Virus record (IMG/VR): IMGVR_UViG_3300043137_000338
Strand: one strand, 5' to 3'
From: a virus
Length of the DNA: 64,000 bases
Shown here: in pieces, positions 1 through 64,000 of the stretch
Layout: every line of letters begins with the position of its first letter
How positions within the stretch are numbered: position 1 is the first letter of the stretch
Position numbers and translations under genes: made by a program
The notes under the pieces: model-generated
Database searches by the model: none
The model's input: the letters and a program-made list of their open reading frames with translations, nothing else
What the model was told of the DNA's origin: nothing

Positions 1-88
1 AGGAACTTAAAGAATATACATATAAATTAAGAAACAATAAAATATCAAAAACTCGTAAAGAAAAAAGATATAATTACAATCAATATAC

Positions 89-1567
89 ATGATAAAAATA
101 GAAAAACTAGATGAAGTTTACGTTAGAGTTTTCTCTGACCCAAGCATAGAACAAGAACTATGCGACTTCTTTACATACGAATATCCTGGAGCCAAATTCA
201 CACCAAAGTTCAAAGCTAGGTTGTGGGATGGCAAAGTTCGCTTGTATGATGCGGTCAGAAAAACATTGTATGTAGGACTAACTTCATACGTCGAAGAATT
301 CGCGCAACGTAATGAGTACGAAGTGCGATACGAAACACCTATGGTTGTAGACAACGGCATCACAGAGAAGATGGTATCTGCTTATGCCAAATCCTTAGAT
401 CCACAGGGTCGCGGCAAACCTATCGAGATTAGAGACTATCAGATCGAAGCGGTGCAAACTGCACTCAATAAAGAACGCACGTTACTTCTTTCACCGACAG
501 CTTCTGGAAAGTCTTTCATCATCTATACCATTATGAGATGGCACACGCAAGCTGGGCGTAAGTGTATAATCATAGTGCCAACCACTTCTCTTGTTGAGCA
601 GTTGTATGCAGACTTTGAAGATTATTCATCAGCGAATCAATGGTCTGTGGCAAACAACTGCCAAAAACTTTACAGCGGATTCACTAAAGATTTCACGCGT
701 TCAGTTCTTATCACTACGTGGCAGTCCATTTATCTACAACCAAAAGCATGGTTCAAACAGTTCGATGTTATTTTCGGAGACGAAGCTCACCAGTTTAAAG
801 CCAAGTCGCTAATCGGCGTAATGGAAAAAATGGACAACATTCGGTATCGTGTTGGCACCACTGGCACCTTAGACAACAAGAAGATTCATCGTCTAGTTCT
901 TGAAGGTGTGTTCGGTAGAATGCATCGCGTCACTACCACCAAGGCACTGATGGACACCGGTAGATTGGTCCAGCTAAATATAACGTGTGTGATTCTTAAG
1001 TACAGCGAAGAAATTCGCAAAGCCAATAAAGCACTAACATACCAGGAAGAAATGGATTGGTTGGTCTCGAATCCAGAACGTAATAAATTTATACGCAATC
1101 TAGCTGTTAGCTCTAAAGGCAATACGCTAGTTCTATTCCAGTTTGTTGAGAAACATGGCAAAGTTCTGTATAAAGCTATACAGGATCGAGTTCATAAGAA
1201 CCGAAAAGTGTTCTTCGTACATGGTGGCACAGATACTGCGGACAGAGAAGCAATCAGACATATCACCGAAAGCGAAGAAGATGCTATCATTGTAGCTTCT
1301 TATGGAACTTTCTCAACAGGAATTAACATTCCATCTATACAAAATGTTATCTTTGCATCTCCAACCAAAAGTAAAATACGCAATCTGCAATCGATAGGGC
1401 GCGGTCTCCGTCTCAATAACGGTAAAACAACATGCAACCTATACGATCTTGCAGATAATCTTCAATGGAAGTCTCATAAAAATCACACACTAAATCACGC
1501 AGCAGAAAGATACAAGATCTATGCTGAAGAACAATTCGACATTAAGTTAGTGGAAGTAAATTTATGA
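89..1567 (+). CDS. uvsW: UvsW DNA/RNA helicase (SF2, DEAH box)
   Basis: Walker A SPTASGKS, DEAH motif FGDEAHQF; the C-terminus EEQFDIKLVEVNL parallels the T4 UvsW end KFNYVMKTVNL; length 492 aa against 503 aa in T4. Confidence 0.9.
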   Translation: MIKIEKLDEVYVRVFSDPSIEQELCDFFTYEYPGAKFTPKFKARLWDGKVRLYDAVRKTLYVGLTSYVEEFAQRNEYEVRYETPMVVDNGITEKMVSAYAKSLDPQGRGKPIEIRDYQIEAVQTALNKERTLLLSPTASGKSFIIYTIMRWHTQAGRKCIIIVPTTSLVEQLYADFEDYSSANQWSVANNCQKLYSGFTKDFTRSVLITTWQSIYLQPKAWFKQFDVIFGDEAHQFKAKSLIGVMEKMDNIRYRVGTTGTLDNKKIHRLVLEGVFGRMHRVTTTKALMDTGRLVQLNITCVILKYSEEIRKANKALTYQEEMDWLVSNPERNKFIRNLAVSSKGNTLVLFQFVEKHGKVLYKAIQDRVHKNRKVFFVHGGTDTADREAIRHITESEEDAIIVASYGTFSTGINIPSIQNVIFASPTKSKIRNLQSIGRGLRLNNGKTTCNLYDLADNLQWKSHKNHTLNHAAERYKIYAEEQFDIKLVEVNL

Positions 1568-2034
1568 TAGATGAAAACGATTTTTTCGTTGCTGTAAAAT
1601 TGATCTCTGGAGAGCACTTACTTGCAATTTTAGTAGACGAAGACGAGGATACCGTGCAATTAAAATATCCAGTCGTCGTTAAGATAACACACCAGATGAT
1701 AGACGATAAGGCAGTGGAGCAAATGACAGCTTCGCCATTATGTCCGTTCTCTGCAGATCCTAACTACTTCTTAGATAGGTATCACGTGATGTATGTGAAA
1801 GAGATGCATCAATTGATGGTCAGCAAGTACATCGCTCTAGTTAAGCCAGCAGAACGTGAAGCATCTGTTTACGAGAATGAAGACGGCGACCTAGAAGAAA
1901 ATCCTATGAGTCTTGAAGAGCTTAGGGATAAATTGAATCGTTTATCTGCTATGGTCGGACTTCCACCGTTAGATGAATTAGATAAAGAAGACTTAGACAA
2001 GTTCTTCATAGAGGGTAACAAAACACTTAATTGA
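1564..2034 (+). CDS. hypothetical protein, acidic C-terminus (uvsW.1-position ORF)
   Basis: ORF overlaps the uvsW stop by 4 nt (translational coupling); no recognisable motif. Confidence 0.5.
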   Translation: MIDENDFFVAVKLISGEHLLAILVDEDEDTVQLKYPVVVKITHQMIDDKAVEQMTASPLCPFSADPNYFLDRYHVMYVKEMHQLMVSKYIALVKPAEREASVYENEDGDLEENPMSLEELRDKLNRLSAMVGLPPLDELDKEDLDKFFIEGNKTLN

Positions 2035-2180
2035 TCACTCATCAAACCCAACATGGGTTATTTTACCCGGCAACCAAAAATAAAGCAAATAAATTTTCTT
2101 GCAACTCCAAGCAGAACATTATTTGCTTTATTTCATTGCATGAGGTATACTTACGTCTATGAACAATAAAAAGGGTTTAC

Positions 2181-2735
2181 ATGGCAGACTATGTTGATAA
2201 TGCTAAATTTTTAGCTGCAATTAAAGAACACAAAGAATTAATTAAGATCGCAGCTGAAACTGGGAAAGAACCTCCAATCATTAGCAATTATATTGGTGAG
2301 TGTATTCTAAAAATAGCCACGCATTTATCATATAAACCAAATTTTATTAATTACTCATATCGCGATGATATGATTCTTGATGGTGTAGAAAATTGCATAC
2401 AATATTTCAATAATTTTGACGCGGATAAGTATAGCAATCCATTTTCTTATTTCACGCAGATAATTTATTACGCCTTCTTGCGCAGGATTCAAAAAGAAAA
2501 GAAACATTCCTACATAAAGAATAAACTAATTCAAGAGATACCGTTTGATGTATTTGCACTACAAGATCAAGATGATATTGGTGATTATAAAAATATGTAT
2601 ATCGATTATATGCAAAGCAATACCTCATTCGATGATTCTTTCTTAACAAAGAAAAAGCCAGCCAAAGCTAAACCAAAAAATCCTTCTCTCAACGATTTTA
2701 TAGAGACTGATACTGATGAGTCAGAACAACAATGA
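2181..2735 (+). CDS. 55: late-transcription sigma factor gp55
   Basis: 184 aa; length and sequence pattern match T4 gp55 (185 aa), including ..NYIGECILKIA.. and ..YSNPFSYFTQIIYYAFLRRIQKEKK.. Confidence 0.8.
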   Translation: MADYVDNAKFLAAIKEHKELIKIAAETGKEPPIISNYIGECILKIATHLSYKPNFINYSYRDDMILDGVENCIQYFNNFDADKYSNPFSYFTQIIYYAFLRRIQKEKKHSYIKNKLIQEIPFDVFALQDQDDIGDYKNMYIDYMQSNTSFDDSFLTKKKPAKAKPKNPSLNDFIETDTDESEQQ

Positions 2736-3900
2736 ATGGGACCCAGTTAATTGGGTGAATCACGTGAATAATAAAAAACAAACCCGTTACGGTTCAAAAA
2801 AGCGAAAAGGTAAACCATCTAAAAAAACTGTAAAGAAATTTACATGGGATGCTCAAGACAATCAATTAAACCTACCACATATTATGCAAACTGAAAATAA
2901 AATCTTTCTTGGTGTTTCGGACTTTGATGATCTGATCACAACTCAAATTCTACAGCGTCGAGTATCTGCAGGTAAGCAGACTGTTCATCGTGAGACTACA
3001 GTTCTGTGTAACCGCGCACGCTGGTCTGAATGGTCTGAGAAACAATTTCAATCTTTCTTTTTTGTACAAGGCAGCGCATCTTCTGGATTCATCATCGAGG
3101 AAGACACTGATAACTATATCACGTACAGTGTGAATAACAACACGACGAGTGTTCGTTGTTTCGGTGATTTGGATTTCGCTGAGTGCATCTTGGATAAGGT
3201 TGAAAATTCTTTTGACATCGTCACCTCGCACATTGAGTGGATCTATTCCGCTGACGGCAACTCGGTCAACGTTCCGTTGAACCGCGAGCGTCTACCTGTT
3301 GCCGAAATGTATCCTTTCCTTAAGGGTGAGTCGCTGGAATCATATTACGAACGTTATATGGCTTCTTCTGCCAACATCCTTCTTTTGATTGGACCTCCTG
3401 GTACTGGCAAGACCACATTCATTCGTGGATTGCTTTCCCACACAGATTCCTCTGCAATGGTTACCTACGACGCAGCTATCCTCGAGAAGGACTATCTGTT
3501 TGCCCGGTTTATTGAAGATGACTGCGCTGTTATGGTTCTCGAAGACAGCGATGCTTTCTTGAAGTCTCGAAGCGATGGCAACACTATGATGCACCGTTTC
3601 CTGAACGTTGGTGATGGTCTGGTTACCACTAAAGGTAAGAAGCTGGTTTTCTCGACTAACCTTCCAAGTATTAATGACATCGACTCTGCTCTAGTTCGCC
3701 CAGGACGCTGCTTCGATGTTATCTCTTTTGACACACTGAACGTTCAAGAAGCTCAAGCCCTGGCAGACAAGTTGAACGTTAAGCTGCCAGTTCGCCCAAG
3801 AGGTAGTGAAACTAAAAATTATTCTATCGCTGAAGTGTTCAATGAACAGACTGTTAATGCAAATAATGCAGCATCTAGAAGGAAGGTTGGGTTCGTTTAA
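2716..3900 (+). CDS. AAA+ ATPase with basic N-terminal tail (function unassigned)
   Basis: Walker A LLIGPPGTGKTT, Walker B VMVLEDSD, arginine finger region VRPGRCFD; occupies the T4 a-gt position between 55 and 47. Confidence 0.6.
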   Translation: MSQNNNEWDPVNWVNHVNNKKQTRYGSKKRKGKPSKKTVKKFTWDAQDNQLNLPHIMQTENKIFLGVSDFDDLITTQILQRRVSAGKQTVHRETTVLCNRARWSEWSEKQFQSFFFVQGSASSGFIIEEDTDNYITYSVNNNTTSVRCFGDLDFAECILDKVENSFDIVTSHIEWIYSADGNSVNVPLNRERLPVAEMYPFLKGESLESYYERYMASSANILLLIGPPGTGKTTFIRGLLSHTDSSAMVTYDAAILEKDYLFARFIEDDCAVMVLEDSDAFLKSRSDGNTMMHRFLNVGDGLVTTKGKKLVFSTNLPSINDIDSALVRPGRCFDVISFDTLNVQEAQALADKLNVKLPVRPRGSETKNYSIAEVFNEQTVNANNAASRRKVGFV

Positions 3901-3965
3901 TTATTATAACCTCGACACTTATTTGAAAAACTAAATTCCCTAAATAAGTGTAGGAGGATATTAAA

Positions 3966-4658
3966 ATGCACATACTTTACATGATTACTTATTTACCACA
4001 CATCGGAACGAGTTACCCGAAATATTATATAGGTTCAAAATATGACTATAAGGGTAACTACTACGGTTCTGTAGACTCTAAACAAATATATGAATACACC
4101 TGCGGTAAATCTTTAAGAGACTGGTGGAAAGAACAAAAACGAAATCCAGAAAATTTTAAATTTGAAATTTTAGCTGAATATAAAGATTTAACTGCTATAC
4201 AGTTGGTTGAGCATGAGCGAGACTTACACATAAAAATGGATGTTCTTTCTGATCAATATTTTAATCATAGTATAGCAACTAAAGGATTTTGTTCAAGGAA
4301 GCGTAGTTTAGAAACTAAAAAAATTGTTTCTAATAAAACCAAACAATATTGGAATTCAGAAGATGGTCTATTAAAGAAAAAGAGATTGTCTGAAAGAAAT
4401 AAAAATTTTCAATCAAATTGGATGTTAGAAAAATGGAAAAATCCTTCAGACGCTATGCTCAATAGATTAGTTCATGGAAGACCCAAAGGATCTAAAGACT
4501 TATCACAGAGAACACCCAGAACTAATATAAAAAAAGTTAAATGTGGTGACGTTTTATATAATGACGCATTTGAAGCTAGTTGCGCTGTAGGAGTACATCC
4601 AGTTTCTATCAGACGTTGGTGTAAAAATAAAATAAATGATTGGAGTTATGTTGAATAA
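3966..4658 (+). CDS. GIY-YIG homing endonuclease (Seg-like)
   Basis: N-terminal YMITYL..KYYIGSK GIY-YIG motif; C-terminal basic/HTH-like tail; inserted between the AAA ATPase and gene 47. Confidence 0.7.
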   Translation: MHILYMITYLPHIGTSYPKYYIGSKYDYKGNYYGSVDSKQIYEYTCGKSLRDWWKEQKRNPENFKFEILAEYKDLTAIQLVEHERDLHIKMDVLSDQYFNHSIATKGFCSRKRSLETKKIVSNKTKQYWNSEDGLLKKKRLSERNKNFQSNWMLEKWKNPSDAMLNRLVHGRPKGSKDLSQRTPRTNIKKVKCGDVLYNDAFEASCAVGVHPVSIRRWCKNKINDWSYVE

Positions 4659-5709
4659 AGTAGCTATAATAACTGATACACACTGGGGCGCCCGCAATGA
4701 CAGCCTAGTTTTTATTGATTTTTTTGATAAATTTTATACTAATATTTTTATACCATTATTAGATGAGCATGAAATAAATACAGTATTAATGTTAGGTGAT
4801 ACATTCGATAGAAGAAAATATACTAATCATATATCTCTACATCATGCAAAAAGAATCTTTTTTGATCCATTGGAAGAACGTGGAATTAATATCCATATGA
4901 TTGTTGGTAATCATGATACCACATACAAGAATACCAATGAAGTTAACTCTCCTGACTTGTTACTACAAGAGTACGGAAACATTAACGTCATATCTAATCC
5001 GGAAACCATCTACATTGATGGCATTCCTATTTGTATGGTTCCTTGGATATGCTCTGACAACTATCAAACAAGTATTGATGTTATGCGAGACACCAAAGCC
5101 GAATTGTGTATGGGGCATTTTGAAATCGCAGGATTTTCTATGTATAGAGGTATGGAATCACATGGTGGACTTTCTAAAGAAATTTTTGATAAATTCGACC
5201 TGGTTTTCTCTGGGCATTATCATCACCGCAACAATAACGGGCATATTCACTATCTCGGGAATCCTTACGAACTCACGTGGCAGGACTATAATGATCCCCG
5301 AGGATTCCACTTGTTTGACCTCGATACAAGAGAGCTCCAGTTTATACAGAATTATTATACAATGTTCCAAAGAATCGAGTATGACGACAAAGATACCGAG
5401 CCAGTCGATCTAGATGCTCTCGATCTAAAGGGTATGTACATTCGCCTCATTGTCGCGAACAAGACAGACTATTATAAATTTGATAAGTTCGTTCAGAAAC
5501 TGTATAATAAGGGATGTAACGAAATAAAGATCATTGAAGATCTTTCTGAATTCGTAGAAGGTGATGTTGGTGAAGAGATTGATCTAGAAGATACTCTATC
5601 TGTTTTGTCGAACTTCATTGATTCTATTGAAACTGATTCTGATAAAGAAGAAATCAAAACTTTTATGAAATCTCTTTACACGGAAGCTATTAATGCGGAG
5701 GTAGTTTGA
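4636..5709 (+). CDS. 47: recombination endonuclease subunit gp47 (Mre11/SbcD-like)
   Basis: Phosphoesterase motifs DTHWG, GDTFD, GNHD and GHYHH; followed by gene 46 as in T4. Confidence 0.88.
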   Translation: MIGVMLNKVAIITDTHWGARNDSLVFIDFFDKFYTNIFIPLLDEHEINTVLMLGDTFDRRKYTNHISLHHAKRIFFDPLEERGINIHMIVGNHDTTYKNTNEVNSPDLLLQEYGNINVISNPETIYIDGIPICMVPWICSDNYQTSIDVMRDTKAELCMGHFEIAGFSMYRGMESHGGLSKEIFDKFDLVFSGHYHHRNNNGHIHYLGNPYELTWQDYNDPRGFHLFDLDTRELQFIQNYYTMFQRIEYDDKDTEPVDLDALDLKGMYIRLIVANKTDYYKFDKFVQKLYNKGCNEIKIIEDLSEFVEGDVGEEIDLEDTLSVLSNFIDSIETDSDKEEIKTFMKSLYTEAINAEVV

Positions 5710-7424
5710 TCACGTTTAAATGTATAGAGTGGATGAATTTTTTATCCACAGGCAACTCTCCCAACAAAGTTTTACTTGACCGTTCTACCACTACTCTTAT
5801 CATCGGTAAGAATGGTGAGGGAAAGAGCACGATTTTAGATGCTCTCTGTTTTGCCTTGTTCGGTAAACCTTTCCGTAACATCAATAAAGGGCAGCTGGTA
5901 AATTCTATCAATGGTAAAAAGTGTCTCGTTACCATTGACTTTGAGATCAACGGTAAAGAATACCAAGTGATCCGCGGCATCAAACCAAATATCTTTGAAA
6001 TCAAAATTGATGGTGTCGTCTTGAACCAGGAAGCTGCTTCTCGTGACTATCAAAAAGTTCTTGAGCAACAAATTCTTCGTTTGAACTATAAGACGTTCAC
6101 TCAAGTCGTTATCTTGGGTAGCGCATCGTTCGTTCCCTTCATGCAATTATCTTCACATCAACGTCGTGAAGTGATTGAGGATATTTTAGATATCCGTATT
6201 TTTTCTGTCATGAATCAGCTTTTAAAGGAAAAATCAATTGAAACGAAATCTGAAATTGAGAGGACCGCACAAGAGATTGACGTCGCGAAGACTAAAGTTG
6301 ATGGACAGAATATTCTCATTAAAACTATTGCAGCTGCCAAGTCAGAAGTTATTGAATCTTTATTATCTAAAATCAAAGATAATAACGAACAAATACTCTC
6401 CAGCGAAAGTGCGGTGGCTGCAACACTTGCTGAGATTACCACACTCCAATCACAGACTCAGGTCAAGAGTAAAATTGATAGTGAACTTAAAAAAGCGACT
6501 GGGATTAAATCTAAAGTCTCTTCCCAACTCGAGCAGTTCGAAGATCAAACTCAATTCTTCAATGAGAATTCAGTATGCCCGTCCTGCACGCAAGGCATTC
6601 CACACACTCATAAAGAAACCATTATCAGTGAGTTGACTACTAAGGTTGCTGTCGAGAACAAACGATTAGCTGATCTTGAAGAAATCCTGAACAAGTTAAA
6701 CGCTGATTTATTGAATGTCAATGAGTTGTTAAAGCAAATAACAGATAAAAATATTACCGTTTCTACATATAATGCCAACATTTCTATGTTGAATAAGATG
6801 AACAAATCTCTTCAAGATGAACTGAATCTCCACAAAGAAGATACTACAAATATTGACGAAGAGAAGCGTAAGTTAAAAGAACTGGCTGCTGATGCCATGT
6901 CTAAAATAAAGTATAAATCTATATTGGCTGAGAAGCGAGATCTAGAAGAAGTTGCTTCTGTTCTCTTAAAGGATAATGGTATTAAGACTGCTATCATTAG
7001 AGAGTATCTTCCTGTTATGAATAAGTTGATCAACAAGTATTTAAACGCGATGGATACTTATATTCACTTTGAATTAGACGAATCTTTTAACGAAAGTATT
7101 AAGTCCAGATTCCGTGATGATTTTACTTATGCTTCCTTTTCGGAAGGTGAGAAAATGAGAATTGATTTAGCAATTCTATTTACTTGGCGTCAAATTGCTA
7201 AGATGAAGAACTCGGTTAATACTAATCTGTTGTTGCTTGATGAGATTTTTGATTCTTCTTTAGACACGGCAGGCACTGATTACTTTGTTAATCTTATGGA
7301 TCAATTTGGTGATAAAACTAATATCTTTGTTATTAGCCATAAAGGTGACCAGTTATTTGATAAGTTTAGATCAACTATTCGATTCGAAAAGCGCAACGAT
7401 TTTTCTGTGATCGCTTCCCCATGA
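5706..7424 (+). CDS. 46: recombination endonuclease subunit gp46 (Rad50/SbcC-like ATPase)
   Basis: Walker A GKNGEGKST, long coiled-coil, central CPSC zinc hook, ABC signature FSEGEKMRIDLA, D-loop LLLDE. Confidence 0.88.
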   Translation: MITFKCIEWMNFLSTGNSPNKVLLDRSTTTLIIGKNGEGKSTILDALCFALFGKPFRNINKGQLVNSINGKKCLVTIDFEINGKEYQVIRGIKPNIFEIKIDGVVLNQEAASRDYQKVLEQQILRLNYKTFTQVVILGSASFVPFMQLSSHQRREVIEDILDIRIFSVMNQLLKEKSIETKSEIERTAQEIDVAKTKVDGQNILIKTIAAAKSEVIESLLSKIKDNNEQILSSESAVAATLAEITTLQSQTQVKSKIDSELKKATGIKSKVSSQLEQFEDQTQFFNENSVCPSCTQGIPHTHKETIISELTTKVAVENKRLADLEEILNKLNADLLNVNELLKQITDKNITVSTYNANISMLNKMNKSLQDELNLHKEDTTNIDEEKRKLKELAADAMSKIKYKSILAEKRDLEEVASVLLKDNGIKTAIIREYLPVMNKLINKYLNAMDTYIHFELDESFNESIKSRFRDDFTYASFSEGEKMRIDLAILFTWRQIAKMKNSVNTNLLLLDEIFDSSLDTAGTDYFVNLMDQFGDKTNIFVISHKGDQLFDKFRSTIRFEKRNDFSVIASP

Positions 7425-7443
7425 CCCTACAGACCGTAGGGTC
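7425..7443 (+). terminator. conserved hairpin GACCCTACAGACCGTAGGGTC followed by a T-run (cassette copy 1)
   Basis: Perfect inverted repeat CCCTAC/GTAGGG followed by TTTTTG; the same hairpin family recurs at least 8 times in the window. Confidence 0.6.
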
Positions 7444-7455
7444 TTTTTGTTCTTA

Positions 7456-7486
7456 GCTTTACTTTTATTCACATCTACAGTATAAT
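7456..7486 (+). promoter_or_regulatory. early sigma70-type promoter (GCTTTACTTTTATTCA..N..TATAAT)
   Basis: -35 TTTACT 7458-7463 and -10 TATAAT 7481-7486, 17-nt spacer; member of the conserved promoter family. Confidence 0.6.
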
Positions 7487-7513
7487 AACTGTATGAACTT
7501 AGGAAAGCTAAAC

Positions 7514-7687
7514 ATGTGGAACGACTTCTCTGACTTTGAGCTCGCTGAACTGGCAGTCTCATACAACTTGCACGACTACGTGAATTTTGGGTCAGACCGT
7601 AGGATCACCAACCGTGTCTACCTCGAGACTCTCATCGAAGAGCACGAGTATTGTCTTGCCTTTAATTCAGACCTGGAGTATACTTGA
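7514..7687 (+). CDS. small hypothetical protein
   Basis: ATG at 7514 preceded by AGGAAAG; an alternative ATG at 7493 would sit at the predicted transcription start (leaderless). Confidence 0.4.
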   Translation: MWNDFSDFELAELAVSYNLHDYVNFGSDRRITNRVYLETLIEEHEYCLAFNSDLEYT

Positions 7688-7690
7688 GCC

Positions 7691-9787
7691 ATGAAACAAA
7701 ACACCTTTGATCTGTCAGCCAAGCTGCTGGCTACCGAGAACATCTCCGTTGTTCGTGCGCCAACTTCCACCGCGTCCTTCGACATTAAGAATCGGACGTT
7801 GACGCTTCCTAATTGGAAAGACACCACGCCGGAGATTGAGTCGATGTTGATCGGACATGAGGTCGGTCACGCTCTGTTCACTGATGTCTCCTACATCAAA
7901 CCCATTAAAGAAAATCCTGCGCTTATGTCGTACATGAACATCCTAGAAGATGTTCGTGTAGAAAAACTGATCAAGCGACTCTATCCGGGTATTCGTAAAA
8001 CGATGACTGAGGGATATCGCCAACTGAATCAGCGAGATTTCTTTGGAATTAAATCTGCGAAGAATCTGAATACCCTGCTTCTGATTGACAAACTCAATCT
8101 TTACTTTAAGGTTGGTTTTGATTGCGGAGTCACGTTCACACCTAAAGAAAAGCAATTCGTTAACCGAGCAGAAAACACCGAGACCATCGACGATATCATC
8201 TCCTTGGCTAACGAGATTAGGGAGTACTCTAAGCATAAGAATGATGCAGATAAACGGGAATTCGATGACGAATTCAGTGGTGATGATTCAGACTACTTCG
8301 ATGATGAAGACGAAGATGATACCGATGAAGAATTCGGTAGCTCTTCTTCCTATGATGATGACGAAGATGATGAAGACGAGTACGATGATGATTCTGATCG
8401 GAAGTCGTCAAGGTCTATTCGCAAACCGAAAATTGAGGAAGAAGATCTGGAAGCCAAGACTGCAGATGCTTTCGATAAAAAACTGGCTTCCTTGGCAGAT
8501 TCTTCTGTTCGGTATACGTATTATGAGTTGGAGTCTCAATATAAAGAAGACCCGATCGTTGGATACAAAACCATCCTGAATGAGACTAAGGAAGTTGATG
8601 AGTATGTGGATTCGATGTATATCTCACAGTTTAAGCAGGAGACTGATCGAGTTGTGAGTTATCTCGTGAAAGAATTCGAGATGCGTAAATCTGCCACGTT
8701 GTACAAACGAGCTCAGACTTCGAAGTCTGGTTCTTTGGATATGGGCAAGGTTTGGTCGTATAAGTTGAACGACGATTTGTTCAAACGTGTCACCACTATT
8801 CCTGCTGGCAAGAACCATGGTATGGTTTTCCTTCTGGATTGGTCTGGTTCTATGATTGATGTTATTCAAGACACTATCAAACAGGTGATTAATCTGGCGA
8901 TGTTTTGCCAGCGTGCCAACATTCCGTATCAGGTGTTTGCATTCACTAGCTATTATAAAGGAGATAATATCTATAAGCCATATTCTCCTGATTCGCTAGC
9001 AGACAAACAAGTGATTTGCAATAATTCTGGCACTTTCAATCTGCTAGAGTTGTTCTCTGATAAAATGTCCTCTGCTGATTTCAATACTATGATTCGTCGG
9101 ACGTTGACTACCTATTCCTTTTTCCGTCAGAAACAGGGCGGATATAGTTTGGGAGGAACTCCTTTGAATGAGGCATTGGTCTATATGTATAATTATATCG
9201 ACAAATTTATCAAGAATCGAAACATCGAGAAAATGACTCTGATCACTCTGACTGATGGAGAGGGTGGAGAGTTGTATTCTAATAAAGGTCGCCTCCAACC
9301 TAACGGATGGGAGCAGGATTCTTTTGGTAGGCATGTTTATTTCAAGAATAAACATTTCGTTCGTGATATTTACACGAAAAAGAATTATGAATTTTCATCT
9401 AACGAAACTGTGCAAACCTGCTCTATTTTGAATATGATTAAGGACCGATACCGAATTAATGTTGTGGGTTTTTACATCTGCAACAATAATTCGGGTGTGA
9501 TTCGAAACGCCATCAACAATAATATTCCAGAGTTTCGTGCTGATATGACGCAAACTATTGTTGACATTCGTAAAGAATTCAAAGAGTTTGGTTATGCATC
9601 TTTGACAAATGCTGGTCGTGACGAATTGTTTTTGGTTCCTGCGAGCTCGACTAAAATTAATGACGGTGAAATTAAAGCTGCTTCTGATATGTCTGCCGCT
9701 GCAATCGCTAGGAATTTCTCGAAATTTATGGGAAATAAAAAGACTTCTCGTGTGCTGCTGAACAAGTTCATCGGGTACGTCGCCTGA
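7691..9787 (+). CDS. von Willebrand factor A domain protein with acidic linker (CobT-like partner of the following AAA ATPase)
   Basis: MIDAS-like DWSGSM, zinc-metallopeptidase-like HEVGHALF near the N-terminus, extreme D/E-rich segment near 8290-8400; immediately followed by a MoxR/CobS-type AAA ATPase. Confidence 0.6.
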   Translation: MKQNTFDLSAKLLATENISVVRAPTSTASFDIKNRTLTLPNWKDTTPEIESMLIGHEVGHALFTDVSYIKPIKENPALMSYMNILEDVRVEKLIKRLYPGIRKTMTEGYRQLNQRDFFGIKSAKNLNTLLLIDKLNLYFKVGFDCGVTFTPKEKQFVNRAENTETIDDIISLANEIREYSKHKNDADKREFDDEFSGDDSDYFDDEDEDDTDEEFGSSSSYDDDEDDEDEYDDDSDRKSSRSIRKPKIEEEDLEAKTADAFDKKLASLADSSVRYTYYELESQYKEDPIVGYKTILNETKEVDEYVDSMYISQFKQETDRVVSYLVKEFEMRKSATLYKRAQTSKSGSLDMGKVWSYKLNDDLFKRVTTIPAGKNHGMVFLLDWSGSMIDVIQDTIKQVINLAMFCQRANIPYQVFAFTSYYKGDNIYKPYSPDSLADKQVICNNSGTFNLLELFSDKMSSADFNTMIRRTLTTYSFFRQKQGGYSLGGTPLNEALVYMYNYIDKFIKNRNIEKMTLITLTDGEGGELYSNKGRLQPNGWEQDSFGRHVYFKNKHFVRDIYTKKNYEFSSNETVQTCSILNMIKDRYRINVVGFYICNNNSGVIRNAINNNIPEFRADMTQTIVDIRKEFKEFGYASLTNAGRDELFLVPASSTKINDGEIKAASDMSAAAIARNFSKFMGNKKTSRVLLNKFIGYVA

Positions 9788-9791
9788 GCGA

Positions 9792-9817
9792 GAAGACCCT
9801 ACAAGGTGTAGGGCTTC
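9792..9817 (+). terminator. hairpin GAAGACCCTACAAGGTGTAGGGCTTC (cassette copy 2)
   Basis: Inverted repeat immediately downstream of the vWA ORF stop. Confidence 0.55.
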
Positions 9818-9826
9818 TTGCATTGC

Positions 9827-9855
9827 TTGACTTTAATTCAGTGTCGCGGTATAAT
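9827..9855 (+). promoter_or_regulatory. early promoter TTGACTTTAATTCA..N..TATAAT
   Basis: -35 TTGACT 9827-9832, -10 TATAAT 9850-9855, 17-nt spacer. Confidence 0.65.
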
Positions 9856-9880
9856 AAGTTTTTACAAGATGGAGTGTGTG

Positions 9881-11056
9881 ATGAGTAAAATTGATAGCGT
9901 GTTTGCGGCTGCGTTCGAGGCTAAACTCTTTGAGTTGTTCCCCGACATCAAGACCAGTGGAACTGTCAAGAGTAAAGAAATCGTTGAAACGATGACTGCA
10001 CTGAATACCAAAAAGAGCCCGCATTGGCTGATGGTTAATCGGTTGTCGCGAGGCATCTATGCGATGCCTGACTCTTCTCCGGATACTACTCAAGAAGTAG
10101 TGGTTCGCATTAAGCCAGAACCACGCAAACCCGAAGTGCGCATTGAGTCGTTTGAAGTTGATTATTCGAATATCGAATCGCTCATTCCTCAGAGGGATCC
10201 GAATTTTGTTCCCTTTGGTAACTACGCAGACCTCGAGAACATTGTCAAGTCTGGTATTTTCTATCCTTGCTACATCAGCGGTCCGACCGGTAACGGTAAG
10301 TCCACCATGATCGAGCAAATTTGCGCCAAGCACAAGCGTCCTCTGATTCGAGTTAACTTGAATATGATGACCGATGAGGAACAACTCATCGGCTCCAAGA
10401 CTCTCGTCGACGGCAACGTGCAGATCGTCGAAGGTCCGGTGCTTATTGCAATGCGCAATGGTACTGCTCTCTTGCTGGATGAAATTGATGCTGGTGCAGC
10501 AAACACTACGCTTTGCCTGCAATCTATCTTGGAAGGTAAGCCATACTACTTCAAGCTGAAGAACGAGATGATCGTTCCTACTCCTGGCTTCAATATCTTT
10601 GCAACTGCAAATACCAAGGGTAAGGGTTCTGACGATGGTCGTTATATCGGTACTAACGTTCTGAACGAAGCATTCTTGGAGCGTTTCGCTGTTACCTTCG
10701 AGCAGGAATATCCCTCTGCTCGGGTAGAAATCAAAATCATTAAGAACCTTATGCAATCTTTCGGATGTGTTGACGATGAGTTCGCAGAGACGCTCGTTAA
10801 GTGGGCTGACGCAATTCGCCGCACTTTCGAGGACGGTGGTGTTGATGAGACGATCACAACTCGCCGTATGATTCATATTGTTCGCGCATATGCGATCTTC
10901 AAGAATCGTGCTAAGGCAATCGAACTGTGCTGCAATCGGTTTGATGCTGCGACTAAGATCGCGTTTAAAGATCTGTTCGAGAAGGTTTCCACACCAGATG
11001 AAACCGATCCTGTGCAAAATCCGATGGAAGCGTCGACCGACGAGGTTCCGTTCTGA
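9881..11056 (+). CDS. MoxR/CobS-like AAA+ ATPase
   Basis: Walker A SGPTGNGKST, Walker B LLLDEID, sensor region; ATG at 9881 with GGAG spacing chosen over the track's 9818 start, which lies upstream of the promoter -10. Confidence 0.7.
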   Translation: MSKIDSVFAAAFEAKLFELFPDIKTSGTVKSKEIVETMTALNTKKSPHWLMVNRLSRGIYAMPDSSPDTTQEVVVRIKPEPRKPEVRIESFEVDYSNIESLIPQRDPNFVPFGNYADLENIVKSGIFYPCYISGPTGNGKSTMIEQICAKHKRPLIRVNLNMMTDEEQLIGSKTLVDGNVQIVEGPVLIAMRNGTALLLDEIDAGAANTTLCLQSILEGKPYYFKLKNEMIVPTPGFNIFATANTKGKGSDDGRYIGTNVLNEAFLERFAVTFEQEYPSARVEIKIIKNLMQSFGCVDDEFAETLVKWADAIRRTFEDGGVDETITTRRMIHIVRAYAIFKNRAKAIELCCNRFDAATKIAFKDLFEKVSTPDETDPVQNPMEASTDEVPF

Positions 11057-11058
11057 TA

Positions 11059-11077
11059 ACCCTACAGACCGTAGGGT
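11059..11077 (+). terminator. hairpin ACCCTACAGACCGTAGGGT (cassette copy 3)
   Basis: Same hairpin as 7425, followed by CTTTACG. Confidence 0.55.
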
Positions 11078-11091
11078 CTTTACGATATCGC

Positions 11092-11120
11092 TTGACTTTA
11101 ATTCACTAATGCGGTATAAT
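11092..11120 (+). promoter_or_regulatory. early promoter TTGACTTTAATTCA..N..TATAAT
   Basis: -35 11092-11097, -10 TATAAT 11115-11120. Confidence 0.65.
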
Positions 11121-11149
11121 TATTTACAAACTTGAAAAGGAAATATATT

Positions 11150-11668
11150 ATGTTGAATTTCGCTGACCTGACCATGGCTCAAAAGAAGCTGATCGTTGCT
11201 TACATCGAGCACACTCCCTCTATTAAGACCAATCCCGAAGTGACGCTCAAACTGGTCCATGCCATCTTTATGGACCTGGCTGAAAAGCGTGAATCTGGGG
11301 GCGTCAAAGTTGGTTACCCGAACTGGCTGTTCCCGACGAATAAGATTTCCCGTGGCTTGTATCAGCTGCCAGTTCCCACTGATGCCGAGCTGTCTCAGTA
11401 CGCTCAGGATTGTGCCGGCAAGTCTGTTAAGGCTCCGAAGGCAGTGGTCGTGAAGGTACCCAAGGCTCCGAAGGTCGTAGTCGCCAAGACTCCCAAGGCA
11501 CCGAAAGCACCTAAGGCACCGAAGGTTGTGCCTGCTACGGAATCTGAGGATGCTCCCGTCGTTAAGAACAAGAATCGTCTCATCGACGCTATCGGTGAGT
11601 CGGCTGCCTACGACGAAGATCTTGAAGACTTCAACGCTATTCTTCGCACTCACGGTATTGAACTTTAA
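11150..11668 (+). CDS. basic protein with (K)APK tandem repeats (histone H1/AlgP-like tail)
   Basis: ATG 11150 preceded by AAAAGGA; repeats VKAPKAVVVKVPKAPKVVVAKTPKAPKAPKAPKVVPA. Confidence 0.55.
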   Translation: MLNFADLTMAQKKLIVAYIEHTPSIKTNPEVTLKLVHAIFMDLAEKRESGGVKVGYPNWLFPTNKISRGLYQLPVPTDAELSQYAQDCAGKSVKAPKAVVVKVPKAPKVVVAKTPKAPKAPKAPKVVPATESEDAPVVKNKNRLIDAIGESAAYDEDLEDFNAILRTHGIEL

Positions 11669-11732
11669 TTATGCGTATGCAGGGGATCCATCTCTCCTGC
11701 ATATTTTATCACTTGATGGACAAGGAAACTAT

Positions 11733-11978
11733 ATGAACTCAAAGCAAGAACTTTTTAGCTATCTAAACACCGGCTCTAGCATCACTGCCAGCCAAATTTC
11801 ACTTTTCTTTGGACTGAAGAACCCTCATGGCGCAATCCATCAATTGCGCGGCGAGGGTCATTGCATTTACAGCAATAAAACTTCTCAGGGTACTGTTAAG
11901 TATCGCATTGGAAAGCCCAGTAAGCGTATGGTCCGCGTGGTCCATGCTGGTCTTGGTACTTATCTTTTCACTGCCTGA
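11733..11978 (+). CDS. small putative DNA-binding protein
   Basis: ATG 11733 preceded by AAGGAAAC; an upstream hairpin GCAGGGGATCCATCTCTCCTGC then ATATTTTAT acts as a terminator for the previous gene; the track ORF 11526..11978 is an out-of-frame extension. Confidence 0.4.
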   Translation: MNSKQELFSYLNTGSSITASQISLFFGLKNPHGAIHQLRGEGHCIYSNKTSQGTVKYRIGKPSKRMVRVVHAGLGTYLFTA

Positions 11979-11983
11979 TAATT

Positions 11984-12328
11984 ATGGCTACTGTAGATGA
12001 CATTAAAGCATCTCAGCTAGCCACTAGCGGTGGGCGAAAGTTTGACGGCGGTAAACTCCGTTATGGTTTGATCCCACCGCTAGCCATGGCAGAGATGGTT
12101 AAGGTTCTCACATTTGGTGCTGAGAAATATGAACCAGACAATTGGAAAGTTGTGCCGGATTCTTTGACTCGATATTTCGATGCAATGGAACGTCATATCT
12201 GGGCGTGGAAAATGGGCGAGGATCTAGATCCAGAATCTGGAATCCATCACCTGGCTCATGCTATGTGTTGTTTGGCTTTCTTGTATGAACATGACGTTTT
12301 ATACTCAAAGGAACCTACTTGTGATTAA
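11984..12328 (+). CDS. MazG-like / DUF550-type nucleotide pyrophosphohydrolase
   Basis: Motifs FDGGKLRYGLIPP and FGAEKYEPDNW typical of phage dNTP pyrophosphohydrolase N-domains (remembered family, not searched). Confidence 0.45.
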   Translation: MATVDDIKASQLATSGGRKFDGGKLRYGLIPPLAMAEMVKVLTFGAEKYEPDNWKVVPDSLTRYFDAMERHIWAWKMGEDLDPESGIHHLAHAMCCLAFLYEHDVLYSKEPTCD

Positions 12329-12329
12329 A

Positions 12330-12497
12330 ATGCTAGTTACATTCATTTGTCTCTGTATTATTTTCTATACTGGGATTGACCTATTTCGTAAATTTTCTAA
12401 CAAAGAACGTTGGAATATCATGAAAACTGCTGCGTATAGTTCGGGTATTGCTGTTCTTGTTGTTTGCTTTTTGTCTATTATTGTTATTTTGTTCTGA
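12330..12497 (+). CDS. small membrane protein
   Basis: 55 aa, two hydrophobic helices; ATG 12330. Confidence 0.4.
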   Translation: MLVTFICLCIIFYTGIDLFRKFSNKERWNIMKTAAYSSGIAVLVVCFLSIIVILF

Positions 12498-12506
12498 AAG
12501 ATTATT

Positions 12507-13304
12507 ATGAATACTTATTTTAAAATTACTGCTGTCGTTGCTGCCCTGGCTCTTGTCACTGGCTGCACCCGTATCGAAACTGGTGAAGTTGGAGTCCGAG
12601 TTGGCTTTGACAAGCAGGTCCAGAGTGGCGAACTGTTGCCTGGATCATTTAATCAGGTGCTGATTGGTGATGTGCTAACGTTTCCTGTCAAGGATGTTAA
12701 TGTCCAGTTGAGCGATATGATGCCGGTTACTTCTGACAATTCTACTATGAAGGACTTTGATGCAGTGGTTGTTTACAACATCAATCCACAAAAAGTGGCT
12801 GAACTGTATTCGACTAAGAACAAAGCATTTCACTCAGAGTTCAAAGGTGACATCTATGTGATGTATAACTACATTGTTCAAAATGCACGTAATGCTATCT
12901 ACAAGGCAGCACGAAAGTACGAAGCACTGGAAATGGCAGACAAGCGTAATGAAATGGAAAGGTTTATTCAAGACGAGATTGTGCGTAACCTGACTGAAGA
13001 AAAGTTGGACGGTTCTATCACTATCAGCCAAGTTTTGATCCGTAACGTAGTTCCCGCAGATTCGGTTGTAGCAAGCTCAAATGAATTGGTCAAGGCTAAG
13101 AACGAACTGAAGCGAAAGGAAGTTGAAGTCAAGACGGCTGAAGCTGAAAGCCGTCGTATGGCAGCACTGGCTAACAACAGCGGTAGTTCTATTGCATTCA
13201 TGCAAGCGCAAGCTATGTTGAACATCTCTGAGGGTATCAAAGCTGGTAAGGTTCAAACTATTGTCGTTCCTAGCAACTTCAATGCACTAATGATGAATAA
13301 GTAA
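12507..13304 (+). CDS. SPFH/band-7 (stomatin/prohibitin-like) lipoprotein
   Basis: Signal peptide with lipobox LVTGC, then an SPFH-like fold with C-terminal coiled coil KAKNELKRKEVEVKTAEAE. Confidence 0.55.
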   Translation: MNTYFKITAVVAALALVTGCTRIETGEVGVRVGFDKQVQSGELLPGSFNQVLIGDVLTFPVKDVNVQLSDMMPVTSDNSTMKDFDAVVVYNINPQKVAELYSTKNKAFHSEFKGDIYVMYNYIVQNARNAIYKAARKYEALEMADKRNEMERFIQDEIVRNLTEEKLDGSITISQVLIRNVVPADSVVASSNELVKAKNELKRKEVEVKTAEAESRRMAALANNSGSSIAFMQAQAMLNISEGIKAGKVQTIVVPSNFNALMMNK

Positions 13305-13317
13305 GAAAGGTAAAATT

Positions 13318-13668
13318 ATGGATTCAGTAAAAATTGATGTGAAGCAACTACTCTCACATCTCATCACAAATCGTGCTAAGCACGTCGTAGACTTCGAAGA
13401 AGCTATGGTTGGATACCGCAAGGCACTGATTGATGCTCTAAATGCAAAATTGAAAGCTGCTAAGAAAGAAGAAGACGTTGAGCATGCTATTCGTGTCGTT
13501 CGCCCAGTATCTTACCTTGAGCACTATGACGAAGCTATCTCTATGCTAGAGTGGACTACTCAGTCTGAAGTGGAACTCGACCGTCTAGAATTCAAGCAGT
13601 ATGTTCTAGACGAGTGGTCTTGGAAACGATCATTCGCAGAAATTTCTGCATCTTACAAATCTAACTAA
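13318..13668 (+). CDS. hypothetical protein
   Basis: ORF with RBS; no motif. Confidence 0.4.
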   Translation: MDSVKIDVKQLLSHLITNRAKHVVDFEEAMVGYRKALIDALNAKLKAAKKEEDVEHAIRVVRPVSYLEHYDEAISMLEWTTQSEVELDRLEFKQYVLDEWSWKRSFAEISASYKSN

Positions 13669-13733
13669 AATAAATTTGCCCCATACTCAGTTCTGGGGTA
13701 TAATTCATCTATCTTTCATTATTAAGGAAACCT

Positions 13734-14396
13734 ATGAAACTATCTAAAGACACCCTAGCCATTTTTAAGAACTTCGCTTCCATCAACAGCAATATCCTGT
13801 TGAAGCCAGGAACGAAGTTGTCAACCATTTCAGCAATGAAGAACGTCATGTCCGATGTTACCATTGCTGAAACTATCCCATCTGAAATTGGTATCTACGA
13901 CCTGAATGAATTCTTGGGTGCAATGTCACTGTTCAGTGACCCTGAACTCGATTTTGCAGAGAAGTATATCAACATCAAAGAGGGTGATGCCAATATCAAG
14001 TTCTATGGTGCGGATGCTTCTGTCTTGACTGTTCCTAGCAAGAGCATCACTTTCCCTGCCAGCGACGTTGACTTTACCTTGACCGCAGCTATGCTAGATA
14101 TGATCCGCCGCACTGCATCTGTTCTTCGCGCTGAAGATTTGTCCATCGTTGGTGACAGTGCTCGCTTGATGCTTCAAGTCGGAGACAAGAAGAATGCAAC
14201 TGGTAACAACTACAACAAGTTGGTTGGAACTACCGATAAATCTTTCCATGTAAACTTGAAGGTTGAAAACCTGAAGATGTTGGCAGGTGACTACGCAGTT
14301 AGCATCTCTAGCAAGAAAATCTCTAGGTTCAAAAGCGTCTCCACTGATTTGGTTTACTACGTAGCTGTTGAGGCAGATTCAACGTTTGACGCTTAA
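13734..14396 (+). CDS. 45: sliding clamp gp45
   Basis: N-terminus MKLSKDT..FKNFASINSNILLKPG nearly identical to T4 gp45 MKLSKDTTALLKNFATINSGIMLKSG; 220 aa. Confidence 0.9.
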   Translation: MKLSKDTLAIFKNFASINSNILLKPGTKLSTISAMKNVMSDVTIAETIPSEIGIYDLNEFLGAMSLFSDPELDFAEKYINIKEGDANIKFYGADASVLTVPSKSITFPASDVDFTLTAAMLDMIRRTASVLRAEDLSIVGDSARLMLQVGDKKNATGNNYNKLVGTTDKSFHVNLKVENLKMLAGDYAVSISSKKISRFKSVSTDLVYYVAVEADSTFDA

Positions 14397-14415
14397 TAAT
14401 TTTTAGACCATTTAT

Positions 14416-14448
14416 GGAGGTTCAATATTGAACCTCCAATTTTTATTA
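14416..14448 (+). terminator. intrinsic terminator GGAGGTTCAATATTGAACCTCC + AATTTTTATTAT
   Basis: 10-bp perfect stem followed by a T-rich tract, between genes 45 and 44. Confidence 0.6.
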
Positions 14449-14462
14449 TGATAGGGTAAGTT

Positions 14463-15413
14463 ATGGAAAATCGTGAAGACCAATTCTTGTGGTGTGAGAA
14501 ATATCGCCCACAGAAGATTAATGACTGTGTTCTGCCGGAATCTCTGAAGAAGACCTTCCGCGAATATGTAGAATCTGGGAACATCCCAAACTTTCTATTC
14601 ACTGGCGGAGCAGGTGTTGGTAAAACCACTGTAGCTAAAGCACTATGTAATGAGATTGGTGCTGAGTACCTGCTCATCAACGGCTCTGATGAAGGTCGTC
14701 ACATTGAAACTGTTCGTCTGAAGATTAAACAGTTTGCCTCCACTGTTTCTCTGACTGATGCTAAGAAAGTTATCATCATGGACGAGGCAGATTATATGAA
14801 TGCCGAAAGCGTTCAACCTGCTTTGCGTGCATTTATTGAAGAGTTTAGCAACAATTGCCGGTTCATCTTTACTTGTAACTTCAAGAACAAGATCATTGCG
14901 CCATTGCATTCTCGTTGTTCTGTCATCGACTTTAAGATTGACGCTGCCGACAAACCTAAGATTGCTTCTAACTTCTATCGTCGCATTGTAGAAATTCTAA
15001 ACAACGAGAACGTCACCTTTGATCAGAAGGTTGTCGCTGAACTTGTCACGAAACACTTCCCAGACTTCCGCCGTATTCTGAACGAGCTTCAGAGGTACTC
15101 GGTTTCTGGTACGATTGATACTGGTATCCTTATCAATCTCGGTGAAGAATCCTTCAAGGAACTGCTCAAGTATATGAAGGAAAAGAACTTCACTGAAGTG
15201 CGCAAGTGGGTTGCCAAGAATAGTGAAGGAGATTCTGCTGCATTGTTCCGTGAGTTTTATGATAAAGCGTTGACTATCATTGAGCCAGCGGGTATTCCTA
15301 CTCTGGTAGTTACCCTTGGTGAATACCAATACAAGGCAGCATTCGTGGCAGACCAAGAAATCAATATCATGGCAGCTATGACTGAGATCATGGCAACTTG
15401 TAAGTTCAAATAA
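14463..15413 (+). CDS. 44: clamp loader large subunit gp44
   Basis: EKYRPQKINDCVLPE and Walker A TGGAGVGKTT, SRC motif HSRCSVIDF; 316 aa against 319 aa in T4. Confidence 0.9.
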   Translation: MENREDQFLWCEKYRPQKINDCVLPESLKKTFREYVESGNIPNFLFTGGAGVGKTTVAKALCNEIGAEYLLINGSDEGRHIETVRLKIKQFASTVSLTDAKKVIIMDEADYMNAESVQPALRAFIEEFSNNCRFIFTCNFKNKIIAPLHSRCSVIDFKIDAADKPKIASNFYRRIVEILNNENVTFDQKVVAELVTKHFPDFRRILNELQRYSVSGTIDTGILINLGEESFKELLKYMKEKNFTEVRKWVAKNSEGDSAALFREFYDKALTIIEPAGIPTLVVTLGEYQYKAAFVADQEINIMAAMTEIMATCKFK

Positions 15414-15417
15414 GTAT

Positions 15418-15738
15418 ATGGAAATCATTCTAGCTTCCATTGTTGCATTTGGCGTTGGCTGGCTTCTTCGTGAGGCATACGCTGTTTATAGAATAAACTC
15501 TCTTATAAATAAGCTAGAATCAGTTGAAGAAAATGAAGAAGCTATACCTCAAGAAGTTTTTCGTATAATTATAGAAAAGCATAATGATATTTTCTTCTGT
15601 TATAGCGCAGAAGATGGCGCGTTTATGGCTCAAGGTAATACTCGAGAAGAATTAGAGGAACACCTTAGAGAGCTTTATCCACATGTAATTATGTTTGGAG
15701 CATCCAATGATAACTTAGAGAATGTGGGATTTAAATGA
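15418..15738 (+). CDS. hypothetical small membrane-anchored protein (inserted between 44 and 62)
   Basis: N-terminal TM helix; not present at this position in T4. Confidence 0.4.
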   Translation: MEIILASIVAFGVGWLLREAYAVYRINSLINKLESVEENEEAIPQEVFRIIIEKHNDIFFCYSAEDGAFMAQGNTREELEEHLRELYPHVIMFGASNDNLENVGFK

Positions 15739-16118
15739 AACCCTTTGACTTTATTAATGCCATAAATACGTCCAAGAAGGATTTGTTTCTAGAGGATCCC
15801 CTTGTCGCTAAGAAAGCATATAGCCCTTGGGTAGTTAATCTCGGATTGTCGTTTTACCATGATACGATCTTTCATGTCAATGAAATGAATAGATTACATC
15901 ACCTTGATAAAGAAAATCAATTTCAATATTTACTAAATAGTATACCTAAAGGGAAACGTTGGAGTGCTTGGCATAAAAAAGACAAGAACTCTGATGATTT
16001 AAACTTGGTTATGGAATATTATGGTTATTCCATCGAAAAGGCGAAAGGTGCTTTAAAAGTTCTTTCGAGTGATCAACTAAAAGTAATAAAAGAAAAACTA
16101 TATAAAGGTGGAAAATGA
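15735..16118 (+). CDS. 62: clamp loader small subunit gp62 (shortened)
   Basis: NSIPKGKRWSAWHK aligns with T4 gp62 AAVPRGKRYGKWAK; 127 aa against 187 aa in T4. Confidence 0.6.
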   Translation: MKPFDFINAINTSKKDLFLEDPLVAKKAYSPWVVNLGLSFYHDTIFHVNEMNRLHHLDKENQFQYLLNSIPKGKRWSAWHKKDKNSDDLNLVMEYYGYSIEKAKGALKVLSSDQLKVIKEKLYKGGK

Positions 16119-16555
16119 CTATCGAAATGATCTACTACGACTGGAAACAAGATTCCATGTTAGAGATTATTCTTCCCGAACCTGACAACTTTTTGAAGGT
16201 TCGTGAAACTCTAACTAGAATCGGAATTGCTTCCAGAAAAGAAAATACATTATACCAATCTTGTCATATCTTACATAAACAAGGTAGGTATTTCATTGTA
16301 CACTTTAAAGAATTGTTTGCTTTAGACGGCAAAGAATCGAACATTTCTTTAGAGGATATCGAGCGTAGAAATGCCATTGCAACTCTGCTTCAGGACTGGG
16401 ATCTTCTAAAGATCGTAGTTGCTGCCAAGGCAGAACCAAAAGCATCTATGTCTCAAATTAAGGTCGTCTCCTATAAAGAGAAGGCAAATTGGCAACTAGT
16501 GCCTAAATATAACATAGGTTCTAAGAAAACTAAATTAGAGGTGAAAAATGATTAA
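16115..16555 (+). CDS. regA: translational repressor RegA
   Basis: PDNFLKVRETLTRIGIASRKENTLYQSCHILHKQGRYFIVHFKE nearly identical to T4 RegA; ..QLVPKYNIG.. conserved. Confidence 0.9.
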   Translation: MTIEMIYYDWKQDSMLEIILPEPDNFLKVRETLTRIGIASRKENTLYQSCHILHKQGRYFIVHFKELFALDGKESNISLEDIERRNAIATLLQDWDLLKIVVAAKAEPKASMSQIKVVSYKEKANWQLVPKYNIGSKKTKLEVKND

Positions 16556-16736
16556 TTTGAATTTGAGTATTGATGAGTGTAATGTTATTCTTCGCTCATT
16601 GGGTAAGGGTTCTTTTGAAGAAGTCGCAGGGCTAATCAATAAGATCAAATCTCAGGGAGAAGCCCAGATTGCAGAAATGGAACAGAAAGCTATGGCAGCT
16701 GATCCAAACGTCATCACAGACGTTCCTACTGAATAA
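16548..16736 (+). CDS. small hypothetical protein
   Basis: 62 aa ORF coupled to regA. Confidence 0.35.
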   Translation: MINLNLSIDECNVILRSLGKGSFEEVAGLINKIKSQGEAQIAEMEQKAMAADPNVITDVPTE

Positions 16737-16966
16737 AATTTCCTCGGGATGGGAAGCTAGGCTGACATCCTAGTAAATATCTGTCAAGATCCACCTTAGG
16801 ACCGTTCGGCGTCAACGGTCAAAGATTTATAGAGGTTTCTATATTTCTTAGGCGCTCGAGCAATTGAACTGCCTCTCGTCAGTAGGCGCTGGATAAAGTA
16901 ACCAGCATTTCACTAACCGCTATGCCTTCGGGATAGCAAATTTAACTCGCTAAATAGGAGAAAACT

Positions 16967-17476
16967 ATGACTGATTTCAACATCGGTAAAATCGCATTTG
17001 GTCCAGCATTCAAGGACTTCGACAGATTCTTCGTAGGGTTTGACGATCAAGTGCATCGCATGCAGAAAATTCATGACGATATCACTAAAAATATCCCCAA
17101 CTATCCTCCATATAACATTCGCAAGAATGGGGAGAACTCTTACACCATTGAAATTGCTGTTGCTGGTTTCGCACAAAACGAGATCGACATCGAGATCGAC
17201 GGAGGTAAGTTGATTGTTAAGGGTAACGTTGCATCGACAGACCCAGAAGATAACTTCTTATTCAAAGGTATTGCTACTCGTGCGTTCACACGTGCGTTTG
17301 CTATCGATGATCAAATCGAAGTTAAAAATGCAGAGCTATTCAATGGTATGCTGAAAATCGCTCTGGAGAGATTTATTCCAGAAGAAAAGAAACCAAAGAA
17401 AATCCCTGTGACTTCTAAAGGTCAAAAACGATTTTTAACTGAGGATGAAAAAGATGAACTGGCTGGCAGACTTTAA
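16967..17476 (+). CDS. small heat-shock protein (Hsp20/alpha-crystallin, IbpA-like)
   Basis: PPYNI..YTIEIAVAGFAQNEIDIE..LIVKG..FLFKGIATRAFTRAFAI..VKNAELFNGMLKIALERFIPEEKKP closely parallels E. coli IbpA (PPYNV..[60 protein letters not shown]). Confidence 0.85.
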   Translation: MTDFNIGKIAFGPAFKDFDRFFVGFDDQVHRMQKIHDDITKNIPNYPPYNIRKNGENSYTIEIAVAGFAQNEIDIEIDGGKLIVKGNVASTDPEDNFLFKGIATRAFTRAFAIDDQIEVKNAELFNGMLKIALERFIPEEKKPKKIPVTSKGQKRFLTEDEKDELAGRL

Positions 17477-17570
17477 TCGTTGGCTTTCTGCTTTTAGGAA
17501 GTATAAAAAAGGGAAAGTTAAATGATTAGGTAATCATAAACATGGGGTCTTCGGACCCCTAAATAATTTT

Positions 17571-17777
17571 ATGATGAAACCTAAATCCCACCAAAACCTA
17601 GTCTCCTTCGTTCCAGTTAGGAGGAATAATTGGGTCATTAAGGTTTCTGTTTTTAAGAATAAAAATGTTTTGGTAGTATCCAGACATTATTTTGATCTAG
17701 ATAAGGTTGAGGTTTATTTCTTTCCCGATCAAGATCTAGCTGCTGATTATATTGAACAACTTGCTGAAAGAGAATAA
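17571..17777 (+). CDS. hypothetical protein
   Basis: ORF only. Confidence 0.3.
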   Translation: MMKPKSHQNLVSFVPVRRNNWVIKVSVFKNKNVLVVSRHYFDLDKVEVYFFPDQDLAADYIEQLAERE

Positions 17778-18071
17778 ATGATTAGAATTTTTAAATTGAT
17801 TACTGGCGAAGAAATTATTAGTAAAGTTACTAGTGGGTCAGAGATTGGATACCATTTAGATAATCCTGCTTCTGTTTTAGTTAAACAAACTAATTCCGGA
17901 ATGGGTATTGCCTTAGCCCCATTCTTACCATATACTAAAGAAGATTTGTATTTATTTAAACATTCAATTGCATTGGAAGGTACTGCCGACGATCAATTAG
18001 CCAATGAATATAATCGTATCTTCGGATCTGGTATCGTTGTAGCTCCTGCGTCTGCCCTGTATACGGGCTAA
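17778..18071 (+). CDS. hypothetical protein
   Basis: ORF only. Confidence 0.3.
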   Translation: MIRIFKLITGEEIISKVTSGSEIGYHLDNPASVLVKQTNSGMGIALAPFLPYTKEDLYLFKHSIALEGTADDQLANEYNRIFGSGIVVAPASALYTG

Positions 18072-18101
18072 CTATGTAGGCTCTCCATACAAGACTACAA
18101 G

Positions 18102-18125
18102 ACCCTACTGAGTGTAGGGTTTTTG
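18102..18125 (+). terminator. hairpin ACCCTACTGAGTGTAGGGT + TTTTT (cassette copy 4)
   Basis: Inverted repeat plus T-run. Confidence 0.6.
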
Positions 18126-18135
18126 CATTTGCGCG

Positions 18136-18164
18136 TTGACTTTAATTCACATCCGCGGTATAAT
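18136..18164 (+). promoter_or_regulatory. early promoter TTGACTTTAATTCA..N..TATAAT
   Basis: -35 18136-18141, -10 18159-18164. Confidence 0.65.
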
Positions 18165-18193
18165 AGCTGTATGATGAGTAAAAAGGAAACGAA

Positions 18194-18430
18194 ATGCAAG
18201 TTGGTAACGTGATCAAGTCCTACGATTTCAACGGTGTTGACAGCTGCTACATGATTGGCAAGATCGTCTCGATCTCTGAGATGGACCGCACGGTTCGCTG
18301 CGAATTCATGGCTCGCGTTTTTGATGATGAAGAAGTCAAGAAAAAGAATCCTGACTTCTTCGTCGCTCCTCTCAACGGCGAAATGTTCAACGATAAACCC
18401 GAGTTCCCGCGTCTCGTCGTGATCGCTTGA
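18194..18430 (+). CDS. hypothetical protein
   Basis: ORF with AAAAGGAAAC RBS. Confidence 0.4.
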   Translation: MQVGNVIKSYDFNGVDSCYMIGKIVSISEMDRTVRCEFMARVFDDEEVKKKNPDFFVAPLNGEMFNDKPEFPRLVVIA

Positions 18431-18431
18431 T

Positions 18432-18614
18432 ATGAAAGCATTTCAAGAAACTACCAAAGACTGGCGAGTTCCAGTCCCGAATCATATCTATTACTTGACT
18501 GACGATAAGAAACGACTGATTGCTTTCTATAACGTCGTCACTAAAACCGTGAAGAAGTTCTCTAAGCCTATGCATTTTGATACTAAGTATCGTACTTTCA
18601 AGGAACTGAAATGA
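18432..18614 (+). CDS. hypothetical protein
   Basis: ORF only. Confidence 0.3.
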   Translation: MKAFQETTKDWRVPVPNHIYYLTDDKKRLIAFYNVVTKTVKKFSKPMHFDTKYRTFKELK

Positions 18615-19918
18615 ATATTAATGATTTTCTAGAATCTCTCGCTGCCAACGCATCTCGCAATTTCAAAATCGAGCAGCTAGAAGCTAACCGTGATAACGAA
18701 ACCCTTCGCGAAGTTATCCGTCTGGCATACTGTCCGTTCACACAATTCTATATCCGTAAGATTCCAAAGTATGATACTCAACATACTATTGGTTGCACTC
18801 TAAATTGGGCACTGGATCGATTGTATGAACTTTCCTCGCGTGAGCGCACAGGAAACGTCGGTATCGAATTTCTTCGATTCATCTTGTCCAGCCTAACTGC
18901 AGATGATGCCAAGGTTATCGAGAAAGTTATCGGGAAAGATCTTCGCGCAGGGTTCTCCGCTAGCACTGCAAACAAAGTTTGGATGGGTCTGGTGCATGAA
19001 TACCCGGTGATGCTTTGCTCTCCCTTTGAGCAGAAGCTAGTCGACAAGATCAAGTTCCCTGCCTATGTTCAGCTAAAGATGGACGGTATGCGTTTCAATG
19101 CCATCGTGCGTAACGGTGCAGTGGAATTCCGTAGCCGAAACGGCAAAGAGATTCAACTTCTGGGTAACTTGGAGCAAGAATTCTTGGCACTTGCTGGCGA
19201 TAGTGATTGTGTGTTCGACGGTGAGCTTATGGTCATGCATCCGGAAGACTTCCAGTTTATGGATCGTCAGACTGGCAATGGAATTCTCAATAAAGCTAAC
19301 AAAGGAACTATCTCTGCTAAAGAAGCAGCCATGGTCCATGCCACGGTTTGGGATATGATTCCTTACATTCTATTTGCAGATGGCTACTGCGCCACTCCCT
19401 ACGCTAAACGATTTTCTGCGTTGTCTGATCTGTTGAACAACACTGATGACCGCAAGAAAAAGATCTGGTTGGTCTCTAACGATCTCGTTGAGAATCAAGA
19501 ACAAGCTAATGCTAAGTTCGAAGAATATCTTGCGAATGGTCTTGAGGGTATTATCCTCAAGGATGGTTCCGGTGTTTGGGAAGATAAACGTGCCAAGCAC
19601 CAGATCAAATTTAAGGGTGAGTTGGAATGTGACCTGAAGATCGTTGGCGTTGAAGAAGGTACTGGTAAGTATGTTGGAATGCTTGGTGCGATTCTTTGCG
19701 AATCCGCGGACGGTGTTGTAAAGACTCGTGTTGGTTCAGGTTTCAACGACGATCAACGCAAGGCACTATTCAAAGAAAACTTACTTGACAAAATCGCTGC
19801 GGTCAAGTATAATTGTCGTATCAAGAACAGGTTGGGTGAAGAATCTTTGTTCCTCCCGATCTTTGTTGAAATTCGCAGCGACAAAGATGTTGCAGACTCT
19901 GATGGAGATATTAAATGA
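18611..19918 (+). CDS. 30: ATP-dependent DNA ligase (gp30-like)
   Basis: Nucleotidyltransferase motif I KMDGMR, motif III FDGEL, motif IV EGIILK, motif V KFK. Confidence 0.8.
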   Translation: MNINDFLESLAANASRNFKIEQLEANRDNETLREVIRLAYCPFTQFYIRKIPKYDTQHTIGCTLNWALDRLYELSSRERTGNVGIEFLRFILSSLTADDAKVIEKVIGKDLRAGFSASTANKVWMGLVHEYPVMLCSPFEQKLVDKIKFPAYVQLKMDGMRFNAIVRNGAVEFRSRNGKEIQLLGNLEQEFLALAGDSDCVFDGELMVMHPEDFQFMDRQTGNGILNKANKGTISAKEAAMVHATVWDMIPYILFADGYCATPYAKRFSALSDLLNNTDDRKKKIWLVSNDLVENQEQANAKFEEYLANGLEGIILKDGSGVWEDKRAKHQIKFKGELECDLKIVGVEEGTGKYVGMLGAILCESADGVVKTRVGSGFNDDQRKALFKENLLDKIAAVKYNCRIKNRLGEESLFLPIFVEIRSDKDVADSDGDIK

Positions 19919-20352
19919 GCTACGATGAGGTTAAGTATGATGAATTCGCTAAGGAAATGGAAACTGAGTATCCTAAAATGTTCGCTGATCCCTATGGTGG
20001 TTTTTCTGTAGGTGCGGGTTGGTGGCAGATTATTAAAAGTCTTTGTATGCGTATTCAGTACTACACAGACTGGAAGAATTCACAATTTGAAAATCACGGT
20101 AGAGGTGCTCCAGTTAAACAGGTTACTGTTCAACAGATCAAAGAGAAGTTTGGTGGGCTTCGCTTCTACTACTCTGGTGGAGATGATGTTGTAGATGGTA
20201 TGATTAGAGTGGCAGAATCTTGGGCAGCAAATACTTGCGAAAATTGCGGCAAGCCAGGTGAGAGTAGAAGCGGTGGGTGGATTCGCACCTTGTGTGACGA
20301 GCATGAAGCTGAGCGTCAAAAATCAATGAAAGAAAGGTTTCCAAATGAATAA
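19915..20352 (+). CDS. hypothetical Cys-rich protein
   Basis: CENCGK..C..H zinc-binding-like cluster. Confidence 0.35.
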   Translation: MSYDEVKYDEFAKEMETEYPKMFADPYGGFSVGAGWWQIIKSLCMRIQYYTDWKNSQFENHGRGAPVKQVTVQQIKEKFGGLRFYYSGGDDVVDGMIRVAESWAANTCENCGKPGESRSGGWIRTLCDEHEAERQKSMKERFPNE

Positions 20353-20617
20353 GTCTTGGGTATTAGTCGAAGCAGTTTCTATGTTTCGTATGCGTTATAT
20401 GGTAGAAGTTCCTGCCGATCATCCAGAGTATGCTTTGGATACTGTAGTTATGCAGGAAGCCAAGGAATTCTCTCAAGAGCATCTTGATGAAACTATCGTT
20501 TCTCACCGCGTTGTTTCTGAAGCTGAAGCTCTGGCTCTTTGTGATGTAGATAATGACTACACTAAAGACTGGTCTCAGGAACAGAAGATGAAAACCTTCT
20601 TCACCCGCGACAAATAG
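20345..20617 (+). CDS. hypothetical protein
   Basis: ORF only. Confidence 0.3.
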   Translation: MNKSWVLVEAVSMFRMRYMVEVPADHPEYALDTVVMQEAKEFSQEHLDETIVSHRVVSEAEALALCDVDNDYTKDWSQEQKMKTFFTRDK

Positions 20618-20627
20618 GAGAATCAAA

Positions 20628-21200
20628 ATTTTTATTTTCGATGTAGAAACCCTTGGCGTTGAATCTAATTCTGTTGTTCTTTCTGCAGCATTGATTTATT
20701 TTGACCCTGAAGAAAAGCCTGACTATCAGAAACTCTTGGATGATGCTATCTTTGTTAAGCTGAATGCCAAAGATCAGATCCAAAGACTCAAACGTAGCGT
20801 TGATGTTGACACGCTTGAGTGGTGGAAGAATCAGCATGAATTTGTTCGTGCTCTTTCATTCGATCCGAAACCCGATGATATGCCAGCTGAAGATGCAATC
20901 ACTGCACTGCACAACTATATGAACAAGTATCCGAATGCAAACAAACATACCATGTGGGCACGAGGTTCTCTTGATCAGTTGGCTATTGATAGCTTGGCAA
21001 GGAAAGTTGACATGCAGCCTATAACGGGGTATAATATGTGGAGAGATATGAGAACAGCAGTTGACCTGCTTAGTGGTTCCAGCAATGGATACTGCGATAT
21101 CGAACACCCAACTTTTAAGAGACACGAAGTCATCAAACACCATCCGGTGCATGACTGTGCTCTCGACGCGATGATGCTGCTATACGGAAAGAGTGCTTAA
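20628..21200 (+). CDS. dexA: exonuclease A DexA (DEDD 3'-5' exonuclease)
   Basis: IFIFDVETLG (exo I), LEWWKNQ and HHPVHDCALDAMMLLYGK match T4 DexA FDFIIDFETMG / TIEWWKNQ / AHDSIHDCAKDILMMKYA; the N-terminal motif lies upstream of the first ATG, so an ATT (20628) or ATC (20622) start after AGGAG is inferred. Confidence 0.65.
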   Translation: MFIFDVETLGVESNSVVLSAALIYFDPEEKPDYQKLLDDAIFVKLNAKDQIQRLKRSVDVDTLEWWKNQHEFVRALSFDPKPDDMPAEDAITALHNYMNKYPNANKHTMWARGSLDQLAIDSLARKVDMQPITGYNMWRDMRTAVDLLSGSSNGYCDIEHPTFKRHEVIKHHPVHDCALDAMMLLYGKSA

Positions 21201-23686
21201 TGAAGTTTTATACAAATGTATATCCACTTGGTAATAGGTTAGCAGTAAGGGGTTATGAAGACGGAATTCCCTTCAACGAAAAGCGCGAATTCTTTCCAAC
21301 CCTCTATGTTCCATCCAAGAAGCCCGACAGTGAATGGCGGACTCTGGATGGAACAGTCGTTGATGAAGTCCATCCTGGAAGTATCCGTGACACGCGTGAG
21401 TTCGTTAAGACTTACGAAGGTGTTGAGGGATTCCAGATCTATGGTAACACCAACTACACTTACCAGTATTTAAGCGATAACTACCAGTCAGATATCCTAT
21501 GGGATATGGATCTGATTCGTGTATTCACATTCGACATTGAAACCAAAACAGAAAACGGTTTCCCAGATATCAAGAATGCCAATGAAGAAGTTATCCTAAT
21601 TACAATCACAGACTCTAAACTCAAAGAGACTATTACGTTTGGTACTAAACCTTACGTGAACAAACACGAAAACGTCCGCTTCATCATGTGTGATAGCGAG
21701 ATCATGTTGTTCCGTGAATTCTTAAACTATTGGTCTAAGAACTACCCTGATGTTATCACTGGATGGAACACTAACCTATTCGACATTCCGTATCTTGTTC
21801 GTCGCATTGAACGAGAACTTGGCGAGAACAGTTCTAACAAACTGTCACCACATGGTATCGTCAATGAGCGTAAGATCTTCATCAAGGGTAATGAAGAGTT
21901 GTCCTATGACATCCAAGGTATTGCACACTTAGATTATCTTGATCTGTATAAGAAGTTTACCTACACGAAGCAAGAGTCTTATCGTCTTGATTATATTGCA
22001 GAGGTTGAACTTGGCGATAACAAGAAAGAGAATCCTGGCGAGGACTTCAAAGACTTCTATACAAACTACTGGCAACAGTTCGTTGATTATAACATTCAAG
22101 ACGTTGCACTGGTTGTTCGTCTAGAAGATAAGATGCGTCTAATTGAACTGTGTTTAACCATGGCATATCAAGCCAAGATCAACTACGAGGACGTCTTCAG
22201 TCCAGTTCGTATGTGGGATGCCATCATCTATAATCACCTGCGTGATGAAGGTATCGTTATTCCCCAGAAGGAATACTCAGGTAAAGATGCTCAGTTCGAA
22301 GGTGCGTTCGTTAAAGATCCACTGATTGGTTTGCATAAGTGGGTTGCTTCCTTTGACTTGAACTCTTTGTACCCTCACTTGATCATGCAGTATAACATGT
22401 CTCCGGAGACTTTGAGCCACGAGAAGATTAGCTGTACAGTGGATAAGCTGCTTAATAAAGAAGTTGATACTTCCTATGCCAAGGAAAAGAACTTAGCATT
22501 GACTGCGAACGGCTGGTGTTATCGTAAAGACGTCAAGGGGTTCTTACCCAAGCTGATGGAAAAGATGTATACTGACCGAAGCAAGTTCAAGAAGCAGATG
22601 TTGAAGATTGAACAGCAGTATGAACACGACAAGAGTAACAACGACCTACGTAAAGAGATATCGCGTCTGAATAATCTGCAGATGGCTATGAAGATTGCAC
22701 TTAACTCAGCTTATGGTGCGCTTGGTAATTCGTACTTTCGTTACTTTGATCTACGGTTAGCTGAAGGTATCACGACTTCGGGTCAACTGTCTATTCGTTG
22801 GATGGCTAATGAATTCAACAAGTACATGGATCGCATCCTGAAGACCAAGGGTAAAGATTACATCATTGCGATTGACACTGACTCGATTTATCTTTCGCTT
22901 GAAGCTCTGGTCGAGCATACCTGTGTTGATAAAACTACTGAGCAAAAGATCAAGTACATGGATAAGATCTGTAATGAGATCTTCCAACCGTTCATCGATG
23001 ATACGTATCAAGAATTGGCTGATTATATGAATGCCTATGATCAGAAGATGCAGATGAAGCGAGAAGTTTTGGCAGACAAGGGTATCTGGACTGCCAAGAA
23101 GCGTTACATTCTGAACGTCCATAACTCTGAAGGTGTGCAGTACGCAAAGCCTAAGATTAAGGTCATGGGTTTGGAGATGGTCAAGTCCTCTACGCCTGCC
23201 GTTATTCGTAAAAAACTTAAAGATTCAATCAACGTTATTCTTGCCGGAGAACAAGAGGTTCTACATAAGTATATTGAGGACTTTAGAACAGAGTTTAATA
23301 AACTAAGTGTTGAACAGATAGCTTTCCCTCGTGGTGTGAATGGTATGAAGCAGTATGCCGGATCTCCTATCTACACAAAGGGTACTCCTATTCATGTTCG
23401 TGGATCGTTGCTGTTTAATCACTATGTGAAGAAGCTATCCCTGGGTAATAAATATCCTCTCATTAGAGACGGTGATAAGATTCGATTCATCTATGTGAAG
23501 AAACCAAATCCATTTCACGAGGATGTTATTTCCTTTAGTCAAGAACTACCCAAGGAATTTAACATACATAAGTATATCGACTATGAACTACAGTTCCAGA
23601 AAACCTTTCTTGATGCACTGTCAACTATTATTGAACCACTTGGTTGGAAAACCGAACAACAATCTTCATTGGAGGACTTCTTTTGA
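21200..23686 (+). CDS. 43: DNA polymerase gp43 (family B)
   Basis: Exo motifs FDIETK and YNIQDV, polymerase motifs DLNSLYP, KIALNSAYG and IDTDS; 828 aa. Confidence 0.9.
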   Translation: MKFYTNVYPLGNRLAVRGYEDGIPFNEKREFFPTLYVPSKKPDSEWRTLDGTVVDEVHPGSIRDTREFVKTYEGVEGFQIYGNTNYTYQYLSDNYQSDILWDMDLIRVFTFDIETKTENGFPDIKNANEEVILITITDSKLKETITFGTKPYVNKHENVRFIMCDSEIMLFREFLNYWSKNYPDVITGWNTNLFDIPYLVRRIERELGENSSNKLSPHGIVNERKIFIKGNEELSYDIQGIAHLDYLDLYKKFTYTKQESYRLDYIAEVELGDNKKENPGEDFKDFYTNYWQQFVDYNIQDVALVVRLEDKMRLIELCLTMAYQAKINYEDVFSPVRMWDAIIYNHLRDEGIVIPQKEYSGKDAQFEGAFVKDPLIGLHKWVASFDLNSLYPHLIMQYNMSPETLSHEKISCTVDKLLNKEVDTSYAKEKNLALTANGWCYRKDVKGFLPKLMEKMYTDRSKFKKQMLKIEQQYEHDKSNNDLRKEISRLNNLQMAMKIALNSAYGALGNSYFRYFDLRLAEGITTSGQLSIRWMANEFNKYMDRILKTKGKDYIIAIDTDSIYLSLEALVEHTCVDKTTEQKIKYMDKICNEIFQPFIDDTYQELADYMNAYDQKMQMKREVLADKGIWTAKKRYILNVHNSEGVQYAKPKIKVMGLEMVKSSTPAVIRKKLKDSINVILAGEQEVLHKYIEDFRTEFNKLSVEQIAFPRGVNGMKQYAGSPIYTKGTPIHVRGSLLFNHYVKKLSLGNKYPLIRDGDKIRFIYVKKPNPFHEDVISFSQELPKEFNIHKYIDYELQFQKTFLDALSTIIEPLGWKTEQQSSLEDFF

Positions 23687-24261
23687 AAAAGCTATCTGAT
23701 TACGTTATGATTCTTGACGACGTATTGAGCGATGAATTATGCAATGAGCTTATTGAAAAATTTGATGCTTCACTAAATGTTGAATCTACAGAAGCTACTT
23801 GGCATGGTTCTTATCAGAAAAGATTCGACGAGTTAAACTTAACTAAAGAAGAAGAATTTCAAGAAAACTGTATAGAGCTCTACACTTTAAGTAAAAATCT
23901 AGTTGAGTTCTATAAAGAAAAATGTGAGATCGAATTCTTCCCAACTAAAATTGGATATGAAGAACTTAGACTTAAGAAGTATAGTGTAAACGATACGGAT
24001 AAGTTTGACTGGCATAGTGACGTTGGAGATTATTCTTCTGCGCGCAGGTTCCTTTCGATGTTCTTTTATCTGAATGATGTTGAAGACGGCGGACAAACGG
24101 TTTTCAATGACTCAAGTTTTTATCCAGAAAAAGATTTGAGTATTAACCCAAGGCGAGGTAGAATAGTAGTATTCCCTCCAATGTGGATGTACCCACACAA
24201 GGCACTTCCACCTATCAGCAACTCAAAATACATACTATCAACGTATTGTCATTACACATAA
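23644..24261 (+). CDS. 2OG-Fe(II) oxygenase (prolyl-4-hydroxylase-like)
   Basis: HxD WHSD..H (PHKAL), jelly-roll pattern; true start may be the ATG at 23707. Confidence 0.6.
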   Translation: MENRTTIFIGGLLLKKLSDYVMILDDVLSDELCNELIEKFDASLNVESTEATWHGSYQKRFDELNLTKEEEFQENCIELYTLSKNLVEFYKEKCEIEFFPTKIGYEELRLKKYSVNDTDKFDWHSDVGDYSSARRFLSMFFYLNDVEDGGQTVFNDSSFYPEKDLSINPRRGRIVVFPPMWMYPHKALPPISNSKYILSTYCHYT

Positions 24262-24269
24262 GGAAACCT

Positions 24270-24518
24270 ATGAGAGTATTAAAATTTAAAGCAGAATGGT
24301 GCGCACCGTGCAAATCGATGACGCAAATTATTAAAAATGCCGGCGATAAAATCACAGTGCCCATTGAAGAAATTGATATTGACCATGACACTGCTGCAGC
24401 ACTGCACTATGGCATTCGTTCCGTGCCCACGATGATCATTGTCAATGAAAACAATGCGGAAGTTAAACGCAAGGTTGGCTCTATGTCAGAAGCCCAGTTG
24501 TTAGAATTTCTTGCATGA
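24270..24518 (+). CDS. thioredoxin
   Basis: WCAPC active site; ATG 24270 preceded by AAGGAAAC. Confidence 0.75.
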   Translation: MRVLKFKAEWCAPCKSMTQIIKNAGDKITVPIEEIDIDHDTAAALHYGIRSVPTMIIVNENNAEVKRKVGSMSEAQLLEFLA

Positions 24519-25066
24519 AAAACATCAGAGTTATTAAGACAGGAATCAATGTCTCTAAGATACTCAAACAGCTAGAACAGTATCCAGAAGATTGGGGTTC
24601 TCAAAAGAAACTCGAAAAAGTTGAGTCCCTTCTAGATCGTGGATACGATGATATTAATGCGGACGTGCTGCAGCTGGTTATTGGTGCAGTACGCGCCGCT
24701 AAAGATTTCGTTGGAGATAGTGAGCTTTCTGTAGCCACACCAGCATATCATCGACACACAGAAATCATTTCTTGGTTAAAGCGAAATAGACTTAACACTT
24801 TCAAACGGTGTGGTTTTTTGTCTCTACCTGTAGGTGGTCATGTTGGTTTACATATCGATGACGGTAGCTACTACCAAACAAAAGATAGATATCATCTATC
24901 AATTCAAGGAACCTATCGTTACCATGTAGGTGACGAATTTGTTGATGTTGAACCTGGTACTCTACTTTGGTTCAACAATAAATTATTACATGGAACAGAA
25001 AACACCGGTGACTGTGTTCGAATAACTTTTGTATTCGATGTTCCTCATTCACGATGGAACCCATAA
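24515..25066 (+). CDS. cupin / Asp-beta-hydroxylase-like protein
   Basis: GGHVGLHID..H..LLHGTEN beta-barrel His cluster. Confidence 0.4.
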   Translation: MKNIRVIKTGINVSKILKQLEQYPEDWGSQKKLEKVESLLDRGYDDINADVLQLVIGAVRAAKDFVGDSELSVATPAYHRHTEIISWLKRNRLNTFKRCGFLSLPVGGHVGLHIDDGSYYQTKDRYHLSIQGTYRYHVGDEFVDVEPGTLLWFNNKLLHGTENTGDCVRITFVFDVPHSRWNP

Positions 25067-25084
25067 ACTAAACTAAGGAATACT

Positions 25085-25993
25085 ATGAGCATACTAGATA
25101 AAATTAAGAAAAATACTACAATTAAAGAAACTGCGATTCTTGCACAATCAAAGTTCTTTCAGAAGAAGGATATGATTCCCACTTCTATTCCCGTAATCAA
25201 CGTCGCACTTTCAGGTCGACTTGACGGTGGATTCGTTCCTGGACTCACGATGTGGGCAGGTCCATCGAAACACTTTAAGACCGCATTCTCTTTGCTGATG
25301 GCAAAGTCATACATGGACAAGTATCCAGAATCAGCTTTGCTGTTCTATGATTCTGAGTTCGGCACTCCACAGTCTTACTTCGATTCGTTTGGTATTGATA
25401 CTTCGCGTGTTGTGCATACTCCAATCATGGACGTTGAACAGTTGAAGTTTGATATCATGCAGCAACTTTCTGTCATCGAGCGTAGTGATAAAATCATGAT
25501 CATCATTGACTCCATTGGTAATCTTGCTTCTAAGAAAGAAGTCGAGGATGCCTTGGACGGTAAGTCGGTTGCCGATATGAGCCGTGCCAAGCAAATGAAG
25601 TCGTTGTTCCGTATGGTAACTCCACACTTGACCATGAAGGATATTCCTATGGTTGTTGTGAACCATACGTATAAAGAAATCGGATTGTATCCAAAGGACA
25701 TCGTTGGTGGTGGTTGTTTGGTTGCAGGCACGAAAATAGAACTATCAGATGGAACATATAAATCTATTGAGGATTTCGTAGTTGGTGATTTAGTTAAAAC
25801 CCTTGATGGTAGCAAAGAAGTAACATATACCTGGAATCCAGAAACACTAGAAGATGGCGAGCCTGAGTGTTTTGAGGTGGAATTTGAAGATGGATATAAG
25901 GTTATTTGTTCAGATAAACACAAATTTTTAATTAATAATGAATGGGTAGAGGCTAAAAATTTGGCTGTTGGTATGGAATCAGCTGAATACTAA
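25085..25993 (+). CDS. uvsX: UvsX recombinase N-terminal extein (aa 1-210) fused to split-intein N-fragment (aa 211-302)
   Basis: FFQKKDMIPTSIPVINVALSGRLDGGFVPGLTMWAGPSKHFKT.. parallels T4 UvsX up to HTY..GGG, then CLVAGTKIELSDG (intein block A) from codon 25715; the ORF stops at 25993 inside the intein. Confidence 0.85.
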   Translation: MSILDKIKKNTTIKETAILAQSKFFQKKDMIPTSIPVINVALSGRLDGGFVPGLTMWAGPSKHFKTAFSLLMAKSYMDKYPESALLFYDSEFGTPQSYFDSFGIDTSRVVHTPIMDVEQLKFDIMQQLSVIERSDKIMIIIDSIGNLASKKEVEDALDGKSVADMSRAKQMKSLFRMVTPHLTMKDIPMVVVNHTYKEIGLYPKDIVGGGCLVAGTKIELSDGTYKSIEDFVVGDLVKTLDGSKEVTYTWNPETLEDGEPECFEVEFEDGYKVICSDKHKFLINNEWVEAKNLAVGMESAEY

Positions 25994-26004
25994 GATTCAA
26001 AATT

Positions 26005-26029
26005 TTATAAATAGTTGTAGGAGGAAACT
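26005..26029 (+). promoter_or_regulatory. T4-type late promoter TATAAATA + AGGAGGAAAC RBS cassette (endonuclease-gene cassette)
   Basis: TATAAATAGTTGTAGGAGGAAACTATG; near-identical cassettes at 58625, 60224 and 61731. Confidence 0.7.
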
Positions 26030-26734
26030 ATGAACTATTATAAAATTTACGAGAACTTAGTTTTAGATGCTAAAACTAATCCAAAACTAGATGACTATAA
26101 GGAATCTCATCATATAATACCTTGTTGTATGGGTGGTGATGACTCTAAAGAGAATCTAGTTCTACTAACTGCAAGACAGCACTATTTGGCGCATTGGTTG
26201 TTGTATAAAATGTATAAAACTAGTAGTCTGGTTCATGCATGGCATTCGATGAGTAGAATTGGGGTTGGTCAAAGCGCCAGATCTATAAATTCTCATTTAT
26301 TTGAATACTGTAAAAAAGAACGTTCAAAAATTCTATCGATACAGTATTCAGGTGAAGGTAACAATTTCTATGGTAAACACCATTCTGAAGAAACTAAACA
26401 GAAATTATCTAATATACATTCTGGAAAGAATTATAGAACTGAAAAACAGATATCTGATTGGGTTGAGATGGTCGCCAAAAAACCGAAATCTAATGAACAT
26501 AGAGAGAAGATCGGAAAGAAGGGTCTTAGAATGTTACAAAATGTGCATACTAAAGAAATAATTAGAGTATCAATTTCTGATGGTAGATTTAATTGTTCCG
26601 ATTGGGTTAACCCAAGAAAATTGAAACCCGAACAGAAATATAAATGTTCTCATTGTGATACTGTGACGACTGCCTCTAATATAAAAAGATGGCATAATGA
26701 TAAATGTAAAAGGAAACCGCAAAATGAAAATTAA
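26030..26734 (+). CDS. free-standing HNH homing endonuclease inside the uvsX intein
   Basis: HNH motif ESHHIIPCCMGGDDSKENLVLLTARQHYLAH, NUMOD-like NFYGKHHSEETKQKLS; own promoter and RBS. Confidence 0.8.
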   Translation: MNYYKIYENLVLDAKTNPKLDDYKESHHIIPCCMGGDDSKENLVLLTARQHYLAHWLLYKMYKTSSLVHAWHSMSRIGVGQSARSINSHLFEYCKKERSKILSIQYSGEGNNFYGKHHSEETKQKLSNIHSGKNYRTEKQISDWVEMVAKKPKSNEHREKIGKKGLRMLQNVHTKEIIRVSISDGRFNCSDWVNPRKLKPEQKYKCSHCDTVTTASNIKRWHNDKCKRKPQNEN

Positions 26735-27260
26735 ATCGATAACACCTGTTGGTAAAAAGAAGGTATATGACATTTCAGTAAAGGATGTTGAACATTATGT
26801 GTTAGAAAATGGAGTAGTTACTCATAACACTGGTTCTTACTACTCTGCTGACAATATCTTCATTCTTGGTCGTCAACAAGAAAAAGACGGAACTGAAATT
26901 GTTGGTTACAACTTTATCATCAACGTAGAAAAGAGTCGTTATGTTCGTGAGAAATCTAAAATACCTGTTAGCGTATCTTTTGACGGCGGCATTAGCCGTT
27001 GGTCTGGCTTACTTGACATTGCTCTAGAATCTGGACATGTCGTTAAACCAAGCAATGGATGGTACAGCAAAGTAGATCAAGATGGCGTTGTTGAAGATAA
27101 AAAGTATCGTCTGAAGGATACCGATAGCAAAGACTTCTGGCTTCCAATTATTCAGCAAAAGACTTTCTCTGAGTTTGTTAAAAATAAGTATCAAGTTTCG
27201 ACTTCAGAAATTATGAAGGGTGAAGACATTGATGCTGAACTTGCGTTGATTGGAGACTAA
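26724..27260 (+). CDS. uvsX: split-intein C-fragment (35 aa) fused to UvsX C-terminal extein
   Basis: KVYDISVKDVEHYVLENGVVTHN (intein blocks F/G) then TGSYYSADNIFILGRQQEKDGTEIVGYNFIINVEKSRYVREKSK.. which continues the T4 UvsX sequence TGPMYSADTVFIIGKRQIKDG..; ATG 26724 with AAAGGAAAC. Confidence 0.85.
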   Translation: MKIKSITPVGKKKVYDISVKDVEHYVLENGVVTHNTGSYYSADNIFILGRQQEKDGTEIVGYNFIINVEKSRYVREKSKIPVSVSFDGGISRWSGLLDIALESGHVVKPSNGWYSKVDQDGVVEDKKYRLKDTDSKDFWLPIIQQKTFSEFVKNKYQVSTSEIMKGEDIDAELALIGD

Positions 27261-27262
27261 TT

Positions 27263-27631
27263 ATGTATGAAGTTCCAGATGATTGGGAACTTCCGCCGCA
27301 TCAAGTTGTTAAACACAAAGATGCGGTTGGAGTTGATGCGATAAAGTTGCTCGCCGAGCCATATTCAGGTATAATAGTGTCTTACGGTAAGGTGTCTTTT
27401 GATACGATCCGAGGCGACGCTGACGAAGAGCATGTGACGATGAAGTTTGACTACACGATGCATGAATCTGCTGGGAAAGACTTCACAGCAAAACAGTTAA
27501 AAGACTTCGAAGTGTACTTGGGTGAATTTCTAAGAGATCTTATCATTTACGGTATCAAAGAAAATAATATAGCATATACAGGCGGTGTTGATGACTCTAG
27601 AGAAAACGATTCTTTCAAATCTCATCAATAA
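27263..27631 (+). CDS. hypothetical protein (gene 40 position between uvsX and 41)
   Basis: 122 aa; T4 gp40 is 120 aa at the same position; no sequence motif checked. Confidence 0.35.
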   Translation: MYEVPDDWELPPHQVVKHKDAVGVDAIKLLAEPYSGIIVSYGKVSFDTIRGDADEEHVTMKFDYTMHESAGKDFTAKQLKDFEVYLGEFLRDLIIYGIKENNIAYTGGVDDSRENDSFKSHQ

Positions 27632-28988
27632 TGAGGAGTATTGCAGAAAGGTAGTTCCACATCTTAAGAAAGAATACTTTGCGGATCGCAAAGATGCTAT
27701 GATCGCAAGTCTTGTTGTTTCCTTCTTCACGAAGTACAATAAGACAGCATCTACAGAAATTCTGGCTATTGAGATCGCCAACCTCAAGGGGTTGACTGAC
27801 AAAGAAGTCCCAGAATATACTGAATATCTTCAAAGTCTAAACACTCAAGAAAAGAACCAAGAATGGCTGCTTGAGCAAACAGAGCAATTCTGTAAAGACC
27901 GAGCAGTTTACAACGCCATTCTTGCTTCCATTAAAATCATTGAAGGAAAAGACCAAGTCCACAGTAAGGATGCGATCCCTTCATTGTTGTCTGAAGCACT
28001 TGGCACTTGCTTTGACAATCACATTGGTCATGATTACATTGAGAATGCTGAGGAACGATTTGACTTCTATAACAGAATAGAAGAAAAGATTCCGTTCGAT
28101 TTGGAGATGTTTAACCTTATCACTAAAGGTGGTCTGTCTCGTAAAACTCTAAACATTGCGCTTGCCGGCACTGGTGTTGGTAAGTCTTTGTTCATGTGTC
28201 ACGTGGCAGCTGGTGCACTAACCAAGGGTAGAAATGTCTTATACATAACTATGGAAATGGCTGAGGAGCGCATCGCAGAACGTATTGACGCGAATCTCTT
28301 GAACCTGACCATGGATGAATTGAAGGTTGTTGATAGAGAAGTCTTCAATACGCGTATTGGTAAAATCGCTAAAAAGACTCAAGGTAAGCTAATCGTCAAA
28401 GAGTATCCTACTGCATCAGCGCACGCTGGACATTTCCGTGCCTTGTTAGAAGAGCTAAAGCTAAAGCGAGAATTCATCCCTGACATTATCATGATCGACT
28501 ATTTAAACATCTGCGCTTCTCAACGTATGAAGCAGGGAGCGAATGTAAATTCTTATACATATGTAAAGGCAATCGCTGAAGAGCTTCGTGGTCTGGCAGT
28601 AGAGTACAACGTTCCGATTATTTCGGCAACTCAAACTACCAGAGGTGGTTTCACGAATAGCGATCCAGGATTGGAAGATACTTCAGAATCATTCGGCTTG
28701 CCTGCCACTGCTGACTTTATGTTTGCCTTGGTATCAAACGAAGAACTTGAGCAGTTGAATCAGATCATCGTTAAGCAATTGAAGAACCGTTACAATGATC
28801 TGAACTACTATAAGAGATTTGTTCTTGGTATTGATCGCTCGAAGATGAAACTCTATGATGTTGAGATTTCTGCTCAAGAAGGTTTGTCCGACGCAGGTAA
28901 ACGAAGCCATGATGACGGTCCGATGTTTGATAAGAGTGAATTCGGTAAACGGTTGAAGACAGATGGCTACGAAGGTTTTAAGTTCTAA
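27591..28988 (+). CDS. 41: replicative DNA helicase gp41 (DnaB-like)
   Basis: Walker A LAGTGVGKS, YITMEMAEERIAERIDANLL and the VKAIAEELRGLAVEYNVPIISATQ arginine-finger region parallel T4 gp41; intact, no intein. Confidence 0.88.
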   Translation: MTLEKTILSNLINNEEYCRKVVPHLKKEYFADRKDAMIASLVVSFFTKYNKTASTEILAIEIANLKGLTDKEVPEYTEYLQSLNTQEKNQEWLLEQTEQFCKDRAVYNAILASIKIIEGKDQVHSKDAIPSLLSEALGTCFDNHIGHDYIENAEERFDFYNRIEEKIPFDLEMFNLITKGGLSRKTLNIALAGTGVGKSLFMCHVAAGALTKGRNVLYITMEMAEERIAERIDANLLNLTMDELKVVDREVFNTRIGKIAKKTQGKLIVKEYPTASAHAGHFRALLEELKLKREFIPDIIMIDYLNICASQRMKQGANVNSYTYVKAIAEELRGLAVEYNVPIISATQTTRGGFTNSDPGLEDTSESFGLPATADFMFALVSNEELEQLNQIIVKQLKNRYNDLNYYKRFVLGIDRSKMKLYDVEISAQEGLSDAGKRSHDDGPMFDKSEFGKRLKTDGYEGFKF

Positions 28989-28998
28989 GGAGAATTAT

Positions 28999-30300
28999 AT
29001 GGTAAAGGTTATTGTCGCTGATAGAAAACATGATTGCACTCATTTGTTGGGTCAATTTCTAGACGAGTCTCACTACGATGTTCTGTTGGAAGAAGATTGT
29101 GATGTGTACGCTCCGCCAGAATATGGTGATTCGATTGAGAATAAGGACGAGCGTAGAATCATCATGAAGTTTCGCAAGAACTTCTTCACCAAAGAACAGC
29201 AGGATGCTGCCTATGCAGGTCTACGTGAAGCTGCCATCGAAACTCAGAACAGAGGTTTGGCTGCAGGTCCGCGTGCTGATAAGTTAGGCAATCGCGATTG
29301 GGTCACTGAGTATGAGTATGACATGGTTGACTATTTTCTCAAGCCAACTGGTAACCTGTTCGGCGAAGATCCAGTAGAAGAAATTCGTAAGAAGCATGCT
29401 TCTAAGAAAGGTGTCATCTCGAATCGTTCCAATGTATGGTCCATTGACCGTGTTCAGAAAGATAAGTTCAACTTTGAAGCATGGGTAGATGCCACTAAAA
29501 TTCTTTCCGAGGATGAGCAGATTGCTTCCGCCAAGTACGTGGCTGAGAAACTGATCTGCGCCACCACCTATGCTAACTCTGTTAACTCTGGTATTGCTGG
29601 TTGGTTCGATCGCTATCCACGCATCCCTTATGGTCGCGCCACTTCTTATACTCAGAAGAATCCTGAGAAGTTTGCCATGGCTTTTCCTTTCCTACAAACC
29701 CTTGCTGCTGGATTTAAAGATTTGCTCCCATGGCGTTATGGGAATCAAATGGAAGCTGCTTCGAAGATTGATAAGCAATTCCTGGTTCCTGGAACACCAT
29801 TCACCACTGTAACTGTTAACAAAACTTTCCGCACAGCTGCTCACTACGATGCCGGTGACTTGACTAGCGGGTTGTCTAACTTGTTGACTCTATCCAACGA
29901 TGGTCGTTACAGCGGTGCTTACCTTGTTGCACCTGAGTATCGTGTAGCTGTTAACGTTCGTCCCGGTGATTTGCTTCTGATCAACAACCATGAAGTTATG
30001 CACGGAAATACTCCTATCGTCTGTCAAGAAGGTTCTGAGCGTATTTCGCTTGTGGTTTACTTCCGTGAGAAGATGCTTGAGCTCGGTACTAAGGAATATG
30101 AAGACTGTCGATTTGACTTTGTTGAATCTCGTCGTCTAAATAAAGAACATCCAGAGTGGCGTCCACTCTGGAATGGTGTTGGTTCTGGTATGTGGGAAAG
30201 CCAAGACTGGTATGACTACCTAGAATCGAAGATGGGAACTACTGTTTTGCAGAAGTATCATCCAGACTCTGTTAAATCTTCGCTTGAAGACTTCTTTTAA
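28999..30300 (+). CDS. 2OG-Fe(II) dioxygenase-like protein (possible nucleic-acid base oxygenase)
   Basis: HxD AAHYDAGD and distal His NNHEVMHGNTPI; ATG 28999 with AAGGAG. Confidence 0.45.
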   Translation: MVKVIVADRKHDCTHLLGQFLDESHYDVLLEEDCDVYAPPEYGDSIENKDERRIIMKFRKNFFTKEQQDAAYAGLREAAIETQNRGLAAGPRADKLGNRDWVTEYEYDMVDYFLKPTGNLFGEDPVEEIRKKHASKKGVISNRSNVWSIDRVQKDKFNFEAWVDATKILSEDEQIASAKYVAEKLICATTYANSVNSGIAGWFDRYPRIPYGRATSYTQKNPEKFAMAFPFLQTLAAGFKDLLPWRYGNQMEAASKIDKQFLVPGTPFTTVTVNKTFRTAAHYDAGDLTSGLSNLLTLSNDGRYSGAYLVAPEYRVAVNVRPGDLLLINNHEVMHGNTPIVCQEGSERISLVVYFREKMLELGTKEYEDCRFDFVESRRLNKEHPEWRPLWNGVGSGMWESQDWYDYLESKMGTTVLQKYHPDSVKSSLEDFF

Positions 30301-30314
30301 ACTGAAAGATAATT

Positions 30315-31661
30315 ATGAAAATTTTAATGGTAATGCATACGTTCAATAACTTCGGTGGTATCATCAATCACTGTGAACATTTGATGGCTGGTTTAAAAGA
30401 GCTTGGTCACGAAGTTAACTTTGCATATTTGAAGGGTAATAAAACTGTTCGCCCAGTTCAGATTCCTGAAACGCTGGGTGAAGGATGGGAGATTGGTGTT
30501 GGCTCAGGTTATCCTGTCCACCAGGGTGATGGTTGGATGGCACCTTACTACTCTTACAAAGTTAAAGAGTCTATCAATAAATTCGTTGAGGATGCTAACA
30601 AACATGACATCGTAATCTGGCAATCTATCTTTGGATTTAAGAACAAAGACACTGAGAAAGATGTCAACTGGCTGCCGATGATCGAGAAGGTTAAAGCGAA
30701 ACAAGTTGCCATTATTCATGACGGTAATCTGAAGAAGTTGTATACTTGGATTCAATTGTTCGAACAACATTTTGCAGGTCTGGCATGTGTGCATCCTGCA
30801 GCGTATGATTCAGCTGACTTCATGAACGTTCCGCGTGCAATGATTCTGAACCCACAAGACATCGCTGGTATTCCTGAGACTCCAAGATATGCTGGTCGTG
30901 AGAACAAGATCCTTTCTATTCAAACATTCAAGCGTTGGAAGCGTGTTGATGACTTAGTTCGTGCAGTTCCACACATGCCAATGGTTAAAACTCTGGTAGG
31001 TGGTTATGGTATGGAAGCTGCATACATGATGTCCAAGGAAAAGTGTAAGGAAGAATACTACTGTACGAAGGAGTATGATCCAGATGCAACTGACAAAATG
31101 TTGGGTAAGCGTATCTGGGAAAATGCTGAAAACTCTGGCACCTTCGACTACCTTGGCTTTATCTCTGGCGGTAAGCGTGATGAGATCCTAACTACATCTA
31201 AATTTCTTGTAGATCCAAGCTGGTCAAATACCTATGGCGAGCATTTCAACCGTGTGGTGATTGATGCCATGCGTATTGGTACTGTTCCCATTGCAATTAA
31301 CTACGGTGTTTCCAACAACGAAGAAGGTAATGGAGTTGTTCTAAAGGCAGGTATCAATTATTGTATGTTGAAGCGTTCTTATACACCAAGACAATACGCT
31401 GAAAAAATCACAGAGTACTGCGATATGAGCCCAGAAGCATACAAACAGATTCAGTTGAACAACTATGAACTGATTAAACAGTTTGATCGTAAGGTGATCG
31501 CTCAGCACTATGTCGATCTCGCAATGGGTAAGCAAACTGGTTATCTAAATGAATTGAAGACCAAATCTAATCACGACCCTAAGCTGCCAAAGCTGGCTCG
31601 TAAAATGTTTGATGAACACTTTGAAGATAACACTGTAGATCTAGAATCTTTCTTTGGTTGA
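30315..31661 (+). CDS. GT-B fold glycosyltransferase (GT4-like)
   Basis: N-terminal MKILMVMHTFNNFGG..HEV motif and C-terminal E..E nucleotide-sugar motif NTYGEHFNRVVIDAMRIGTVPIA. Confidence 0.65.
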   Translation: MKILMVMHTFNNFGGIINHCEHLMAGLKELGHEVNFAYLKGNKTVRPVQIPETLGEGWEIGVGSGYPVHQGDGWMAPYYSYKVKESINKFVEDANKHDIVIWQSIFGFKNKDTEKDVNWLPMIEKVKAKQVAIIHDGNLKKLYTWIQLFEQHFAGLACVHPAAYDSADFMNVPRAMILNPQDIAGIPETPRYAGRENKILSIQTFKRWKRVDDLVRAVPHMPMVKTLVGGYGMEAAYMMSKEKCKEEYYCTKEYDPDATDKMLGKRIWENAENSGTFDYLGFISGGKRDEILTTSKFLVDPSWSNTYGEHFNRVVIDAMRIGTVPIAINYGVSNNEEGNGVVLKAGINYCMLKRSYTPRQYAEKITEYCDMSPEAYKQIQLNNYELIKQFDRKVIAQHYVDLAMGKQTGYLNELKTKSNHDPKLPKLARKMFDEHFEDNTVDLESFFG

Positions 31662-31703
31662 AATGTGACCTAAATACATGATGCAGACATATGGATTGGA
31701 ATC

Positions 31704-32618
31704 ATGGCAACAGCAAATACAATACTATCAGATATCAATGAAATCTACACTGGCTACGTTCTAAACGGAAACGAATGGTACGACAACGCTGCTAAACAGC
31801 AATTTAACGAGAGATGCAAACAAGCAAATGCTGATGAAGTAGCTGATGCTATTGGTAAATCTGCAGTGATGGCAGAAGAATTCATTAAGTGGGCGAAACA
31901 AAATGGATATAAGACTCCAATAGTAGGGGTCTGGTGGACTGCTCGTCCAGGTTCTATGGCTGATGCCTTTGGAGAACCAGTCGATCAGAAGAAAAATCCT
32001 ACAGACATCTTAGTTAAATTTAACTCTGGTCCATCTAAAGGATTCCTCGGTCTGTCAGCTAAAGCTACTCAAGGCAAAGGTGATATCGGATTTAAGAATC
32101 CAGGTGTTGGAACTGTTGATAGAAACCTTGGACTTAAACTTGGTGAAGAATATAAGAATCAGTTGGCGCAAACAATTAAAAAGTTTAATCTTCCTCCATC
32201 TGACACTCTGAGAAAACCATATATTCGAGAAAATCCTGGAATTAAAAAACAGACTGAAGAGATCGGTGTAAAGGTTTTAGCAGCTATGCGTGATGTTATG
32301 ATGCTGCGTTTACAGAAAATGAAACAACCCGAGCTAAAGAAATATCTGCTATCAGATTGGATGGATGCTGAAGTTATATCTCCTCCCTATATTAAAGTTA
32401 CTGGTCAAGGGAACAAAGCACCATATAAAGCAATGGTTATGGATCCAATTAATAATCCAAAACTAGATGCTCTTAGTAAATACGATATCAAGTTAGAGAT
32501 CGTTGGTAATGAATCAATCGGTGTATCTGCTGGTAGTAAAAAGATAATGAAGATTCGATTTAAATTTGAATCTGAAAAGATGGCATCATCAGTAAAGTTG
32601 TCCGGAGACCCCTGGTAA
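31704..32618 (+). CDS. hypothetical protein
   Basis: ORF only. Confidence 0.35.
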   Translation: MATANTILSDINEIYTGYVLNGNEWYDNAAKQQFNERCKQANADEVADAIGKSAVMAEEFIKWAKQNGYKTPIVGVWWTARPGSMADAFGEPVDQKKNPTDILVKFNSGPSKGFLGLSAKATQGKGDIGFKNPGVGTVDRNLGLKLGEEYKNQLAQTIKKFNLPPSDTLRKPYIRENPGIKKQTEEIGVKVLAAMRDVMMLRLQKMKQPELKKYLLSDWMDAEVISPPYIKVTGQGNKAPYKAMVMDPINNPKLDALSKYDIKLEIVGNESIGVSAGSKKIMKIRFKFESEKMASSVKLSGDPW

Positions 32619-32638
32619 ACCCTACTGAGAGTAGGGTT
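32618..32638 (+). terminator. hairpin AACCCTACTGAGAGTAGGGTT (cassette copy 5)
   Basis: Inverted repeat directly after the stop codon. Confidence 0.55.
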
Positions 32639-32643
32639 ATCGC

Positions 32644-32672
32644 TTGACTTTAATGCAACAAAGAGGTAAAAT
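32644..32672 (+). promoter_or_regulatory. early promoter TTGACTTTAATGCA..N..TAAAAT (leaderless start for the next gene)
   Basis: -35 32644-32649, -10 TAAAAT 32667-32672; the ATG at 32679 sits at the predicted +1. Confidence 0.55.
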
Positions 32673-32678
32673 AACGGT

Positions 32679-33914
32679 ATGAAGTTGAAAAGTTTAAAGA
32701 CCTACATAGTCGAGGAAAAGAACACCCACATGGAACACCTCGAGGACCTAGTCTTCAACGAAGGTGTAGCTGGCACTCGCAAGGCGATCAACTTCCTACG
32801 TGACCTCCGTGACATGCTTGCAGGCAACTCTGCTTCCAAAGTAACTGCCACTGTGAAGTGGGACGGCGCACCAGCTATCTTTGCTGGTATTGATCCAAGA
32901 GACGGAAAGTTCTTCGTAGCTAAGAAGGGTATCTTCAATAAAGAGCCTAAAGTTTATAAGACTTCAGCCGAGATTGATGCTGAGTTGTCTGGAGATCTAG
33001 CCGATAAATTCAAGATCGCTCTCTCTGAATTCTCAAAGCTAGGCATCAAGTCTGGTGTTTATCAAGGTGACCTTATGTTCACTGACGATAAAAAGATCGA
33101 GATCATCGACGATGAGAAGTATGTTACCTTTCATCCAAACACTATCGTTTATGCCATTCCTTACTCTAGCGAGTTAGGTGCTAAGATTCGTTCTGCCAAG
33201 ATCGGTATCGTTTGGCATACTACCTACGAAGGTAAGTCTTTTGAGACTATGTCTGCTTCCTTTGGTAAAGGTATCGTTGAGAAGTTCAAGGATGTTTCTA
33301 GCATCTGGATGGACGACGCTAACTATAAAGACTACTCTGGTACTGCTACTTTCACTAAGTCAGAGACTGCTGCAGTAACTAAAATGCTTTCCGATGTTGG
33401 TTCTATGTTTCAAGCTACGAACCCTCTAACTCTCAATGCAATATCTAGAGACGAAGATCTATTGATGCAGGTTAAAACCTACAACAACTCCAAGATCAAA
33501 GCCAATACTCCTATCACTGATATCAATGCGCATGTCACTGGGCTTTTCGACTACATTCATGATAAGTTCCAGAAGGAAATCGAGTCCAAGAAAACTCAAA
33601 AGGGTAAAGACGTTCAAGAAGAAAAGCGTAAGAAGATTCTAGCTTTCTTCGCTAATCATGATAAACGTGAGATCGTTAAGATCTTTGAGATAGCTGAGAA
33701 GCTAACCACTATCAAAGAAATGATCATCAACAAGATGAACGAAGCTGGACATATCTCCACGTTCATCAAGACTTCTTCTGGATTCAAAGTTACTGGAGTA
33801 GAAGGTTTTGTTGCCATTGATCACCTATCCGGCGGCGCTGTTAAGATCGTCAATCGTATGGAATTTAGCAAGGCTAACTTCTCTTCTGAAGTAATTAAAG
33901 GGTGGCAAAGATGA
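32679..33914 (+). CDS. putative covalent nucleotidyltransferase (RNA/DNA ligase-like, KxDG)
   Basis: VKWDGAPAIF motif-I-like lysine and downstream DG/K motifs; weak. Confidence 0.35.
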   Translation: MKLKSLKTYIVEEKNTHMEHLEDLVFNEGVAGTRKAINFLRDLRDMLAGNSASKVTATVKWDGAPAIFAGIDPRDGKFFVAKKGIFNKEPKVYKTSAEIDAELSGDLADKFKIALSEFSKLGIKSGVYQGDLMFTDDKKIEIIDDEKYVTFHPNTIVYAIPYSSELGAKIRSAKIGIVWHTTYEGKSFETMSASFGKGIVEKFKDVSSIWMDDANYKDYSGTATFTKSETAAVTKMLSDVGSMFQATNPLTLNAISRDEDLLMQVKTYNNSKIKANTPITDINAHVTGLFDYIHDKFQKEIESKKTQKGKDVQEEKRKKILAFFANHDKREIVKIFEIAEKLTTIKEMIINKMNEAGHISTFIKTSSGFKVTGVEGFVAIDHLSGGAVKIVNRMEFSKANFSSEVIKGWQR

Positions 33915-36241
33915 AAAAATTTACAGAATATAAAGAGAAACAAAACATTATTCCTGAGGAAGTTAAAACTCCAAAACCACAAAACATTGAGCTACTAGAA
34001 TCTTTTTCTAATAACTACAAAAAATTCAGTGATGCTATCGAAAAAGCTGAACTACTAGAGTCTTTCTTCAATGGCGGAGATAGTTCAGTAATAATGCAGC
34101 GTGATGAGATAGAACAATTATTTCTATCTCACTTATTGGTTGTCAATGAAAATATAGAATATCTTAAAAAAGATCTAACTAAAATTAACGAATCTGATAT
34201 GAATCTTCTATCAGATTTAATACAACATGTTGATAAAAAAACTAATAAAATTATTAGATATATTAATGAAGAAGTTCCAAAAAATAAAAAGAAAATTATT
34301 GAGACAGAATTCAACATTAATAAAGCACTTTCTTTAACTAAGAAACATGTAGATGAACTACAGGAATTTGTAGATTCAGAAACTGATATATTCAATAATT
34401 TAAATTCTAAGATTGATTATATTAATGAATTAGTAGAAAGTAATAAAAATAAGTTAATTGAAACAGAATTTAATACCAATAAAGCTCTTTCTTTAAATAC
34501 TGAAGCATTAAAGAATACCGAAACTAAACTAGAAAAACTAGAGTCAGTTGTAGAAGCAGAATCCCATAATCTAAATCTTCTTAGTGTTAAACTACAAGAA
34601 GCTAGTGAATTAACTGCAACAAATAAAGAAACTTTACTAACTGATATTAAATATCTATATTTCGATATAGAATCTGTTGGAACTAAAGTTAAGTCTTTGT
34701 CTGAAAAATATGATAATTCTATAACGCCATTTTTAGATAAAATTAATAAGTTTCAAGAAAAAATTGATACTATTAATAGCGTAAATGAAGAATATAACAA
34801 AACAATAGATAAAACTAAGAAAGAAATAGTTGAGACTATTAGAGAAGTAAATTCTATTTTTATCAATTCAAAGTACGATGAATTAGATACTAAGATAGAT
34901 AAAGTTAATAAGTTATATGAAGAATTAAATACAGTTAACGTTGTTAAGGCTAAGCTGAATGAGGTAACTCCTCCTGCAGCATCTCCAGTACAACCTTATA
35001 TCCAAAGTCAAGAGATAGTTGGATTAAACAATAAGATTAAATTCCTAGAAAGAGCCATTAGTAGAATTGCTGCTACTGGTCCAGGTTCAGGTGAAGTTAA
35101 TTTAAGATGGTTAGATGACGTTGATAGGGCAACAATTGGTGATGGTAAGTATCTAAACTATAACGCTACAACTAAGAAGTTTCAGTTCTCTACTGTTAGT
35201 GGTGGAACTGGTGGATCTTTCTCTGGTTCTTATAATGACTTAACTGATAAACCTACAATACCAGCTGCTCAAGTTAATAGTGACTGGAATGCAGTTAGTG
35301 GGTTAGCTCAGATTTTAAACAAACCAACTTTGTTTAGTGGTTCTTATACAGACTTAACTAACAAGCCAAGTATTCCTAGCTTGACTGGATATGCTACAGA
35401 AACATATGTTGGAACAGCAATTTCTAATTTAGTTAATACTGCTCCTGCTACACTCGATACACTAAATGAGCTTGCTGCCGCGCTGGGAAATGATGCTAAC
35501 TTTTCTACCACAATTGCAACTACCTTAGGAAATAAAGCAGATAAAACTGAACTATTTTCTCGTGCCTATGCTGACTTGACAGGTAAACCTACTCTATTCT
35601 CTGGTGCCTATGCTGACCTGACTGGTAAGCCAACTTTGGGAACTATCAGTTCTCAGAGCGATTCTAGCGTAAGTATTACTGGTGGCTCGATAAACGGAAC
35701 GACCGTAGGTGCTACAACTCCAGCCACAGGATCATTCACTACTCTGATTGGCGGCGCAGGGTCTGCAAATTATGTACAAGTAGTCGGCGCAGCAGCAGCA
35801 GGAATTCCTGTTATATCTGCTCAGGGTTCTGATACAAACATTAACTTAACCCTAACACCAAAAGGTACGGGTCGTGTGATTGTTACGACTGGTATTAAAG
35901 CGCGTGTTAATTCAATTGCCGTTGCTGCAGGCACAACTTCACAAAGTTGGACTAGTGATTCCTACGATCAGTACAATTTAACTTTGTCTAACACAGCAAC
36001 ATTGACGATTGGCTTAGATACTGGAGTTCCTACAGACGGACAGAAAATGATGTTCCGCATTAAAGATGATGGAACAGTTCGCAATATTGCTTGGACTACT
36101 AGCGGAACCAACTGTTTTAGAGTTGTTGGAACAACACTGCCTACATCAACGACTACTATTAACAAACTAACTTATGTTGGTTGTGTTTATAATGCCGCAG
36201 ACTCTCGCTGGGATGTAATTGCAGTTGGTCAGGAAGCGTAA
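33902..36241 (+). CDS. fibrous protein: coiled-coil N-half with internal duplications, C-half with phage tail-fibre repeats (YxDLTxKPT)
   Basis: Repeats SGSYNDLTDKPTIP, SGSYTDLTNKPSIP, RAYADLTGKPTLF and SGAYADLTGKPTLG; duplicated IETEFNxNKALSL blocks. Confidence 0.6.
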   Translation: MAKMKKFTEYKEKQNIIPEEVKTPKPQNIELLESFSNNYKKFSDAIEKAELLESFFNGGDSSVIMQRDEIEQLFLSHLLVVNENIEYLKKDLTKINESDMNLLSDLIQHVDKKTNKIIRYINEEVPKNKKKIIETEFNINKALSLTKKHVDELQEFVDSETDIFNNLNSKIDYINELVESNKNKLIETEFNTNKALSLNTEALKNTETKLEKLESVVEAESHNLNLLSVKLQEASELTATNKETLLTDIKYLYFDIESVGTKVKSLSEKYDNSITPFLDKINKFQEKIDTINSVNEEYNKTIDKTKKEIVETIREVNSIFINSKYDELDTKIDKVNKLYEELNTVNVVKAKLNEVTPPAASPVQPYIQSQEIVGLNNKIKFLERAISRIAATGPGSGEVNLRWLDDVDRATIGDGKYLNYNATTKKFQFSTVSGGTGGSFSGSYNDLTDKPTIPAAQVNSDWNAVSGLAQILNKPTLFSGSYTDLTNKPSIPSLTGYATETYVGTAISNLVNTAPATLDTLNELAAALGNDANFSTTIATTLGNKADKTELFSRAYADLTGKPTLFSGAYADLTGKPTLGTISSQSDSSVSITGGSINGTTVGATTPATGSFTTLIGGAGSANYVQVVGAAAAGIPVISAQGSDTNINLTLTPKGTGRVIVTTGIKARVNSIAVAAGTTSQSWTSDSYDQYNLTLSNTATLTIGLDTGVPTDGQKMMFRIKDDGTVRNIAWTTSGTNCFRVVGTTLPTSTTTINKLTYVGCVYNAADSRWDVIAVGQEA

Positions 36242-37224
36242 TGACGCAAACAGTAACTACCCTAGACAACGGTGATAAACAGATCATAATTACAGGCACA
36301 GAAACTTGGACATTCCCTCCAGACTGGAATGATTACGCGAATAAGATTGAAGCATATGGTGCTGGCGGTAATGGTGCTGCGGGGTTGTCAAGTCGCAGCG
36401 GTGGTGGTGGTGGTGGCGGAGCCTACACACGTATAAGCAATATTCCTATAAAATTATATTCTCAAACCCCTAATCCCATAGACGGTCAACCCACAGCAAT
36501 AATAAGTCCAATAAACACCACTAACAGCAGTGTTGGTGGGTTTAATTTTACATTTTTTACACTATTTACAACAGATGCTGATGGTACAGCTGTGTTGTAC
36601 TATAATGGGGTAGGATGTTATCCCGGAGCATCCGCAACTGGAACTAATGGTGGGTTTGGTGGTGGATCAACAGATAATACTCCCGTTGAAGTATACTATC
36701 AAAATAATCGTATATCTTATCCAAAACTTGTTTATAGTCAATCTAGCGGTGGAAATGGTCGTACAAGCACTACAGCAGCTGGCGGTGGCGGCGGCGGCGC
36801 TGCAGGTCCAAATGGTGCGGGTGGTGCAGGCGGCACAAATACCACTACTCTTGGAACCACAGGGCGTGGTGGTGGTGGTGGTAACGGGGGTACTGCAGGG
36901 TCAAGTACTGCAGCCACTGCTGGCACTGCTGGAACCGGTGCCGGTGCAGGGGGTACAGGAGGTGCTGCAAGTACCTCTGGAACTGCAGGCGGAGGGATAA
37001 CTGTTACAGCGACTACCACTGTATTTTCTGGTGGTGGTGGTGGAGGTGCCGGCGATGGCACTACCACTACTACAGGTGGTGCTGGCGGTTTATACGGTGG
37101 TGGCGGAGGCGGTGGAGCTTCTTCTACTATTTCTACTGGTGGTTTAGGATCGATTGGTGCTTTGATCATCACCTATACTCCCATTGTTGTATCTGCTTCT
37201 AATAAGTTTTTTCTAATGTTTTAA
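36241..37224 (+). CDS. glycine-rich fibre-associated protein
   Basis: Poly-Gly/Ala/Thr low-complexity runs; the alternative-frame ORFs 36647..37000(+) and 36738..37172(-) are low-complexity artefacts. Confidence 0.45.
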   Translation: MTQTVTTLDNGDKQIIITGTETWTFPPDWNDYANKIEAYGAGGNGAAGLSSRSGGGGGGGAYTRISNIPIKLYSQTPNPIDGQPTAIISPINTTNSSVGGFNFTFFTLFTTDADGTAVLYYNGVGCYPGASATGTNGGFGGGSTDNTPVEVYYQNNRISYPKLVYSQSSGGNGRTSTTAAGGGGGGAAGPNGAGGAGGTNTTTLGTTGRGGGGGNGGTAGSSTAATAGTAGTGAGAGGTGGAASTSGTAGGGITVTATTTVFSGGGGGGAGDGTTTTTGGAGGLYGGGGGGGASSTISTGGLGSIGALIITYTPIVVSASNKFFLMF

Positions 37225-37278
37225 TGCATCTTGAAAATTTAAAATGACTAAATAATAGTATTACAGTCATTTTTATAG

Positions 37279-39054
37279 ATGGATAACATGAAAAGATACA
37301 AACAGCTAATAAAAGAATTACCTTCAAAATCGGTAGTATTCGCCTTTGGACGATTCAATCCTCCAACAATTGGCCATGAGCTACTCGTCAAAGCCGTTAA
37401 AAAATTAGCATCCGCTCAGGGTGCTGATCATGCCATTTATGCATCTCGTTCGAATGATGCAAAGAAAAATCCTCTCCCTGTAGACAAAAAGGTTCACTAT
37501 CTGAACCTTATGTTCCCACACACGCATTTCATTGCTGCCGATGCCAATGTTCGTACTTTTATCGAGGCTGCTAAAGAGCTAAACAAGAAGTATAAGAACA
37601 TCACTATGGTCGCCGGCAGCGACCGTATATCTGAATACGTAAAAATTCTAAACAAATACAACGGTACAGAGTTTCACTTTGATACCGTTCAAGTCATTTC
37701 GGCAGGCGAAAGAGATCCAGATGCCGATGATGCTTCTGGAATGTCTGCATCTAAGATGCGCGCTCTGGCAGAGAAAGGTGACTACGCTACTTTCAAGAGT
37801 GGTCTGCCTTCTTCGCTTAGAGACATTGATGGTCGTCGTCTAATGAACGACATTAGAATCGGTATGGGTCACGCTCCAATTAAGGAACATGTTTCTCTGG
37901 TTAAAAATGAACTCCGCGAGAAGTATTTCCGTGAAGAGATCTTCAACATTGGAGACATCGTTGAGTCTGCAGGAGTTCATTACACTATTATTAAGCGTGG
38001 AACTAATCACCTACTGGTTAAAGAAGATTCTGGCAAACTTGTTTCCAAGTGGATACACGAAGTTACCTTAGTTGAAGAGTTGTCCACTAAGACTTTAAAA
38101 ACTTCTGATAAAATCAAAGTAGCTCGAATCATTGCTACCATGTTAGGGAACGAAGATGCTGAGTCGATGAGTTCTCCAGAGCAGTTAGTCAATAACGCTC
38201 TTCGTAAAATTAACAGCAAACCACTCAACGCTGAAGCTCTAAAGATCTTATCCAAGATGCTTGAGCTTGCCACTGAAGTTGGTATTTCTTACGACGCACA
38301 CTTAAAGCCACACGGTATTAAAGAAGCTGCTATCAAGTTTGATAAGAAAGCTCCCGAGATGGCTGATGATTCCAAGATGCTTGGTGTTCCTGATCAATCA
38401 AACAACGCATTCTCCAATGCAACAATAGCTGCCATGACCAAGAGCAAGCTAGTTGGTACTATCAAAGGTCCAAAGAAAGCTACCACGGTCAAGGAAGAAG
38501 CTGATGACATCGACATGAGTGCATACGACACTCATAACGACATTGATCATGCAGATATTTCTGAGGAAGATATTGACGCCATGATTGATACTCTATCTGA
38601 TGAAGACTTCTATGATGCATACGATGAAGATGAACTGTGTGTCATCGACGACGAAAGCGGAGAAGAATTGCCAGACGATGGTATGAACGAAGCTGCACTA
38701 ATGGAAGTTCTTTCTCGTGCAGAACGTATCCGCGCCAAAGTTCGCATGGCAAAGACAAAAGCTAAACGTGAACGCTCTGCTAGAATAGCATTGAAGCGTT
38801 ACTCAAACACTGCAACTATCAACAAACGTGCCCGCCGCATGGCTGTAAAGTTATTCAAGCAGCGTCTTGTTCGCGGGCGTGATGTCGCTAAATTGTCTGT
38901 TGGTGAGAAGGAAAGAATTGAAGCTACTCTGGCTAAGAGAAAAGACGTTCTAACCCGCATCGCAACTAAGATGGTGCCAAGAATCAAGAAGATGGAAAAG
39001 GCTAGACTTAGCCACAGCAAATATACTCAGAGCAGCACACCTGTCGCAATTTAA
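37279..39054 (+). CDS. nucleotidyltransferase (HxGH) domain protein with acidic and basic C-terminal extension
   Basis: FGRFNPPTIGHELLV cytidylyl/adenylyltransferase signature. Confidence 0.5.
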   Translation: MDNMKRYKQLIKELPSKSVVFAFGRFNPPTIGHELLVKAVKKLASAQGADHAIYASRSNDAKKNPLPVDKKVHYLNLMFPHTHFIAADANVRTFIEAAKELNKKYKNITMVAGSDRISEYVKILNKYNGTEFHFDTVQVISAGERDPDADDASGMSASKMRALAEKGDYATFKSGLPSSLRDIDGRRLMNDIRIGMGHAPIKEHVSLVKNELREKYFREEIFNIGDIVESAGVHYTIIKRGTNHLLVKEDSGKLVSKWIHEVTLVEELSTKTLKTSDKIKVARIIATMLGNEDAESMSSPEQLVNNALRKINSKPLNAEALKILSKMLELATEVGISYDAHLKPHGIKEAAIKFDKKAPEMADDSKMLGVPDQSNNAFSNATIAAMTKSKLVGTIKGPKKATTVKEEADDIDMSAYDTHNDIDHADISEEDIDAMIDTLSDEDFYDAYDEDELCVIDDESGEELPDDGMNEAALMEVLSRAERIRAKVRMAKTKAKRERSARIALKRYSNTATINKRARRMAVKLFKQRLVRGRDVAKLSVGEKERIEATLAKRKDVLTRIATKMVPRIKKMEKARLSHSKYTQSSTPVAI

Positions 39055-39063
39055 GGAGATAGT

Positions 39064-39510
39064 ATGAATGAACTAACAGCAGCAATGAAGATTTTACTGG
39101 CGAACAATTTCGTCATGTACTTCAAAGCTCAATCTTATCACTGGAACATCGAGGGAATTATGTTCTCCCAATACCACGATTTCTTTGGCGATTTATACAA
39201 CGACATTTACGGTGCCATTGATCCGACTGCTGAAGAGTTACGTGCTTTAGATGCATATGCTCCCATTAGCTTGATGGAGCTTTATGCGTATAAAACTCTA
39301 GAGGAAGATTCTGCTCGTCCAGTTCTGATCATTGATATGCTGTCTAATCTAATGACTGCAAACAATATTCTTATTGAAAGCCTAAATAAAGTATTCAGCC
39401 TCGGAACGGCAGCAAACAATCAAGGTCTTTGTAATTTTATTGCAGACAGACTAGACAAACATAAGAAACATGCATGGCAGCTACGTGCTTCCATGAAAAA
39501 CATAGGGTAA
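39064..39510 (+). CDS. hypothetical protein
   Basis: ORF with GGAG RBS. Confidence 0.35.
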   Translation: MNELTAAMKILLANNFVMYFKAQSYHWNIEGIMFSQYHDFFGDLYNDIYGAIDPTAEELRALDAYAPISLMELYAYKTLEEDSARPVLIIDMLSNLMTANNILIESLNKVFSLGTAANNQGLCNFIADRLDKHKKHAWQLRASMKNIG

Positions 39511-39514
39511 TACT

Positions 39515-42067
39515 ATGAAATCTTTTAGAGAACTAATGGAAAAAGAGGAGTTAACTCGCTCTGACTATAAGCTCACTCCCTCTGGTCGTAAGACACACAA
39601 GTACATCACTATGAATTCTGCTGTAGATGGTGAAGAGGAAAAAGAACAAGAGGAAAAAGACGAAGAGGAAAATCGTAAAATGAAATCTGTTAAAGAAGAA
39701 GTATCAGATGTTGCTACTATATATAAAAAGATTGCAGTAAAACATTTAAAAGACATGATGTCAAAAAATGTAACACAAGCACAAAAAATACATGCAAAGA
39801 AAATGCATGCACGTGCTTTAGAAGCATCCAAGATGAGTAATCATACAGATGCGTTGAATCACTATCGTGGTATGAAAGAACAAGCTCCAGTTGCTCCAAC
39901 TCTAGATAAAAAATATATCAAAGGTACGCCAGAGAATAAAGCATACAAGGCATCCAAGAAGCCAATCAATAGCGTTCCAACTAATAAGATGAAAGAAGAA
40001 ACTGAAGAACAAGCTGCTGATCGTAAGAAGCAGCTGAAGAAGTTCAAAGATCTTATGACTCCTGGTCAGAGCGAAGTTGTGACAGAAGCTCTAGACACCT
40101 ACGAGATGGCTACTGCGCATAAGGATAAAGCATCTAAAGCACTAGAGACTAGTGACATGTCTGCATTCCACCACCATATGTCTAACCACCACGAATCTAT
40201 GGGTCAGTGGCACGAATCTAAAGGTCGTCATTCTTCAGCAGATCGTGAGTATGCCAAGGCAGAAGATCATCACGAAAAGAGTCTTACAGCGAGTACTATG
40301 AAAAAAGAATCTGCTGCATGCCCACTTTGTAACGATGATCCTTGCGTATGTGATGACGCTCATGGGTTTGTTTCTGAGGGGATCACTTATCACCCTAACA
40401 AATCTAGTTATGGAAACAGAACTAGTGCTGGGCATACGTATGTTGGACATACAACCAACACAGATGGAACCAAACATTCTAACATCATGAAACATAAGAA
40501 TGGTAAGTATTTTGCTGCCGGTGGTAGTTCTACTCACCCAGTTAAAAGTACTACGTTCCATGACACACCAGAAGAAGCTGCTCAAGGAAAGAAGGCATCT
40601 ATGAAAGAAGAAGTTGAACTAGACGAAGCAATCAAAATTGGTTCTAAAGTAAAGATCCATGCTCCAGGTAAAGACTATCATGATCAACAAGGTTATGTTG
40701 GCGAGATTCGTCATGGTTTATATAAAGGCGCACCAAAGACTTATACTGTAGATTATGGTGATAGTAAGTCTATTCAACTTCGCAAGAACAATGTTAAACT
40801 CCATAAAGAAGAAGTTGAACTAAACGAAGTCAATCACCGCGAGTTTGCTCAAGCCAGCAAGATGCACCCAACCATGGCTAAGTTTATGACCAAGGGTAAA
40901 GAAATGGATTTCTATCACTCTAAGACCGGTGATAAAATCTCTGGAGTTGTAACTAAGAATGATGGTAAAGCTATTCACCTTCAAGCAAACAAAGGTGGTA
41001 AAATCGGTGGTGGAGAAACACACAAGTTTGCCGTAAGTAAAAATCTCGGCGGCGAAATGCATGAAGAAGCCGAACTAGACGAAGTGTTGGATCCATCTAT
41101 GGGTGCTGGTGAATACATCAATGACTTCCAAAAATCAAAAGCACCACAATTTAAAAACAAATCTAAGGAGAAACGACGTATGATGGGAATTGCTGCATAC
41201 TTACAGGCTAAACGCGCTGTTAAAGAAGAACTTCAAGGTAAACAACATAAACTTGATAAAAACAAGAATGGTAAACTAGATGCCGATGACTTTAAGAAAC
41301 TTCGTACAGAAGAAGAAATCATTGAAGAAATCATTGACGAAGGCGATGAATTAAATATCCGCCATCAAGTAGTTCTTAATAAGACACCTGCCGGAAAGGC
41401 ACGTGAGGTTAAACGCAATCGTGAGCACTTAAAGATGCAGATGAAAGCGACTAAGAGTATGGGTGGTCTCGCTGGTCCTAAAGGTAAATTGCCAGAAGAA
41501 GTTGAAGAGTTAGATGACTTCGAGTATACAGATACAGAAATTCTAGAAGGACGCATTACTGCTCGTAAGCATGGTGGTAATGATGATTATAGTTGGGCTG
41601 TATTCGTTGATGGTCATCCTGCAGTTACCGGGCTATCTAAAAGAGAAGTGCCATACCATAAGGAAAGAGCAGCTGCTGCATTAAAATCGCGATCTGACGA
41701 AAATAAGCCAAAGCCTAAGCCACCTGTGAAAGAAGGCAGAGAAATGCTGACCTACAGAGAATTCATGGAAGCTACTTGGCCAGATTACTCAAAGGACAAT
41801 AGCGATAAACGATTCACTGGTGCTGGCGCAAGACACGACATCAAAGATACAGGCAAGGGTGTTATTGCTACTCGTCGTTTCGATAAGAGCTCAGAAACTG
41901 CTGCTGAACCAACTAAGACTGCAGAGCCACCAGTAAAGCGTGGTCGCGGTCGTCCAGCTGGAACTACTGGCACTACATATAAAGCTCGTACTGCTGAAGT
42001 AGCAGCTGCGGCAAGAGCCAAAGCTGCTGCAACTAAAGCAGCAAATAAAAATAAAAAGGGAGAATAA
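39515..42067 (+). CDS. large lysine-rich repeat protein
   Basis: Recurrent KEEVELDEA and KEEVELNEV blocks, His-rich segments, C-terminal AT-hook-like KRGRGRPAG. Confidence 0.4.
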   Translation: MKSFRELMEKEELTRSDYKLTPSGRKTHKYITMNSAVDGEEEKEQEEKDEEENRKMKSVKEEVSDVATIYKKIAVKHLKDMMSKNVTQAQKIHAKKMHARALEASKMSNHTDALNHYRGMKEQAPVAPTLDKKYIKGTPENKAYKASKKPINSVPTNKMKEETEEQAADRKKQLKKFKDLMTPGQSEVVTEALDTYEMATAHKDKASKALETSDMSAFHHHMSNHHESMGQWHESKGRHSSADREYAKAEDHHEKSLTASTMKKESAACPLCNDDPCVCDDAHGFVSEGITYHPNKSSYGNRTSAGHTYVGHTTNTDGTKHSNIMKHKNGKYFAAGGSSTHPVKSTTFHDTPEEAAQGKKASMKEEVELDEAIKIGSKVKIHAPGKDYHDQQGYVGEIRHGLYKGAPKTYTVDYGDSKSIQLRKNNVKLHKEEVELNEVNHREFAQASKMHPTMAKFMTKGKEMDFYHSKTGDKISGVVTKNDGKAIHLQANKGGKIGGGETHKFAVSKNLGGEMHEEAELDEVLDPSMGAGEYINDFQKSKAPQFKNKSKEKRRMMGIAAYLQAKRAVKEELQGKQHKLDKNKNGKLDADDFKKLRTEEEIIEEIIDEGDELNIRHQVVLNKTPAGKAREVKRNREHLKMQMKATKSMGGLAGPKGKLPEEVEELDDFEYTDTEILEGRITARKHGGNDDYSWAVFVDGHPAVTGLSKREVPYHKERAAAALKSRSDENKPKPKPPVKEGREMLTYREFMEATWPDYSKDNSDKRFTGAGARHDIKDTGKGVIATRRFDKSSETAAEPTKTAEPPVKRGRGRPAGTTGTTYKARTAEVAAAARAKAAATKAANKNKKGE

Positions 42068-42069
42068 AA

Positions 42070-43335
42070 ATGTCACTTTGGGGAAATCAAGACTCTAAAA
42101 CAGCAAGCGGAACTATCGCTATCAACGGCACGACTGGTGCTGTTACTGGTTCTAGCACTACTTTCACTTCACAAGCTAAAGTCGGTAACTTCATTCGCGT
42201 TAGTGGTGAAGATTATCAAATCGTAGCAATCGCATCTGATACAGCAGCAACGGTTAGAGCAGGAACTGCTGGCGCAACAATGACTACTGTTAGCTCTGGA
42301 ACATCTTATACTCTATCTGAGAAACCAGCATTCATCAGCATCAACGGTAATGCAGGCACTTCGACATCTGTTTTTGGTGTTGATGCCACTGAAATTTCTG
42401 CCGGTGGAGACAACGTCACTGAAGTTGGCGTTGGTAATGCTGGAACAAGATATAAAACTGCTCCAGCTGTAACTTTCTCTGGCGGTGGCGGATCTTCTGC
42501 TGCAGCCACTGCTACTGTGACTGGCGGTGCCGTTACTGCAATCACTGTAACTAACGTTGGTTCTGCCTATACTTCAGTTCCTACAGTTACTGTTGCAAAA
42601 CCAACTCGTGTAATTCCTACTTCTGGCGTTGACACTTCTCTTGAACAGTACACTTATGCAACACACGGTTTAGTTGCTGGTGATGTTGTAAAGTATAACA
42701 ATGGCGGCAGCACTTCTATTACAGGATTGACTTCTGGCAATACATACTACGTTTCTGCTCTTGGTCTAGCAGCTAACACTTTCCGTGTTGCTCCTACTGC
42801 CGGTGATGCTGCTGCTCGCACAGCATTATCTACAGTTGCTATTTCTGGCACCGCTGGTCAATTCACTTGCGTCGGTGGAACTCTGGCTGTTGGTGATCAC
42901 GTTTCTGTTTCTGGTACTTTAACTGGCACTGGAACTATCACTGGTTACACTACTCCAAAGATCTATGAAGTTTCTGCAGTCACTGGCACTTCTCCAAGTG
43001 TGACTGGTTTCACTTTGACCAACGAAGATACTACTGCAATCGTTACTACTGCTGGAACAACTGTTGGTTTGACTTTCACTCCATACACACTCGTTATTAT
43101 CACTGCTACTGGTAACAATGCACAGTACTTTGAACTTCAAGCTACCGATGATCAAGCGACAGCTACTGCTGATCTTGGTTCTGGTCCCGGCGGAACTACT
43201 CTAACCCATGCTGGATGGGTTCGTCGTACTGTTGGTTATGGTGGTCGCGCTGGTCGTGTATTCACTGAAACTTTAGTTGCCATGGGATCTATCACTGGCG
43301 ACCAATCTGACGATATTCAATATCCGGATGCTTAA
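42070..43335 (+). CDS. Ser/Thr/Gly/Ala-rich beta-rich surface protein (Ig-like/fibre?)
   Basis: Low-complexity TGxT repeats; followed by a strong terminator. Confidence 0.35.
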   Translation: MSLWGNQDSKTASGTIAINGTTGAVTGSSTTFTSQAKVGNFIRVSGEDYQIVAIASDTAATVRAGTAGATMTTVSSGTSYTLSEKPAFISINGNAGTSTSVFGVDATEISAGGDNVTEVGVGNAGTRYKTAPAVTFSGGGGSSAAATATVTGGAVTAITVTNVGSAYTSVPTVTVAKPTRVIPTSGVDTSLEQYTYATHGLVAGDVVKYNNGGSTSITGLTSGNTYYVSALGLAANTFRVAPTAGDAAARTALSTVAISGTAGQFTCVGGTLAVGDHVSVSGTLTGTGTITGYTTPKIYEVSAVTGTSPSVTGFTLTNEDTTAIVTTAGTTVGLTFTPYTLVIITATGNNAQYFELQATDDQATATADLGSGPGGTTLTHAGWVRRTVGYGGRAGRVFTETLVAMGSITGDQSDDIQYPDA

Positions 43336-43340
43336 TAAAT

Positions 43341-43362
43341 GGGGATTCGTCCCCATTTTTAT
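43341..43362 (+). terminator. intrinsic terminator GGGGATTCGTCCCC + ATTTTTATTAT
   Basis: 5-bp GC stem with UUCG loop and T-run. Confidence 0.7.
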
Positions 43363-43367
43363 TATAC

Positions 43368-43751
43368 ATGATCAAACATCCCCTAAGTGAATCGACTTTT
43401 TTATTATGCGCAATGCATAATTACAGTAATGTTCAATGTTATACTTTAGATGAATTTGAAGAAGATTTAAAAAGATTTTTATACCTAAAGAAATTATTCA
43501 GTAGGTATAAAACATCAGGAGAGCTTAAAGAACGACTTATATTAAACCATATAATCGTTCTTTATAATTTATTTGATGATGTAGCAACTTCAATGTTATT
43601 CTATAAGATAGACAAGGAACATTGGAATTCTCTGATAACATTTCTTATCTTTTTAAATAGAATGCCAGAATCTATTCCAGAATATGGCATCGTGACATCT
43701 GATTATGCACTAGACGAAACTGTGATAGAAGTTTTAAGGAAAATTAAATGA
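43368..43751 (+). CDS. hypothetical protein
   Basis: ORF only. Confidence 0.3.
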   Translation: MIKHPLSESTFLLCAMHNYSNVQCYTLDEFEEDLKRFLYLKKLFSRYKTSGELKERLILNHIIVLYNLFDDVATSMLFYKIDKEHWNSLITFLIFLNRMPESIPEYGIVTSDYALDETVIEVLRKIK

Positions 43752-44269
43752 GCATATTAGTAGACAACTTAATAGCGTATCGTGTTCTTTCAATGCTTGT
43801 ACAGTCATTTGAAGATACTGCTGCATATAAACTAGGAATAATAGATGCAAAGGGTATGAACATTAAGAAGTCTAGCACGTTCAATTCTTCCGATGAACGT
43901 GATTCCTATACTTATCTGCATCGTTTAGTTTTCAACATGAAGAAGATTCTGAATAAACTTCCTGGTGGTGAATCGAAACTAAAGAGTTTAATTGCTGCAT
44001 TATTTCTTGTTAAAGAGTATTATAACAGTCAAGATAAGACAACTTCCTTAATGGAGTCTAGATATTTTGATATCTTAGAGCAAGTAGAATCTGGTATTAT
44101 TCTAGTCGAAGAAGAAATTGCAGTTAAAAAATTCTTTGATGAAGAAGGTGAAGGTGGTATCGCCAATGTTACTGGTGCTGCGGTCTCAACTAATGAGCCA
44201 AAGATTGATAAGAAAAATATCAAGAAATACCAGAAGATGAATCGTCGCTCTAAACCATTAGGAGTTTAA
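43748..44269 (+). CDS. hypothetical protein
   Basis: ORF only. Confidence 0.3.
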   Translation: MSILVDNLIAYRVLSMLVQSFEDTAAYKLGIIDAKGMNIKKSSTFNSSDERDSYTYLHRLVFNMKKILNKLPGGESKLKSLIAALFLVKEYYNSQDKTTSLMESRYFDILEQVESGIILVEEEIAVKKFFDEEGEGGIANVTGAAVSTNEPKIDKKNIKKYQKMNRRSKPLGV

Positions 44270-44272
44270 GCG

Positions 44273-44863
44273 ATGTGGCTACTTGAATGGTTACCAACTT
44301 GGGTATTTCACTTGGCAGTTTTATCAGGATTGCTAGGTTTAATCGTAGCTAAGTTCTTCAGCTATATCACATTCATTAGAACATACGCATTGCCAATAAA
44401 TTTATTGGCATTCTTTGTATTAGTCTTTGGTGTGTATATGGAAGGTAGTATTTCCAATCAAGAAGCATGGGAAGCTAAGATAGCTACTGCGAAACTAGAA
44501 GCAGAAAAGAAAGAAACTGCTGCTGCAGAAACCACTATCAAGGTAGTAACTAAATATATCAAACAAATAGAAGTTGTTAAGGAGAAAGGTAATGAGATCA
44601 TTAAGCAAGTTCCAACTTACATCACTAAAGCTGATGATGCCAGTTGTTCTGTGCCTAATGGTTTCGTCATGCTCCACGACAGTGCCAGTCGAAATGAAGT
44701 TCCCGACACCACCAGAGCTCCTGATGAAGGAGCCTCCAAAATTAAAATCTCTGGAGTTGCCGAAACAGTAATTGATAACTACACGACCTATTACCAAGTA
44801 AGTGAGCAATTAAAAGCTCTCCAACAATGGGTTAAAGAACAACAGAACAACTATAATAAGTGA
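44273..44863 (+). CDS. membrane protein with periplasmic coiled coil (spanin/Rz-like?)
   Basis: Two N-terminal TM helices, coiled coil, conserved ..ALQQWVKEQ.. end. Confidence 0.35.
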   Translation: MWLLEWLPTWVFHLAVLSGLLGLIVAKFFSYITFIRTYALPINLLAFFVLVFGVYMEGSISNQEAWEAKIATAKLEAEKKETAAAETTIKVVTKYIKQIEVVKEKGNEIIKQVPTYITKADDASCSVPNGFVMLHDSASRNEVPDTTRAPDEGASKIKISGVAETVIDNYTTYYQVSEQLKALQQWVKEQQNNYNK

Positions 44864-44873
44864 GCTTTATCCC

Positions 44874-45227
44874 ATGGAAACAGAAAGAATAGCTAAATTG
44901 GAAGCACAAGTCGAAGGTATCAAAGAAGACGTCAAAGACCTTAAAGCAGACGTCAAAGAGGTCCACTCTCGTATAACTACTGGCAATCGTGAAATTATCG
45001 ATAAGATCAGTGAGATGGATAATAGAATCGAAGCAAAGCTAAGCTCATCGGCAAAATCAGCAAAAGATCAACACGAAGAAATTCAAAAAGAAATTCAAAA
45101 AGATATCAGAGATATCTCTAGGCGCGTCAATGCTCTTGAAAAGTGGCGTTGGATGATTGTTGGTGGTGCCATCGTTGTGGGTTACTTAGTCGGACACTTA
45201 GAGTTCTTTGCAAACATTGTAAAATAA
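44874..45227 (+). CDS. coiled-coil protein with C-terminal TM anchor
   Basis: C-terminal WRWMIVGGAIVVGYLVGHL. Confidence 0.35.
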   Translation: METERIAKLEAQVEGIKEDVKDLKADVKEVHSRITTGNREIIDKISEMDNRIEAKLSSSAKSAKDQHEEIQKEIQKDIRDISRRVNALEKWRWMIVGGAIVVGYLVGHLEFFANIVK

Positions 45228-45280
45228 ATTTGCTTTTAACCTCACTTTAGGGTATAATCAATGCTCTAACGTGAGGTTGT

Positions 45281-46306
45281 ATGCTATACATTGATACAAA
45301 ATTTGCAGCGATCCTTGGTTCCCGTCTAAAGAACTTCAAGCAGAAAGCTGATTATCTATGGAACTACTCTTGTCCTGTTTGTGGCGATAGTTCTAAGAAT
45401 AAACTAAAGGCACGCGGATACATATTTCGTCGCAGCACAGAACTTCTGTGTAAGTGCCACAACTGCAGTTATTCTACTAATCTTGGTAATCTTATCAAGT
45501 ATGTTGATCCTAATCTATACAATGAATATGTGCTAGATCGTTACAAAGGTGGCGCTTCTAAGTACACTGATCACAAAAATGCAGGCGCAATTCTTCCTGC
45601 GCAAACTCCCACGAAAGATTTACTTGAGGATGACATCCTAAGTAGCATCACACGCATAGATTTGCTCTCTGAGAATCATCCTGCAGTTAAATTGGTTTTG
45701 AAGCGGAAAATTCCAAAGAACAAGTGGCATCTTCTTTACTTTGCACCGAAGTTTAAGAAGTATACCAATTCTGTAGTTCCAAAATTCAGAGAACCTTTCG
45801 TTGATGATCATCCAAGAATGATCATCCCATTGTTCACTTCTGCTGGCAAGTGTTTTGCTTTTCAGGGTAGAGCATATGGTCCAGAGGAACCTAAGTATTA
45901 CATCATTAAGGTTGATGAGACTCAAGAAAAGATTTTTGGTCTAGACCGCATTGATTACAGCAAACATATCTATGTGGTCGAAGGTCCGATCGATTCTCTA
46001 TTTCTACCAAACTGTATTGCAGTATCTGGTTCTAGCTTTGATACACCCACAGTTCGACAGATCATGACCAACTGCACCATTGTTATGGATAACGAACCGC
46101 GCAATAAGGATATCGTTAAGCAGATGAAGAAATATATAGATCTCGGTTATAGTGTTTGTATGTATCCAGATACTGTAGTTGAGAAGGACATAAATGATAT
46201 GGTCTTGTCTGGGCGCACTCAAGAACAGATTTTAGAGTTAATAAATACGAATACCTTCACAGGTATGGAAGCGCAATTGAAATTTACGAAATGGAGTAAA
46301 GTATGA
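45281..46306 (+). CDS. 61: DNA primase gp61
   Basis: N-terminal zinc ribbon CPVCGD..CKCHNC, TOPRIM-like ..VVEGPIDSLF..; 341 aa against 342 aa in T4. Confidence 0.8.
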   Translation: MLYIDTKFAAILGSRLKNFKQKADYLWNYSCPVCGDSSKNKLKARGYIFRRSTELLCKCHNCSYSTNLGNLIKYVDPNLYNEYVLDRYKGGASKYTDHKNAGAILPAQTPTKDLLEDDILSSITRIDLLSENHPAVKLVLKRKIPKNKWHLLYFAPKFKKYTNSVVPKFREPFVDDHPRMIIPLFTSAGKCFAFQGRAYGPEEPKYYIIKVDETQEKIFGLDRIDYSKHIYVVEGPIDSLFLPNCIAVSGSSFDTPTVRQIMTNCTIVMDNEPRNKDIVKQMKKYIDLGYSVCMYPDTVVEKDINDMVLSGRTQEQILELINTNTFTGMEAQLKFTKWSKV

Positions 46307-46986
46307 AAGTAAGAATTATTAGTTATAGTAAGCCTTCTCGTGAGATGTACGATGAAGGTTTAACTGATGTGCAGGAATTGATTGCGTTTTGTGCCAGAGT
46401 CAGTAACCCAAGCAACCAGTTTAACATGGAAACTTCTGAGAAACTGATCAAGTATCTGATCAAACATCAGCACTGGTCACCCCTAGAAATGGTGTCTGCA
46501 TGTTTAGAAATCGAAACCACTCGTGATATTGCTCGCCAGATTCTACGTCATCGCAGCTTTTCCTTTCAAGAATTCTCTCAACGTTATGCTGATCCAACCA
46601 AGGATCTTTCATTCGTTACGCGTGAAGCTCGACTGCAAGATACTAAGAATCGTCAAAACAGTATCGATCTGGATATGACATCCGAAGATGATCGGTTTCT
46701 CGTTGCAGATTGGAAGCGCCGACAACAAGAAGTTATTGAACTTGCTAAGGAGCATTATACTTGGGCAGTTGAAGCTGGTATCGCAAAAGAACAAGCGAGA
46801 GCAGTTCTACCAGAAGGTTTAACTGTATCGCGGATGTATATGAATGGCACGCTGCGTAGCTGGATTCACTATATGGAACTGCGCGCTGGTGTTGAGACAC
46901 AAAAAGAACATAGAGAAATCGCGCTTGAATGCGCAAAAATTATCGCTGAGGTATTTCCCTTGGCAAATGATATTGTACAAAAATAA
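46303..46986 (+). CDS. thyX: flavin-dependent thymidylate synthase ThyX
   Basis: ThyX signature RHRSFSFQEFSQRY. Confidence 0.85.
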   Translation: MKVRIISYSKPSREMYDEGLTDVQELIAFCARVSNPSNQFNMETSEKLIKYLIKHQHWSPLEMVSACLEIETTRDIARQILRHRSFSFQEFSQRYADPTKDLSFVTREARLQDTKNRQNSIDLDMTSEDDRFLVADWKRRQQEVIELAKEHYTWAVEAGIAKEQARAVLPEGLTVSRMYMNGTLRSWIHYMELRAGVETQKEHREIALECAKIIAEVFPLANDIVQK

Positions 46987-46999
46987 GAACGGAGAAACA

Positions 47000-48790
47000 A
47001 TGGAAGAAGTAATTCATGGAATTAAGGTAGACTATTCAAGGGATAGTCTATTTGATGAACTAGGCAAGACTCGACTTAAAGAATCTTACATGAAGGATGA
47101 TGAGGTTTCACCTCAAGAAAGGTTTGCTTATGTATCATCAAAATTCGGGAGCAATCCAGAGCACGCGCAGAGGCTATATGAATACTCCAGTCTTCATTGG
47201 CTCTCTTATTCTACTCCCATTCTTTCTTTTGGTCGTAGTAAGCGTGGTCTGCCTATTTCATGTTTTCTTAACTTCATTGAAGATACTGCAGAAGGTCTAG
47301 TTAACAATCTATCTGAAACTAACTGGCTATCGATGTTGGGGGGTGGTGTTGGTATTGGCTTCGGCATTCGCTCAGCTGATGATAAGTCTACTGGAGTTAT
47401 GCCTCACTTGAAGATGTATGATGCTTCCTCGTTGGCGTATCGTCAGGGGCGCACTCGTCGTGGTTCTTATGCTGCATACTTGGACATTTCTCATCCTGAT
47501 ATTATTCAGTTCTTGGATATGCGCAAGCCTACTGGCGACCAGAATATGCGCACGCTGAATCTGCATCATGGCATTAATATTCCTGACGCATTCATGCAGT
47601 TGATTGAGAATGCCATGTTGAATCCAGATGCTGATGATTCTTGGGACTTAATTGATCCAGCTTCTCATGAAGTTCGTGAGACAGTTTCTGCCAAGGAACT
47701 TTGGATGAAGATTCTTGAGATGCGTATGCAAACTGGAGAACCTTATCTGCACTTCATTGATGAGTCTAATCGTAAACTTCCTCAGTGGCTAAAGAATAAA
47801 GGTTTAAAGGTTCACCAGTCTAATCTGTGTTCAGAAATCATTCTTCCCACCGATAAAGATCGTACAGCTGTATGTTGTTTGTCGTCAGTGAATTTAGAAT
47901 ACTACGATGACTGGAAGAATCATCCTACCTTTCTCCGCGATATTGCTGAAATGCTTGATAATGTGTTGCAGTATTTCATTGATAACGCTCCTGATAGCAT
48001 TTCGCGTGCAAGGTATTCTGCCAGTCGCGAGCGCAGCATTGGTGTTGGTGCTTTAGGTTGGCACGCATATCTACAGAAGAACAACCTTCCATGGGAATCT
48101 GCAATCGCAGCTGGTAAAAATAAACAAATCTTTTCAAGTATCAGAAAGAAATTAGATGAAGCCAATAAAGCACTTGGAACTGAGAGAGGTGAGGCGCCTG
48201 ATGCTGAAGGCACTGGCAATCGTTTCAGCCATCTCATGGCAATTGCTCCCAATGCTAGTTCTTCCATTCTTATGGGCAATACCTCTCCTTCTATTGAACC
48301 TTATCGGGCTAACGCTTATCGGCAAGACACTTTGTCAGGCTCTTCATTAAATAAGAATAAGTTCCTCGATCAGCTACTCCGTAGCAAAGGTATTTCTGAC
48401 GATGAGCTTGCATCCATTTGGTCCAACATTATTGCCAGCGATGGTTCTGTTCAACAATTGGAAATTCTAACTGAATGGGAACGTGACGTATTCAAGACTT
48501 CCATGGAAATTGATCAGCGTTGGGTTATTCAACACGCTGCAGATCGTCAAGACTATATTGATCAAGCTCAGTCTCTAAACGTATTCTTCCGCCCTGACAG
48601 TAACATTAAATATATCCATGCTGTTCACTTTCAAGCATGGAAGCAAGGTTTGAAGACTATGTACTACTGCCGTAGTGATAAGATCGCCAAGGCAGATAAG
48701 GTCGCTAAGCGTATTGAACGTGAAGTTATTAAAGAAATCGACCTACAAGCACTTGCCGGCGGTGATGAATGTTTAGCCTGTCAAGGCTAA
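47000..48790 (+). CDS. nrdA: ribonucleotide reductase alpha subunit NrdA (no ATP cone)
   Basis: Catalytic motifs ..NLCSEI.. and ..PNASSSILMGNTSPSIEP.., C-terminal CLAC thiol pair; ATG 47000 with GGAGAAAC. Confidence 0.85.
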   Translation: MEEVIHGIKVDYSRDSLFDELGKTRLKESYMKDDEVSPQERFAYVSSKFGSNPEHAQRLYEYSSLHWLSYSTPILSFGRSKRGLPISCFLNFIEDTAEGLVNNLSETNWLSMLGGGVGIGFGIRSADDKSTGVMPHLKMYDASSLAYRQGRTRRGSYAAYLDISHPDIIQFLDMRKPTGDQNMRTLNLHHGINIPDAFMQLIENAMLNPDADDSWDLIDPASHEVRETVSAKELWMKILEMRMQTGEPYLHFIDESNRKLPQWLKNKGLKVHQSNLCSEIILPTDKDRTAVCCLSSVNLEYYDDWKNHPTFLRDIAEMLDNVLQYFIDNAPDSISRARYSASRERSIGVGALGWHAYLQKNNLPWESAIAAGKNKQIFSSIRKKLDEANKALGTERGEAPDAEGTGNRFSHLMAIAPNASSSILMGNTSPSIEPYRANAYRQDTLSGSSLNKNKFLDQLLRSKGISDDELASIWSNIIASDGSVQQLEILTEWERDVFKTSMEIDQRWVIQHAADRQDYIDQAQSLNVFFRPDSNIKYIHAVHFQAWKQGLKTMYYCRSDKIAKADKVAKRIEREVIKEIDLQALAGGDECLACQG

Positions 48791-48913
48791 TATGTGAGGG
48801 ATCAAAGGACATGGGGTTGTTTCCGTCGATACTAGCCCATGGCGTGCATTTGAACACGTTGAACGATTAGAACATATTTGCAAGATAGTGCTAGTATCAA
48901 ATAAAGGATAAAA

Positions 48914-49261
48914 ATGAAATTCTTATTTTTTAGAGCCTCGTGGTGTGGTCCATGCAATCGATCAGCACCAGCTGTTTATGAATTATTTGATGAAAATGCT
49001 GGTGTTCGAGAAAACTTTACACTTGAAATAATTGATATAGATGAACAACCAGAATTTGCTTCAAGAATGGGCATTCGTGGTCTTCCTAGTTTTGTTATCT
49101 TAGATGACAATGGAAAAGAGAGATCTCGTCGTGTTGGTGCTATGACTAAGTATAAATTAGCTGAATGGTTAGAGACCGACTTCAATTCAACTTTAACACT
49201 GGCATTAAAAGCTCCATTAGCAATGATACAATCATTAATGTCAGATAAATGTAAATTATAA
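48914..49261 (+). CDS. thioredoxin/glutaredoxin-like protein (NrdC-like)
   Basis: WCGPC active site. Confidence 0.7.
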   Translation: MKFLFFRASWCGPCNRSAPAVYELFDENAGVRENFTLEIIDIDEQPEFASRMGIRGLPSFVILDDNGKERSRRVGAMTKYKLAEWLETDFNSTLTLALKAPLAMIQSLMSDKCKL

Positions 49262-49304
49262 TTTTAAGGAAACCTATGTTAACAAATGAAAAGGAAATGG
49301 TATT

Positions 49305-49604
49305 ATGAGCGTAGATAACGAAATGCTTGGAAGTATTTGCACTTTTGCTGGAACTTATGCACCGACTGGGTATCAAGACTGCGATGGTAGATTAATGTCG
49401 ATCGCCAGTAACAATGCATTGTATGCTATTATTGGAACCATATATGGTGGCGATGGCAAGACAACATTCGCTTTGCCAGATCTAAGACCAATGGGTAAAG
49501 ATGGGCAACCAGATACTGGTCATAACCGTAGAGTTGATTGGGCTACTCTTGGTTTACCAAGACAAATTATTTGTGTAGCAGGCATCTGGCCAAGTCGTCC
49601 ATAA
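49305..49604 (+). CDS. phage tail-collar-domain protein
   Basis: ..TFALPDLRPMG.. tail collar signature. Confidence 0.5.
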   Translation: MSVDNEMLGSICTFAGTYAPTGYQDCDGRLMSIASNNALYAIIGTIYGGDGKTTFALPDLRPMGKDGQPDTGHNRRVDWATLGLPRQIICVAGIWPSRP

Positions 49605-49605
49605 T

Positions 49606-50592
49606 ATGATCGCAAAAATAAAAAGTAGATTAACAGACGAACGTACATCGTTCAAACCATTTAACTATCCATGGGCATATGATGCTTGGTTGAAGCACGA
49701 ACAATCCCACTGGCTTCATACAGAAGTTCCAATGGCTGAGGACGTTAAGCAGTGGAAGAAACAGTTGACTAAAGAGGAACAACAGTTCTTAACAAATATC
49801 TTCCGTTTCTTCACGCAAGGCGACATTGACGTTGCTGGCGGATACGTGACTAACTATCTTCCACATTTCCCTCAACCAGAAATCCGTATGATGCTTCTTG
49901 GGTTTGCTGCTCGTGAAGCATTGCATATCGCTGCTTACTCGCACTTGATTGAGACTCTTGGACTTCCTGAGTCAACTTATAATCAGTTTCTTGAGTATCA
50001 AGAGATGAGAGACAAGCACGATTATGTCACTGAGCTCAGTTCAAAAAACGGAACTCTTGAGTCTACTGCAACACATATTGCAGTATTCTCAGCGTTCACC
50101 GAAGGTATGCAACTGTTTAGTAGCTTTATTATGCTTTTGAACTTCCCTCGTCATGGATTGATGAAGGGTATGGGACAGATCGTTACTTGGTCCATTGTTG
50201 ATGAAACTCAACATGCTGAGAACATGATTCGTCTTTTCAAAGAATTCATCAAGGAAAATCCTGAGATCTGGAACGATAGTCTAAAGAGCAAAATCTATAC
50301 TATCGCTGAGAAGATGGTTGAGCTTGAAGATAAGTTCATTGACCTTTCATTCGCTGGATCAGACATGCGAGATTTAACTACAGAAGAAGTGAAGAAGTAC
50401 ATTCGTTACATTGCTGATCGTCGTCTTATTTCTCTTGGTATGAAGGGTATCTTCAAGGTTAAAAAGAATCCACTGCCATGGGTTGAGGAAATGATCAATG
50501 CACCTGTGCATGGAAATTTCTTTGAAAACAGAGTTACAGACTATGCAAAGGGTGCTCTGTCTGGTTCTTGGGATGATGTATGGGCTAAATAA
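49606..50592 (+). CDS. nrdB: ribonucleotide reductase beta subunit NrdB
   Basis: Di-iron ligands ..FAAREALH.. and ..DETQHAEN.., tyrosyl radical region. Confidence 0.85.
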   Translation: MIAKIKSRLTDERTSFKPFNYPWAYDAWLKHEQSHWLHTEVPMAEDVKQWKKQLTKEEQQFLTNIFRFFTQGDIDVAGGYVTNYLPHFPQPEIRMMLLGFAAREALHIAAYSHLIETLGLPESTYNQFLEYQEMRDKHDYVTELSSKNGTLESTATHIAVFSAFTEGMQLFSSFIMLLNFPRHGLMKGMGQIVTWSIVDETQHAENMIRLFKEFIKENPEIWNDSLKSKIYTIAEKMVELEDKFIDLSFAGSDMRDLTTEEVKKYIRYIADRRLISLGMKGIFKVKKNPLPWVEEMINAPVHGNFFENRVTDYAKGALSGSWDDVWAK

Positions 50593-50615
50593 GAAGATTT
50601 CAATAAAGGAACCAT

Positions 50616-50765
50616 ATGGTAACAAGACACTTCGAATGCGAGCAGTGCCAAGCTCGCGGTAAAATTACACTAAAGGGCGAGGATCTACAACAATCAGATG
50701 TTGTATATTGTCCAGTATGTTCAGCCGATATCTATGAGCCAGAGGAGCTTGACGAGGAAGAATAA
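50616..50765 (+). CDS. small zinc-ribbon protein (49 aa)
   Basis: CEQC..(19)..CPVC; not in the ORF track (<60 aa). Confidence 0.4.
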   Translation: MVTRHFECEQCQARGKITLKGEDLQQSDVVYCPVCSADIYEPEELDEEE

Positions 50766-50775
50766 ATAGTTCACT

Positions 50776-51201
50776 ATGTGGACTTATAATACTGAAACAA
50801 TTGAAACTCTTCCTGAAGACTGCGTCGGATTCGTATATATGATTACGAATCTGACGAATAGTCGCATGTATATAGGTAAAAAACTTTCCAAATTTTCAAA
50901 GACTACATATAAAACTGTAACTCTTAAGAATGGAACCAAGAAGAAAAAGAAGATCAAATCTAAGATAGATTCTGATTGGATGGAGTATTATGGGTCAAGT
51001 ATTGAACTAAATAAAGATGTAGAATCTTTTGGGAAGGAAAACTTCACCCGAGAGATTCTATTTTTCTGCAAATCAAAAGCGGAATGCTCATATGTCGAAG
51101 CCAGAGAGCAATTTTCCCGCAGAGTTCTTGAAAGTGATACATATTATAATGGGCAAATAAGTTGCAGAATTCATAAGTCTCATATAAAAGGAAAACTATA
51201 A
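50776..51201 (+). CDS. GIY-YIG homing endonuclease (short Seg-like)
   Basis: GFVYMITNLTNSRMYIGK GIY-YIG motif; preceded by AATAAATAG late-promoter-like sequence. Confidence 0.7.
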   Translation: MWTYNTETIETLPEDCVGFVYMITNLTNSRMYIGKKLSKFSKTTYKTVTLKNGTKKKKKIKSKIDSDWMEYYGSSIELNKDVESFGKENFTREILFFCKSKAECSYVEAREQFSRRVLESDTYYNGQISCRIHKSHIKGKL

Positions 51202-51980
51202 TGCTATCATTTTCACAATATCTTAAAGAAGAAAATGTTTCAGAAGGTGAACGCGGTCTCTGGGATAACATCCATGCCAAACGTAAACGAATCAAAGCTG
51301 GATCTGGTGAGCGTATGCGTAAACCTGGAAGCAAAGGTGCGCCAACTTCTGCAGCGATTAAAGCATCTCAAGAATCTTTTGAATACACATTCAACATGCT
51401 GGAAGAAGCTGCAAAAGCAATCGACCAAGGCGAGTATGACTACGAAGGTCAAATGGCTAGAACGCAGCTGCAAACTATCTGTCGCAATTCGAAAGATTTA
51501 ATTGACATGTTGTCTGATGATGACAATATGCCTGAGTGGGTTCAATCTAAAATCACGCTAGCGCAAGATTATATTAGTTCAGTCAGAGACTATTTAAAAT
51601 CTAGAGAAGAACTAGATGAGCAGTTCGATATTATTGAAGAATTTGTTGAAGAACTATCAATTAAATATGATATCCACTCTGACGAAATTTGGGAAGATTT
51701 TGACGACGAAGAACTTTATGAAGCTGCAGTAGATGCTAAAGGTTATAAGAGTTCTACTGGTGGCTTGACTCAAAAGGGTCGCGATCATTATAACAACCAA
51801 AGTGGTGGGAATTTAAAGGCACCTGTCACAACTCCACCATCAAAACTAAAAGCTGGAAGCAAAGCAGCCAATCGTCGCAAGTCTTTCTGTGCCAGAATGT
51901 CTGGTGTTGAAGGTCCGATGAAGAAGCCTAACGGAGAACCATCTCGAAAGGCACTTGCATTACGTAAATGGAATTGTTAA
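51201..51980 (+). CDS. hypothetical basic protein
   Basis: ORF only. Confidence 0.3.
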   Translation: MLSFSQYLKEENVSEGERGLWDNIHAKRKRIKAGSGERMRKPGSKGAPTSAAIKASQESFEYTFNMLEEAAKAIDQGEYDYEGQMARTQLQTICRNSKDLIDMLSDDDNMPEWVQSKITLAQDYISSVRDYLKSREELDEQFDIIEEFVEELSIKYDIHSDEIWEDFDDEELYEAAVDAKGYKSSTGGLTQKGRDHYNNQSGGNLKAPVTTPPSKLKAGSKAANRRKSFCARMSGVEGPMKKPNGEPSRKALALRKWNC

Positions 51981-52967
51981 ATGGTTTACTTGCTATTCGC
52001 AACAGCATTTGGATTGTCAGGTGTTGCTGCCTATTATTCGATAATGGGTCTTGTAGCTATTTTCGCAGCTGCACCGATTCCAATTTTAGTCATGGGCTCT
52101 CTATTAGAGGCATCTAAGTTAGTTGTAGCATCTTGGTTATATCGCTCTTGGAAAGAAATTCCAATTTTAATGAAGGCATACTTCACTACTGCCCTTGTAA
52201 TTTTGATGATGTTGACATCAATGGGAATTTTTGGATATCTCTCCAAGGCACACTTAGACCAAGCAGTTCCTTCGGGTGAAGTAGCAGCAAAGCTAGCTCT
52301 CTTAGATGAGAAGATTAAAACTGAAAAAGATAATGTAGACGTAGCTCGAAAACAAATCAAGCAACTTGATCTACAGGTTGACCAAACTATTGGGCGAAGC
52401 GACGACTCCAAGGGTGTCGAACGATCTTTACAGATTAGAAAGTCTCAACAGAAGGAAAGAGCCACAATTCTGGCTGATATTGGAACAGCGCAGGCTAAAA
52501 TCACCAAATTAAATGAAGAACGAGCACCCATTGCATCTGAAGTTCGCAAGGTCGAGGCTGAGGTTGGTCCAATTAAATACATTGCTGCGCTTATTTACAG
52601 TGATTCAACTGACACAAACACGCTTGAATCTGCAGTTCGTATTGTTATCTTATTAATCGTATGTGTATTTGACCCACTGGCAGTTTTACTTCTAATTGCA
52701 GCAAACTGGCAGCTTAACAGGGAATCTCTTGTTAAAGATGTAATAAATCCACAAATAACAGATGCTGTAACGCAAGTCGCACCACCGGCACCAGATAATG
52801 CAGCCGAGGTTCCACCAGAACCTGAAGAACATATTATAAGCACAGTTTCCACAGAAACAATAAATTCTCCGCAAGAAAATAATTATACTGAGGAATATCC
52901 TCCTTGGGACGATCGTCCCAAGAAACCTATAACTTATGACTCGGTTGGTAGAAGAATCACGCCTTAA
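51981..52967 (+). CDS. membrane protein with coiled-coil
   Basis: Multiple TM helices. Confidence 0.35.
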   Translation: MVYLLFATAFGLSGVAAYYSIMGLVAIFAAAPIPILVMGSLLEASKLVVASWLYRSWKEIPILMKAYFTTALVILMMLTSMGIFGYLSKAHLDQAVPSGEVAAKLALLDEKIKTEKDNVDVARKQIKQLDLQVDQTIGRSDDSKGVERSLQIRKSQQKERATILADIGTAQAKITKLNEERAPIASEVRKVEAEVGPIKYIAALIYSDSTDTNTLESAVRIVILLIVCVFDPLAVLLLIAANWQLNRESLVKDVINPQITDAVTQVAPPAPDNAAEVPPEPEEHIISTVSTETINSPQENNYTEEYPPWDDRPKKPITYDSVGRRITP

Positions 52968-53021
52968 ATTGTAAAAAACCTAAATAATTGTAAATCCTAT
53001 AACAATTATAAGGGGATACAA

Positions 53022-53477
53022 GTGTCAACACAAGAACAAGATATTGATAAATTATCAAAAGAAGTAGACAAACTTAAAGAATCATATAGTGCTTCGAGTA
53101 GTAAAGGATCTTTAGTTGAAAAGATAACCTTTGCTGGTATACCAATCATGTTTTCATGCATAGTATATCTAATGTCTGCTCTTAGTAACACTAGTCATGA
53201 TCTTACGATTTTGCAGGGTAAAATCAATGTAGTCGTGAATTCAGAAAATAAAGCAATTCCACCACAAGGTACTACCATTGAGATGGAAAGAATCAGAGAA
53301 GAATCTGCATTGGCGAGAGCATCTATGACTTTAGAACGTACTAAAGATATGGCAGCTTTAAGGGAAGAAGCCGCTTTAGGTAGGGCAAAAGTTCGTGAAG
53401 ATTCAGCACTGGCACGTGCAGATTTAGATAGTCGCATCGATTTACTAGAATACAAAGTATTCGGTAAAGTTAGATAA
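53022..53477 (+). CDS. membrane protein
   Basis: TM helix; ..ALARA.. repeats. Confidence 0.3.
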   Translation: MSTQEQDIDKLSKEVDKLKESYSASSSKGSLVEKITFAGIPIMFSCIVYLMSALSNTSHDLTILQGKINVVVNSENKAIPPQGTTIEMERIREESALARASMTLERTKDMAALREEAALGRAKVREDSALARADLDSRIDLLEYKVFGKVR

Positions 53478-53500
53478 ACACACTCTAAGCTCACACTCAA

Positions 53501-53525
53501 GACCCTACTGTCAGTAGGGTCTTTT
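53501..53525 (+). terminator. hairpin GACCCTACTGTCAGTAGGGTC + TTTT (cassette copy 6)
   Basis: Inverted repeat plus T-run. Confidence 0.6.
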
Positions 53526-53534
53526 CACATTTAG

Positions 53535-53563
53535 TTGACTTTAAAGCGCAGTCGGTGTAAAAT
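53535..53563 (+). promoter_or_regulatory. early promoter TTGACTTTAAAGCG..N..TAAAAT
   Basis: -35 53535-53540, -10 TAAAAT 53558-53563. Confidence 0.55.
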
Positions 53564-53592
53564 AACGGTGTTGGGTTTGATTAGGAACACTT

Positions 53593-53757
53593 ATGAAAAC
53601 AGATAAATTTGATCTAAAGGTAAAGGTTGAGTATAATAAACCTCGTGACCTTGTTGCTAAGGACTTGCATACGCCTAAGTATCGTATGCGTGTAGTTGAT
53701 AGCAAAGTCTCATTTCAACGTAAATCTAAACACAAGAAGGATCTATATGAGTATTAA
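53593..53757 (+). CDS. small basic protein (54 aa)
   Basis: ATG 53593; overlaps the start of the next ORF (ATGA coupling). Confidence 0.35.
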   Translation: MKTDKFDLKVKVEYNKPRDLVAKDLHTPKYRMRVVDSKVSFQRKSKHKKDLYEY

Positions 53758-53992
53758 TTTTGAACGTACACATGTTGCTAATGATGTTGCAACTACACTA
53801 TCTCTGAAAGCTCTACCTTATGATACGGTTGAGTTTAAACTCTCACGTAAAGTATTGGATAGTGATGGTTGCATTATTCAAGAAACTGAAACTAAGATGT
53901 ATCCTTCTCCTGAGGCATTGAAAGAAATGATGCTGCCATTTATTAACCATTTGAAAGAATTTTACAATGAAGACCAATCTGGAACGATTTAA
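53748..53992 (+). CDS. hypothetical protein
   Basis: ATG 53748. Confidence 0.35.
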
Positions 53993-54254
53993 TGAACTAC
54001 AACCCTGGGCAATCGAAAATTTGCGTTCTCTTGCAGAAGGATGCACTGTCGTTTTTACCAAGCAAGACGGAACAGAACGAAAAATGCGATGCACACTCAA
54101 CCCAGCTAGCATCCCACAAGAAAGCCAGCCAAAAACCGATGGCGAAGAAGCTACCAGCACTCCTGGACCGACGATTCGGGTCTTTGACTTAGACAAGCAA
54201 CAGTGGCGCTCGTTCCGCTGGGAATCTGTCAAGCAGTTCACTCCATGCATGTAA
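53967..54254 (+). CDS. hypothetical protein
   Basis: ORF only. Confidence 0.3.
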   Translation: MKTNLERFNELQPWAIENLRSLAEGCTVVFTKQDGTERKMRCTLNPASIPQESQPKTDGEEATSTPGPTIRVFDLDKQQWRSFRWESVKQFTPCM

Positions 54255-54279
54255 AAGCCCTACGAAGTGAAGGGGCTTT
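54254..54279 (+). terminator. hairpin AAGCCCTACGAAGTGAAGGGGCTT (cassette copy 7)
   Basis: Imperfect inverted repeat of the same family. Confidence 0.5.
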
Positions 54280-54305
54280 ACTTTAATTCATCTTCAGAGT
54301 AAAAT
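54277..54305 (+). promoter_or_regulatory. early promoter TTTACTTTAATTCA..N..TAAAAT
   Basis: -35 54277-54282, -10 54300-54305. Confidence 0.55.
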
Positions 54306-54330
54306 AGTCTTTAACTTGATGAGGTCACCT

Positions 54331-55428
54331 ATGCAAAACACTGCTAAACGTCGCGAAAAAGCTCACCGTATCTTCGCTAAGAAGGATATCGAGCCCACGC
54401 TGGCTCTGGATTCTTATAACAAAGATCTGGTGTTGGCACTGAATTGGTACAATGCTAATTCTACCGATAAGGATCGCCGTAAGTGGGTGTTGCAGTATCT
54501 GGTCACGCACAACCTGAAGACTGCAGTTATTCCTCTGAATTCTGCCACGGACTTTGAACTGCGCTCGTTGGCATTTCTGTGTCGTCTTTCTATGCGTGAT
54601 CAAGTCCTTCGCGAAAACGAGGATAATCACATCACTCGGATCATCAAGGAGCTCTCTGTCAAGTACAAGAAAACCAAGGCAGTTGCCAAGGTAGTTGTTG
54701 CGGAAACTCCAAAGGTTTCTATTCAAGATCGTATGGCAGAGAGTGCTTCCAAGCATGCCGCGGAGATTGATGCAGCCATTGATGATTTTGTCAAGGAAAA
54801 GAAAGAATTCTCTGCCAAGCAATACCTGAAGTCTTACCATATTTCTTCTCCGGTGGCAAAGCGCATCGGCGAGAAGTATACGCGTCTGGTTGCTGAGTTG
54901 CAGGAAGCTGTCGCTGGTACTGACGCTCAGTTGGTTGAGGGTTACAAGCATCTCCCAAAGCGTGATTTGAAGAAGTTCCTGGCTTTCGTTGTGTCAATCG
55001 TTGAAGACTGCACGCAACAAGTCCAGTCTGCCAAGGCTGTTCGCGCTCCTCGTGTGCGTAAACCGCAGCCTGCTTCAAAGATCACTGCCAACGTTAAGTA
55101 CATGAAGGAATTCACTGAGTTGGGGTTGAAGTCGGTTAAGCCTGAGACTATGGTTGGAACTGATGAAGTTTGGGTGTACAACACCAAGTACCGTCGTGTC
55201 ACTGTCTACAAGGCAGAGTCGGGAACTTTGTCTGTTCGCGGTACGACTATCCTTGGATTTGATATCAAGGAATCCAAGGTGATGACCGTGCGTAAGCCTG
55301 AAGAATTCTTCAAGGGTTTGGTTATGGGTAAACGTGCGCTGGGTGCTGCTTTGAAGAAGTTGACTTCTAAGCCTGCTGTGCCCAATGGTCGTATTAATGA
55401 AGAAACTATTATTCTGGGAGCGTTTTGA
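54331..55428 (+). CDS. hypothetical protein upstream of rnh
   Basis: ATG 54331 with GAGG RBS. Confidence 0.4.
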   Translation: MQNTAKRREKAHRIFAKKDIEPTLALDSYNKDLVLALNWYNANSTDKDRRKWVLQYLVTHNLKTAVIPLNSATDFELRSLAFLCRLSMRDQVLRENEDNHITRIIKELSVKYKKTKAVAKVVVAETPKVSIQDRMAESASKHAAEIDAAIDDFVKEKKEFSAKQYLKSYHISSPVAKRIGEKYTRLVAELQEAVAGTDAQLVEGYKHLPKRDLKKFLAFVVSIVEDCTQQVQSAKAVRAPRVRKPQPASKITANVKYMKEFTELGLKSVKPETMVGTDEVWVYNTKYRRVTVYKAESGTLSVRGTTILGFDIKESKVMTVRKPEEFFKGLVMGKRALGAALKKLTSKPAVPNGRINEETIILGAF

Positions 55429-56318
55429 TGATTTTGGTTGATTATAGTCAGGTATCTCTGGCAGCTATTCTTACCTTTCAACGAGAATTGAAAGGTAATG
55501 AAGCTGAGGTTATTAATCTTATTCGTCACGTTACACTTTCTACCATCAAGTCCTTCAAGAAGAAGTATGGTAAAGAGTATGGTGAAGTTGTAATCTGTTG
55601 TGATGGTCGTAAGTACTGGCGCCGAGATTTCTTTGAATACTACAAAGCTGGACGTAAGAAGGCACGCGAGAATTCAGATCTGGATTGGACGCTGATCTTT
55701 GACACACTTTCTGATATGCGTGCTGATTTGATTGAGCACTTCCCTTATCGTGTTATTCACGTTGAACGTGCAGAAGCAGATGACATTATTGCTGTCATGG
55801 CTAAGTGGACACAAACCAATGCGTTGGTTCAGCAGGGTTTGATGGAAGATCCGCAGAAGGTTCTTATTCTTTCTTCAGATGGAGATTTCTTCCAACTGCA
55901 AAAATTTGATAACGTGAGCCAGTGGTCACCGATGCAGAAAAAGTACATCAAGGTTACTAAGAAAGAACTGCACGAGAAAATTATCACCCATATCGTTAAA
56001 GCTAGTGACGATGGTATTCCAAACATCCTAAGTAAAGATGATGTCTTTGTTAAAGGTGAGCGTCAGAAATCTGTTTCTCAGAAACGACTTGACGAATTCC
56101 TTGAGATTGGTTTCGCTGCATGTAAGAACGATGAAGAACGTCGTAATTGGCATCGGAATCAGACTCTGGTTGATTTTGAATTCATTCCCGAAGATCTTTC
56201 AAAAGAAATCACCACTGCATATCTAAATAACAAACCAAAGGGTGATCGCATGTCGGTCATGAACTATCTAATTAACAAAAAGTGTCGACTGCTTTTGAAC
56301 GATATTGAGGATTTCTGA
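55425..56318 (+). CDS. rnh: RNase H / 5'-3' exonuclease (FEN family)
   Basis: ..ICCDGRKYWRRDFFEYYKAGRKKARE.. and ..ERAEADDIIAV.. parallel T4 RNase H ..LCIDNAKSGYWRRDFAYYYKKNRGKAREE..KYEADDHIAV.. Confidence 0.85.
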   Translation: MMILVDYSQVSLAAILTFQRELKGNEAEVINLIRHVTLSTIKSFKKKYGKEYGEVVICCDGRKYWRRDFFEYYKAGRKKARENSDLDWTLIFDTLSDMRADLIEHFPYRVIHVERAEADDIIAVMAKWTQTNALVQQGLMEDPQKVLILSSDGDFFQLQKFDNVSQWSPMQKKYIKVTKKELHEKIITHIVKASDDGIPNILSKDDVFVKGERQKSVSQKRLDEFLEIGFAACKNDEERRNWHRNQTLVDFEFIPEDLSKEITTAYLNNKPKGDRMSVMNYLINKKCRLLLNDIEDF

Positions 56319-56797
56319 TGACAAAATATATTACTGAAATGCTAACCGAGATTAATAACAACCCAAAGATTGCTTCTAAGTATAAAGAGAATGCATCTTT
56401 GCAATTCGTTTTCGAGTTTGCATTTAATCCAGCTAGAAAGTTTCTCCTTCCGGAAGGTGATCCTCCATTTAAGAAAGACGCTGCTCCAATTGGTATGAGC
56501 CCAGCTAATTTACATATGGAAGTTAAGAAATTCTATATCTTTACTAGAAAAGATTTAACTCAAGTTCGCAGAGAATCTCTTTTTATTAATCTTCTAGAAA
56601 GCGTGCACCCTACCGAGGCAGCGTTGCTCATGGCAGTCAAAGACCAGGACCTTCCAAGGCTCTACCCGAACCTGACGCACAGAACCCTGTACGACGCTGG
56701 CTTCGTGCAATCGACGCCTCCAGCGACCCCTACAGCCCCTGCAAAGAAGGCTGCCAAGGTAAAAAACGAGGTGACACTGCCTGGAGCCCAAGTCTAG
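56318..56797 (+). CDS. hypothetical protein
   Basis: ORF only. Confidence 0.3.
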   Translation: MTKYITEMLTEINNNPKIASKYKENASLQFVFEFAFNPARKFLLPEGDPPFKKDAAPIGMSPANLHMEVKKFYIFTRKDLTQVRRESLFINLLESVHPTEAALLMAVKDQDLPRLYPNLTHRTLYDAGFVQSTPPATPTAPAKKAAKVKNEVTLPGAQV

Positions 56798-56838
56798 TGG
56801 GAAATAACCCTCCGGAGCGAGGGGTTATTTGGAAGGTG

Positions 56839-56868
56839 TTGACTTTAATTCGCTCCTGGAGTATAATA
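56839..56868 (+). promoter_or_regulatory. early promoter TTGACTTTAATTCG..N..TATAAT
   Basis: -35 56839-56844, -10 56863-56868; preceded by hairpin AAATAACCC..GGGGTTATTT 56802-56830. Confidence 0.6.
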
Positions 56869-56897
56869 GCTGTAAGAAAGTTAAAAAGGAACCCGAA

Positions 56898-57218
56898 GTG
56901 AAGAAAGTCTTTTTGATCGCCGCTGTTGCTGTCGCCTCTGTTGGTATTTTGGCATCGGCACCTGCTTGTGCTCAAAATCATAGGCACCAGCACCATAACG
57001 GAACTCGTGATATTATTATCGGTACCGTTATCGGTGGTGTTGTGACCGGAGTTATTATGAACTCGCAGCGCGGTCAAGTTATCGTACAACCGCAAGTTGT
57101 ATATCAGCCTGAGCCGATGCCTGTTTATCAACCTGCACCAAAACAGTACTGTGAAGTAAAATTCATTCAAGATCAATTTGGTCAGGTTCGCGAATTTACT
57201 GCTTGCTACTATCGCTAA
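56898..57218 (+). CDS. small secreted His-rich protein
   Basis: GTG 56898 after AAAGGA; signal peptide KKVFLIAAVAVASVGILASAPACAQ; HRHQHH. Confidence 0.45.
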   Translation: MKKVFLIAAVAVASVGILASAPACAQNHRHQHHNGTRDIIIGTVIGGVVTGVIMNSQRGQVIVQPQVVYQPEPMPVYQPAPKQYCEVKFIQDQFGQVREFTACYYR

Positions 57219-57219
57219 T

Positions 57220-57657
57220 ATGAAACAGAAATGGATTGATGCATTCATGGATACTGCTGAGCGTTTTGCTCAGCTGAGTTCTGCCACCAGGTTGAAGGTG
57301 GGTGCAGTGGTAGTCCAAGAAAACCGTATAATCTCCATCGGCTATAATGGAATGCCAGCTGGCTGGAGTAATGAGTGTGAAGAAGAAATTGTTGTCGATG
57401 TCGACGACAAGTGGTTGGTAACATTGAAAACAAAAGATGAGGTTATTCATGCAGAAGCTAATGCAATTCTCAAGTTGGCACGCGATGGTGAACGAGGCAC
57501 TGGCGCCAGCATATTCATCACTCATGCTCCTTGCATCAACTGTGCTAAGTTGGTCTACGGCGCTGGAATCAAGAACGTTTACTACCGTAACAGCTACCGT
57601 GACACCGCTGGTGAAGACTTTCTGGTGAAGTGCGAAATAAATGTTGAAAAAACTTGA
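57220..57657 (+). CDS. cd: dCMP deaminase
   Basis: Zinc-binding HAEANAI..HAPCINCAKL; ATG 57220. Confidence 0.85.
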   Translation: MKQKWIDAFMDTAERFAQLSSATRLKVGAVVVQENRIISIGYNGMPAGWSNECEEEIVVDVDDKWLVTLKTKDEVIHAEANAILKLARDGERGTGASIFITHAPCINCAKLVYGAGIKNVYYRNSYRDTAGEDFLVKCEINVEKT

Positions 57658-57682
57658 CTTTAAACGAAAATCGCTGTATAAT
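57654..57682 (+). promoter_or_regulatory. early promoter TTGACTTTAAACGA..N..TATAAT driving a non-coding transcript
   Basis: -35 57654-57659, -10 57677-57682. Confidence 0.6.
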
Positions 57683-57688
57683 AACGCT

Positions 57689-57919
57689 AAATAGATGATA
57701 AGGCATAGTCTTATCAAACCAAGGAATCAATTGCAAATGTCGTGTCTCTTATCCAGAAAACATCTACCTCTATCAAATAGAGTCTGGACAGGCGCACGCC
57801 CACAATCAGGAAATGTATTTGCGATTGAGTATGATGTTGAGGGTTTTGGTAAGAAGACGTAACGGTCTTACTTAATTTTACCAAAACCCTCGGAGATGAA
57901 AGTCTCTCGAGGGTTTTTT
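57689..57919 (+). ncRNA. candidate ~230-nt structured small RNA ending in an intrinsic terminator
   Basis: No ORF; long hairpin 57839-57890 (GAGGGTTTTGGTAAG..CTTACTTAATTTTACCAAAACCCTC) overlapping the terminator hairpin 57887-57913 + TTTTTTGTTTT. Confidence 0.45.
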
Positions 57920-57954
57920 GTTTTACCCCTACAGACTGTAGGGTCTTATGAAGT

Positions 57955-58011
57955 GCTTTACTTTAATTCACTTCTGAAGTAAAATAGGTGCTTAGGTTGA
58001 GTGAAGAGGTT
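57955..58011 (+). repeat. 57-nt promoter repeat unit copy A (GCTTTACTTTAATTCACTTCTGAAGTAAAATAGGTGCTTAGGTTGAGTGAAGAGGTTG)
   Basis: Near-identical units at 58042, 62806 and 62889; each holds a -35/-10 promoter and a conserved leader. Confidence 0.7.
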
Positions 58012-58041
58012 GTTCTGTTCTTCGCTTAGCTTGAAAGAAGT

Positions 58042-58098
58042 GCTTGACTTTAATTCAGGTTTGAAGTAAAATAGGTGCTTACGTTGAATGGCAACGGC
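58042..58098 (+). repeat. 57-nt promoter repeat unit copy B
   Basis: -35 TTGACT 58044-58049, -10 TAAAAT 58067-58072. Confidence 0.7.
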
Positions 58099-58170
58099 TG
58101 TTTGACTAAAGATCTTTAACAATTTGCGTACCAATTTATGAGACTGACTGCTTCGGTAGTCAGTCTATGT

Positions 58171-58243
58171 ACCCTCTTAGCCAAGCTGGTAAGGCATCGG
58201 ATTTTGATTCCGACATGCGGTGGTTCGAATCCATCAGGGGGTG
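58171..58243 (+). tRNA. tRNA-Gln (UUG)
   Basis: Cloverleaf by hand: acceptor ACCCTCT/AGGGGGT, anticodon loop TTTTGAT, T-loop TTCGAAT, CCA encoded. Confidence 0.75.
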
Positions 58244-58337
58244 CCATATTAAAACATATTATCTGAGTACAAGGCTCAGTGCTACGAAGCAAAATGTCTA
58301 GCAAGCCTCAAGAGGAAGCTATAGTGTGTTTTAATAT

Positions 58338-58398
58338 GGGAGTATGGCGCAGCGGACTTTTAATCCGTTGGTCGAGGGTTCGAATCCCTCTGCTCCTA
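58338..58398 (+). ncRNA. 61-nt tRNA-like element lacking a D-arm (anticodon-loop-like CTTTTAA)
   Basis: Acceptor GGGAGTA/TGCTCCT, anticodon-like arm, T-arm GAGGG TTCGAAT CCCTC and ACCA, but only 7 nt where the D-arm should be. Confidence 0.4.
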
Positions 58399-58416
58399 CC
58401 AAACGAGTTCTTAGGT

Positions 58417-58487
58417 GTGACTATGATGTAGCGGTAGCATCAGAGATTGTGATTCTCTTTGTATGGGTTCAACTCCCATTAGTCACC
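58417..58487 (+). tRNA. tRNA-His (GUG)
   Basis: Acceptor GTGACTA/TAGTCAC, anticodon loop TTGTGAT. Confidence 0.65.
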
Positions 58488-58501
58488 CCTAAGAATTTTA
58501 T

Positions 58502-58574
58502 GCAACTTTAGCTGATGTGGTCATAGCGGTGGTTTGAAGAGCCATTGAAGCAGGTTCGATCCCTGCAGGTTGCA
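58502..58574 (+). tRNA. tRNA-Phe (GAA)
   Basis: Acceptor GCAACTT/AGGTTGC, anticodon loop TTGAAGA, T-loop TTCGATC, CCA encoded. Confidence 0.7.
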
Positions 58575-58582
58575 CCAATAAT

Positions 58583-58620
58583 TCCCGGTTAGCTCAAAGG
58601 TAGAGCATACGACTGATTTA
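58583..58620 (+). pseudogene. truncated tRNA 5' half (acceptor + D-arm + 5' anticodon stem, anticodon-loop start CTGAT), interrupted by the endonuclease cassette
   Basis: TCCCGGT TA GCTC AAAGGTA GAGC A TACGA CTGAT.. runs straight into TTTTATAAATAG; no matching 3' half found downstream. Confidence 0.5.
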
Positions 58621-58624
58621 TTTT

Positions 58625-58651
58625 TATAAATAGATATAGGAGGAAACAACT
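58625..58651 (+). promoter_or_regulatory. late promoter TATAAATA + AGGAGGAAAC cassette
   Basis: TTTTTATAAATAGATATAGGAGGAAACAACTATG. Confidence 0.7.
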
Positions 58652-59254
58652 ATGTTTATTTGTAAATACTGTAGTAAAGATTGCAACAAAAGGTCACATA
58701 AAAATCATGAATTAAGGTGTCCTAAAAATGCAAACAGGGAATATAAAAATGGAATGTTAGGTAAGAAGGGTAGTAATCAATACACAAAATCAAAATCATT
58801 GTGTATTGAGCCGCCAGTATATGACAGATCTAACTGGAAAAGAGGTGGGGCAGCAGCTTGGTCTACCGAAGAAAGATCAGAAAATGCTAAAAAGCAAGGG
58901 TTCGGTGGTTATAGAGAAAACGCTGGTAACTCGAAGAAGTTTCGAGTTATTGACTCGTTTGGAAAAGAAACTACACTTCAAAGTTCTTATGAATTTAGGT
59001 GTAGTGAGATTTTAAATGAACTTGGTATAAAATGGATTAGACCTAAAGCGTTGAAATATGATAATAGGAATTACTTTGCAGATTTTTATCTTCCAGATTT
59101 AGATATCTGGCTTGACCCAAAGAATAGCTATAAAGCAAAACATGACGAAGAAAAGATAAGAAAGGTCATTGAGCAAAACTCTGTTAGATTGTTTGTTCTT
59201 CTGGAACACCAGCTATCTAAAGAATATATTGGGAGATTAGCTGAGACGGATTAG
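58652..59254 (+). CDS. putative homing endonuclease (Cys-rich N-terminus, PD-(D/E)XK/Vsr-like C-terminus)
   Basis: CKYCSKDC..H..C zinc motif; ..FADFYLPDLDIWLDPK.. nuclease-like core; uses the shared endonuclease-gene cassette. Confidence 0.45.
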   Translation: MFICKYCSKDCNKRSHKNHELRCPKNANREYKNGMLGKKGSNQYTKSKSLCIEPPVYDRSNWKRGGAAAWSTEERSENAKKQGFGGYRENAGNSKKFRVIDSFGKETTLQSSYEFRCSEILNELGIKWIRPKALKYDNRNYFADFYLPDLDIWLDPKNSYKAKHDEEKIRKVIEQNSVRLFVLLEHQLSKEYIGRLAETD

Positions 59255-59355
59255 CAGTGTCTTGATAAGGCACAGAGGTTGGATCGTTACCAACATCTTC
59301 TACCAGTAGATTAGTAAGACAGAGGATCGTTACCTCTACTGGGAACCAGATTTAT

Positions 59356-59426
59356 GCGGGATTAGTTTAGTGGTAAAACGTCATCCTTCCAAGTTGAAGT
59401 TGCGAGTTCGATTCTCGCATCCCGCT
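59356..59426 (+). tRNA. tRNA-Gly (UCC)
   Basis: Acceptor GCGGGAT/ATCCCGC, anticodon loop CTTCCAA, CCA encoded. Confidence 0.75.
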
Positions 59427-59635
59427 CCAGTTTTAGGATCATTTCAGCAAACTTAAAAACTTTCTTTTATCCAGAAACTAAAAAGTTGATCCTGTTATTT
59501 TCAATTCCGCAGAACCCGAGCATGGTGCATGGGCTTGACTGTTAATCAATGTTTAGCTGGGATCGTTACCCAGATGCGGAGCCAAATATCGCCTTGACTG
59601 ATGGCGTACAATGAGATAAGTAATCAGTCACCTAT

Positions 59636-59707
59636 GCCTCGTTAACTCAGCGGTAGAGTGTCTCCCTTACAAGGAGAAGGTCGGCGGTTCGAACCCGTCA
59701 CGAGGTA
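59636..59707 (+). tRNA. tRNA-Val (UAC)
   Basis: Acceptor GCCTCGT/ACGAGGT, anticodon loop CTTACAA, T-loop TTCGAAC, CCA encoded. Confidence 0.7.
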
Positions 59708-59716
59708 CCAAATTTC

Positions 59717-59790
59717 GCGTCTTTAGCACAACTGGATAGTGCACTGGGCTACGAACTCAGAGGTTGGGGATTCGAATTCCTCAGGACGCA
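59717..59790 (+). tRNA. tRNA-Arg (ACG)
   Basis: Acceptor GCGTCTT/AGGACGC, anticodon loop CTACGAA, CCA encoded. Confidence 0.7.
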
Positions 59791-59800
59791 CCAAACAAAT

Positions 59801-59889
59801 GGAAAGTAATGCAGCGGGGTTGGTCCTGCGACCAGCCTTGAAAACTGGGTTCTCAGAAATGGGATGGGGTTCGACTCCTCTGCTTTCCG
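59801..59889 (+). tRNA. tRNA-Ser (UGA), type II
   Basis: Acceptor GGAAAGT/GCTTTCC, anticodon arm CCAGC CTTGAAA ACTGG, long variable arm, CCA encoded. Confidence 0.7.
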
Positions 59890-59898
59890 CCAAATTAT

Positions 59899-59981
59899 GG
59901 AGTGAATGGAACAATGGTGTTCTAGCTGGCTGTAACCCAGTGGCACTTCGGTGCAGGTAGGTTCGATCCCTACTCACTTCA
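59899..59981 (+). tRNA. tRNA-Tyr (GUA), type II
   Basis: Anticodon arm GCTGG CTGTAAC CCAGT, variable hairpin GCAC TTCG GTGC, CCA encoded. Confidence 0.65.
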
Positions 59982-59990
59982 CCAAGTTTT

Positions 59991-60098
59991 AGGATACTTA
60001 CAGCAAAACTAACTCAAACGTTAGGTAACTGGTTCGACTCCAGTTTCACGCAATAGCGCGAATAGCTCATTCGGTAGAGCAGACGAAGAAAGTATCCT
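59991..60098 (+). ncRNA. circularly permuted tRNA-like element closed by a 9-bp inverted repeat
   Basis: Order is anticodon-like hairpin, T-arm ACTGG TTCGACT CCAGT, 3' acceptor TTCACGC-A, 3-nt spacer, 5' acceptor GCGCGAA, D-arm TA GCTC ATTCGGTA GAGC; flanked by AGGATACTT (59991-59999) and AAGTATCCT (60090-60098). Confidence 0.4.
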
Positions 60099-60108
60099 GT
60101 TATTCAAT

Positions 60109-60193
60109 GGAAGCGTGGCAGAGTGGTCTATTGTATCTGTCTAGAAAGCAGCCGACTCGAAAGGGTCCGTGAGTTCGAATCTCACCGCTTCCT
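60109..60193 (+). tRNA. type II tRNA (Ser-like), anticodon loop CUAGAAA (nominal anticodon AGA; identity uncertain)
   Basis: Acceptor GGAAGCG/CGCTTCC, D-loop GAGTGGTCTAT, variable hairpin GACTC GAAA GGGTC, T-loop TTCGAAT. Confidence 0.5.
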
Positions 60194-60223
60194 CCCTTGA
60201 GTTGATGTCAAGACTCGAACTTT

Positions 60224-60249
60224 TATAAATAGTTACATAGGAGGAAACT
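60224..60249 (+). promoter_or_regulatory. late promoter TATAAATA + AGGAGGAAAC cassette
   Basis: CTTTTATAAATAGTTACATAGGAGGAAACTATG. Confidence 0.7.
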
Positions 60250-60876
60250 ATGTACTATACTGTTTATAAAATAACGAATCGAATCAATGGTAAGATCTAT
60301 ATTGGATCACATAAAACCAAAGATTTGAATGACAATTATATGGGTTCTGGAAAGTATCTTAAATACTCTCAAGAGAAGCATGGTATAGAAAATTTTACCA
60401 AAGAAATTCTTTTTGTTTTTGATACTCCAGAACTTATGTACGCAAAAGAAGCTGAGATTGTTAATGATGAATTCCTTGCTGAAGAAAATACATACAATCT
60501 AAAGCTAGGTGGATATGGTGGGTTTGATTATCTAAATGCTTGGAAGGAAAATCCGACACATTCTGCTGACCATTACTTAAAGATGTCTTTGCGATTGAAA
60601 GAAAAATATCCAAATAGTCCTATGTACGGACGTAAACATTCTGAAGATTCTAAAAGTAAAAACAGTCAATCTAATCTTGGTAATCAAAGGTTTCTTGGGC
60701 GTAAACATTCTGACGAAACTAAACAAAAAATGCGCTATAGCGCATTGGAAAAACATAGTAAAGATAAAAATTCGCAGTTCGGAACTATGTGGATAACCGA
60801 TGGTTTGGAAAACAAAAAGATCAATAAACTACACGAAATTCCTGATGGTTGGCGTCGTGGTAGAGTGATAAATTAA
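60250..60876 (+). CDS. GIY-YIG homing endonuclease (SegB-like, in tRNA cluster)
   Basis: YKITNRINGKIYIGSHK GIY-YIG motif, repeated NUMOD3-like GRKHSEDSK / GRKHSDETK. Confidence 0.8.
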   Translation: MYYTVYKITNRINGKIYIGSHKTKDLNDNYMGSGKYLKYSQEKHGIENFTKEILFVFDTPELMYAKEAEIVNDEFLAEENTYNLKLGGYGGFDYLNAWKENPTHSADHYLKMSLRLKEKYPNSPMYGRKHSEDSKSKNSQSNLGNQRFLGRKHSDETKQKMRYSALEKHSKDKNSQFGTMWITDGLENKKINKLHEIPDGWRRGRVIN

Positions 60877-60902
60877 GTATCTTCGCATACTTCAGATGGG
60901 TC

Positions 60903-60931
60903 TTGACTTTTGATGAATTGTGTAGTAGAAT
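60903..60931 (+). promoter_or_regulatory. sigma70-type promoter TTGACT..N18..TAGAAT
   Basis: Preceded by hairpin AAGTATCTTCGCATACTT 60876-60893. Confidence 0.45.
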
Positions 60932-61038
60932 AGAAACATATGAATATGAATGGGAAGAACAAGAACTTGTTCTTTCGTTGATTAACAAATGGAGAAACGG
61001 TGATCGATTCTCTGCTAATGATTATAGGAGGAAGTCAC

Positions 61039-61618
61039 ATGCCAGCAGTATTTTTAGTATCTGACACACACTTTCGGGCATAGTGGAGTATGCAGATTCA
61101 CTGAGGCAGACGGAGTGACTAAGATTCGACCGTGGACTGATCCAGAAGAAATGGATGAGGAAATGGTCAAGCGATGGAACGAAACCGTCAAGCCAAACGA
61201 CAAGGTTTATCACTTAGGTGACGTTGTCATTAACCGCAAGTCGTTAAGTATTATGAGCCGGTTAAATGGTGACAAGGTTCTGATCAAGGGTAACCATGAC
61301 ATCTTCAAGTTAGAGGAATATACTCAATACTTCAGAGACATTCGTGGTAGTCATGTGATGAACGGTATGATTTTAACTCATATCCCTCTGCATCCAAGAC
61401 AATTATATCGTTTCGGTACTAACATTCATGGTCACTTACATACCAATCGTGTTATGTTTGACGACAAGGAAATGGGTGAGATTATCGATCCGCGTTACTT
61501 CTGTGTTTGCGTTGAACAAACAGATTTTCGCCCTATCTTATTTGAAGACGTAATTAAGCGTATCAAAGAACAGGGTGGTACCGTGGGTTTCAAGAACGGT
61601 AATGGTCCAGTGATGTAA
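61039..61618 (+). pseudogene. calcineurin-like metallophosphoesterase interrupted by a +1 frameshift at UUU CGG G (61072-61078)
   Basis: Frame 1 gives MPAVFLVSDTHF then R A stop; frame +1 continues GHSGV.. and carries GNHD and GHLH motifs; removing C61075 restores DTHFGH. Confidence 0.6.
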
Positions 61619-61730
61619 GAATTGGAAGATGATCTCGGTGCTTCCGTTCTCCCGAGTTAGAATAACTGATATCGTTTCAGTAAGACGGAGCCAAATTTAG
61701 GAGGATTACGGTTTCGTAAACTGTTATTTT

Positions 61731-61767
61731 TATAAATAGATGTATACTAATTATAAGGAGAAACAGT
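61731..61767 (+). promoter_or_regulatory. late promoter TATAAATA + AAGGAGAAAC cassette
   Basis: TTTTTATAAATAGATGTATACTAATTATAAGGAGAAACAGTATG. Confidence 0.65.
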
Positions 61768-62181
61768 ATGAATACTAACGAAAAGGGTGTCCGTGGTTTA
61801 ATTAAAGTAATTGACGATCTACAGAGCAATGGTTATTATGTATTTAATGCATTCGATGATCATTCTCCTGTGGATGTTATAGCGATGGATAAAACTGGAA
61901 AAACATTCAGGATTCAGATAAAGTATCGTCAAGCCACTGTAAAAAAGAACAAAGGCAACACATACAATCTTGGAGCGTTTTCCATAGTTAATTCTAAAAA
62001 AATTGAAATAGATCGTAGTTTAATCGATGGATGGGCAGTATATATGGCAGACGATAATAAAGTTGTGTATATTCCTGTTAAATCTATGGAAGGTAAAAAA
62101 GAAACTACGTTATATGGTAGTGAAGTTTATGGAGAGTTGACAGAGTGGCAATGTGCTGGTTTGCTAAACCAAGACCACTGA
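61768..62181 (+). CDS. putative PD-(D/E)XK-like nuclease (mobile endonuclease candidate); its last 51 nt are the 5' part of tRNA-Ser
   Basis: ..DVIAMDK..FRIQIK.. D..(D/E)xK-like core; the C-terminal residues ..YGELTEWQCAGLLNQDH are encoded by the tRNA-Ser(GCU) acceptor, D and anticodon arms. Confidence 0.45.
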   Translation: MNTNEKGVRGLIKVIDDLQSNGYYVFNAFDDHSPVDVIAMDKTGKTFRIQIKYRQATVKKNKGNTYNLGAFSIVNSKKIEIDRSLIDGWAVYMADDNKVVYIPVKSMEGKKETTLYGSEVYGELTEWQCAGLLNQDH

Positions 62182-62217
62182 GTAATCGGTGCAAGCGTTC
62201 GATCCGCTTACTCTCCG
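62131..62217 (+). tRNA. tRNA-Ser (GCU), type II
   Basis: Acceptor GGAGAGT/ACTCTCC, anticodon arm CTGGT TTGCTAA ACCAA, T-arm AAGCG TTCGATC CGCTT, CCA encoded. Confidence 0.7.
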
Positions 62218-62228
62218 CCAAGAAGTAT

Positions 62229-62317
62229 ACCTCGATAGTTTAACGGTAAAACGGCGGATTTATATCCCGTAAGCAACAGATAATTGGTTCATCCGAGTTC
62301 GATTCTCGGTCGAGGTA
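62229..62317 (+). tRNA. 89-nt tRNA-like gene, anticodon loop TTTATAT (UAU, Ile/AUA) with 22-nt variable region
   Basis: Acceptor ACCTCGA/TCGAGGT, D-arm GTTT AACGGTA AAAC, T-arm CCGAG TTCGATT CTCGG, CCA encoded; extra length unexplained. Confidence 0.45.
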
Positions 62318-62325
62318 CCATATAT

Positions 62326-62399
62326 GCCCTGGTGACGGAATTGGTATACGTGCTTGACTCAAAATCAAGATTTTGTGGGTTCGAGTCCCACCTGGGGCA
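62326..62399 (+). tRNA. tRNA with anticodon CAA (nominally Leu) but a short type I variable loop
   Basis: Acceptor GCCCTGG/CTGGGGC, anticodon arm CTTGA CTCAAAA TCAAG, T-loop TTCGAGT, CCA encoded. Confidence 0.5.
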
Positions 62400-62411
62400 C
62401 CAAAGATGTGC

Positions 62412-62440
62412 TTGACTTTAAATCAAGTCTCATGTATAAT
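62412..62440 (+). promoter_or_regulatory. early promoter TTGACTTTAAATCA..N..TATAAT inside the tRNA cluster
   Basis: -35 62412-62417, -10 62435-62440. Confidence 0.6.
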
Positions 62441-62452
62441 AGCTGTATGAAA

Positions 62453-62533
62453 GCGAGAGTGGTGTAATGGCAGCCACAGGAGACTTAAAATCTCCCGCCG
62501 AAAGGCATGCGGGTTCGAGTCCCGCCTCTCGCA
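62453..62533 (+). tRNA. tRNA-Leu (UAA), type II
   Basis: Acceptor GCGAGAG/CTCTCGC, anticodon arm GGAGA CTTAAAA TCTCC, variable arm CGCCGAAAGGCATG, CCA encoded. Confidence 0.8.
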
Positions 62534-62545
62534 CCAAAGAATTTT

Positions 62546-62618
62546 CTGGCGTTCGTATAATGGATTAATACAGTGCTCTTCTAAAGCACGAATAGGGGTT
62601 CGATTCCCTTACGCCGGA
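62546..62618 (+). tRNA. tRNA-Arg (UCU)
   Basis: Anticodon arm GTGCT CTTCTAA AGCAC, T-loop TTCGATT, CCA encoded. Confidence 0.7.
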
Positions 62619-62628
62619 CCAGATTGAT

Positions 62629-62702
62629 GGGCTTCTAGCTCATGTTGGTTAGAGCAGCGAACTCATAATTCGTTGGTGCCGAGTTCGACTCTCGGGGAGC
62701 CC
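62629..62702 (+). tRNA. tRNA-Met/Ile2 (CAU)
   Basis: Acceptor GGGCTTC/GGAGCCC, D-arm TA GCTC ATGTTGGTTA GAGC, anticodon loop CTCATAA, CCA encoded. Confidence 0.75.
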
Positions 62703-62717
62703 ACCATAGAAATGTAT

Positions 62718-62792
62718 GTACGAGTGGCAGAGTGGTCAAATGCAACGGATTGCAAATCCGTAAAGTCGTGAGTTCGAATCTCACCTTGTACT
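62718..62792 (+). tRNA. tRNA-Cys (GCA)
   Basis: Anticodon arm ACGGA TTGCAAA TCCGT, T-loop TTCGAAT, CCA encoded. Confidence 0.65.
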
Positions 62793-62805
62793 CCAAAAAT
62801 TAGTG

Positions 62806-62862
62806 CTTGACTTTAATTCGCTTCTGTAGTAAAATAGGTGCTTAGGTTGAGTGAAGAAGTTG
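62806..62862 (+). repeat. 57-nt promoter repeat unit copy C
   Basis: GCTTGACTTTAATTCGCTTCTGTAGTAAAATAGGTGCTTAGGTTGAGTGAAGAAGTTG. Confidence 0.7.
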
Positions 62863-62888
62863 ATGTTGTTGGTTAGTTGCTACGAAGT

Positions 62889-62940
62889 GCTTGACTTTAA
62901 TTCGCTTCTGTAGTAAAATAGGTGCTTAGGTTGATTAGGA
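62889..62940 (+). repeat. 57-nt promoter repeat unit copy D (leader runs into the RBS of the next ORF)
   Basis: Identical to copy C through AGGTGCTTAGGTTGA, then TTAGGAGC. Confidence 0.7.
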
Positions 62941-62946
62941 GCTTAT

Positions 62947-63177
62947 ATGGGAATGATGAAAAACCTGGTTATTGACATCCAAGAATCTATTGAGCTTGGC
63001 GATGATTTTGACGAGATCGCTGATCGCTTTAATGTTAGCTTGGCTGATGTTGAAGCAATTGCTGATGCGATGGATTCTAGCTATGATGAATCAATGGACG
63101 GTGATCATGATTCTGCAATGGCTTCTGCTGGTTTTGGAACCGATGAAGATTACGGTTACGCTGGCGAAGATTTCTGA
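62947..63177 (+). CDS. small highly acidic protein
   Basis: 76 aa, D/E-rich; TAGGAG RBS. Confidence 0.45.
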   Translation: MGMMKNLVIDIQESIELGDDFDEIADRFNVSLADVEAIADAMDSSYDESMDGDHDSAMASAGFGTDEDYGYAGEDF

Positions 63178-63264
63178 AGCCCTCTCTGAGTCTTTACGTA
63201 AAGTCGGAAGCCTGAGGCACTAAGAAGGTTTGGATGTTTTTCCTCACACAAAAACATCCGTTAT

Positions 63265-63337
63265 GCTCTGTTCGTCTAACGGTTAGGACGCTGCCCTTTC
63301 AAGGCGGAAACGAGGGGTTCGATTCCCCCACGGAGTA
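63265..63337 (+). tRNA. tRNA-Glu (UUC)
   Basis: D-arm GTCT AACGGTTA GGAC, anticodon arm CTGCC CTTTCAA GGCGG, CCA encoded; preceded by hairpin GGATGTTTTT..AAAACATCC 63231-63259. Confidence 0.65.
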
Positions 63338-63347
63338 CCAGAATTTT

Positions 63348-63419
63348 GGGCTGATAGTGATAATGGGAGCACAGGGGCTTTGCAAGCCTTTAGTCGGGGT
63401 TCGATCCCCCGTCGGTCCA
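63348..63419 (+). tRNA. tRNA-Ala (UGC)
   Basis: Anticodon arm GGGGC TTTGCAA GCCTT, T-loop TTCGATC, CCA encoded. Confidence 0.65.
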
Positions 63420-63427
63420 CCAAATAT

Positions 63428-63499
63428 GCGTTGTAAACTTTGATGATGAAGTCCCGGCTCTTAACCGGCGAGAAGAAAGTTTGACTCTTTCACGACGCA
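63428..63499 (+). tRNA. tRNA-Lys (CUU), atypical T-loop TTTGACT
   Basis: Acceptor GCGTTGT/ACGACGC, anticodon arm CCGG CTCTTAA CCGG, CCA encoded. Confidence 0.5.
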
Positions 63500-63512
63500 C
63501 CAAGTTTTCAAT

Positions 63513-63586
63513 CCGAGTGTAGCGCAGTCTGGTAGCGCATCTGCTTTGGGAGCAGGAGGTCGTAGGTTCGAATCCTACTACTCGGA
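63513..63586 (+). tRNA. tRNA-Pro (UGG)
   Basis: D-arm TA GCGC AGTCTGGTA GCGC, anticodon arm TCTGC TTTGGGA GCAGG, CCA encoded. Confidence 0.75.
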
Positions 63587-63674
63587 CCACAGTTTTTAGG
63601 ATAGTTTCTGCAAATTATACAGACTACTCAAATTGGATTGTCTTAGTCGACAACACTATCCTGTTGTATTTAAT

Positions 63675-63756
63675 GGAGATGAAGCATCAATGGTGATGCA
63701 GTGGACTGTAAATCCGCCGCCCTCGGGCACGACTGGTTCGATCCCAGTAATCTCCA
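63675..63756 (+). tRNA. second tRNA-Tyr-like (GUA), type II
   Basis: Acceptor GGAGATG/AATCTCC (one mismatch), anticodon arm GTGGA CTGTAAA TCCGC, variable hairpin GCCC TC GGGC, CCA encoded. Confidence 0.55.
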
Positions 63757-63766
63757 CCAAGTTTAT

Positions 63767-63838
63767 GGCTCGTTCGTATAAAGGTTATTACTTCGGATTG
63801 TCTATCCGATTATGGGAGTTCGATTCTCCCACGAGTCG
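63767..63838 (+). tRNA. tRNA-Asp (GUC)
   Basis: Anticodon arm TCGGA TTGTCTA TCCGA, T-loop TTCGATT, CCA encoded. Confidence 0.7.
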
Positions 63839-64000
63839 CCAAGTTTTGTAAGTGTAGATGTTGAGAAAGCATAGCCTCGAAAACTATGTGAGTTTACGGT
63901 TCGAGTCCGACAACACGGTAACAAACATGTATCAACTATTACTACGTACCTCTAACCCTAACGTATACAGGGCGAAATGGTAGCGAATGAGAGAGGCGCT

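Follow-up and report, generated by a model that had tools for sequence, protein, structure and literature searches.

A candidate ROSE-like RNA thermometer in the leader of the small heat-shock protein gene of T4-like aquatic phages

The hsp20 locus and its leader

The window analyzed here, the whole 64,000-nucleotide stretch of DNA in IMG/VR record IMGVR_UViG_3300043137_000338, derives from an uncultured T4-like phage that encodes a gp44-like clamp loader, RegA (PF01818) and an ATP-dependent ligase near a small heat-shock protein (sHSP) gene. The DNA similarity of the window to cultured phages is confined to regA (77%), a gene syntenic with hsp20 in many Kyanoviridae. Two genes delimit the leader:

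16548-16736, + strand: 62-aa ORF after regA, whose stop codon is the 5' limit of the leader
16967-17476, + strand: sHSP gene, IbpA/IbpB-like, 169 aa (ORF list and profile matches)

A sequence-only reading of this DNA had described the 169-aa product as an IbpA-like sHSP, and profile searches agree. The protein contains an alpha-crystallin domain (Pfam HSP20, PF00011, E=3e-16), matches PHROG 432, and has NCBIfam IbpA as its top NCBIfam match, at 113 bits against an equivalog cut-off of 212 that it does not reach. It shares 41% identity with Salmonella IbpA across the aligned region and 43% with a betaproteobacterial sHSP, and has more than 5000 homologues at E <= 1e-10 in the protein collection. 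The 62-aa ORF has no match in Pfam or PHROG; its homologues (..GKHPFEEV..KIKxQG.PQ..) stand before the leader in most related loci. The 230 nt between the two genes (16737-16966) hold no credible ORF, as the same reading had claimed; a 34-aa TTG ORF runs across the start of the leader and an 87-aa antisense ORF across its end.

Two ROSE-like hairpins at the ribosome-binding site

The 3' end of the leader contains two hairpins:

16919-16937, + strand: ROSE-like hairpin I, GCUAU[G]CC-UUCG-GGAUAGC, G16924 bulged; covariation
16946-16960, + strand: ROSE-like hairpin II, anti-SD CUC[G]CU (16946-51), loop AAAU, SD AGGAG (16956-60)

Hairpin I, already pointed out as GCTATGCC-TTCG-GGATAGC before the SD, is present and covaries, with two-sided changes at 5 pairs. 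The covariation is seen in 37 relatives and again in 72 independently collected phage sequences, in which the hairpin is 94.8% paired and none of 500 shuffles matches the observed covariation. Including its bulged G, it aligns to hairpin I of the Rfam family ROSE_3.

The three hairpins quoted in the sequence-only reading are all present, but hairpin II, the one that would sequester the SD, was not among them. The SD lies 6 nt before the AUG at 16967. G16949, bulged in the predicted hairpin, coincides with the bulge of ROSE_3 in the alignment, and CUCGCU opposite AGGAG conforms to the U(U/C)GCU sequence of ROSE-like RNA thermometers. All of the 37 distinct leaders keep the anti-SD motif, whose variants are CUUGCU and UUCGCU. 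The hairpin as a whole is near-invariant in relatives and its flanking linkers drift; the sole anti-SD substitution, C to U opposite G, reproduces the U(U/C)GCU degeneracy exactly. With two invariant strands, hairpin II shows no compensatory change, and it is homology and thermodynamics that argue for the pairing. The 15-mer CTCGCTWAATAGGAG that forms the hairpin occurs once in the 64 kb even when up to 2 mismatches are allowed (0.17 expected).

Hairpin II is predicted to be weak. Its dG in the window changes from -5.1 kcal/mol at 10 C to -1.9 at 37 C, and across phages the 37 C values run from -1.9 (window) to -4.1 kcal/mol, compared with predictions of -4.9 for Salmonella ibpA and -7.8 kcal/mol for the ROSE_3 consensus at the same temperature. 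By this prediction, the phage hairpins at 10-20 C attain the value of Salmonella ibpA at 37 C. With 5 base pairs and about -2 kcal/mol, repression may be weak.

Alignment to ROSE models had been proposed earlier as a check. ROSE_3 (RF02523) is the top Rfam match here in the window and likewise in several other phages, falls exactly on the RBS, and its alignment includes both hairpins and both bulged Gs. The scores are 18.7 bits for the window, 27.0 bits (E=0.044) for the relative L025, 34.1 bits (E=0.0012) for Methylophilales phage Melnitz and 19 bits for S-CREM1, but the gathering threshold of 43 bits is reached by none of the phage sequences scanned. ROSE (RF00435) and ROSE_2 (RF01832) give no match at E <= 10 in the window region or the phage loci; in the same scan the positive control, Salmonella ibpA, scored 95 bits against ROSE_2. 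A search for bacterial counterparts by DNA pattern recovered two betaproteobacterial MAG contigs (GC 56-58%) with the same architecture before IbpA-like genes. The one of these two leaders that matches ROSE_3 scores 36.8 bits; because this bacterial ibpA-like leader also falls short, the threshold appears to be tuned to Pseudomonas.

Loss of the leader from relatives that keep the sHSP had been named as evidence that would count against a thermometer; the ROSE-like element is instead found in all of them. In every related locus that includes the region, a covariance model of the two hairpins finds a match. Some loci have an additional 75-aa ORF in front of the sHSP gene; there the element lies upstream of this ORF and so heads the operon. 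It also stands just upstream of hsp20 in most of the cultured cyanophages and pelagiphages sampled, with model matches directly before the gene in ACG-2014f, P-SSM2, P-SSM7, S-CREM1, S-PM2, S-CAM1, Mosig, Melnitz and HTVC103P. These cultured phages carry a promoter-like TATAAATA, TAAATAG or TATAAT 5-8 nt before hairpin I, which points to a two-hairpin UTR like that of Pseudomonas ibpA. A pattern restricted to RNA features matched at least 120 stretches in IMG/VR; among 80 matches examined, 66 lie before an Hsp20 ORF and 8 before the 75-aa ORF, while the other 6 are truncated or too short for a verdict. The association with hsp20 operons is exclusive, holding in 74 of 74 contigs with a readable downstream gene. 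That many aquatic phages, cultured as well as uncultured, carry a ROSE-like element ahead of hsp20 has apparently gone unreported so far.

Some phage operons have a second CUUGCUU..AAGGAG hairpin between two genes. A possible second ROSE at the junction of the 75-aa ORF and the sHSP gene (UUUGCU..AAGGAG) was not counted; it overlaps the codons F-A-K-Q-stop and is lost in L001, L031 and L053-56.

The conservation of the anti-SD could in principle reflect a DNA site. In S-PM2, ATTCAAACTCGCTTAAATA at -31 of hsp20 is listed as the putative Pho box of S-PM2d130 (Hsp20), a gene responsive to P limitation (PMC10976474), and both the listing and the response would suit binding by PhoB. The conserved core, however, is strand-specific, complements the adjacent SD and keeps the bulged G, and it falls within the predicted transcript, 3' of the promoter-like motifs. 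The companion hairpin is rich in compensatory changes, explicable only by a constraint at the RNA level, and the same sequence recurs in pelagiphages, a methylophage and betaproteobacteria. We therefore give the Pho box almost no credence, and the S-PM2 sequence gains an alternative reading as part of an RNA hairpin.

Lineage-specific structures in the upstream leader

The sequence-only reading had proposed a ROSE-type thermometer for the leader. ROSE features, conservation and specificity for hsp20 support this for the 3' quarter of the 230 nt only; the remainder is a different, lineage-specific set of structures:

16740-16755, + strand: M1 hairpin, UUCC(U)-CGGGAU-(G)GGAA, holding the invariant GGGAUGGGAA at 16746-55
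16756-16786, + strand: H-type pseudoknot with stems S1 and S2 and A-rich loop 3 (16775-81)
16756-61 with 16769-74, + strand: pseudoknot S1, GCUAGG with CCUAGU (parse of relatives)
16763-67 with 16782-86, + strand: pseudoknot S2, UGACA with UGUCA (parse of relatives)
16792-16800, + strand: M2 motif CACCUUAGG; about 40 distinct leaders share it in the form YACCUURGG
16800-16820, + strand: hairpin P_a, GACCGUU-CGGCGUC-AACGGUC (present in sequence)
16828-16843, + strand: window-specific hairpin UAUAGA-GGUU-UCUAUA (MFE fold)
16871-16887, + strand: hairpin P_c, GCCU-CUCGUCAGU-AGGC (compensatory changes)
16888-16906, + strand: hairpin P_d, GCUGG-AUAAAGUAA-CCAGC, with conserved AGUAA in the loop

Two of these hairpins are backed by compensatory changes. 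P_c, noted earlier as GCCT..AGGC, is 100% paired in the window's sub-class with two-sided changes in all four of its pairs, and 98% paired in the other sub-classes with two-sided changes in 4 of 5 pairs. P_d, which had been missed, is 100% paired in 34 distinct sequences, with two-sided changes at three pairs and a covariation of 0.43 as against 0.095 in shuffled alignments (0/500 shuffles). With P_c, P_d and hairpin I supported in this way and hairpin II holding the SD, the leader has the multi-hairpin layout of ROSE elements. P_a, also quoted earlier (GACCGTT..AACGGTC), is present in the window, but across the 10 sequences of the window's sub-class its pairing is 84% and every change is one-sided, none being compensatory; its support is weak. 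The UAUAGA-GGUU-UCUAUA hairpin lies in an insertion absent from most aligned relatives.

The hairpin and pseudoknot at the 5' end (16740-86), which form the 5' module, likewise escaped the sequence-only reading. M1 is conserved in relatives, where it follows a late-type promoter, TAAATA(G), by 4-9 nt; its pattern has 13 matches in IMG/VR, 12 of them in hsp20 leaders and 1 by chance. A good TATAAATAG promoter like that found before M1 in relatives is absent from the window, whose true late-type promoters read TTTTATAAATAG. TAAATA at 16774-79 was rejected as a late promoter, being the A-rich loop 3 of the pseudoknot. A small ORF starting in M1 (AUG-GGA-A..) was also rejected, as its peptides range from 3 to more than 60 codons and show no conservation.

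The pseudoknot was assessed by between-sequence permutation, as per-sequence shuffling is powerless for helices of 4-6 bp. By our own parse, 22 relatives contain 15 distinct S1 and 18 distinct S2 helices, and the stems are 96-97% paired compared with 50-61% for shuffled partners (0/2000 shuffles). Loop 3 is 60% A, and the pseudoknot has no match in Rfam. The sequences of M1 and M2 vary less than base pairing alone would demand, being invariant. M1, M2 and the ROSE 15-mer are each single-copy in the window, and were rejected as generic phage motifs. A long-range pairing proposed by RNAalifold, in which M2 would bind the SD hairpin at its loop and 3' arm, was rejected as unsupported: both sides are invariant and do not covary, the window breaks one pair, L098, L161 and L164 keep M2 unchanged despite an altered hairpin-II loop, and partition-function modelling forms the pairing in only a few leaders.

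These features invite a protein-mediated reading, in which RegA, a single-strand-binding protein or the sHSP itself would repress the gene through the 5' module (the GGGAUGGGAA hairpin plus pseudoknot) or the RBS, on the model of the T4 gene 32 pseudoknot. The invariance of M1 and M2, the covarying stems with their A-rich loop 3, and regA just upstream, in a synteny with hsp20 that many Kyanoviridae share, are consistent with such control. Many leaders with the ROSE-like part, among them those of all cultured phages examined, nevertheless lack the 5' module, so its control is not the core mechanism. As the main explanation, protein-mediated repression seems improbable to us; as an added layer it is compatible with a thermometer.

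A separate sRNA, offered earlier as the alternative to a thermometer, fares worse. In relatives a promoter-like motif of its own precedes the 5' module, a well-folded and self-contained unit some 50 nt long, as might be expected of an independent or processed sRNA. It is, however, followed by no terminator, is seen only in hsp20 leaders, and in L060, L065, L099 and L152 adjoins hairpin I within about 12 nt, all of which makes a separate sRNA very improbable. For the upstream part of about 180 nt (M1, pseudoknot, P_a, P_c and P_d) we suppose a role in folding or stability, or else as a further input to regulation.

Proposed thermosensing and comparison with known systems

Taken together, the leader is probably the 5' UTR of the sHSP mRNA, with its last ~50 nt forming a miniature ROSE-like RNA thermometer. 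Between the element (16919-16960) and the AUG of the IbpA-like gene there are only 6 nt, and the element would be transcribed as part of the UTR. Hairpin I, G+C-rich with a UUCG loop and one bulged G, would act as a temperature-insensitive scaffold. Hairpin II, pairing the SD AGGAG with CUCGCU around the bulged G16949, would occlude the SD in vivo and keep the ribosome off at low temperature. Upon warming it would melt, gradually because the helix has only 5 pairs and a bulge, freeing the SD for more sHSP translation with no protein factor. Hairpin II is far weaker than in mesophilic bacteria, which suggests to us a lower set-point, at temperatures typical of cool natural waters.

Nearest-neighbour modelling of full leaders shows no clean melting, and SD accessibility changes little between 15 and 37 C. 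The full-length fold of the window's leader gives the SD another partner, UUUCCU at the 5' end (P=0.85), a pairing absent from relatives that we treat as window-specific or an artefact; when a short fragment of the leader is folded, an AUAG/CUAU helix competes. A lytic phage in a thermally buffered habitat also has no obvious need for heat induction. The hairpins might be constitutive, with the 5' structures stabilizing the mRNA and the SD hairpin setting a fixed low translation level or its timing. The very weak SD hairpin, the nearly flat modelled accessibility of the SD, and a hairpin and pseudoknot at the predicted transcript start, the usual place of protective structures, would all fit. 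Any complement of the SD would suffice for damping, however, whereas the leaders keep U(U/C)GCU plus a bulged G across very distant phages and bacteria, the arrangement shown by experiment to give heat induction (PMC3669281, PMC11342760). We accordingly regard constitutive hairpins as unlikely and favor the thermometer.

A broader proposal is more tentative, and we hold it to be doubtful as it stands: a two-input regulatory RNA, combining a thermosensor at the RBS with the 5' module as a new sensor or protein-binding class, and, separately, ROSE thermosensing as general to hsp20 of T4-like cyanophages and pelagiphages. The 5' module could then be a ligand-binding or autoregulatory pseudoknot, or an exonuclease block, tuning the sHSP during infection.

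If the thermometer reading is right, phages abundant in oceans and lakes would sense temperature directly while infecting, independently of protein. Among T4-like cyanophages hsp20 counts as a core gene (PMC3037559), and a core gene of obscure role and regulation would gain a testable control element. Very few phage RNA thermometers are known (PMC11182007); a large family would join them, as the first ROSE-like case. A ROSE hairpin may be adjusted to cool waters by shortening to 5 base pairs, as in the phage. The hairpin and pseudoknot at the leader 5' end, matched by no Rfam family, constitute an unclassified RNA module.

Among known systems, the rhizobial four-hairpin ROSE (RF00435) has several hairpins 5' of the SD hairpin, as the window has four in succession (P_c, P_d, I and II). 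The upstream hairpins nevertheless lack sequence similarity to it, there is no Rfam match to this family, and the phage SD hairpin is much shorter. The 5' module alone finds an analogy in T4 gene 32, whose mRNA has an H-type pseudoknot at the leader 5' end, tens of nucleotides upstream of the RBS. The gene differs, the conserved GGGAUGGGAA hairpin here precedes the pseudoknot, and protein binding is hypothetical. Enterobacterial ibpA (ROSE_2, RF01832) and the ibpA-ibpB intergenic region, which is an RNA thermometer as well, share the gene family and the UCGCU/AGGAG pairing, and the phage model weakly matches the Salmonella ibpB leader (AACUCGCUU..AGAAGGAG). Enterobacterial ibpA differs in having three hairpins and a longer SD helix, and phages score nothing for ROSE_2.

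Lambda cIII, the SPbeta blyA fourU and a sigma-70 candidate (PMC11182007, PMC10586365) are precedents for temperature-gated translation by phage RNA, as proposed here; by the account given with blyA, just one other thermometer was known from phage genomes at the time (PMC11182007). They differ in class (an alternative-structure switch; fourU) and in genes, and none is ROSE-like or linked to hsp20.

The closest counterpart is Pseudomonas ibpA (ROSE_3, RF02523; Krajewski et al. 2013, PMC3669281), in which the defining features and function of the ROSE-like family are established experimentally (PMC3669281, PMC11342760). Both systems place two 5' UTR hairpins before an IbpA-type sHSP gene. In both, hairpin I is G+C-rich with a single bulged G (..AU[G]CC..GGGU.. 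in Pseudomonas), and hairpin II pairs AGGAG with an anti-SD containing a bulged G (ACUCGCU in Pseudomonas) and leaves the AUG unpaired; the promoter directly before hairpin I in cultured phages extends the likeness. Unlike the Pseudomonas element, that of the phages is phage-borne and, in the lineage of the window, is preceded by about 180 nt of additional conserved structure. Its hairpin II is 2 bp shorter than in Pseudomonas and ROSE_3 (CUCGCU-N4-AGGAG as against CUCGCUGA-N4-UCAGGAG) and, by prediction, about 4-6 kcal/mol weaker than that of the Pseudomonas ibpA element.

The hsp20 gene and its ribosome-binding site

The window is DNA of an uncultured T4-like myovirus (JGI sample 3300043036). 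Judged by gp44, the cultured phages nearest to it are Pelagibacter phage HTVC008M and cyanomyoviruses (∼57% identity); at the DNA level, no match to cultured phages was found beyond regA. The small heat-shock protein (sHSP) gene lies among gp45-, gp44- and gp62-like clamp and clamp-loader genes, RegA (PF01818), a 62-aa ORF and an ATP-dependent ligase. The sequence-only reading had called its product alpha-crystallin/IbpA-like, an assignment borne out by Pfam (Hsp20, E=3e-16), PHROG 432 and NCBIfam, in which IbpA is the best match, under the equivalog cut-off. The structured leader it described is likewise confirmed: the 230 nt from the 62-aa ORF stop (16736) to the sHSP AUG hold no credible ORF, and all three hairpins it quoted were found there. 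A G+C-rich hairpin (GGGGTC-TTCG-GACCCC, 17544-17559) lies 68 nt past the sHSP stop, followed by TAAATAATTTT; the hsp20 transcript may end and the following unit begin at this point. Elsewhere in the window, 20 tRNA genes cluster on the + strand at 58171-63841 (ARAGORN and Rfam concur on most).

Features at the ribosome-binding site (RBS)
16919-37: hairpin I, GCUAU[G]CC-UUCG-GGAUAGC with one bulged G, directly upstream of hairpin II
16946-60: hairpin II, predicted pairing of anti-SD CUCGCU (16946-51) with SD AGGAG (16956-60), AAAU loop, G16949 bulged; the SD sits 6 nt 5' of the AUG
16967-17476, + strand: sHSP ORF, 169 aa

Alignment to ROSE models, which the sequence-only reading had proposed, placed ROSE_3, the two-hairpin Pseudomonas ibpA thermometer, as the top Rfam match exactly on the RBS (permissive scan of 1.2 kb), but at 18.7 bits (E=0.48) against a curated threshold of 43 bits. 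Both hairpins and both bulges match; the score falls below threshold because the phage SD helix is two base pairs short. Hairpin II has a predicted stability at 37 °C of -1.9 kcal/mol in the window, -2.5 in close relatives and -1.5 to -4.1 in cultured phages, compared with -4.9 for the SD hairpin of Salmonella ibpA and -7.8 for the ROSE_3 consensus. At 10-20 °C, the phage hairpin is predicted to reach -4 to -6.5 kcal/mol, and these modeled stabilities would be consistent with a cooler set-point. Whole-leader ensemble modeling is noisy: in the window, the model has the SD favor UUUCCU at the 5' end over the ROSE anti-SD, and melting from 15 to 37 °C is ill-defined. Across relatives, no SD partner recurs except the ROSE anti-SD.

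Conservation across phages

A protein-based scan of IMG/VR retrieved 69 related loci with sHSPs 59-84% identical to that of the window. A leader absent or unconserved in relatives that keep the sHSP, the counter-evidence named by the sequence-only reading, is not what these loci hold: a covariance model built on hairpins I and II (R1) matches all of them where the region is present, and the check therefore does not refute the reading. Across 37 distinct leaders, ACUCGCUUAAUAGGAG is near-invariant while the linkers vary, and the sole substitution in the anti-SD strand is a C to U facing a G. In hairpin I, GC, AU, UA and CG are all seen at four or five pair positions with 95% pairing, and neither shuffles nor slid registers come near the observed covariation.

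With filters off, R1 also matches directly 5' of hsp20 in nine cultured phages: Synechococcus phages ACG-2014f (41.9 bits), S-CREM1 (28.7), S-PM2 (20.8) and S-CAM1 (15.9), Prochlorococcus phages P-SSM2 (34.9) and P-SSM7 (28.1), Methylophilales phage Melnitz (33.3), and Pelagibacter phages Mosig (24.7) and HTVC103P (24.3). The match in DSL-LC02 is marginal (12.7 bits, E=0.75), and cyanophage S-TIM5 gave none. As read from the sequences, these leaders run from a promoter-like TATAAATA, TAAATAG or TATAAT through 5-8 nt to hairpin I (..Y[G]CC-loop-GGG..), a linker and ACU(C/U)GCUU-loop-AAGGAG, a two-hairpin UTR like that of Pseudomonas. Known phage RNA motifs adjoin hsp20 in two of these phages: a manA RNA in P-SSM2 (L078:1-82, 58 bits) and, in S-CREM1, a tandem glutamine riboswitch already annotated in its record (L076:797-893, 33.5 bits).

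An IMG/VR pattern of RNA features only (GCCTTCGGG, gap, CTCGCT, gap, AGGAG) found at least 120 stretches. Among 80 loci from the matches listed, the downstream gene is an Hsp20 ORF in 66 and a 75-aa ORF in 8; of the other six, five are truncated by the end of the contig or too short for a call, and the last is an apparent chance match. The lower stem of hairpin I, left free by the pattern, is 94.8% paired over 72 distinct sequences, with two-sided changes at four pairs.

The conserved 75-aa ORF (..FAKIVAKAHVDFYTSLG..AKKAFAKQ), which matches nothing in Pfam, PHROG or NCBIfam, separates the ROSE-like leader from the sHSP gene in 16 related loci (L001:755-979, L002, L014, L018, L027-L032, L037, L048, L049, L053, L055, L056), where the element therefore heads a two-gene operon. 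Its stop overlaps the sHSP AUG or lies at most ∼10 nt away, which suggests translational coupling. In some relatives (L215, L221, L217, L223), a 48-aa rubredoxin ORF (PF00301, 34 bits) follows the leader ∼90-260 nt past M1, its 5' hairpin motif, and a second CUUGCUU-loop-AAGGAG hairpin lies 5' of hsp20 or of the 75-aa ORF; this rubredoxin-bearing operon has two ROSE-like RBS hairpins.

The upstream leader module

In the window lineage, the ROSE-like element forms part of a longer leader, whose 5' pseudoknot module is unclassified and matches no Rfam family.

Features of the upstream leader
16740-55: M1, a small hairpin holding the invariant GGGAUGGGAA
16756-61/16769-74 (S1) and 16763-67/16782-86 (S2): H-type pseudoknot 3' of M1, with an A-rich loop 3
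16871-87: hairpin P_c, the second quoted by the sequence-only reading
16888-906: hairpin P_d

Pairing in P_c and P_d is 98-100%, and three to four pairs are altered on both sides; P_a, the first hairpin quoted, shows one-sided changes only. P_c, P_d, I and II follow one another as a series of four hairpins, the arrangement of classical ROSE elements. In 22 relatives, S2 takes 18 different helices and is 97% paired versus 50% with permuted partners (0/2000), a test carrying some bias from helices chosen by eye at fixed positions. An M1-based scan returned 13 contigs, comprising 12 hsp20 leaders and one chance match.

In relatives, a TAAATA(G) promoter precedes the hairpin-plus-pseudoknot module by 4-9 nt. 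Within the window, TTTTATAAATAG is used before other genes, and only AATAAAAT occurs at the hsp20 leader. The TTTTATAAATAG motifs (26006, 58625, 60224, 61731) are T4-late-promoter-like; each stands 24-37 nt 5' of an ORF start, with a strong AGGAGG site after it. In L061/L218 (IMGVR_UViG_3300007177_000796), the leader is split by a ∼650-nt insertion between the 5' module and the remainder. The 5' module recurs as a diverged second copy ∼130 nt 5' of the AUG in L040, L057 and L031, with GUCCCACUACCUUGGGAAC and a CCAG..CUUGG..CUGG-UUAAACAAA-CCAAGG pseudoknot. Duplication of M1 is suggested as the origin of the conserved motif M2 (CACCUUAGG, 16792-800); pairing of M2 with the SD hairpin was tested and is unsupported.

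Bacterial counterparts and known thermometers

Six stretches in bacterial and archaeal assemblies (one genome per species) matched a tighter pattern. Four carry hsp20 genes and leaders of the cyanophage type and most likely reflect phage DNA that was co-assembled or binned with these genomes: L209, on a 188-kb contig of the flavobacterium isolate Nonlabens xiamenensis 1Q3, and L207, L211 and L212, in MAGs labelled Lewinella, Euryarchaeota and Acidimicrobiaceae. The other two (L208:1132-1196 and L210:1689-1738) are betaproteobacterial MAG contigs (GC 56-58%) with a two-hairpin leader (UUCG loop, bulged G, ACUCGCUU..AAGGAG) 5' of IbpA-like sHSP genes. Because these ibpA-type leaders carry the same two hairpins, the phage element resembles the bacterial type, and we infer shared descent rather than convergence. 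The L208 leader, which precedes an sHSP sharing 43% identity with that of the window, scores 36.8 bits against ROSE_3, and L210 gave no ROSE match at E ≤ 10; a betaproteobacterial counterpart below 43 bits indicates that the Rfam threshold is narrow. No phage sequence scanned passes the Rfam ROSE thresholds (Melnitz, ROSE_3 34.1 bits, E=0.0012; positive control Salmonella ibpA, 95 bits against ROSE_2, the enterobacterial model).

The literature searched does not tie cyanophage hsp20 to an RNA thermometer; subscription journals lay outside its scope, and an earlier description is possible. In S-PM2, ATTCAAACTCGCTTAAATA upstream of hsp20 is given as a putative Pho box (PMC10976474). This sequence falls on the anti-SD strand of the ROSE-like hairpin and on its loop (L077:530-567), and the RNA-level constraints seen in these leaders offer an alternative reading. 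The SPbeta blyA thermometer is described as only the second found in a phage genome (PMC11182007).

Comparative evidence supports the ROSE-type thermometer first proposed from the sequence, with temperature sensing as its likely role. The element probably shares ancestry with short ROSE-like thermometers and is best filed as a phage-borne, shortened ROSE-like type, new as such: it would work as they do, but falls short of the formal Rfam score.

Follow-up and report, generated by a model that had tools for sequence, protein, structure and literature searches.

The uvsX recombinase gene of an uncultured T4-like phage is very probably a 'fractured' gene, which carries at the site GGG-T (the dash marks the junction) a mobile cassette made up of a class 1 mini-intein and the gene for a MobE-like HNH endonuclease. 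The phage is known from IMG/VR record IMGVR_UViG_3300043137_000338, of which a stretch of 64,000 nucleotides, here called the window, was analysed; its gp41 is 71% identical in nucleotide sequence to that of Synechococcus myophages. Membership of the locus in the 'fractured gene' class of Dassa et al. 2009 is real and well supported. The endonuclease gene occupies the canonical point of endonuclease insertion in the intein, and the intein and its host gene are therefore divided into two ORFs, whose products are inferred from their sequences to be joined by protein trans-splicing.

Layout of the uvsX locus

The host gene comprises two adjacent ORFs on the same strand, in different reading frames, and a free-standing ORF with its own start is found between the intein halves. 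The features below are numbered by their position in the window.

25085-25993, + strand: ORF of the uvsX N-part plus IntN, 302 aa (210 aa of UvsX and 92 aa of intein)
25085-25714, + strand: uvsX N-extein, 210 aa, ending in DIVGGG; aligned to T4 UvsX (3IO5) as far as the junction; Pfam RecA, 3.2e-7
25715-25993, + strand: IntN, the intein N-half, 92 aa; Cys1 codon TGT at 25715-25717; block B CSDKH; stop codon TAA at 25991-25993
26000-26048, + strand: predicted RNA hairpin, with its 5' arm at 26000-26020, loop GAGGAAA at 26021-26027 and 3' arm at 26028-26048
26006-26013, + strand: T4-late-type promoter motif TATAAATA, 24 nt 5' of the endonuclease ATG
26019-26024, + strand: Shine-Dalgarno sequence AGGAGG of the endonuclease gene, from sequence
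26030-26734, + strand: predicted free-standing homing endonuclease gene, 234 aa; phrog_655, 3.5e-53
26711-26716, + strand: probable RBS AGGAAA of the C-half ORF, from sequence, within the 3' end of the endonuclease ORF
26724-26828, + strand: IntC, the intein C-half, 35 aa, MKIKS...VYDISV..VVTHN
26829-27260, + strand: uvsX C-extein, 143 aa from Thr+1 (ACT, 26829-26831), beginning TGSYYSADNIF; Pfam T4_UVSX_C, 8.6e-18

All coordinates given in the original prediction hold. The uvsX frame runs through the Cys codon to a stop at 25993 and includes exactly 92 intein residues; the middle ORF, its promoter motif and its AGGAGG are present as claimed; and the third ORF, from ATG 26724, encodes 35 intein residues followed by Thr and 142 UvsX residues. 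This C-half ORF overlaps the endonuclease ORF by 11 nt. An ATG at 26697 was rejected as its start in favour of that at 26724, because homologous C-half ORFs always begin M-K/Q/L/R-[IVL]-K and often have a stop codon directly upstream.

The exteins and the insertion site

When joined, the two exteins give a protein of 353 aa and 39.7 kDa, which aligns to T4 UvsX (3IO5) with an E-value of 6e-110 and without a gap at GGG-TG. The C-extein resumes where T4 UvsX continues, as had been predicted, and the peptide across the spliced junction is expected to read ..DIVGGGTGSYYSADNIF... In 72 inteinless relatives the gene is uninterrupted exactly at GGG-T. The closest relatives of the exteins are empty-site alleles; the inteinless allele L021 is 93% and 88% identical in amino acid sequence to the two window exteins, with its junction exactly at GGG-T. 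A divergent co-conversion tract was looked for around the window's own junction and none was found. Over about 38 nt, the flanks there do not differ from the inteinless allele L025. The insertion site is conserved and, in the alignment, falls where the RecA L2 region ends.

The intein and endonuclease have a lower GC fraction (0.30-0.35) than the exteins (0.38-0.42). Values of dN/dS are around 0.1-0.18 in the intein halves, endonuclease and exteins alike, and are rough because dS is saturated in most pairs; they suggest purifying selection on both parts of the extein and on both intein halves.

A class 1 intein divided between two ORFs

The upstream ORF ends in intein blocks A and B, and the downstream ORF opens with blocks F and G. 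The Pfam model Intein_splicing matches both ORFs over complementary stretches (model positions 48-88 and 122-155), while the individual matches to Pfam Hint lie below the gathering cut-off. A search with the joined intein as a single sequence finds the inteins gp41-1 and Npu DnaE with E about 1e-5, and a profile of 22 intein sequences matches the same two at 2e-10 and 4e-10 in a search of the PDB, where gp41-1 ranks among the best matches. The top PDB match of this profile was Tako8, a designed repeat protein, which was dismissed as a repeat-summing artefact. Alignment of both ORFs to UvsX and to intein models, the check proposed with the original prediction, bears out the placing of the N and C blocks on separate ORFs.

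The residues that define class 1 inteins are all present, namely Cys1, the block B sequence S66-D-K-H69, the block F Asp, the C-terminal His-Asn and Thr+1. Among 22 alleles, C1, T6, S66, H69, D108, H126, N127 and T+1 are invariant, and three of these residues (Cys1 and, in block B, Ser and His) do not vary in 110 metagenomic clusters either. The +1 residue is Thr in all inspected loci except one, where it is Ser. The division into 92 and 35 aa falls between blocks B and F, in the same loop as the break in gp41-1 (6QAZ). The position of the break, the sizes of the halves and their opposite net charge (-13 for IntN, +2 for IntC) are those of canonical split inteins. Because the AlphaFold2 model of the joined intein, made from single-sequence input, was uninformative (pLDDT 36), the HINT fold of the joined intein is predicted from sequence.

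The endonuclease gene and its expression signals

The middle ORF is predicted to encode a free-standing MobE-like HNH/NUMOD3 homing endonuclease. Its 234 aa include an N-terminal HNH head (ESHHIIPCCMGGDDSKENLVLLTARQHYLAH) with a visible motif HH(27-28)..N42..H51, NUMOD3 repeats that score above the Pfam cut-off (1e-9), and a C-terminal CxxC..WHxxxC tail. It matches phrog_655 (3.5e-53) and phrog_12434, annotated as 'HNH endonuclease', and is 36% identical over its full length to the product of a coliphage endonuclease gene in the nrdA/nrdB (mobE) position. The HNH similarity is weak in Pfam, where HNH and HNH_4 give E-values of 0.005-0.009 (0.009 for HNH), below their cut-offs, and PDB matches are also weak (E 0.26). 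The HNH assignment made in the original prediction stands on the visible motif, the phrog_655 match and the mobE-position relative, and does not reach the cut-off for Pfam HNH. Relatives at least 59% identical to the endonuclease are located at the uvsX intein split site in 17 of 17 cases. With this association to a single target comes a sporadic distribution, in which closely related exteins belong to empty and to occupied alleles alike.

A feature new to this analysis is that the endonuclease start codon appears to lie within a conserved hairpin overlapping the late-type promoter. The 5' arm covers most of the promoter, the loop holds most of the Shine-Dalgarno sequence, and the 3' arm contains the AUG and codons 2-6. 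The hairpin has a folding z of -3.5, and 0 of 200 shuffles fold equally well. It is kept in nine distinct loci with one compensatory pair (UA in six, CG in three), so that support from covariation comes to one base pair, and the arms could be conserved for other reasons, the 3' arm as coding sequence and the 5' arm for its overlap with the promoter. T4 I-TevI and Aeh1 mobE likewise have a start-codon hairpin that overlaps a late-type promoter.

The motif TATAAATA is not enriched in the window (5 copies found, 3.8 expected). Four of the five copies are followed, 24-37 nt further on, by the start of a + strand ORF (binomial P = 2e-6), and the motif is kept upstream of homologous endonuclease genes. 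By analogy with T4, we assume that it is used as a late promoter in this uncultured phage. The RBS region of the C-half (26711-26716) is unstructured (z +0.4), and the equivalent stretch in the contiguous allele L016 is translated as a linker. There is no terminator-like site between the halves; scans for sigma-70 promoters and terminators performed no better than on shuffles, with none relevant between the halves.

Relatives and life-cycle states

The three-ORF split layout is common to more than 100 metagenomic protein clusters, and at least 119 metagenomic clusters consist of UvsX-N plus IntN proteins of roughly 302 aa. The same uvsX split intein is found in 25 GenBank records from at least 19 cultured T4-like phages of several genera, which contradicts the original claim that such architecture is known mainly from metagenomes. 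These cultured carriers, all of them viable, include Escherichia phage HY03, Yersinia phage TG1, Salmonella phages CF-SP2 and SEA1, Proteus phage Pm5461, Pseudomonas phage PspYZU05, Shewanella phage Thanatos-1, Vibrio phages vB_VmeM-32 and EniLVp02, and others (Straboviridae, GenBank). A megablast search with the locus and 12 kb downstream found no near relative of the window among cultured phages.

The cultured Straboviridae loci share the insertion site, split point and three-gene layout of the window. Their IntN is 58-63% identical to that of the window and has a 4-residue insertion, and their IntC is 60-86% identical. The endonucleases differ in their heads. A second feature new to this analysis is that an HNH head in the environmental clade and an unrelated, Seg-like head (phrog_7504/314) in the cultured Straboviridae are joined, at the same site, to DNA-binding tails that are homologous; between the window and PspYZU05 this C-terminal tail is 39% identical over 124 aa (E 2e-21). 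The Seg-like assignment for HY03, PspYZU05 and EniLVp02, in whose endonucleases Pfam GIY-YIG was not detected, is based on phrog_314/7504, GenBank notes and a weak BLASTP match. Pfam detects GIY-YIG only in Thanatos-1, and the assignment for TG1 comes from its GenBank annotation.

One family spans the whole proposed life cycle, with empty, contiguous, intact, broken and remnant or re-fused states. A contiguous mini-intein is seen in L016, L017 and P0100; fractured uvsX with an intact endonuclease gene in the window, L014, L015, L024 and L094-L108; an endonuclease broken into two ORFs in L018; and endonuclease remnants in L019, L020 and L110. Between L016 and L096 there is not a single mismatch in about 360 nt of the intein, while the genes around it are only 79% identical. 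Judged from the alignment, the identical stretch is a fresh gene-conversion tract between diverged phages.

Comparison with known systems

The fractured genes described by Dassa, London, Stoddard, Schueler-Furman & Pietrokovski in 2009, among them gp41-1 to gp41-9, NrdJ-1 and IMPDH-1, have an endonuclease gene between the halves (PMC2677866). Like the window, they show three ORFs on the same strand, a split at the endonuclease-insertion point, an acidic IntN with a basic IntC, and a phage replication or repair gene as host. In its solved structure (6QAZ) the gp41-1 intein forms a chain of 128 residues, against 92+35 aa in the window, and its block B reads CSEEH where the window has CSDKH. The host gene is different, as UvsX is named by Dassa 2009 only as the intact neighbour of fractured gp41 loci, and so is the endonuclease type, since the window has a predicted MobE-like HNH enzyme, a type that the same authors explicitly predicted for fractured genes (PMC2677866). 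Both uvsX as host gene and HNH as endonuclease type are additions to the class. Unlike the Dassa 2009 set, the window family samples empty, contiguous, intact, broken and remnant states. In the literature we found no description of a UvsX split intein, an absence that is no proof of being unpublished, no paper on the loci of the cultured phages, and no splicing or cleavage experiment on any UvsX intein.

A second comparison is with Aeromonas phage Aeh1, whose nrdA is split by mobE (Friedrich et al. 2007; Gibb & Edgell 2007), here followed through the accounts in PMC2677866 and PMC2988022. According to these accounts, a MobE-like HNH endonuclease gene is again found inside a nucleotide/DNA-metabolism gene of a T4-like phage, the three genes are co-transcribed, and controls on both transcription and translation confine expression of the endonuclease to late times. 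The late-type promoter and predicted AUG-sequestering hairpin of the window fit this control logic. As described there, the Aeh1 NrdA halves have no intein and assemble non-covalently, whereas the window has complete intein halves with catalytic residues.

The PolB1 inteins of Aes123 and CP21 resemble that of the window in that they are naturally split, with the break at the endonuclease-insertion point, and are found in a replication gene of T4-like phages, in their case cultured ones (PMC11923092, PMC12707363). Their host is the gp43 polymerase and they are cysteine-less (Ser1), in contrast to uvsX and Cys1/Thr+1 in the window; they have been tested biochemically, whereas the window intein is known from its sequence.

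Alternative explanations

It is quite improbable, in our judgement, that the UvsX fragments function as a non-covalent complex for which the intein halves are only an association domain. Split inteins do bind tightly, their charge complementarity suits association equally well, and precedents for functional unspliced fragments are cited in Dassa 2009 and PMC3045599; Aeh1 NrdA, in the accounts given above, works without an intein. Association alone would have no need of Cys1, the block B Ser and His, the block F Asp, His-Asn or Thr+1, yet these are invariant among alleles that are 50-90% identical, and a RecA-type filament would probably be disrupted by a 127-aa domain left at its L2/DNA-binding region. 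We see very little likelihood that uvsX is a decaying pseudogene, inactivated by insertion of the endonuclease gene and in the course of being lost. Endonuclease genes are clearly decaying in L018, L019, L020 and L110. Moreover, T4 uvsX mutants are impaired, not dead; uvsX is not strictly essential, and 'essential', the word used for the recombinase in the original prediction, was too strong. Set against decay are the apparent purifying selection on both extein parts and both intein halves, an ORF length that holds at about 302 aa across more than 100 clusters, the lack of a second uvsX in the window, and the persistence of the split in 19 cultured phages of several genera.

Repair at the RNA level can hardly be credited. 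It would place the endonuclease gene in a group I intron, with mRNA splicing yielding a contiguous, intein-containing uvsX, and T4-like phages do have group I introns with endonuclease ORFs. Against it, no Rfam intron is matched over 25500-27100 at E-values up to 10, a ribozyme core would not fit because the endonuclease ORF has only 36 non-coding bases upstream and none downstream, and the halves are in different frames, the second with its own ATG and RBS that are conserved in homologues. The window comes from an uncultured metagenomic phage, where an assembly or sequencing artefact is conceivable, and we give this next to no credence: the 2176-base region is 99.95-100% identical and gapless in four contigs from four different samples and independent assemblies, and the same architecture is present in complete genomes of cultured phages. 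The original prediction had named a continuous ORF as the mark of an artefact; none exists, the gap is kept in all four assemblies, and an artefact is rejected. Extein continuity, intein blocks, split position and charge complementarity instead agree on the fractured-gene and split-intein reading, which is also backed by purifying selection, presence/absence polymorphism and the independent assemblies.

Proposed mechanism and significance

For the fractured gene, we propose that early/middle read-through transcripts of the uvsX operon would give two polypeptides, UvsX(1-210)-IntN of 33.8 kDa and IntC-UvsX(211-353) of 20.2 kDa, the latter from its own RBS. The acidic IntN (-13) and basic IntC (+2) would associate into a HINT fold, in which Cys1, the block B Ser and His, the block F Asp, the terminal His-Asn and Thr+1 would bring about trans-splicing. 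The product would be a UvsX of 39.7 kDa in which the junction reads GGG-TG, as in the native protein. The AUG-pairing hairpin would silence the endonuclease on early/middle transcripts, and the enzyme would be made only from a late transcript beginning within the hairpin 5' arm. In a mixed infection, the endonuclease would cut cassette-less alleles, and repair would copy the cassette in, itself using UvsX. Homing of the T4 type depends on this host recombinase (PMC2988022); the element lies inside it, and the parasite must therefore keep the host gene working in order to spread.

Two further readings are put forward tentatively, and together seem unlikely: that trans-splicing has been co-opted as a gate on the recombinase, and that nuclease heads have been swapped on a shared tail. 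A post-translational gate could operate, for example, if both halves must accumulate, or if Cys1 and the L2-loop insertion site are sensitive to redox state or ssDNA. Sensitivity to redox or ssDNA has been reported for RadA/RecA inteins. Such a gate would explain why the split is kept under purifying selection where the endonuclease is a remnant (L019, L020, L110). If the second reading is true, the two heads on one tail represent nuclease-domain swapping caught in the act, with a fixed target-recognition module.

The occurrence of the whole cycle and a 100%-identical conversion tract in one family makes the 'gene-breaking' model of Dassa testable, and homologous loci in culturable coliphages and in Yersinia, Salmonella and Proteus phages make splicing, timing and homing directly testable. 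The compact Cys1/Thr+1 split intein of 92+35 aa is a relative of gp41-1, which is in wide use, and a candidate tool for protein engineering. There is also a consequence for annotation practice, as the split uvsX loci of cultured phages are currently labelled as two 'RecA-like' genes.

Architecture of the split uvsX locus

The split uvsX of this uncultured T4-like phage, with a putative HNH endonuclease gene between the halves, is a real finding. On re-reading the sequence, the three-ORF layout and coordinates of the original prediction matched exactly, and the roughly 92 intein residues expected from the Cys codon at 25715-25717 proved to be exactly 92.

Features of the split uvsX locus, where IntN and IntC are the intein N- and C-halves and the exteins are the flanking UvsX parts.
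25085-25993, +, UvsX N-part and IntN ORF, 302 aa (UvsX residues 1-210, then 92 intein residues)
25715-25717, +, Cys1 codon TGT, after the N-extein end ..DIVGGG
25991-25993, +, TAA stop of the first ORF
36 bases, +, non-coding gap before the endonuclease ORF, containing TATAAATA and AGGAGG
26006-26013, +, late-type promoter motif TATAAATA
26019-26024, +, AGGAGG (Shine-Dalgarno, SD)
26030-26734, +, endonuclease ORF, 234 aa
ATG 26724 to 27260, +, IntC and UvsX C-part ORF, 35 aa ending VVTHN, then the UvsX remainder
26829-26831, +, Thr+1 codon, first C-extein residue

The third ORF begins 11 nt inside the 3′ end of the endonuclease ORF, in a different frame. An alternative ATG is listed upstream at 26697, but the C-half starts as M-K/Q/L/R-[IVL]-K in 17 of 17 homologous loci, with a stop codon immediately upstream in several, and we therefore place the start at 26724.

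The joined exteins form a protein of 353 aa (39.7 kDa) that matches the T4 UvsX crystal-structure sequence 3IO5 with an E-value of 5.9e-110. As predicted, the C-extein resumes where T4 UvsX continues, and the alignment has no gap at the junction (..vnhtykeiglypkdivgggtgsyysadnifilgrqq.. against ..INHTYETQEMFSKTVMGGGTGPMYSADTVFIIGKRQ..). Pfam assigns RecA to the first ORF and T4_UVSX_C (8.6e-18) to the third, and a search for a second uvsX copy within the window found none.

Alignment to UvsX and intein HMMs had also been proposed. Alongside the gap-free UvsX match, Pfam Intein_splicing falls on both ORFs, each single match scoring under the gathering threshold: the first ORF takes positions 48-88 of the model and the third 122-155, complementary parts of one domain. 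The joined 127-aa intein aligns along both halves with the split inteins Npu DnaE and gp41-1 (E ~1e-5), and a profile built from 22 joined alleles, 50-90% identical to each other, reaches 2.2e-10 to the gp41-1 intein 6QAZ and 3.9e-10 to Npu DnaE. The top match of that profile search, a designed repeat protein, was rejected as an artefact. No variation is seen in the 22 alleles at C1 and T6 of block A, S66 and H69 of block B (CSDKH in the window, CSEEH in gp41-1), D108 of block F or H126-N127 of block G. At +1, all inspected loci have Thr except one with Ser. In 110 of the best 120 metagenomic protein clusters, Cys1 is likewise constant, as are the Ser and His of block B; the other 10 were left unaligned, mostly since SGG replaces GGG before the Cys. 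The intein is broken between blocks B and F, at the canonical split site, and IntN and IntC have net charges of -13 and +2, the same polarity as reported for natural split inteins (PMC2677866). A HINT fold for the joined intein rests on sequence evidence, as single-sequence AlphaFold gave a pLDDT of 36. The complementary Pfam parts, the gp41-1 and Npu DnaE matches and the constant catalytic positions all support reading the extra residues as a split intein. In short, the original prediction is right in all structural respects; trans-splicing, cleavage and timing we infer.

The endonuclease gene

We call the middle gene a putative MobE-like HNH endonuclease. The predicted ORF is there, with a visible HH..N..H motif (ESHHIIPCCMGGDDSKENLVLLTARQHYLAH) and PHROG matches to phrog_655 ‘homing endonuclease’ (3.5e-53) and an ‘HNH endonuclease’ family (4.5e-7); Pfam gives NUMOD3 above cut-off (1e-9), with HNH only sub-threshold (E 0.005-0.009). 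The assignment draws on these matches and on cultured relatives, ~36% identical over the full length and annotated as homing endonucleases of T4-like phages, because the relative scoring best by E-value (1e-27) is flanked by nrdA and nrdB, where T4 carries mobE (table, PMC2988022). The gene is specific to the uvsX intein split site: all 17 IMG/VR relatives at ≥59% identity sit between a UvsX-IntN ORF and an IntC-UvsX ORF.

A second free-standing homing endonuclease gene, of GIY-YIG/SegE type, is found at 60250-60876 (208 aa; phrog_314 1.9e-54, Pfam SegE_GIY-YIG 1e-5, NUMOD3 1.6e-10), with TATAAATA at 60224, 26 nt ahead of its ATG.

Predicted late expression of the endonuclease

Five copies of TATAAATA occur in the window, all on the + strand, a number not above chance. 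Four of them, including that of the second endonuclease ORF, precede an ORF start by 24-37 nt (binomial P = 2e-6). Directly behind TATAAATA we also see two ORFs, one within 58625-59254 (200 aa; weak PHROG matches to a resolvase-like nuclease family, 2e-6) and one within 61731-62181 (137 aa; weak PHROG matches to a family of unknown function), which may be further mobile or late-expressed genes in the replication module.

A hairpin at 26000-26048 has a z-score of -3.5 within an 86-nt segment, and none of 200 shuffles folds equally well. Most of the Shine-Dalgarno falls in the loop, between a 5′ arm that overlaps the promoter motif and a 3′ arm that pairs the AUG and next codons. The TATAAATAGTTCAT..SD..ATGAACTATT arrangement recurs in nine distinct loci, and GTCCAT..ATGGAC in three sequences is a compensatory U-A to C-G change. 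At T4 late promoters, the transcript begins a few bases downstream of the motif. A transcript begun in this way just downstream of TATAAATA would lose the 5′ arm, so that the endonuclease would be translated from late mRNA alone and stay silent on read-through uvsX mRNA. From this conserved arrangement we infer a late-only expression logic, and we liken it to that of I-TevI, which is under the same type of control. The mobE gene of Aeh1 offers a further likeness, being late-restricted in the same manner (PMC2677866). The IntC start region is unstructured and no terminator-like site was found between the halves, which would fit a C-half translated independently from the operon transcript.

Occurrence and constraint

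At least four samples (two JGI metagenomes, two Logan assemblies) contain contigs that code for exactly the same N-ORF protein. The split had been open to the objection of an assembly artefact, yet the whole 2176-bp region is 99.95-100% identical and gap-free in all four contigs. In the protein database, ~302-aa UvsX-N plus IntN proteins that are 72-85% identical to that of the window make up at least 119 distinct clusters at 90% identity. Median dN/dS values (pairwise Nei-Gojobori, ten loci) are 0.11 for the N-extein, 0.13 for IntN, 0.18 for the endonuclease, 0.10 for IntC and 0.15 for the C-extein, and are rough, with dS saturated in many pairs; even so, the intein halves are under constraint equal to that on the recombinase itself.

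The view that this architecture is mainly metagenomic did not hold. With IntN alone as tblastn query, 25 GenBank records from 19 cultured Straboviridae carry IntN in uvsX at 58-63% identity, among them Escherichia phages of the HY03 group, Yersinia phage TG1, Salmonella phages CF-SP2, SEA1 and pSe_SNUABM_01, Proteus phages Pm5461 and PM2, Pseudomonas phage PspYZU05, Klebsiella and Enterobacter phages, Shewanella phage Thanatos-1, and Vibrio phages vB_VmeM-32 and EniLVp02. In each of the nine cultured-phage loci inspected we see the three-part layout: two genes annotated as RecA-like or as uvsX_1 / uvsX_2 flank one labelled endonuclease or ‘hypothetical’. The split-intein reading of uvsX is thus directly testable in cultured phages.

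Their endonucleases differ from the window’s HNH protein in the N-terminal head, which is Seg-like (phrog_7504/314); GIY-YIG is a Pfam match in Thanatos-1 only, and a GenBank annotation in TG1. The C-terminal 124 residues of the window protein (26030-26734) are, however, 39% identical (E 2e-21) to the PspYZU05 tail (locus L007, 2844-3695), a region taking in NUMOD3 and the CxxC..WHxxxC end. Homologous tails under unlike heads would thus give two nuclease types one DNA-binding module at one site, which suggests a nuclease-domain swap.

Remoter IntN relatives (28-46% identity) are seen in other phage genes, for ribonucleotide reductase, helicase and terminase large subunit: those of Campylobacter phages CP20, CPt10, F379, CC_R7 and others (nrdA; CPt10 has a gene annotated as ‘disrupted’ relative to CP220); Salicola phage SCTP-2; Corynebacterium phage phi673 (helicase); and Brevundimonas jumbo phages (terminase).

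ALTERNATIVES

A group I intron joining the halves at the RNA level is excluded within the reach of Rfam, which gives no match, and also for want of non-coding space. Non-covalent assembly of the UvsX halves without splicing is possible in principle, but leaves the constant catalytic residues unexplained. The purifying selection and the viable cultured carriers are both at odds with a decaying pseudogene.

Occupied, empty and decaying states

The split intein and its endonuclease gene form a cassette at the GGG|T site of uvsX. Among the best 80 IMG/VR uvsX loci, 72 are without an intein and continuous exactly at this site, including L021, the closest extein relative of the window (93% / 88% aa). 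At the nucleotide level the window exteins resemble inteinless alleles (81-87%) more than they do the other alleles with an intein (70-82%), and cassette presence therefore does not track extein phylogeny. The intein halves and split are kept in all loci with a decayed endonuclease.

States of the cassette in homologous uvsX loci (L numbers).
Window, L014, L015, L024, L094-L108: intact endonuclease, split intein
L018 2066-2767: endonuclease split into two ORFs, halves and split intact
L020 3214-3471: 85-aa head-plus-tail remnant (internal deletion), halves and split intact
L019 3855-4070, L110 1501-1647: tail-only endonuclease remnants, halves and split intact
L016 3631-4050, L017 2098-2517, protein P0100: contiguous 490-aa UvsX, uninterrupted mini-intein

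The contiguous allele is presumably cis-splicing. Its IntN-IntC linker is GAGGAAATT (Glu-Glu-Ile), and the same nine bases precede the IntC ATG, as a ribosome-binding stretch, in the fractured sibling L096. The stretch in which L016 and L096 show zero mismatches begins 18 nt before IntN, takes in all 306 nt of IntN and linker, and ends 26 nt inside IntC, whereas their N-exteins are only 79% identical, with mismatches reaching that boundary. This identity is the footprint of recent gene conversion moving the intein between diverged phages. The lower GC of intein and endonuclease (0.30-0.35, against 0.38-0.42 in the exteins) points the same way.

Known systems and neighbouring genes

Dassa et al. 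2009 described the same architecture as fractured genes, in gp41, NrdA/J, IMPDH and other hosts, with GIY-YIG and Vsr-like endonucleases only; UvsX appears there just as an intact neighbour, and HNH is predicted as a possible gene-fracturing enzyme (PMC2677866). The window differs in its host gene, uvsX, and its HNH-type endonuclease. In cultured T4-like phages, natural split inteins are known for PolB (Aes123, CP21). No UvsX split intein was described in the literature searched, though a description may exist elsewhere. The class is known and the case not categorically new; it is a new host gene with a new endonuclease type, neither of which we saw described in that literature, and adds a shared putative DNA-binding tail on two nuclease types, a conserved, predicted late-only logic, a complete evolutionary series and a fresh conversion tract.

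Between uvsX-C and the gp41 helicase gene, a 122-aa ORF (27263-27631) without Pfam or PHROG match occupies the place that gp40 (head vertex assembly chaperone) has in cultured T4-likes. The interval 23707-25066, bounded by the DNA polymerase gene and uvsX, holds three small genes of redox type: a 2OG-Fe(II) oxygenase (4e-13), a thioredoxin (1.5e-15) and an Asp/Arg-hydroxylase-like cupin (5e-7). A 2OG oxygenase and UvsX also lie upstream of fractured gp41 loci on cyanophage-like contigs (Dassa 2009, PMC2677866). Finally, at 28963-31661, just downstream of the gp41 helicase gene, a Tet/JBP-type 2OG-Fe(II) dioxygenase (445 aa, Pfam Tet_JBP 3.4e-25, above cut-off) is immediately followed by a group-1 glycosyltransferase (448 aa, 3.6e-9), a pair that looks like a DNA base hypermodification module acting by oxidation, then glycosylation.

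Follow-up and report, generated by a model that had tools for sequence, protein, structure and literature searches.

Each homing endonuclease gene (HEG) in the window, that is, the whole 64,000-nucleotide stretch of DNA from a T4-like phage analysed here, appears to carry its own late-promoter/hairpin switch, and the look-alike copies are probably parallel solutions and not one cassette, a reading to which we give a probability of roughly 70%. The arrangement is real, but phage T4 and marine phage metagenomes already provide examples of it.

Late-promoter and Shine–Dalgarno motifs upstream of HEGs

The initial annotation had reported a near-identical motif upstream of four endonuclease genes. 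The 12-mer TTTTATAAATAG is indeed present as exactly four copies in the window (26003, 58622, 60221 and 61728), each on the + strand and followed, 17-29 nt downstream, by an HEG start codon. Exact AGGAGGAAAC occurs in the window only at 26019, 58638 and 60239, i.e. in three of the four cassettes. In these three (26003, 58622 and 60221), the promoter-to-AGGAGG spacer is 4, 4 and 6 nt, and the gap between AAAC and ATG is 1, 4 and 1 nt, respectively. The cassette at 61728 deviates, with a 15-nt spacer followed by AAGGAGAAAC AGT ATG, in agreement with the divergent Shine–Dalgarno (SD) part described earlier for the 61731 gene. The nature of the motif, a T4-type late promoter followed by an SD sequence, was also correctly recognized, as was the diversity of the endonuclease families behind it (HNH, Zn-finger PD-(D/E)XK, SegB-like GIY-YIG and PDDEXK_5). 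The degenerate motif proposed before the short GIY-YIG gene at 50776 is AATAAATAG at 50761, 6 nt from the ATG. A sixth HEG (3966-4658, GIY-YIG-like) had been missed. The cassettes, genes and adjacent elements are as follows.

26003..26058, + strand: cassette 1; TATAAATA 26006-26013, predicted +1 ~26019 (A of AGGAGG), SD 26019-26024, ATG 26030; hairpin with 5' arm UUUUAUAAAUAGUU and 3' arm AACUAUUAUAAAA (codons 2-6), z = -3.6
26030-26734, + strand: free-standing HNH + NUMOD3 HEG (phrog_655, E = 3.5e-53)
58583..58617, + strand: orphan 5' half of tRNA-Ile(GAU); acceptor, D arm and anticodon stem up to GAT
58622..58666, + strand: cassette 2; TATAAATA 58625-58632, predicted +1 ~58638 (A of AGGAGG), SD 58638-58643, ATG 58652; 17-bp hairpin, promoter + spacer paired with CUAUGUUUAUUUGUAAA, z = -5.1
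58652-59254, + strand: putative HEG, Zn-finger + PD-(D/E)XK fold (Vsr / I-Bth0305I-like; fold from AlphaFold model)
60212..60220, + strand: conserved box GACTCGAAC, 3 nt 5' of the cassette 3 promoter, common to many SegB-like loci
60221..60271, + strand: cassette 3; TATAAATA 60224-60231, predicted +1 ~60237, SD 60239-60244, ATG 60250; hairpin with outer stem UUUUAUAAAUAGU / ACUGUUUAUAAAA, inner stem UACAUAG / CUAUGUA and a loop containing GAGGAAA, z = -5.0
60250-60876, + strand: SegB-like GIY-YIG + NUMOD3 HEG within the tRNA cluster (45% identity to T4 SegB, E = 2e-52)
61700..61724, + strand: decayed 5' part of a tRNA-Ser gene; GGAGGAT + anticodon-arm-like ACGGU UUCGUAA ACUGU
61715..61770, + strand: cassette 4; TATAAATA 61731-61738, predicted +1 ~61744, SD AAGGAG 61755-61760, ATG 61768; local hairpin in read-through RNA, promoter U-run with UUAUAAGGA (= SD) and ACUGUU with AACAGU
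61768-62181, + strand: putative HEG, PD-(D/E)XK (Pfam PDDEXK_5)
50761..51201, + strand: cassette 5 and gene; AATAAATAG 6 nt 5' of ATG 50776, SegE-type GIY-YIG gene 50776-51201
3940..4658, + strand: cassette 6 and gene; CTAAATA AGTGT AGGAGG ATATTAAA ATG, GIY-YIG-like HEG 3966-4658 (phrog_314)

Chance recurrence of an AT-rich 12-mer is a practically negligible explanation for the four copies. The bare count of TATAAATA, 5 in the window for 3.8 expected, is ordinary and would suit it. However, TTTTATAAATAG with at most one mismatch has 6 matches against 0.88 expected, a number reached in none of 100 shuffles, four of the matches being exact. Moreover, of the five TATAAATA copies one (15504) is inside an ORF and the four others lie shortly before HEG start codons, and the motif is kept in orthologues. 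The non-random aspect of TATAAATA is thus its placement and extended identity rather than its bare count. Chance recurrence was rejected on the basis of the shuffles, the HEG-specific placement on the coding strand and the conservation in orthologues.

The HNH HEG sits between the two halves of uvsX and shares the 38 nt at its 3' end with the downstream half. As a by-product of this work, uvsX was found to be a split-intein gene. The 58652-59254 protein, previously described as Cys-rich and PD-(D/E)XK-like, has no match in Pfam, but its AlphaFold model (pLDDT 84) displays a C-terminal PD-(D/E)XK fold whose best Foldseek matches, weak but consistent (E 1.6e-3 to 0.06), are Bax1, the homing endonuclease I-Bth0305I, TnsA, Vsr and T7 endonuclease I, in support of an endonuclease assignment. 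The 3' end of its gene overlaps tRNA-Ile(GAU) 59231-59305, and the orphan half of tRNA-Ile(GAU) ends 7 nt 5' of the cassette 2 promoter, delimiting the inserted HEG module on its 5' side. Similarly, the decayed tRNA-Ser part directly adjoins cassette 4 on its 5' side. The SegE-type gene is located downstream of nrdB. No SD precedes its ATG, and the late mRNA of cassette 5 is predicted to be leaderless or to have a 2-nt leader.

A predicted RNA hairpin over the start site

In read-through RNA, the promoter sequence is paired with the AUG and first codons or with the SD, some of this pairing coming free with AU-rich stems and the self-complementary TTTATAAA. The cassette supplies one half of a hairpin which, in read-through transcripts, makes the AUG or the SD inaccessible; this accounts for its tight spacing and its T-run. 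For the six HEGs, opening positions -14 to +3 costs 6.6-11 kcal/mol in read-through RNA versus 1.9-3.7 in the predicted late RNA. The respective values are 6.6 and 2.6 kcal/mol for cassette 1, 11.1 and 2.2 for cassette 2, 8.6 and 1.9 for cassette 3, and 9.8 and 3.7 for cassette 4. In cassette 1, the SD and AUG are in a 16-nt loop outside the stem, which counts against occlusion by the hairpin, and the structure of cassette 4 is not significant over the whole 96 nt (z = -1.1). In cassette 6, the partner of promoter and SD in read-through RNA is a CCUC...CACUUAUUUG segment located upstream.

The helix is conserved in HNH orthologues, with 97.5% of cells paired and one compensatory UA<->CG pair that tracks the Asn/Asp second codon. 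Among SegB-like relatives, compensatory changes affect 7 of 12 helix pairs, and none of 500 shuffles gave as many. Both promoter and hairpin are retained in orthologues from other phages, with compensatory changes. The hairpin trick is not HEG-specific, since three resident, non-HEG genes (17571, 37279 and 53022) follow the same logic.

Proposed switch

The HEGs appear to be inside early or middle units (tRNA operon, uvsX, nrd genes), as suggested by sigma-70-like motifs. A promoter family of this type, CTTGACTTTAA..TATAAT, has ~15 copies on the + strand, of which those at 57653 and 58043 are upstream of HEGs 58652 and 60250, and a related TTGACT-17-TAGAAT site at 60903 is upstream of HEG 61768. 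In read-through RNA from upstream promoters, computed folding predicts that promoter and spacer form the 5' arm of the hairpin and that its 3' arm consists either of the SD or of the AUG with the first codons; translation would therefore be blocked. Each HEG would in addition have a gp55-type late promoter, TATAAATA or, in two cases, CTAAATA/AATAAATA, whose transcripts probably begin at the strong SD or a few bases before it. In T4, TATAAATA occupies positions -13 to -6 (PMC1524935), so that for cassettes 26003, 58622 and 3940 the A of AGGAGG becomes position +1. We assume that gp55 of this phage uses TATAAATA efficiently, the resident motif being CTAAATA or NATAAATA. Without the 5' arm, late transcripts should be translatable. 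The hairpin may thus keep the HEGs untranslated until late infection, with late timing and early read-through both suggested by the motifs.

HEG-specific or generic late signal

Among the genes of the window (the rest of the genome being ~75-140 kb), exact TATAAATA is found upstream of 4/6 HEGs versus 0/55 other genes (p = 2.9e-5), AGGAGG upstream of 4/6 HEGs versus 1/56 (p = 1.3e-4), and a TAAATA-type motif within 60 nt upstream of 6/6 HEGs versus 7/55. The late-type motifs of resident genes, CTAAATA or NATAAATA, come with weak ribosome-binding sites, and 24 of 55 resident genes are devoid of any SD-like motif. In a near-identical relative, 10 kb of gp18-gp23 structural genes contain no TATAAATA and use GATAAATA, AATAAATA and CTAAATA instead. 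That the motif might be equally common before ordinary late genes had been raised with the original claim; among the genes of the window, however, almost only HEGs have exact TATAAATA or AGGAGG upstream. These contrasts make it quite improbable that the motif is merely a generic late promoter with a strong ribosome-binding site and no special link to endonucleases. Yet that explanation draws on several observations. In IMG/VR, TATAAATAG..TAGGAGG is also found 5' of lysozyme-like, tail and methylase genes, and of the ~32 distinct groups of genes that follow TATAAATA..AGGAGGAAAC, only ~7 are recognizable HEGs, as judged by eye from N-terminal motifs. Resident hsp20 has a weaker version of the same promoter–SD design (CTAAATAGGAGAAAACTATG), and occluding hairpins are present at resident late-type genes too.

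One shared cassette or parallel versions

The resemblance had been attributed to one shared cassette that travels with, or captures, endonuclease ORFs. We regard it as unlikely that one promoter-RBS cassette with a common origin is passed among unrelated HEGs, or that gene conversion at the shared 12-mer homogenizes the cassettes of one genome. Similarity is limited to the consensus elements and stops at the motif edges; the upstream flanks are unrelated. Spacers vary in length and sequence, each complementary to the first codons of its own gene. With spacers, flanks and pairing partners all family-specific, capture or exchange of one unit is not supported, and each family has its own version. 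In the relative L324, cassettes differ within one genome (Zn-HEG AGGAGGAATTCTT, SegB-like AGGAGGAAACTTT, PDDEXK_5 CTAAATA..AGGAGATCAC), and homogenization is therefore not general. Orthologous cassettes differ at exactly those positions that are identical within the window. The exact cassette is also rare elsewhere, with one match in IMG/VR and three in the metagenome set, namely one same HEG and two unrelated low-GC sequences.

Common descent nevertheless has evidence in its favour. Three copies agree at 22/22 specified bases, among them AAAC, the G that follows the promoter and the TTTT outside the core. Tails vary among HNH orthologues (ATATT, ATTGT, TATT, TAAC) and among Zn-HEG orthologues (AATTCTT in the closest ones, ATTAA), and AAAC follows AGGAGG in only 2/95 of unbiased TATAAATAG..TAGGAGG cassettes in IMG/VR. 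In addition, the first 18 nt of the L079 GIY cassette (TTTTATAAATAGATATAG) are those of the window's Zn-HEG cassette. Pure convergence does not account fully for 22 shared bases in three unrelated cassettes, and the residual within-genome convergence of the AAAC tail counts against parallel solutions.

We still favour parallel solutions, in which the four copies look alike because they share a consensus promoter as well as a consensus SD. With the required promoter-to-+1-to-SD-to-AUG geometry, almost no position is left free. The T-run may be functional, as it pairs with N-terminal AAA/AUU/UAU codons (Lys, Ile, Tyr), and so may AAAC, whose C closes the UAG/CUA loop.

Inheritance with each HEG

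The portability that had been proposed for the promoter-RBS unit stands in part: the unit travels with each HEG, as its orthologues at other sites indicate, but it is not a single, ORF-capturing module shared by all. We surveyed the four HEG families in other phages and at other sites, counting unique loci. A late-type promoter is present within 70 nt upstream of orthologues at 62%, 86%, 100% and 80% of loci in the four families, versus 0-2.5% of background windows. The module lies at the 5' boundary of the insertion, and the promoter is 3-8 nt from a disrupted tRNA-Ile half in several phage lineages. The comparison with insertion-free relatives, which had been suggested, showed that they lack the motif; relative L326, with an intact uvsX and a tRNA-Ser(GCU) without HEG, has no TATAAATA in 7.4 kb. 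The orthologues and these relatives show that the switch belongs to the mobile insert and is passed on together with each HEG.

Possible operators next to the promoters

By binding an operator that resembles its homing site and overlaps its own late promoter, I-TevI represses itself (PMC2988022). By analogy, sequences abutting the promoters in the window (the tRNA-Ile 5' half, the tRNA-Ser anticodon-arm mimic and the GACTCGAAC box) could be relics or mimics of enzyme targets acting as candidate autorepression operators, a doubtful proposal that is compatible with the switch. The conserved GACTCGAAC box, 3 nt 5' of SegB-like promoters, fits the SegB cleavage motif RAWTSGAAC at 8/9 positions (PMC13096335), although T4 segB itself is devoid of it. 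Well-preserved tRNA-Ile 5' halves persist beside the promoter while the HEG orthologues are only 56-80% identical, but such relics are equally well explained as insertion leftovers or homology arms for homing.

Comparison with known systems

A late promoter combined with an inhibitory hairpin is documented for I-TevI/II/III, segB and Aeh1 mobE (PMC2988022), and the window's arrangement corresponds to that scheme. In both, the HEG is within an early or middle unit and has its own late promoter immediately 5', and the inhibitory structure is limited to longer transcripts, as predicted here. In contrast, the window HEGs are free-standing and not intron-encoded (Rfam scans revealed no group I intron), and their host units are tRNA operons and split-intein uvsX. 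One close case is T4 segB, the homologue of gene 60250, both genes being in tRNA clusters. T4 segB (GAGAACATAAATA...TATTTATGTTCT) has the predicted late promoter in the 5' arm and the AUG in the 3' arm, as in cassette 3. However, T4 uses CATAAATA in the 5' arm together with AGGAG and has neither box nor T-run, whereas the window promoter is the canonical TATAAATA even though resident genes use CTAAATA or NATAAATA. Translation from late transcripts only, with early read-through RNA hiding the ribosome-binding site, is also described for T4 e (lysozyme), soc, 49, 25 and 26 (PMC2988022). As these are ordinary phage genes, like 17571, 37279 and 53022 in the window, the mechanism extends beyond mobile elements.

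The uvsX locus resembles the fractured genes of marine metagenomes, where hairpins were reported at 15/16 loci and TATAAATA at 10 (Dassa et al. 2009, PMC2677866). Shared features are a split intein, a free-standing HEG between the gene halves, an HEG-upstream hairpin containing the late-promoter motif and an HEG 3' end overlapping the downstream half. Here, the combination is uvsX with an HNH HEG, a type predicted but not observed in that study.

The protein of gene 61768 has no detectable sequence match among PDB chains. The Pfam family that it matches, PDDEXK_5, presumably includes I-Ssp6803I. The latter is a PD-(D/E)XK homing endonuclease of a cyanobacterial tRNA-fMet group I intron and has a link to a tRNA gene (PMC2677866). 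Gene 61768 is likewise tied to a tRNA gene, but it has no intron: the ORF runs straight into tRNA-Ser(GCU) 62131-62220, whose 5' part constitutes its final 51 nt. As a further by-product, two HEG families were found fused to tRNA genes.

A late-promoter cassette upstream of unrelated endonuclease genes

All genes of the window lie on the + strand and make up the replication and recombination module of a T4-like myovirus (uvsW, gp46/47, gp45, gp44/62, regA, DNA ligase, gp43, uvsX, gp41, thyX, nrdA/B, RNase H and dCMP deaminase), after which at least 20 tRNA genes are clustered. gp45 and gp44/62 are thus encoded within the window, and gp55 and gp33 outside it. The nearest cultured relatives are Synechococcus myoviruses, with only ~71% nucleotide identity (gp41). 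A Tet/JBP-family dioxygenase gene followed by a glycosyltransferase gene (28963-31661) suggests cytosine hypermodification of the phage DNA.

The initial annotation had described a near-identical promoter and ribosome-binding motif before four endonuclease genes. This observation holds and can be slightly extended, as TTTTATAAATAG occurs exactly four times (26003, 58622, 60221 and 61728), a count reached by no shuffle. The shared ribosome-binding element, AGGAGGAAAC, lies 4, 4 and 6 nt past the promoter motif in three copies and has no other occurrence in the window; the fourth copy deviates as described, with a 15-nt spacer followed by AAGGAGAAAC. The degenerate copy at the short GIY-YIG gene was also recovered, with AATAAATAG 6 nt before the ATG of the SegE-like gene, and a sixth homing endonuclease gene (HEG) is preceded by CTAAATA-AGTGT-AGGAGG. 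By sequence, the promoters at these HEGs fit the T4 late, putatively gp55-dependent type, which is defined by a TATAAATA-like octamer on the coding strand, without a -35 element, just upstream of a gene.

Late-promoter octamers upstream of HEGs (exact copies stand 17-29 nt before the ATG)
26006, coding strand: exact TATAAATA, cassette 1, HNH gene 26030
58625, coding strand: exact TATAAATA, cassette 2, Zn-finger gene 58652
60224, coding strand: exact TATAAATA, cassette 3, SegB-like gene 60250
61731, coding strand: exact TATAAATA, cassette 4, PDDEXK_5 gene 61768
50761, coding strand: variant AATAAATA, cassette 5, SegE-like gene 50776
3940, coding strand: variant CTAAATA, cassette 6, GIY-YIG-like gene 3966

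The genes downstream do belong to different endonuclease families (HNH + NUMOD3, SegB-like GIY-YIG + NUMOD3, and PDDEXK_5). Gene 60250, placed between tRNA genes, is 45% identical to T4 SegB over its full length (E = 2e-52) and most likely codes for a SegB-like GIY-YIG homing endonuclease, putative as regards cleavage. The Cys-rich product of gene 58652 has no Pfam match, but the C-terminal domain of its model (pLDDT 84) resembles PD-(D/E)XK nucleases, in line with the first assignment; the Foldseek E-values are weak but consistent, and the fold matches include the homing endonuclease I-Bth0305I. PDB sequence searches for both PD-(D/E)XK HEGs, with single sequences and profiles, returned nothing credible, and only the fold search with the Zn-finger model was informative.

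The canonical signal is confined to HEGs in this genome

The frequency of the motif upstream of ordinary genes indicates that the cassette signal is not generic in this phage. Exact TATAAATA occurs five times in the window, four times upstream of HEGs and once inside an ORF, and precedes none of the 55 other genes (p = 2.9e-5). Similarly, AGGAGG is found upstream of four of the six HEGs versus 1 of 56 other genes (p = 1.3e-4). The single exception is a frameshifted phosphoesterase gene (61039-61618) wedged between two HEGs. It has an ATG at 61039 with a TAGGAGGAAGTCAC ribosome-binding site, but its frame is closed by a stop after 14 codons, the remainder lying in another frame. A homologue in a relative (locus L208) is intact, with 184 residues, and the gene of the window is either a pseudogene or the product of an assembly error.

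The resident late-type motif is CTAAATA (16 occurrences on the + strand and none on the - strand of the window) or NATAAATA, variants known from Aeh1 and from cyanophages, respectively (PMC1524935, PMC2984593). We also compared structural genes, using 10 kb from gp18 to gp23 of a near-identical relative contig. There, gp22, uvsY and a neighbouring gene carry GATAAATA, AATAAATA and CTAAATA, and TATAAATA is absent from this 10-kb region. The HEG promoter copies are therefore of the canonical T4 form and not of the resident form. SD-like sequences are missing in 24 of 55 resident genes. The AAAC tail of the cassettes was considered as a resident style of ribosome-binding site and rejected, since GGAAAC precedes only 2 of the 55 resident genes.

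Across IMG/VR, TATAAATAG..TAGGAGG is also found before lysozyme-like, tail and methylase genes, which makes the design a general one among T4-like phages; only HEGs use its canonical form in this genome. The HEG modules thus carry canonical TATAAATA and a full AGGAGG, while the resident genome uses CTAAATA with weak or absent ribosome-binding sites, a contrast suggestive of HEG expression modules adapted to be portable.

A predicted RNA switch for late translation

We compared the predicted folding of read-through RNA, transcribed from upstream promoters, with that of late RNA, the predicted transcript starting at the late promoter of the cassette. The read-through RNAs of cassettes 1-3 have strong predicted hairpins (z = -3.6, -5.1 and -5.0), in which the promoter sequence and spacer form the 5' arm, and the AUG and first codons form the 3' arm. 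The partners of the T-run are AAA, AUU and UAU codons, which code for Y-K-I in the HNH and GIY-YIG proteins and for F-I-C-K-Y in the Zn-finger protein. In cassette 4, the U-run of the promoter pairs with the SD.

In T4 late promoters, TATAAATA is located at -13 to -6 (PMC1524935), so late transcripts would start on, or a few nt before, the SD. The predicted start falls on the A of AGGAGG in three cassettes, and their late RNA would thus be devoid of the 5' arm. The fixed 5-7 nt spacing would follow from this geometry of promoter, start and SD. Opening positions -14 to +3 was computed to cost 6.6-11 kcal/mol in the read-through RNAs of all six HEGs and 1.9-3.7 kcal/mol in their late RNAs. Structure over the SD and/or AUG thus requires sequence upstream of the predicted late start, an effect that is weaker for cassettes 1, in which SD and AUG lie in the loop, and 4.

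Read-through transcripts are expected because the HNH gene sits inside uvsX and the tRNA-cluster HEGs have upstream promoters. As judged from motifs, the latter are two sigma-70-like CTTGACTTTAA..TATAAT sites (57653, 58043) and one of a related form, TTGACT-17-TAGAAT (60903); no coding-strand terminator was predicted between these sites and the downstream HEGs. Each HEG would thus possess its own late promoter, with its start codon hidden in read-through RNA. Late transcripts lacking the 5' arm would leave the SD and AUG accessible, allowing translation late in infection.

Approximately 15 near-identical sigma-70-type promoters, (G/C)TTGACTTTAA-N-TATAAT/TAAAAT, are all on the + strand and are probably early promoters, judging from their motifs; two of them lie inside a 48-nt direct repeat (62803-62850, 62887-62934).

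Members of the sigma-70-type promoter family
+ strand: 9826, 11091, 18135, 32643, 53534, 56838, 57653, 58043, 62411, 62806, 62890 and others

In addition, the promoter-ATG distance is 1-6 or 17-32 nt in the SegB/SegE-like families (window 50761-50778; relatives' loci L081, L088, L091, L095, L098, L107, L116 and L130). The short class, without an SD, implies putative leaderless or near-leaderless late mRNAs.

Conservation in orthologues and relation to known systems

Orthologues of all four HEG families were gathered from IMG/VR and a large protein collection. A search of IMG/VR for relatives of the PDDEXK_5 protein found none, and these came from the large protein database. A late-type motif is present within 70 nt upstream of 62% of SegB-like (n = 64), 86% of HNH, 100% of Zn-finger and 80% of PDDEXK_5 unique loci, and in 0-2.5% of background windows.

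The predicted hairpin is also conserved in evolution in the HNH family and in a SegB-like subfamily. In the former, 97.5% of cells are paired over nine sequences, with one compensatory pair, UA<->CG, that tracks an Asn/Asp second codon. In the SegB-like subfamily, the 5' arm is upstream of the promoter, the promoter forms the loop, and the 3' arm comprises the leader, the AUG and codons 2-3. Compensatory changes affect 7 of the 12 pairs of this helix; none of 500 shuffles equalled this, and slid controls were 32-45% paired. The arrangement at T4 segB is the same (GAGAACATAAATA...TATTTATGTTCT).

For I-TevI, I-TevII, I-TevIII, segB and Aeh1 mobE, translation is limited to late transcripts, with a hairpin that hides the ribosome-binding site on longer RNAs, and the same late-only translation applies to T4 genes e, soc and others (PMC2988022). 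In marine fractured genes, hairpins were reported upstream of 15 of 16 HEGs, ten of them with TATAAATA, along with two conserved complementary motifs common across HEG types and host genes (Dassa et al. 2009, PMC2677866). The mechanism proposed for the window is this published scheme; our analysis adds members to it and no new principle, and the main phenomenon is not new. Of the initial interpretation, a HEG-linked late promoter plus ribosome-binding site that travels with HEGs stands, and the novelty claimed for it does not. Nevertheless, sequence-based predictions indicate that unrelated selfish endonucleases in an uncultured cyanophage-like T4 relative have the same regulatory solution, and the compensatory changes are clean comparative evidence for hairpins so far supported mostly in T4 and Aeh1. 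In metagenomic contigs of T4-like phages, TATAAATA-N5-AGGAGG-ATG beside a hairpin also offers an inexpensive marker of HEGs and of the edges of insertions, and it points to families that lack annotation, among them the Zn-finger PD-(D/E)XK family with its 300 clusters.

Portable modules, probably not a single shared cassette

Several comparisons show clearly that the switch travels with HEGs as part of the mobile DNA. The promoter is found 3-8 nt from a disrupted tRNA-Ile half in several lineages. The SegB-like unit, including its GACTCGAAC box and upstream hairpin, lies behind different tRNAs in different phages, and in locus L202 another tRNA precedes the Zn-finger HEG of the window, which keeps its cassette and tRNA relic. 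Finally, in the relative L326, uvsX is intact, tRNA-Ser(GCU) is uninterrupted and TATAAATA is absent in 7.4 kb.

In contrast, the proposal that the cassettes are one unit shared by descent is not supported. Homology ends at the consensus elements, with unrelated flanks and spacers, and each spacer is complementary to the codons of its own ORF. Orthologous cassettes drift: their promoters toggle between TATAAATA, CTAAATA and GATAAATA, and the tails after the SD vary. The four cassettes are probably parallel solutions. Exchange or homogenization among co-resident cassettes would account for the agreement of three cassettes of the window at positions where orthologues differ (TTTT, G, AAAC), the AAAC tail being present in only 2 of 95 cassettes of an unbiased sample. 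However, this agreement is not found in the relative L324, whose three co-resident HEGs have three different cassettes, and we consider exchange or homogenization unlikely. For the identity at TTTT, G and AAAC, these data fit local selection and short-tract conversion alike.

Two broader distributions were considered and rejected. The exact cassette is not widespread, as the strict pattern yielded one locus in IMG/VR and three in a metagenome set, two of the latter three in unrelated low-GC sequences. Nor is AGGAGGAAAC universally conserved, since an unbiased scan gave diverse tails.

A fractured uvsX gene

In the uvsX region (25085-27260), the N-extein, ending in ..VGGG, precedes Cys211 of an N-intein; a free-standing HNH HEG, a C-intein ending in ..VVTHN and the C-extein TGSYYSAD come next. 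The HNH HEG overlaps the C-terminal uvsX half by 38 nt. The uninterrupted UvsX of L326 (354 residues) reads ..MSGG|TGPMYSAD, and another relative (locus L009) has the same fractured layout as the window. Although Hint and Intein_splicing matches are weak, the canonical splice-junction residues argue for a fractured gene with a putative split intein and a free-standing HEG. Dassa et al. 2009 (PMC2677866) predicted split-intein genes with HNH-type fracturing of this kind but observed none.

HEG modules fused to tRNA genes

The tRNA-fused HEG modules are a more original lead than the cassette itself. The Zn-finger PD-(D/E)XK family comprises over 300 protein clusters and has no Pfam family. [quoted passage not shown] We observed it at 58583-59348 of the window and in loci L179-L186, L202, L324 and L326 of relatives. 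The window also keeps the old tRNA-Ile 3' half downstream (~59312-59348), with an acceptor ACTGGGA that pairs with TCCCGGT at 58583. This arrangement has the appearance of a HEG that invades a tRNA gene and supplies a replacement tRNA. In L186-L191, the HEG-linked tRNA-Ile has an inverted anticodon loop core (CTTATCAAG instead of CTTGATAAG), which could be a cleavage-immunity change or reflect a dead tRNA.

The PDDEXK_5 ORF extends 51 nt into tRNA-Ser(GCU) in the window (61700-62220), with 40-50 nt given for the family, and in relatives the ORF stops within the anticodon loop or close to it. Its promoter is directly preceded by the decayed 5' part of a tRNA-Ser, whose anticodon arm is altered (ACGGT TTCGTAA ACTGT). 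Five further lineages share this layout (L203-L209, L324), and L326 has a HEG-less tRNA-Ser(GCU). Group I introns behind the HEG-flanking tRNA halves were considered and rejected, as Rfam scans at gathering and E-value thresholds found tRNAs only. For the orphan 5' halves, the matching 3' exon is missing in most orthologues.

A wider reading, to which we give perhaps one chance in four, is that the cassette marks the 5' edge of self-contained HEG modules fit for any T4-like phage, with co-resident modules converging or recombining at a shared 12-mer. Two of these modules would be undescribed tRNA-gene invaders, the Zn-finger PD-(D/E)XK at tRNA-Ile(GAU) and the PDDEXK_5 at tRNA-Ser(GCU). Each would split or duplicate the 5' part of its target tRNA, bring a replacement tRNA overlapping the end of its own ORF, and keep the orphan half by the promoter as a homology arm and/or operator.

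Directly upstream of the SegB-like promoter, there is a conserved GAGTC..GACTC hairpin with a GACTCGAAC box (window 60196-60220; L055, L079-L086, L098, L105 and L324). The box agrees at 8 of 9 positions with the published SegB cleavage motif, RAWTSGAAC (PMC13096335), which suggests a candidate target relic or I-TevI-style autoregulatory operator.

An unusual T-loop, AUCGUUA (GGATCGTTACC), replaces UUCGAAU in tRNA or tRNA-like units at 59231-59305, 59321-59348, ~59508-59586 and ~61640-61694. Two full-length units were missed by ARAGORN and by Rfam at the gathering threshold, and one unit consists only of an orphan 3' fragment. An A54/U58 swap could account for the change, which removes the TTCGAA core cut by SegB-type enzymes. 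A repeated motif, GTTTT(T)AGGAT..(T/C)(A/T)GCAAA, is found behind three tRNA genes (59431, 59987 and 63593).

Lastly, an identical SegB-like cassette and gene start is present twice in L324, each copy behind a different tRNA (6375-7095 and 8051-8603), and in another relative, L008, tandem duplicated tRNA genes (Phe x4, Pro x3) adjoin a GIY-YIG HEG. By analogy, these duplications recall a 2026 report of tRNA-locus amplification driven by SegB (PMC13096335).
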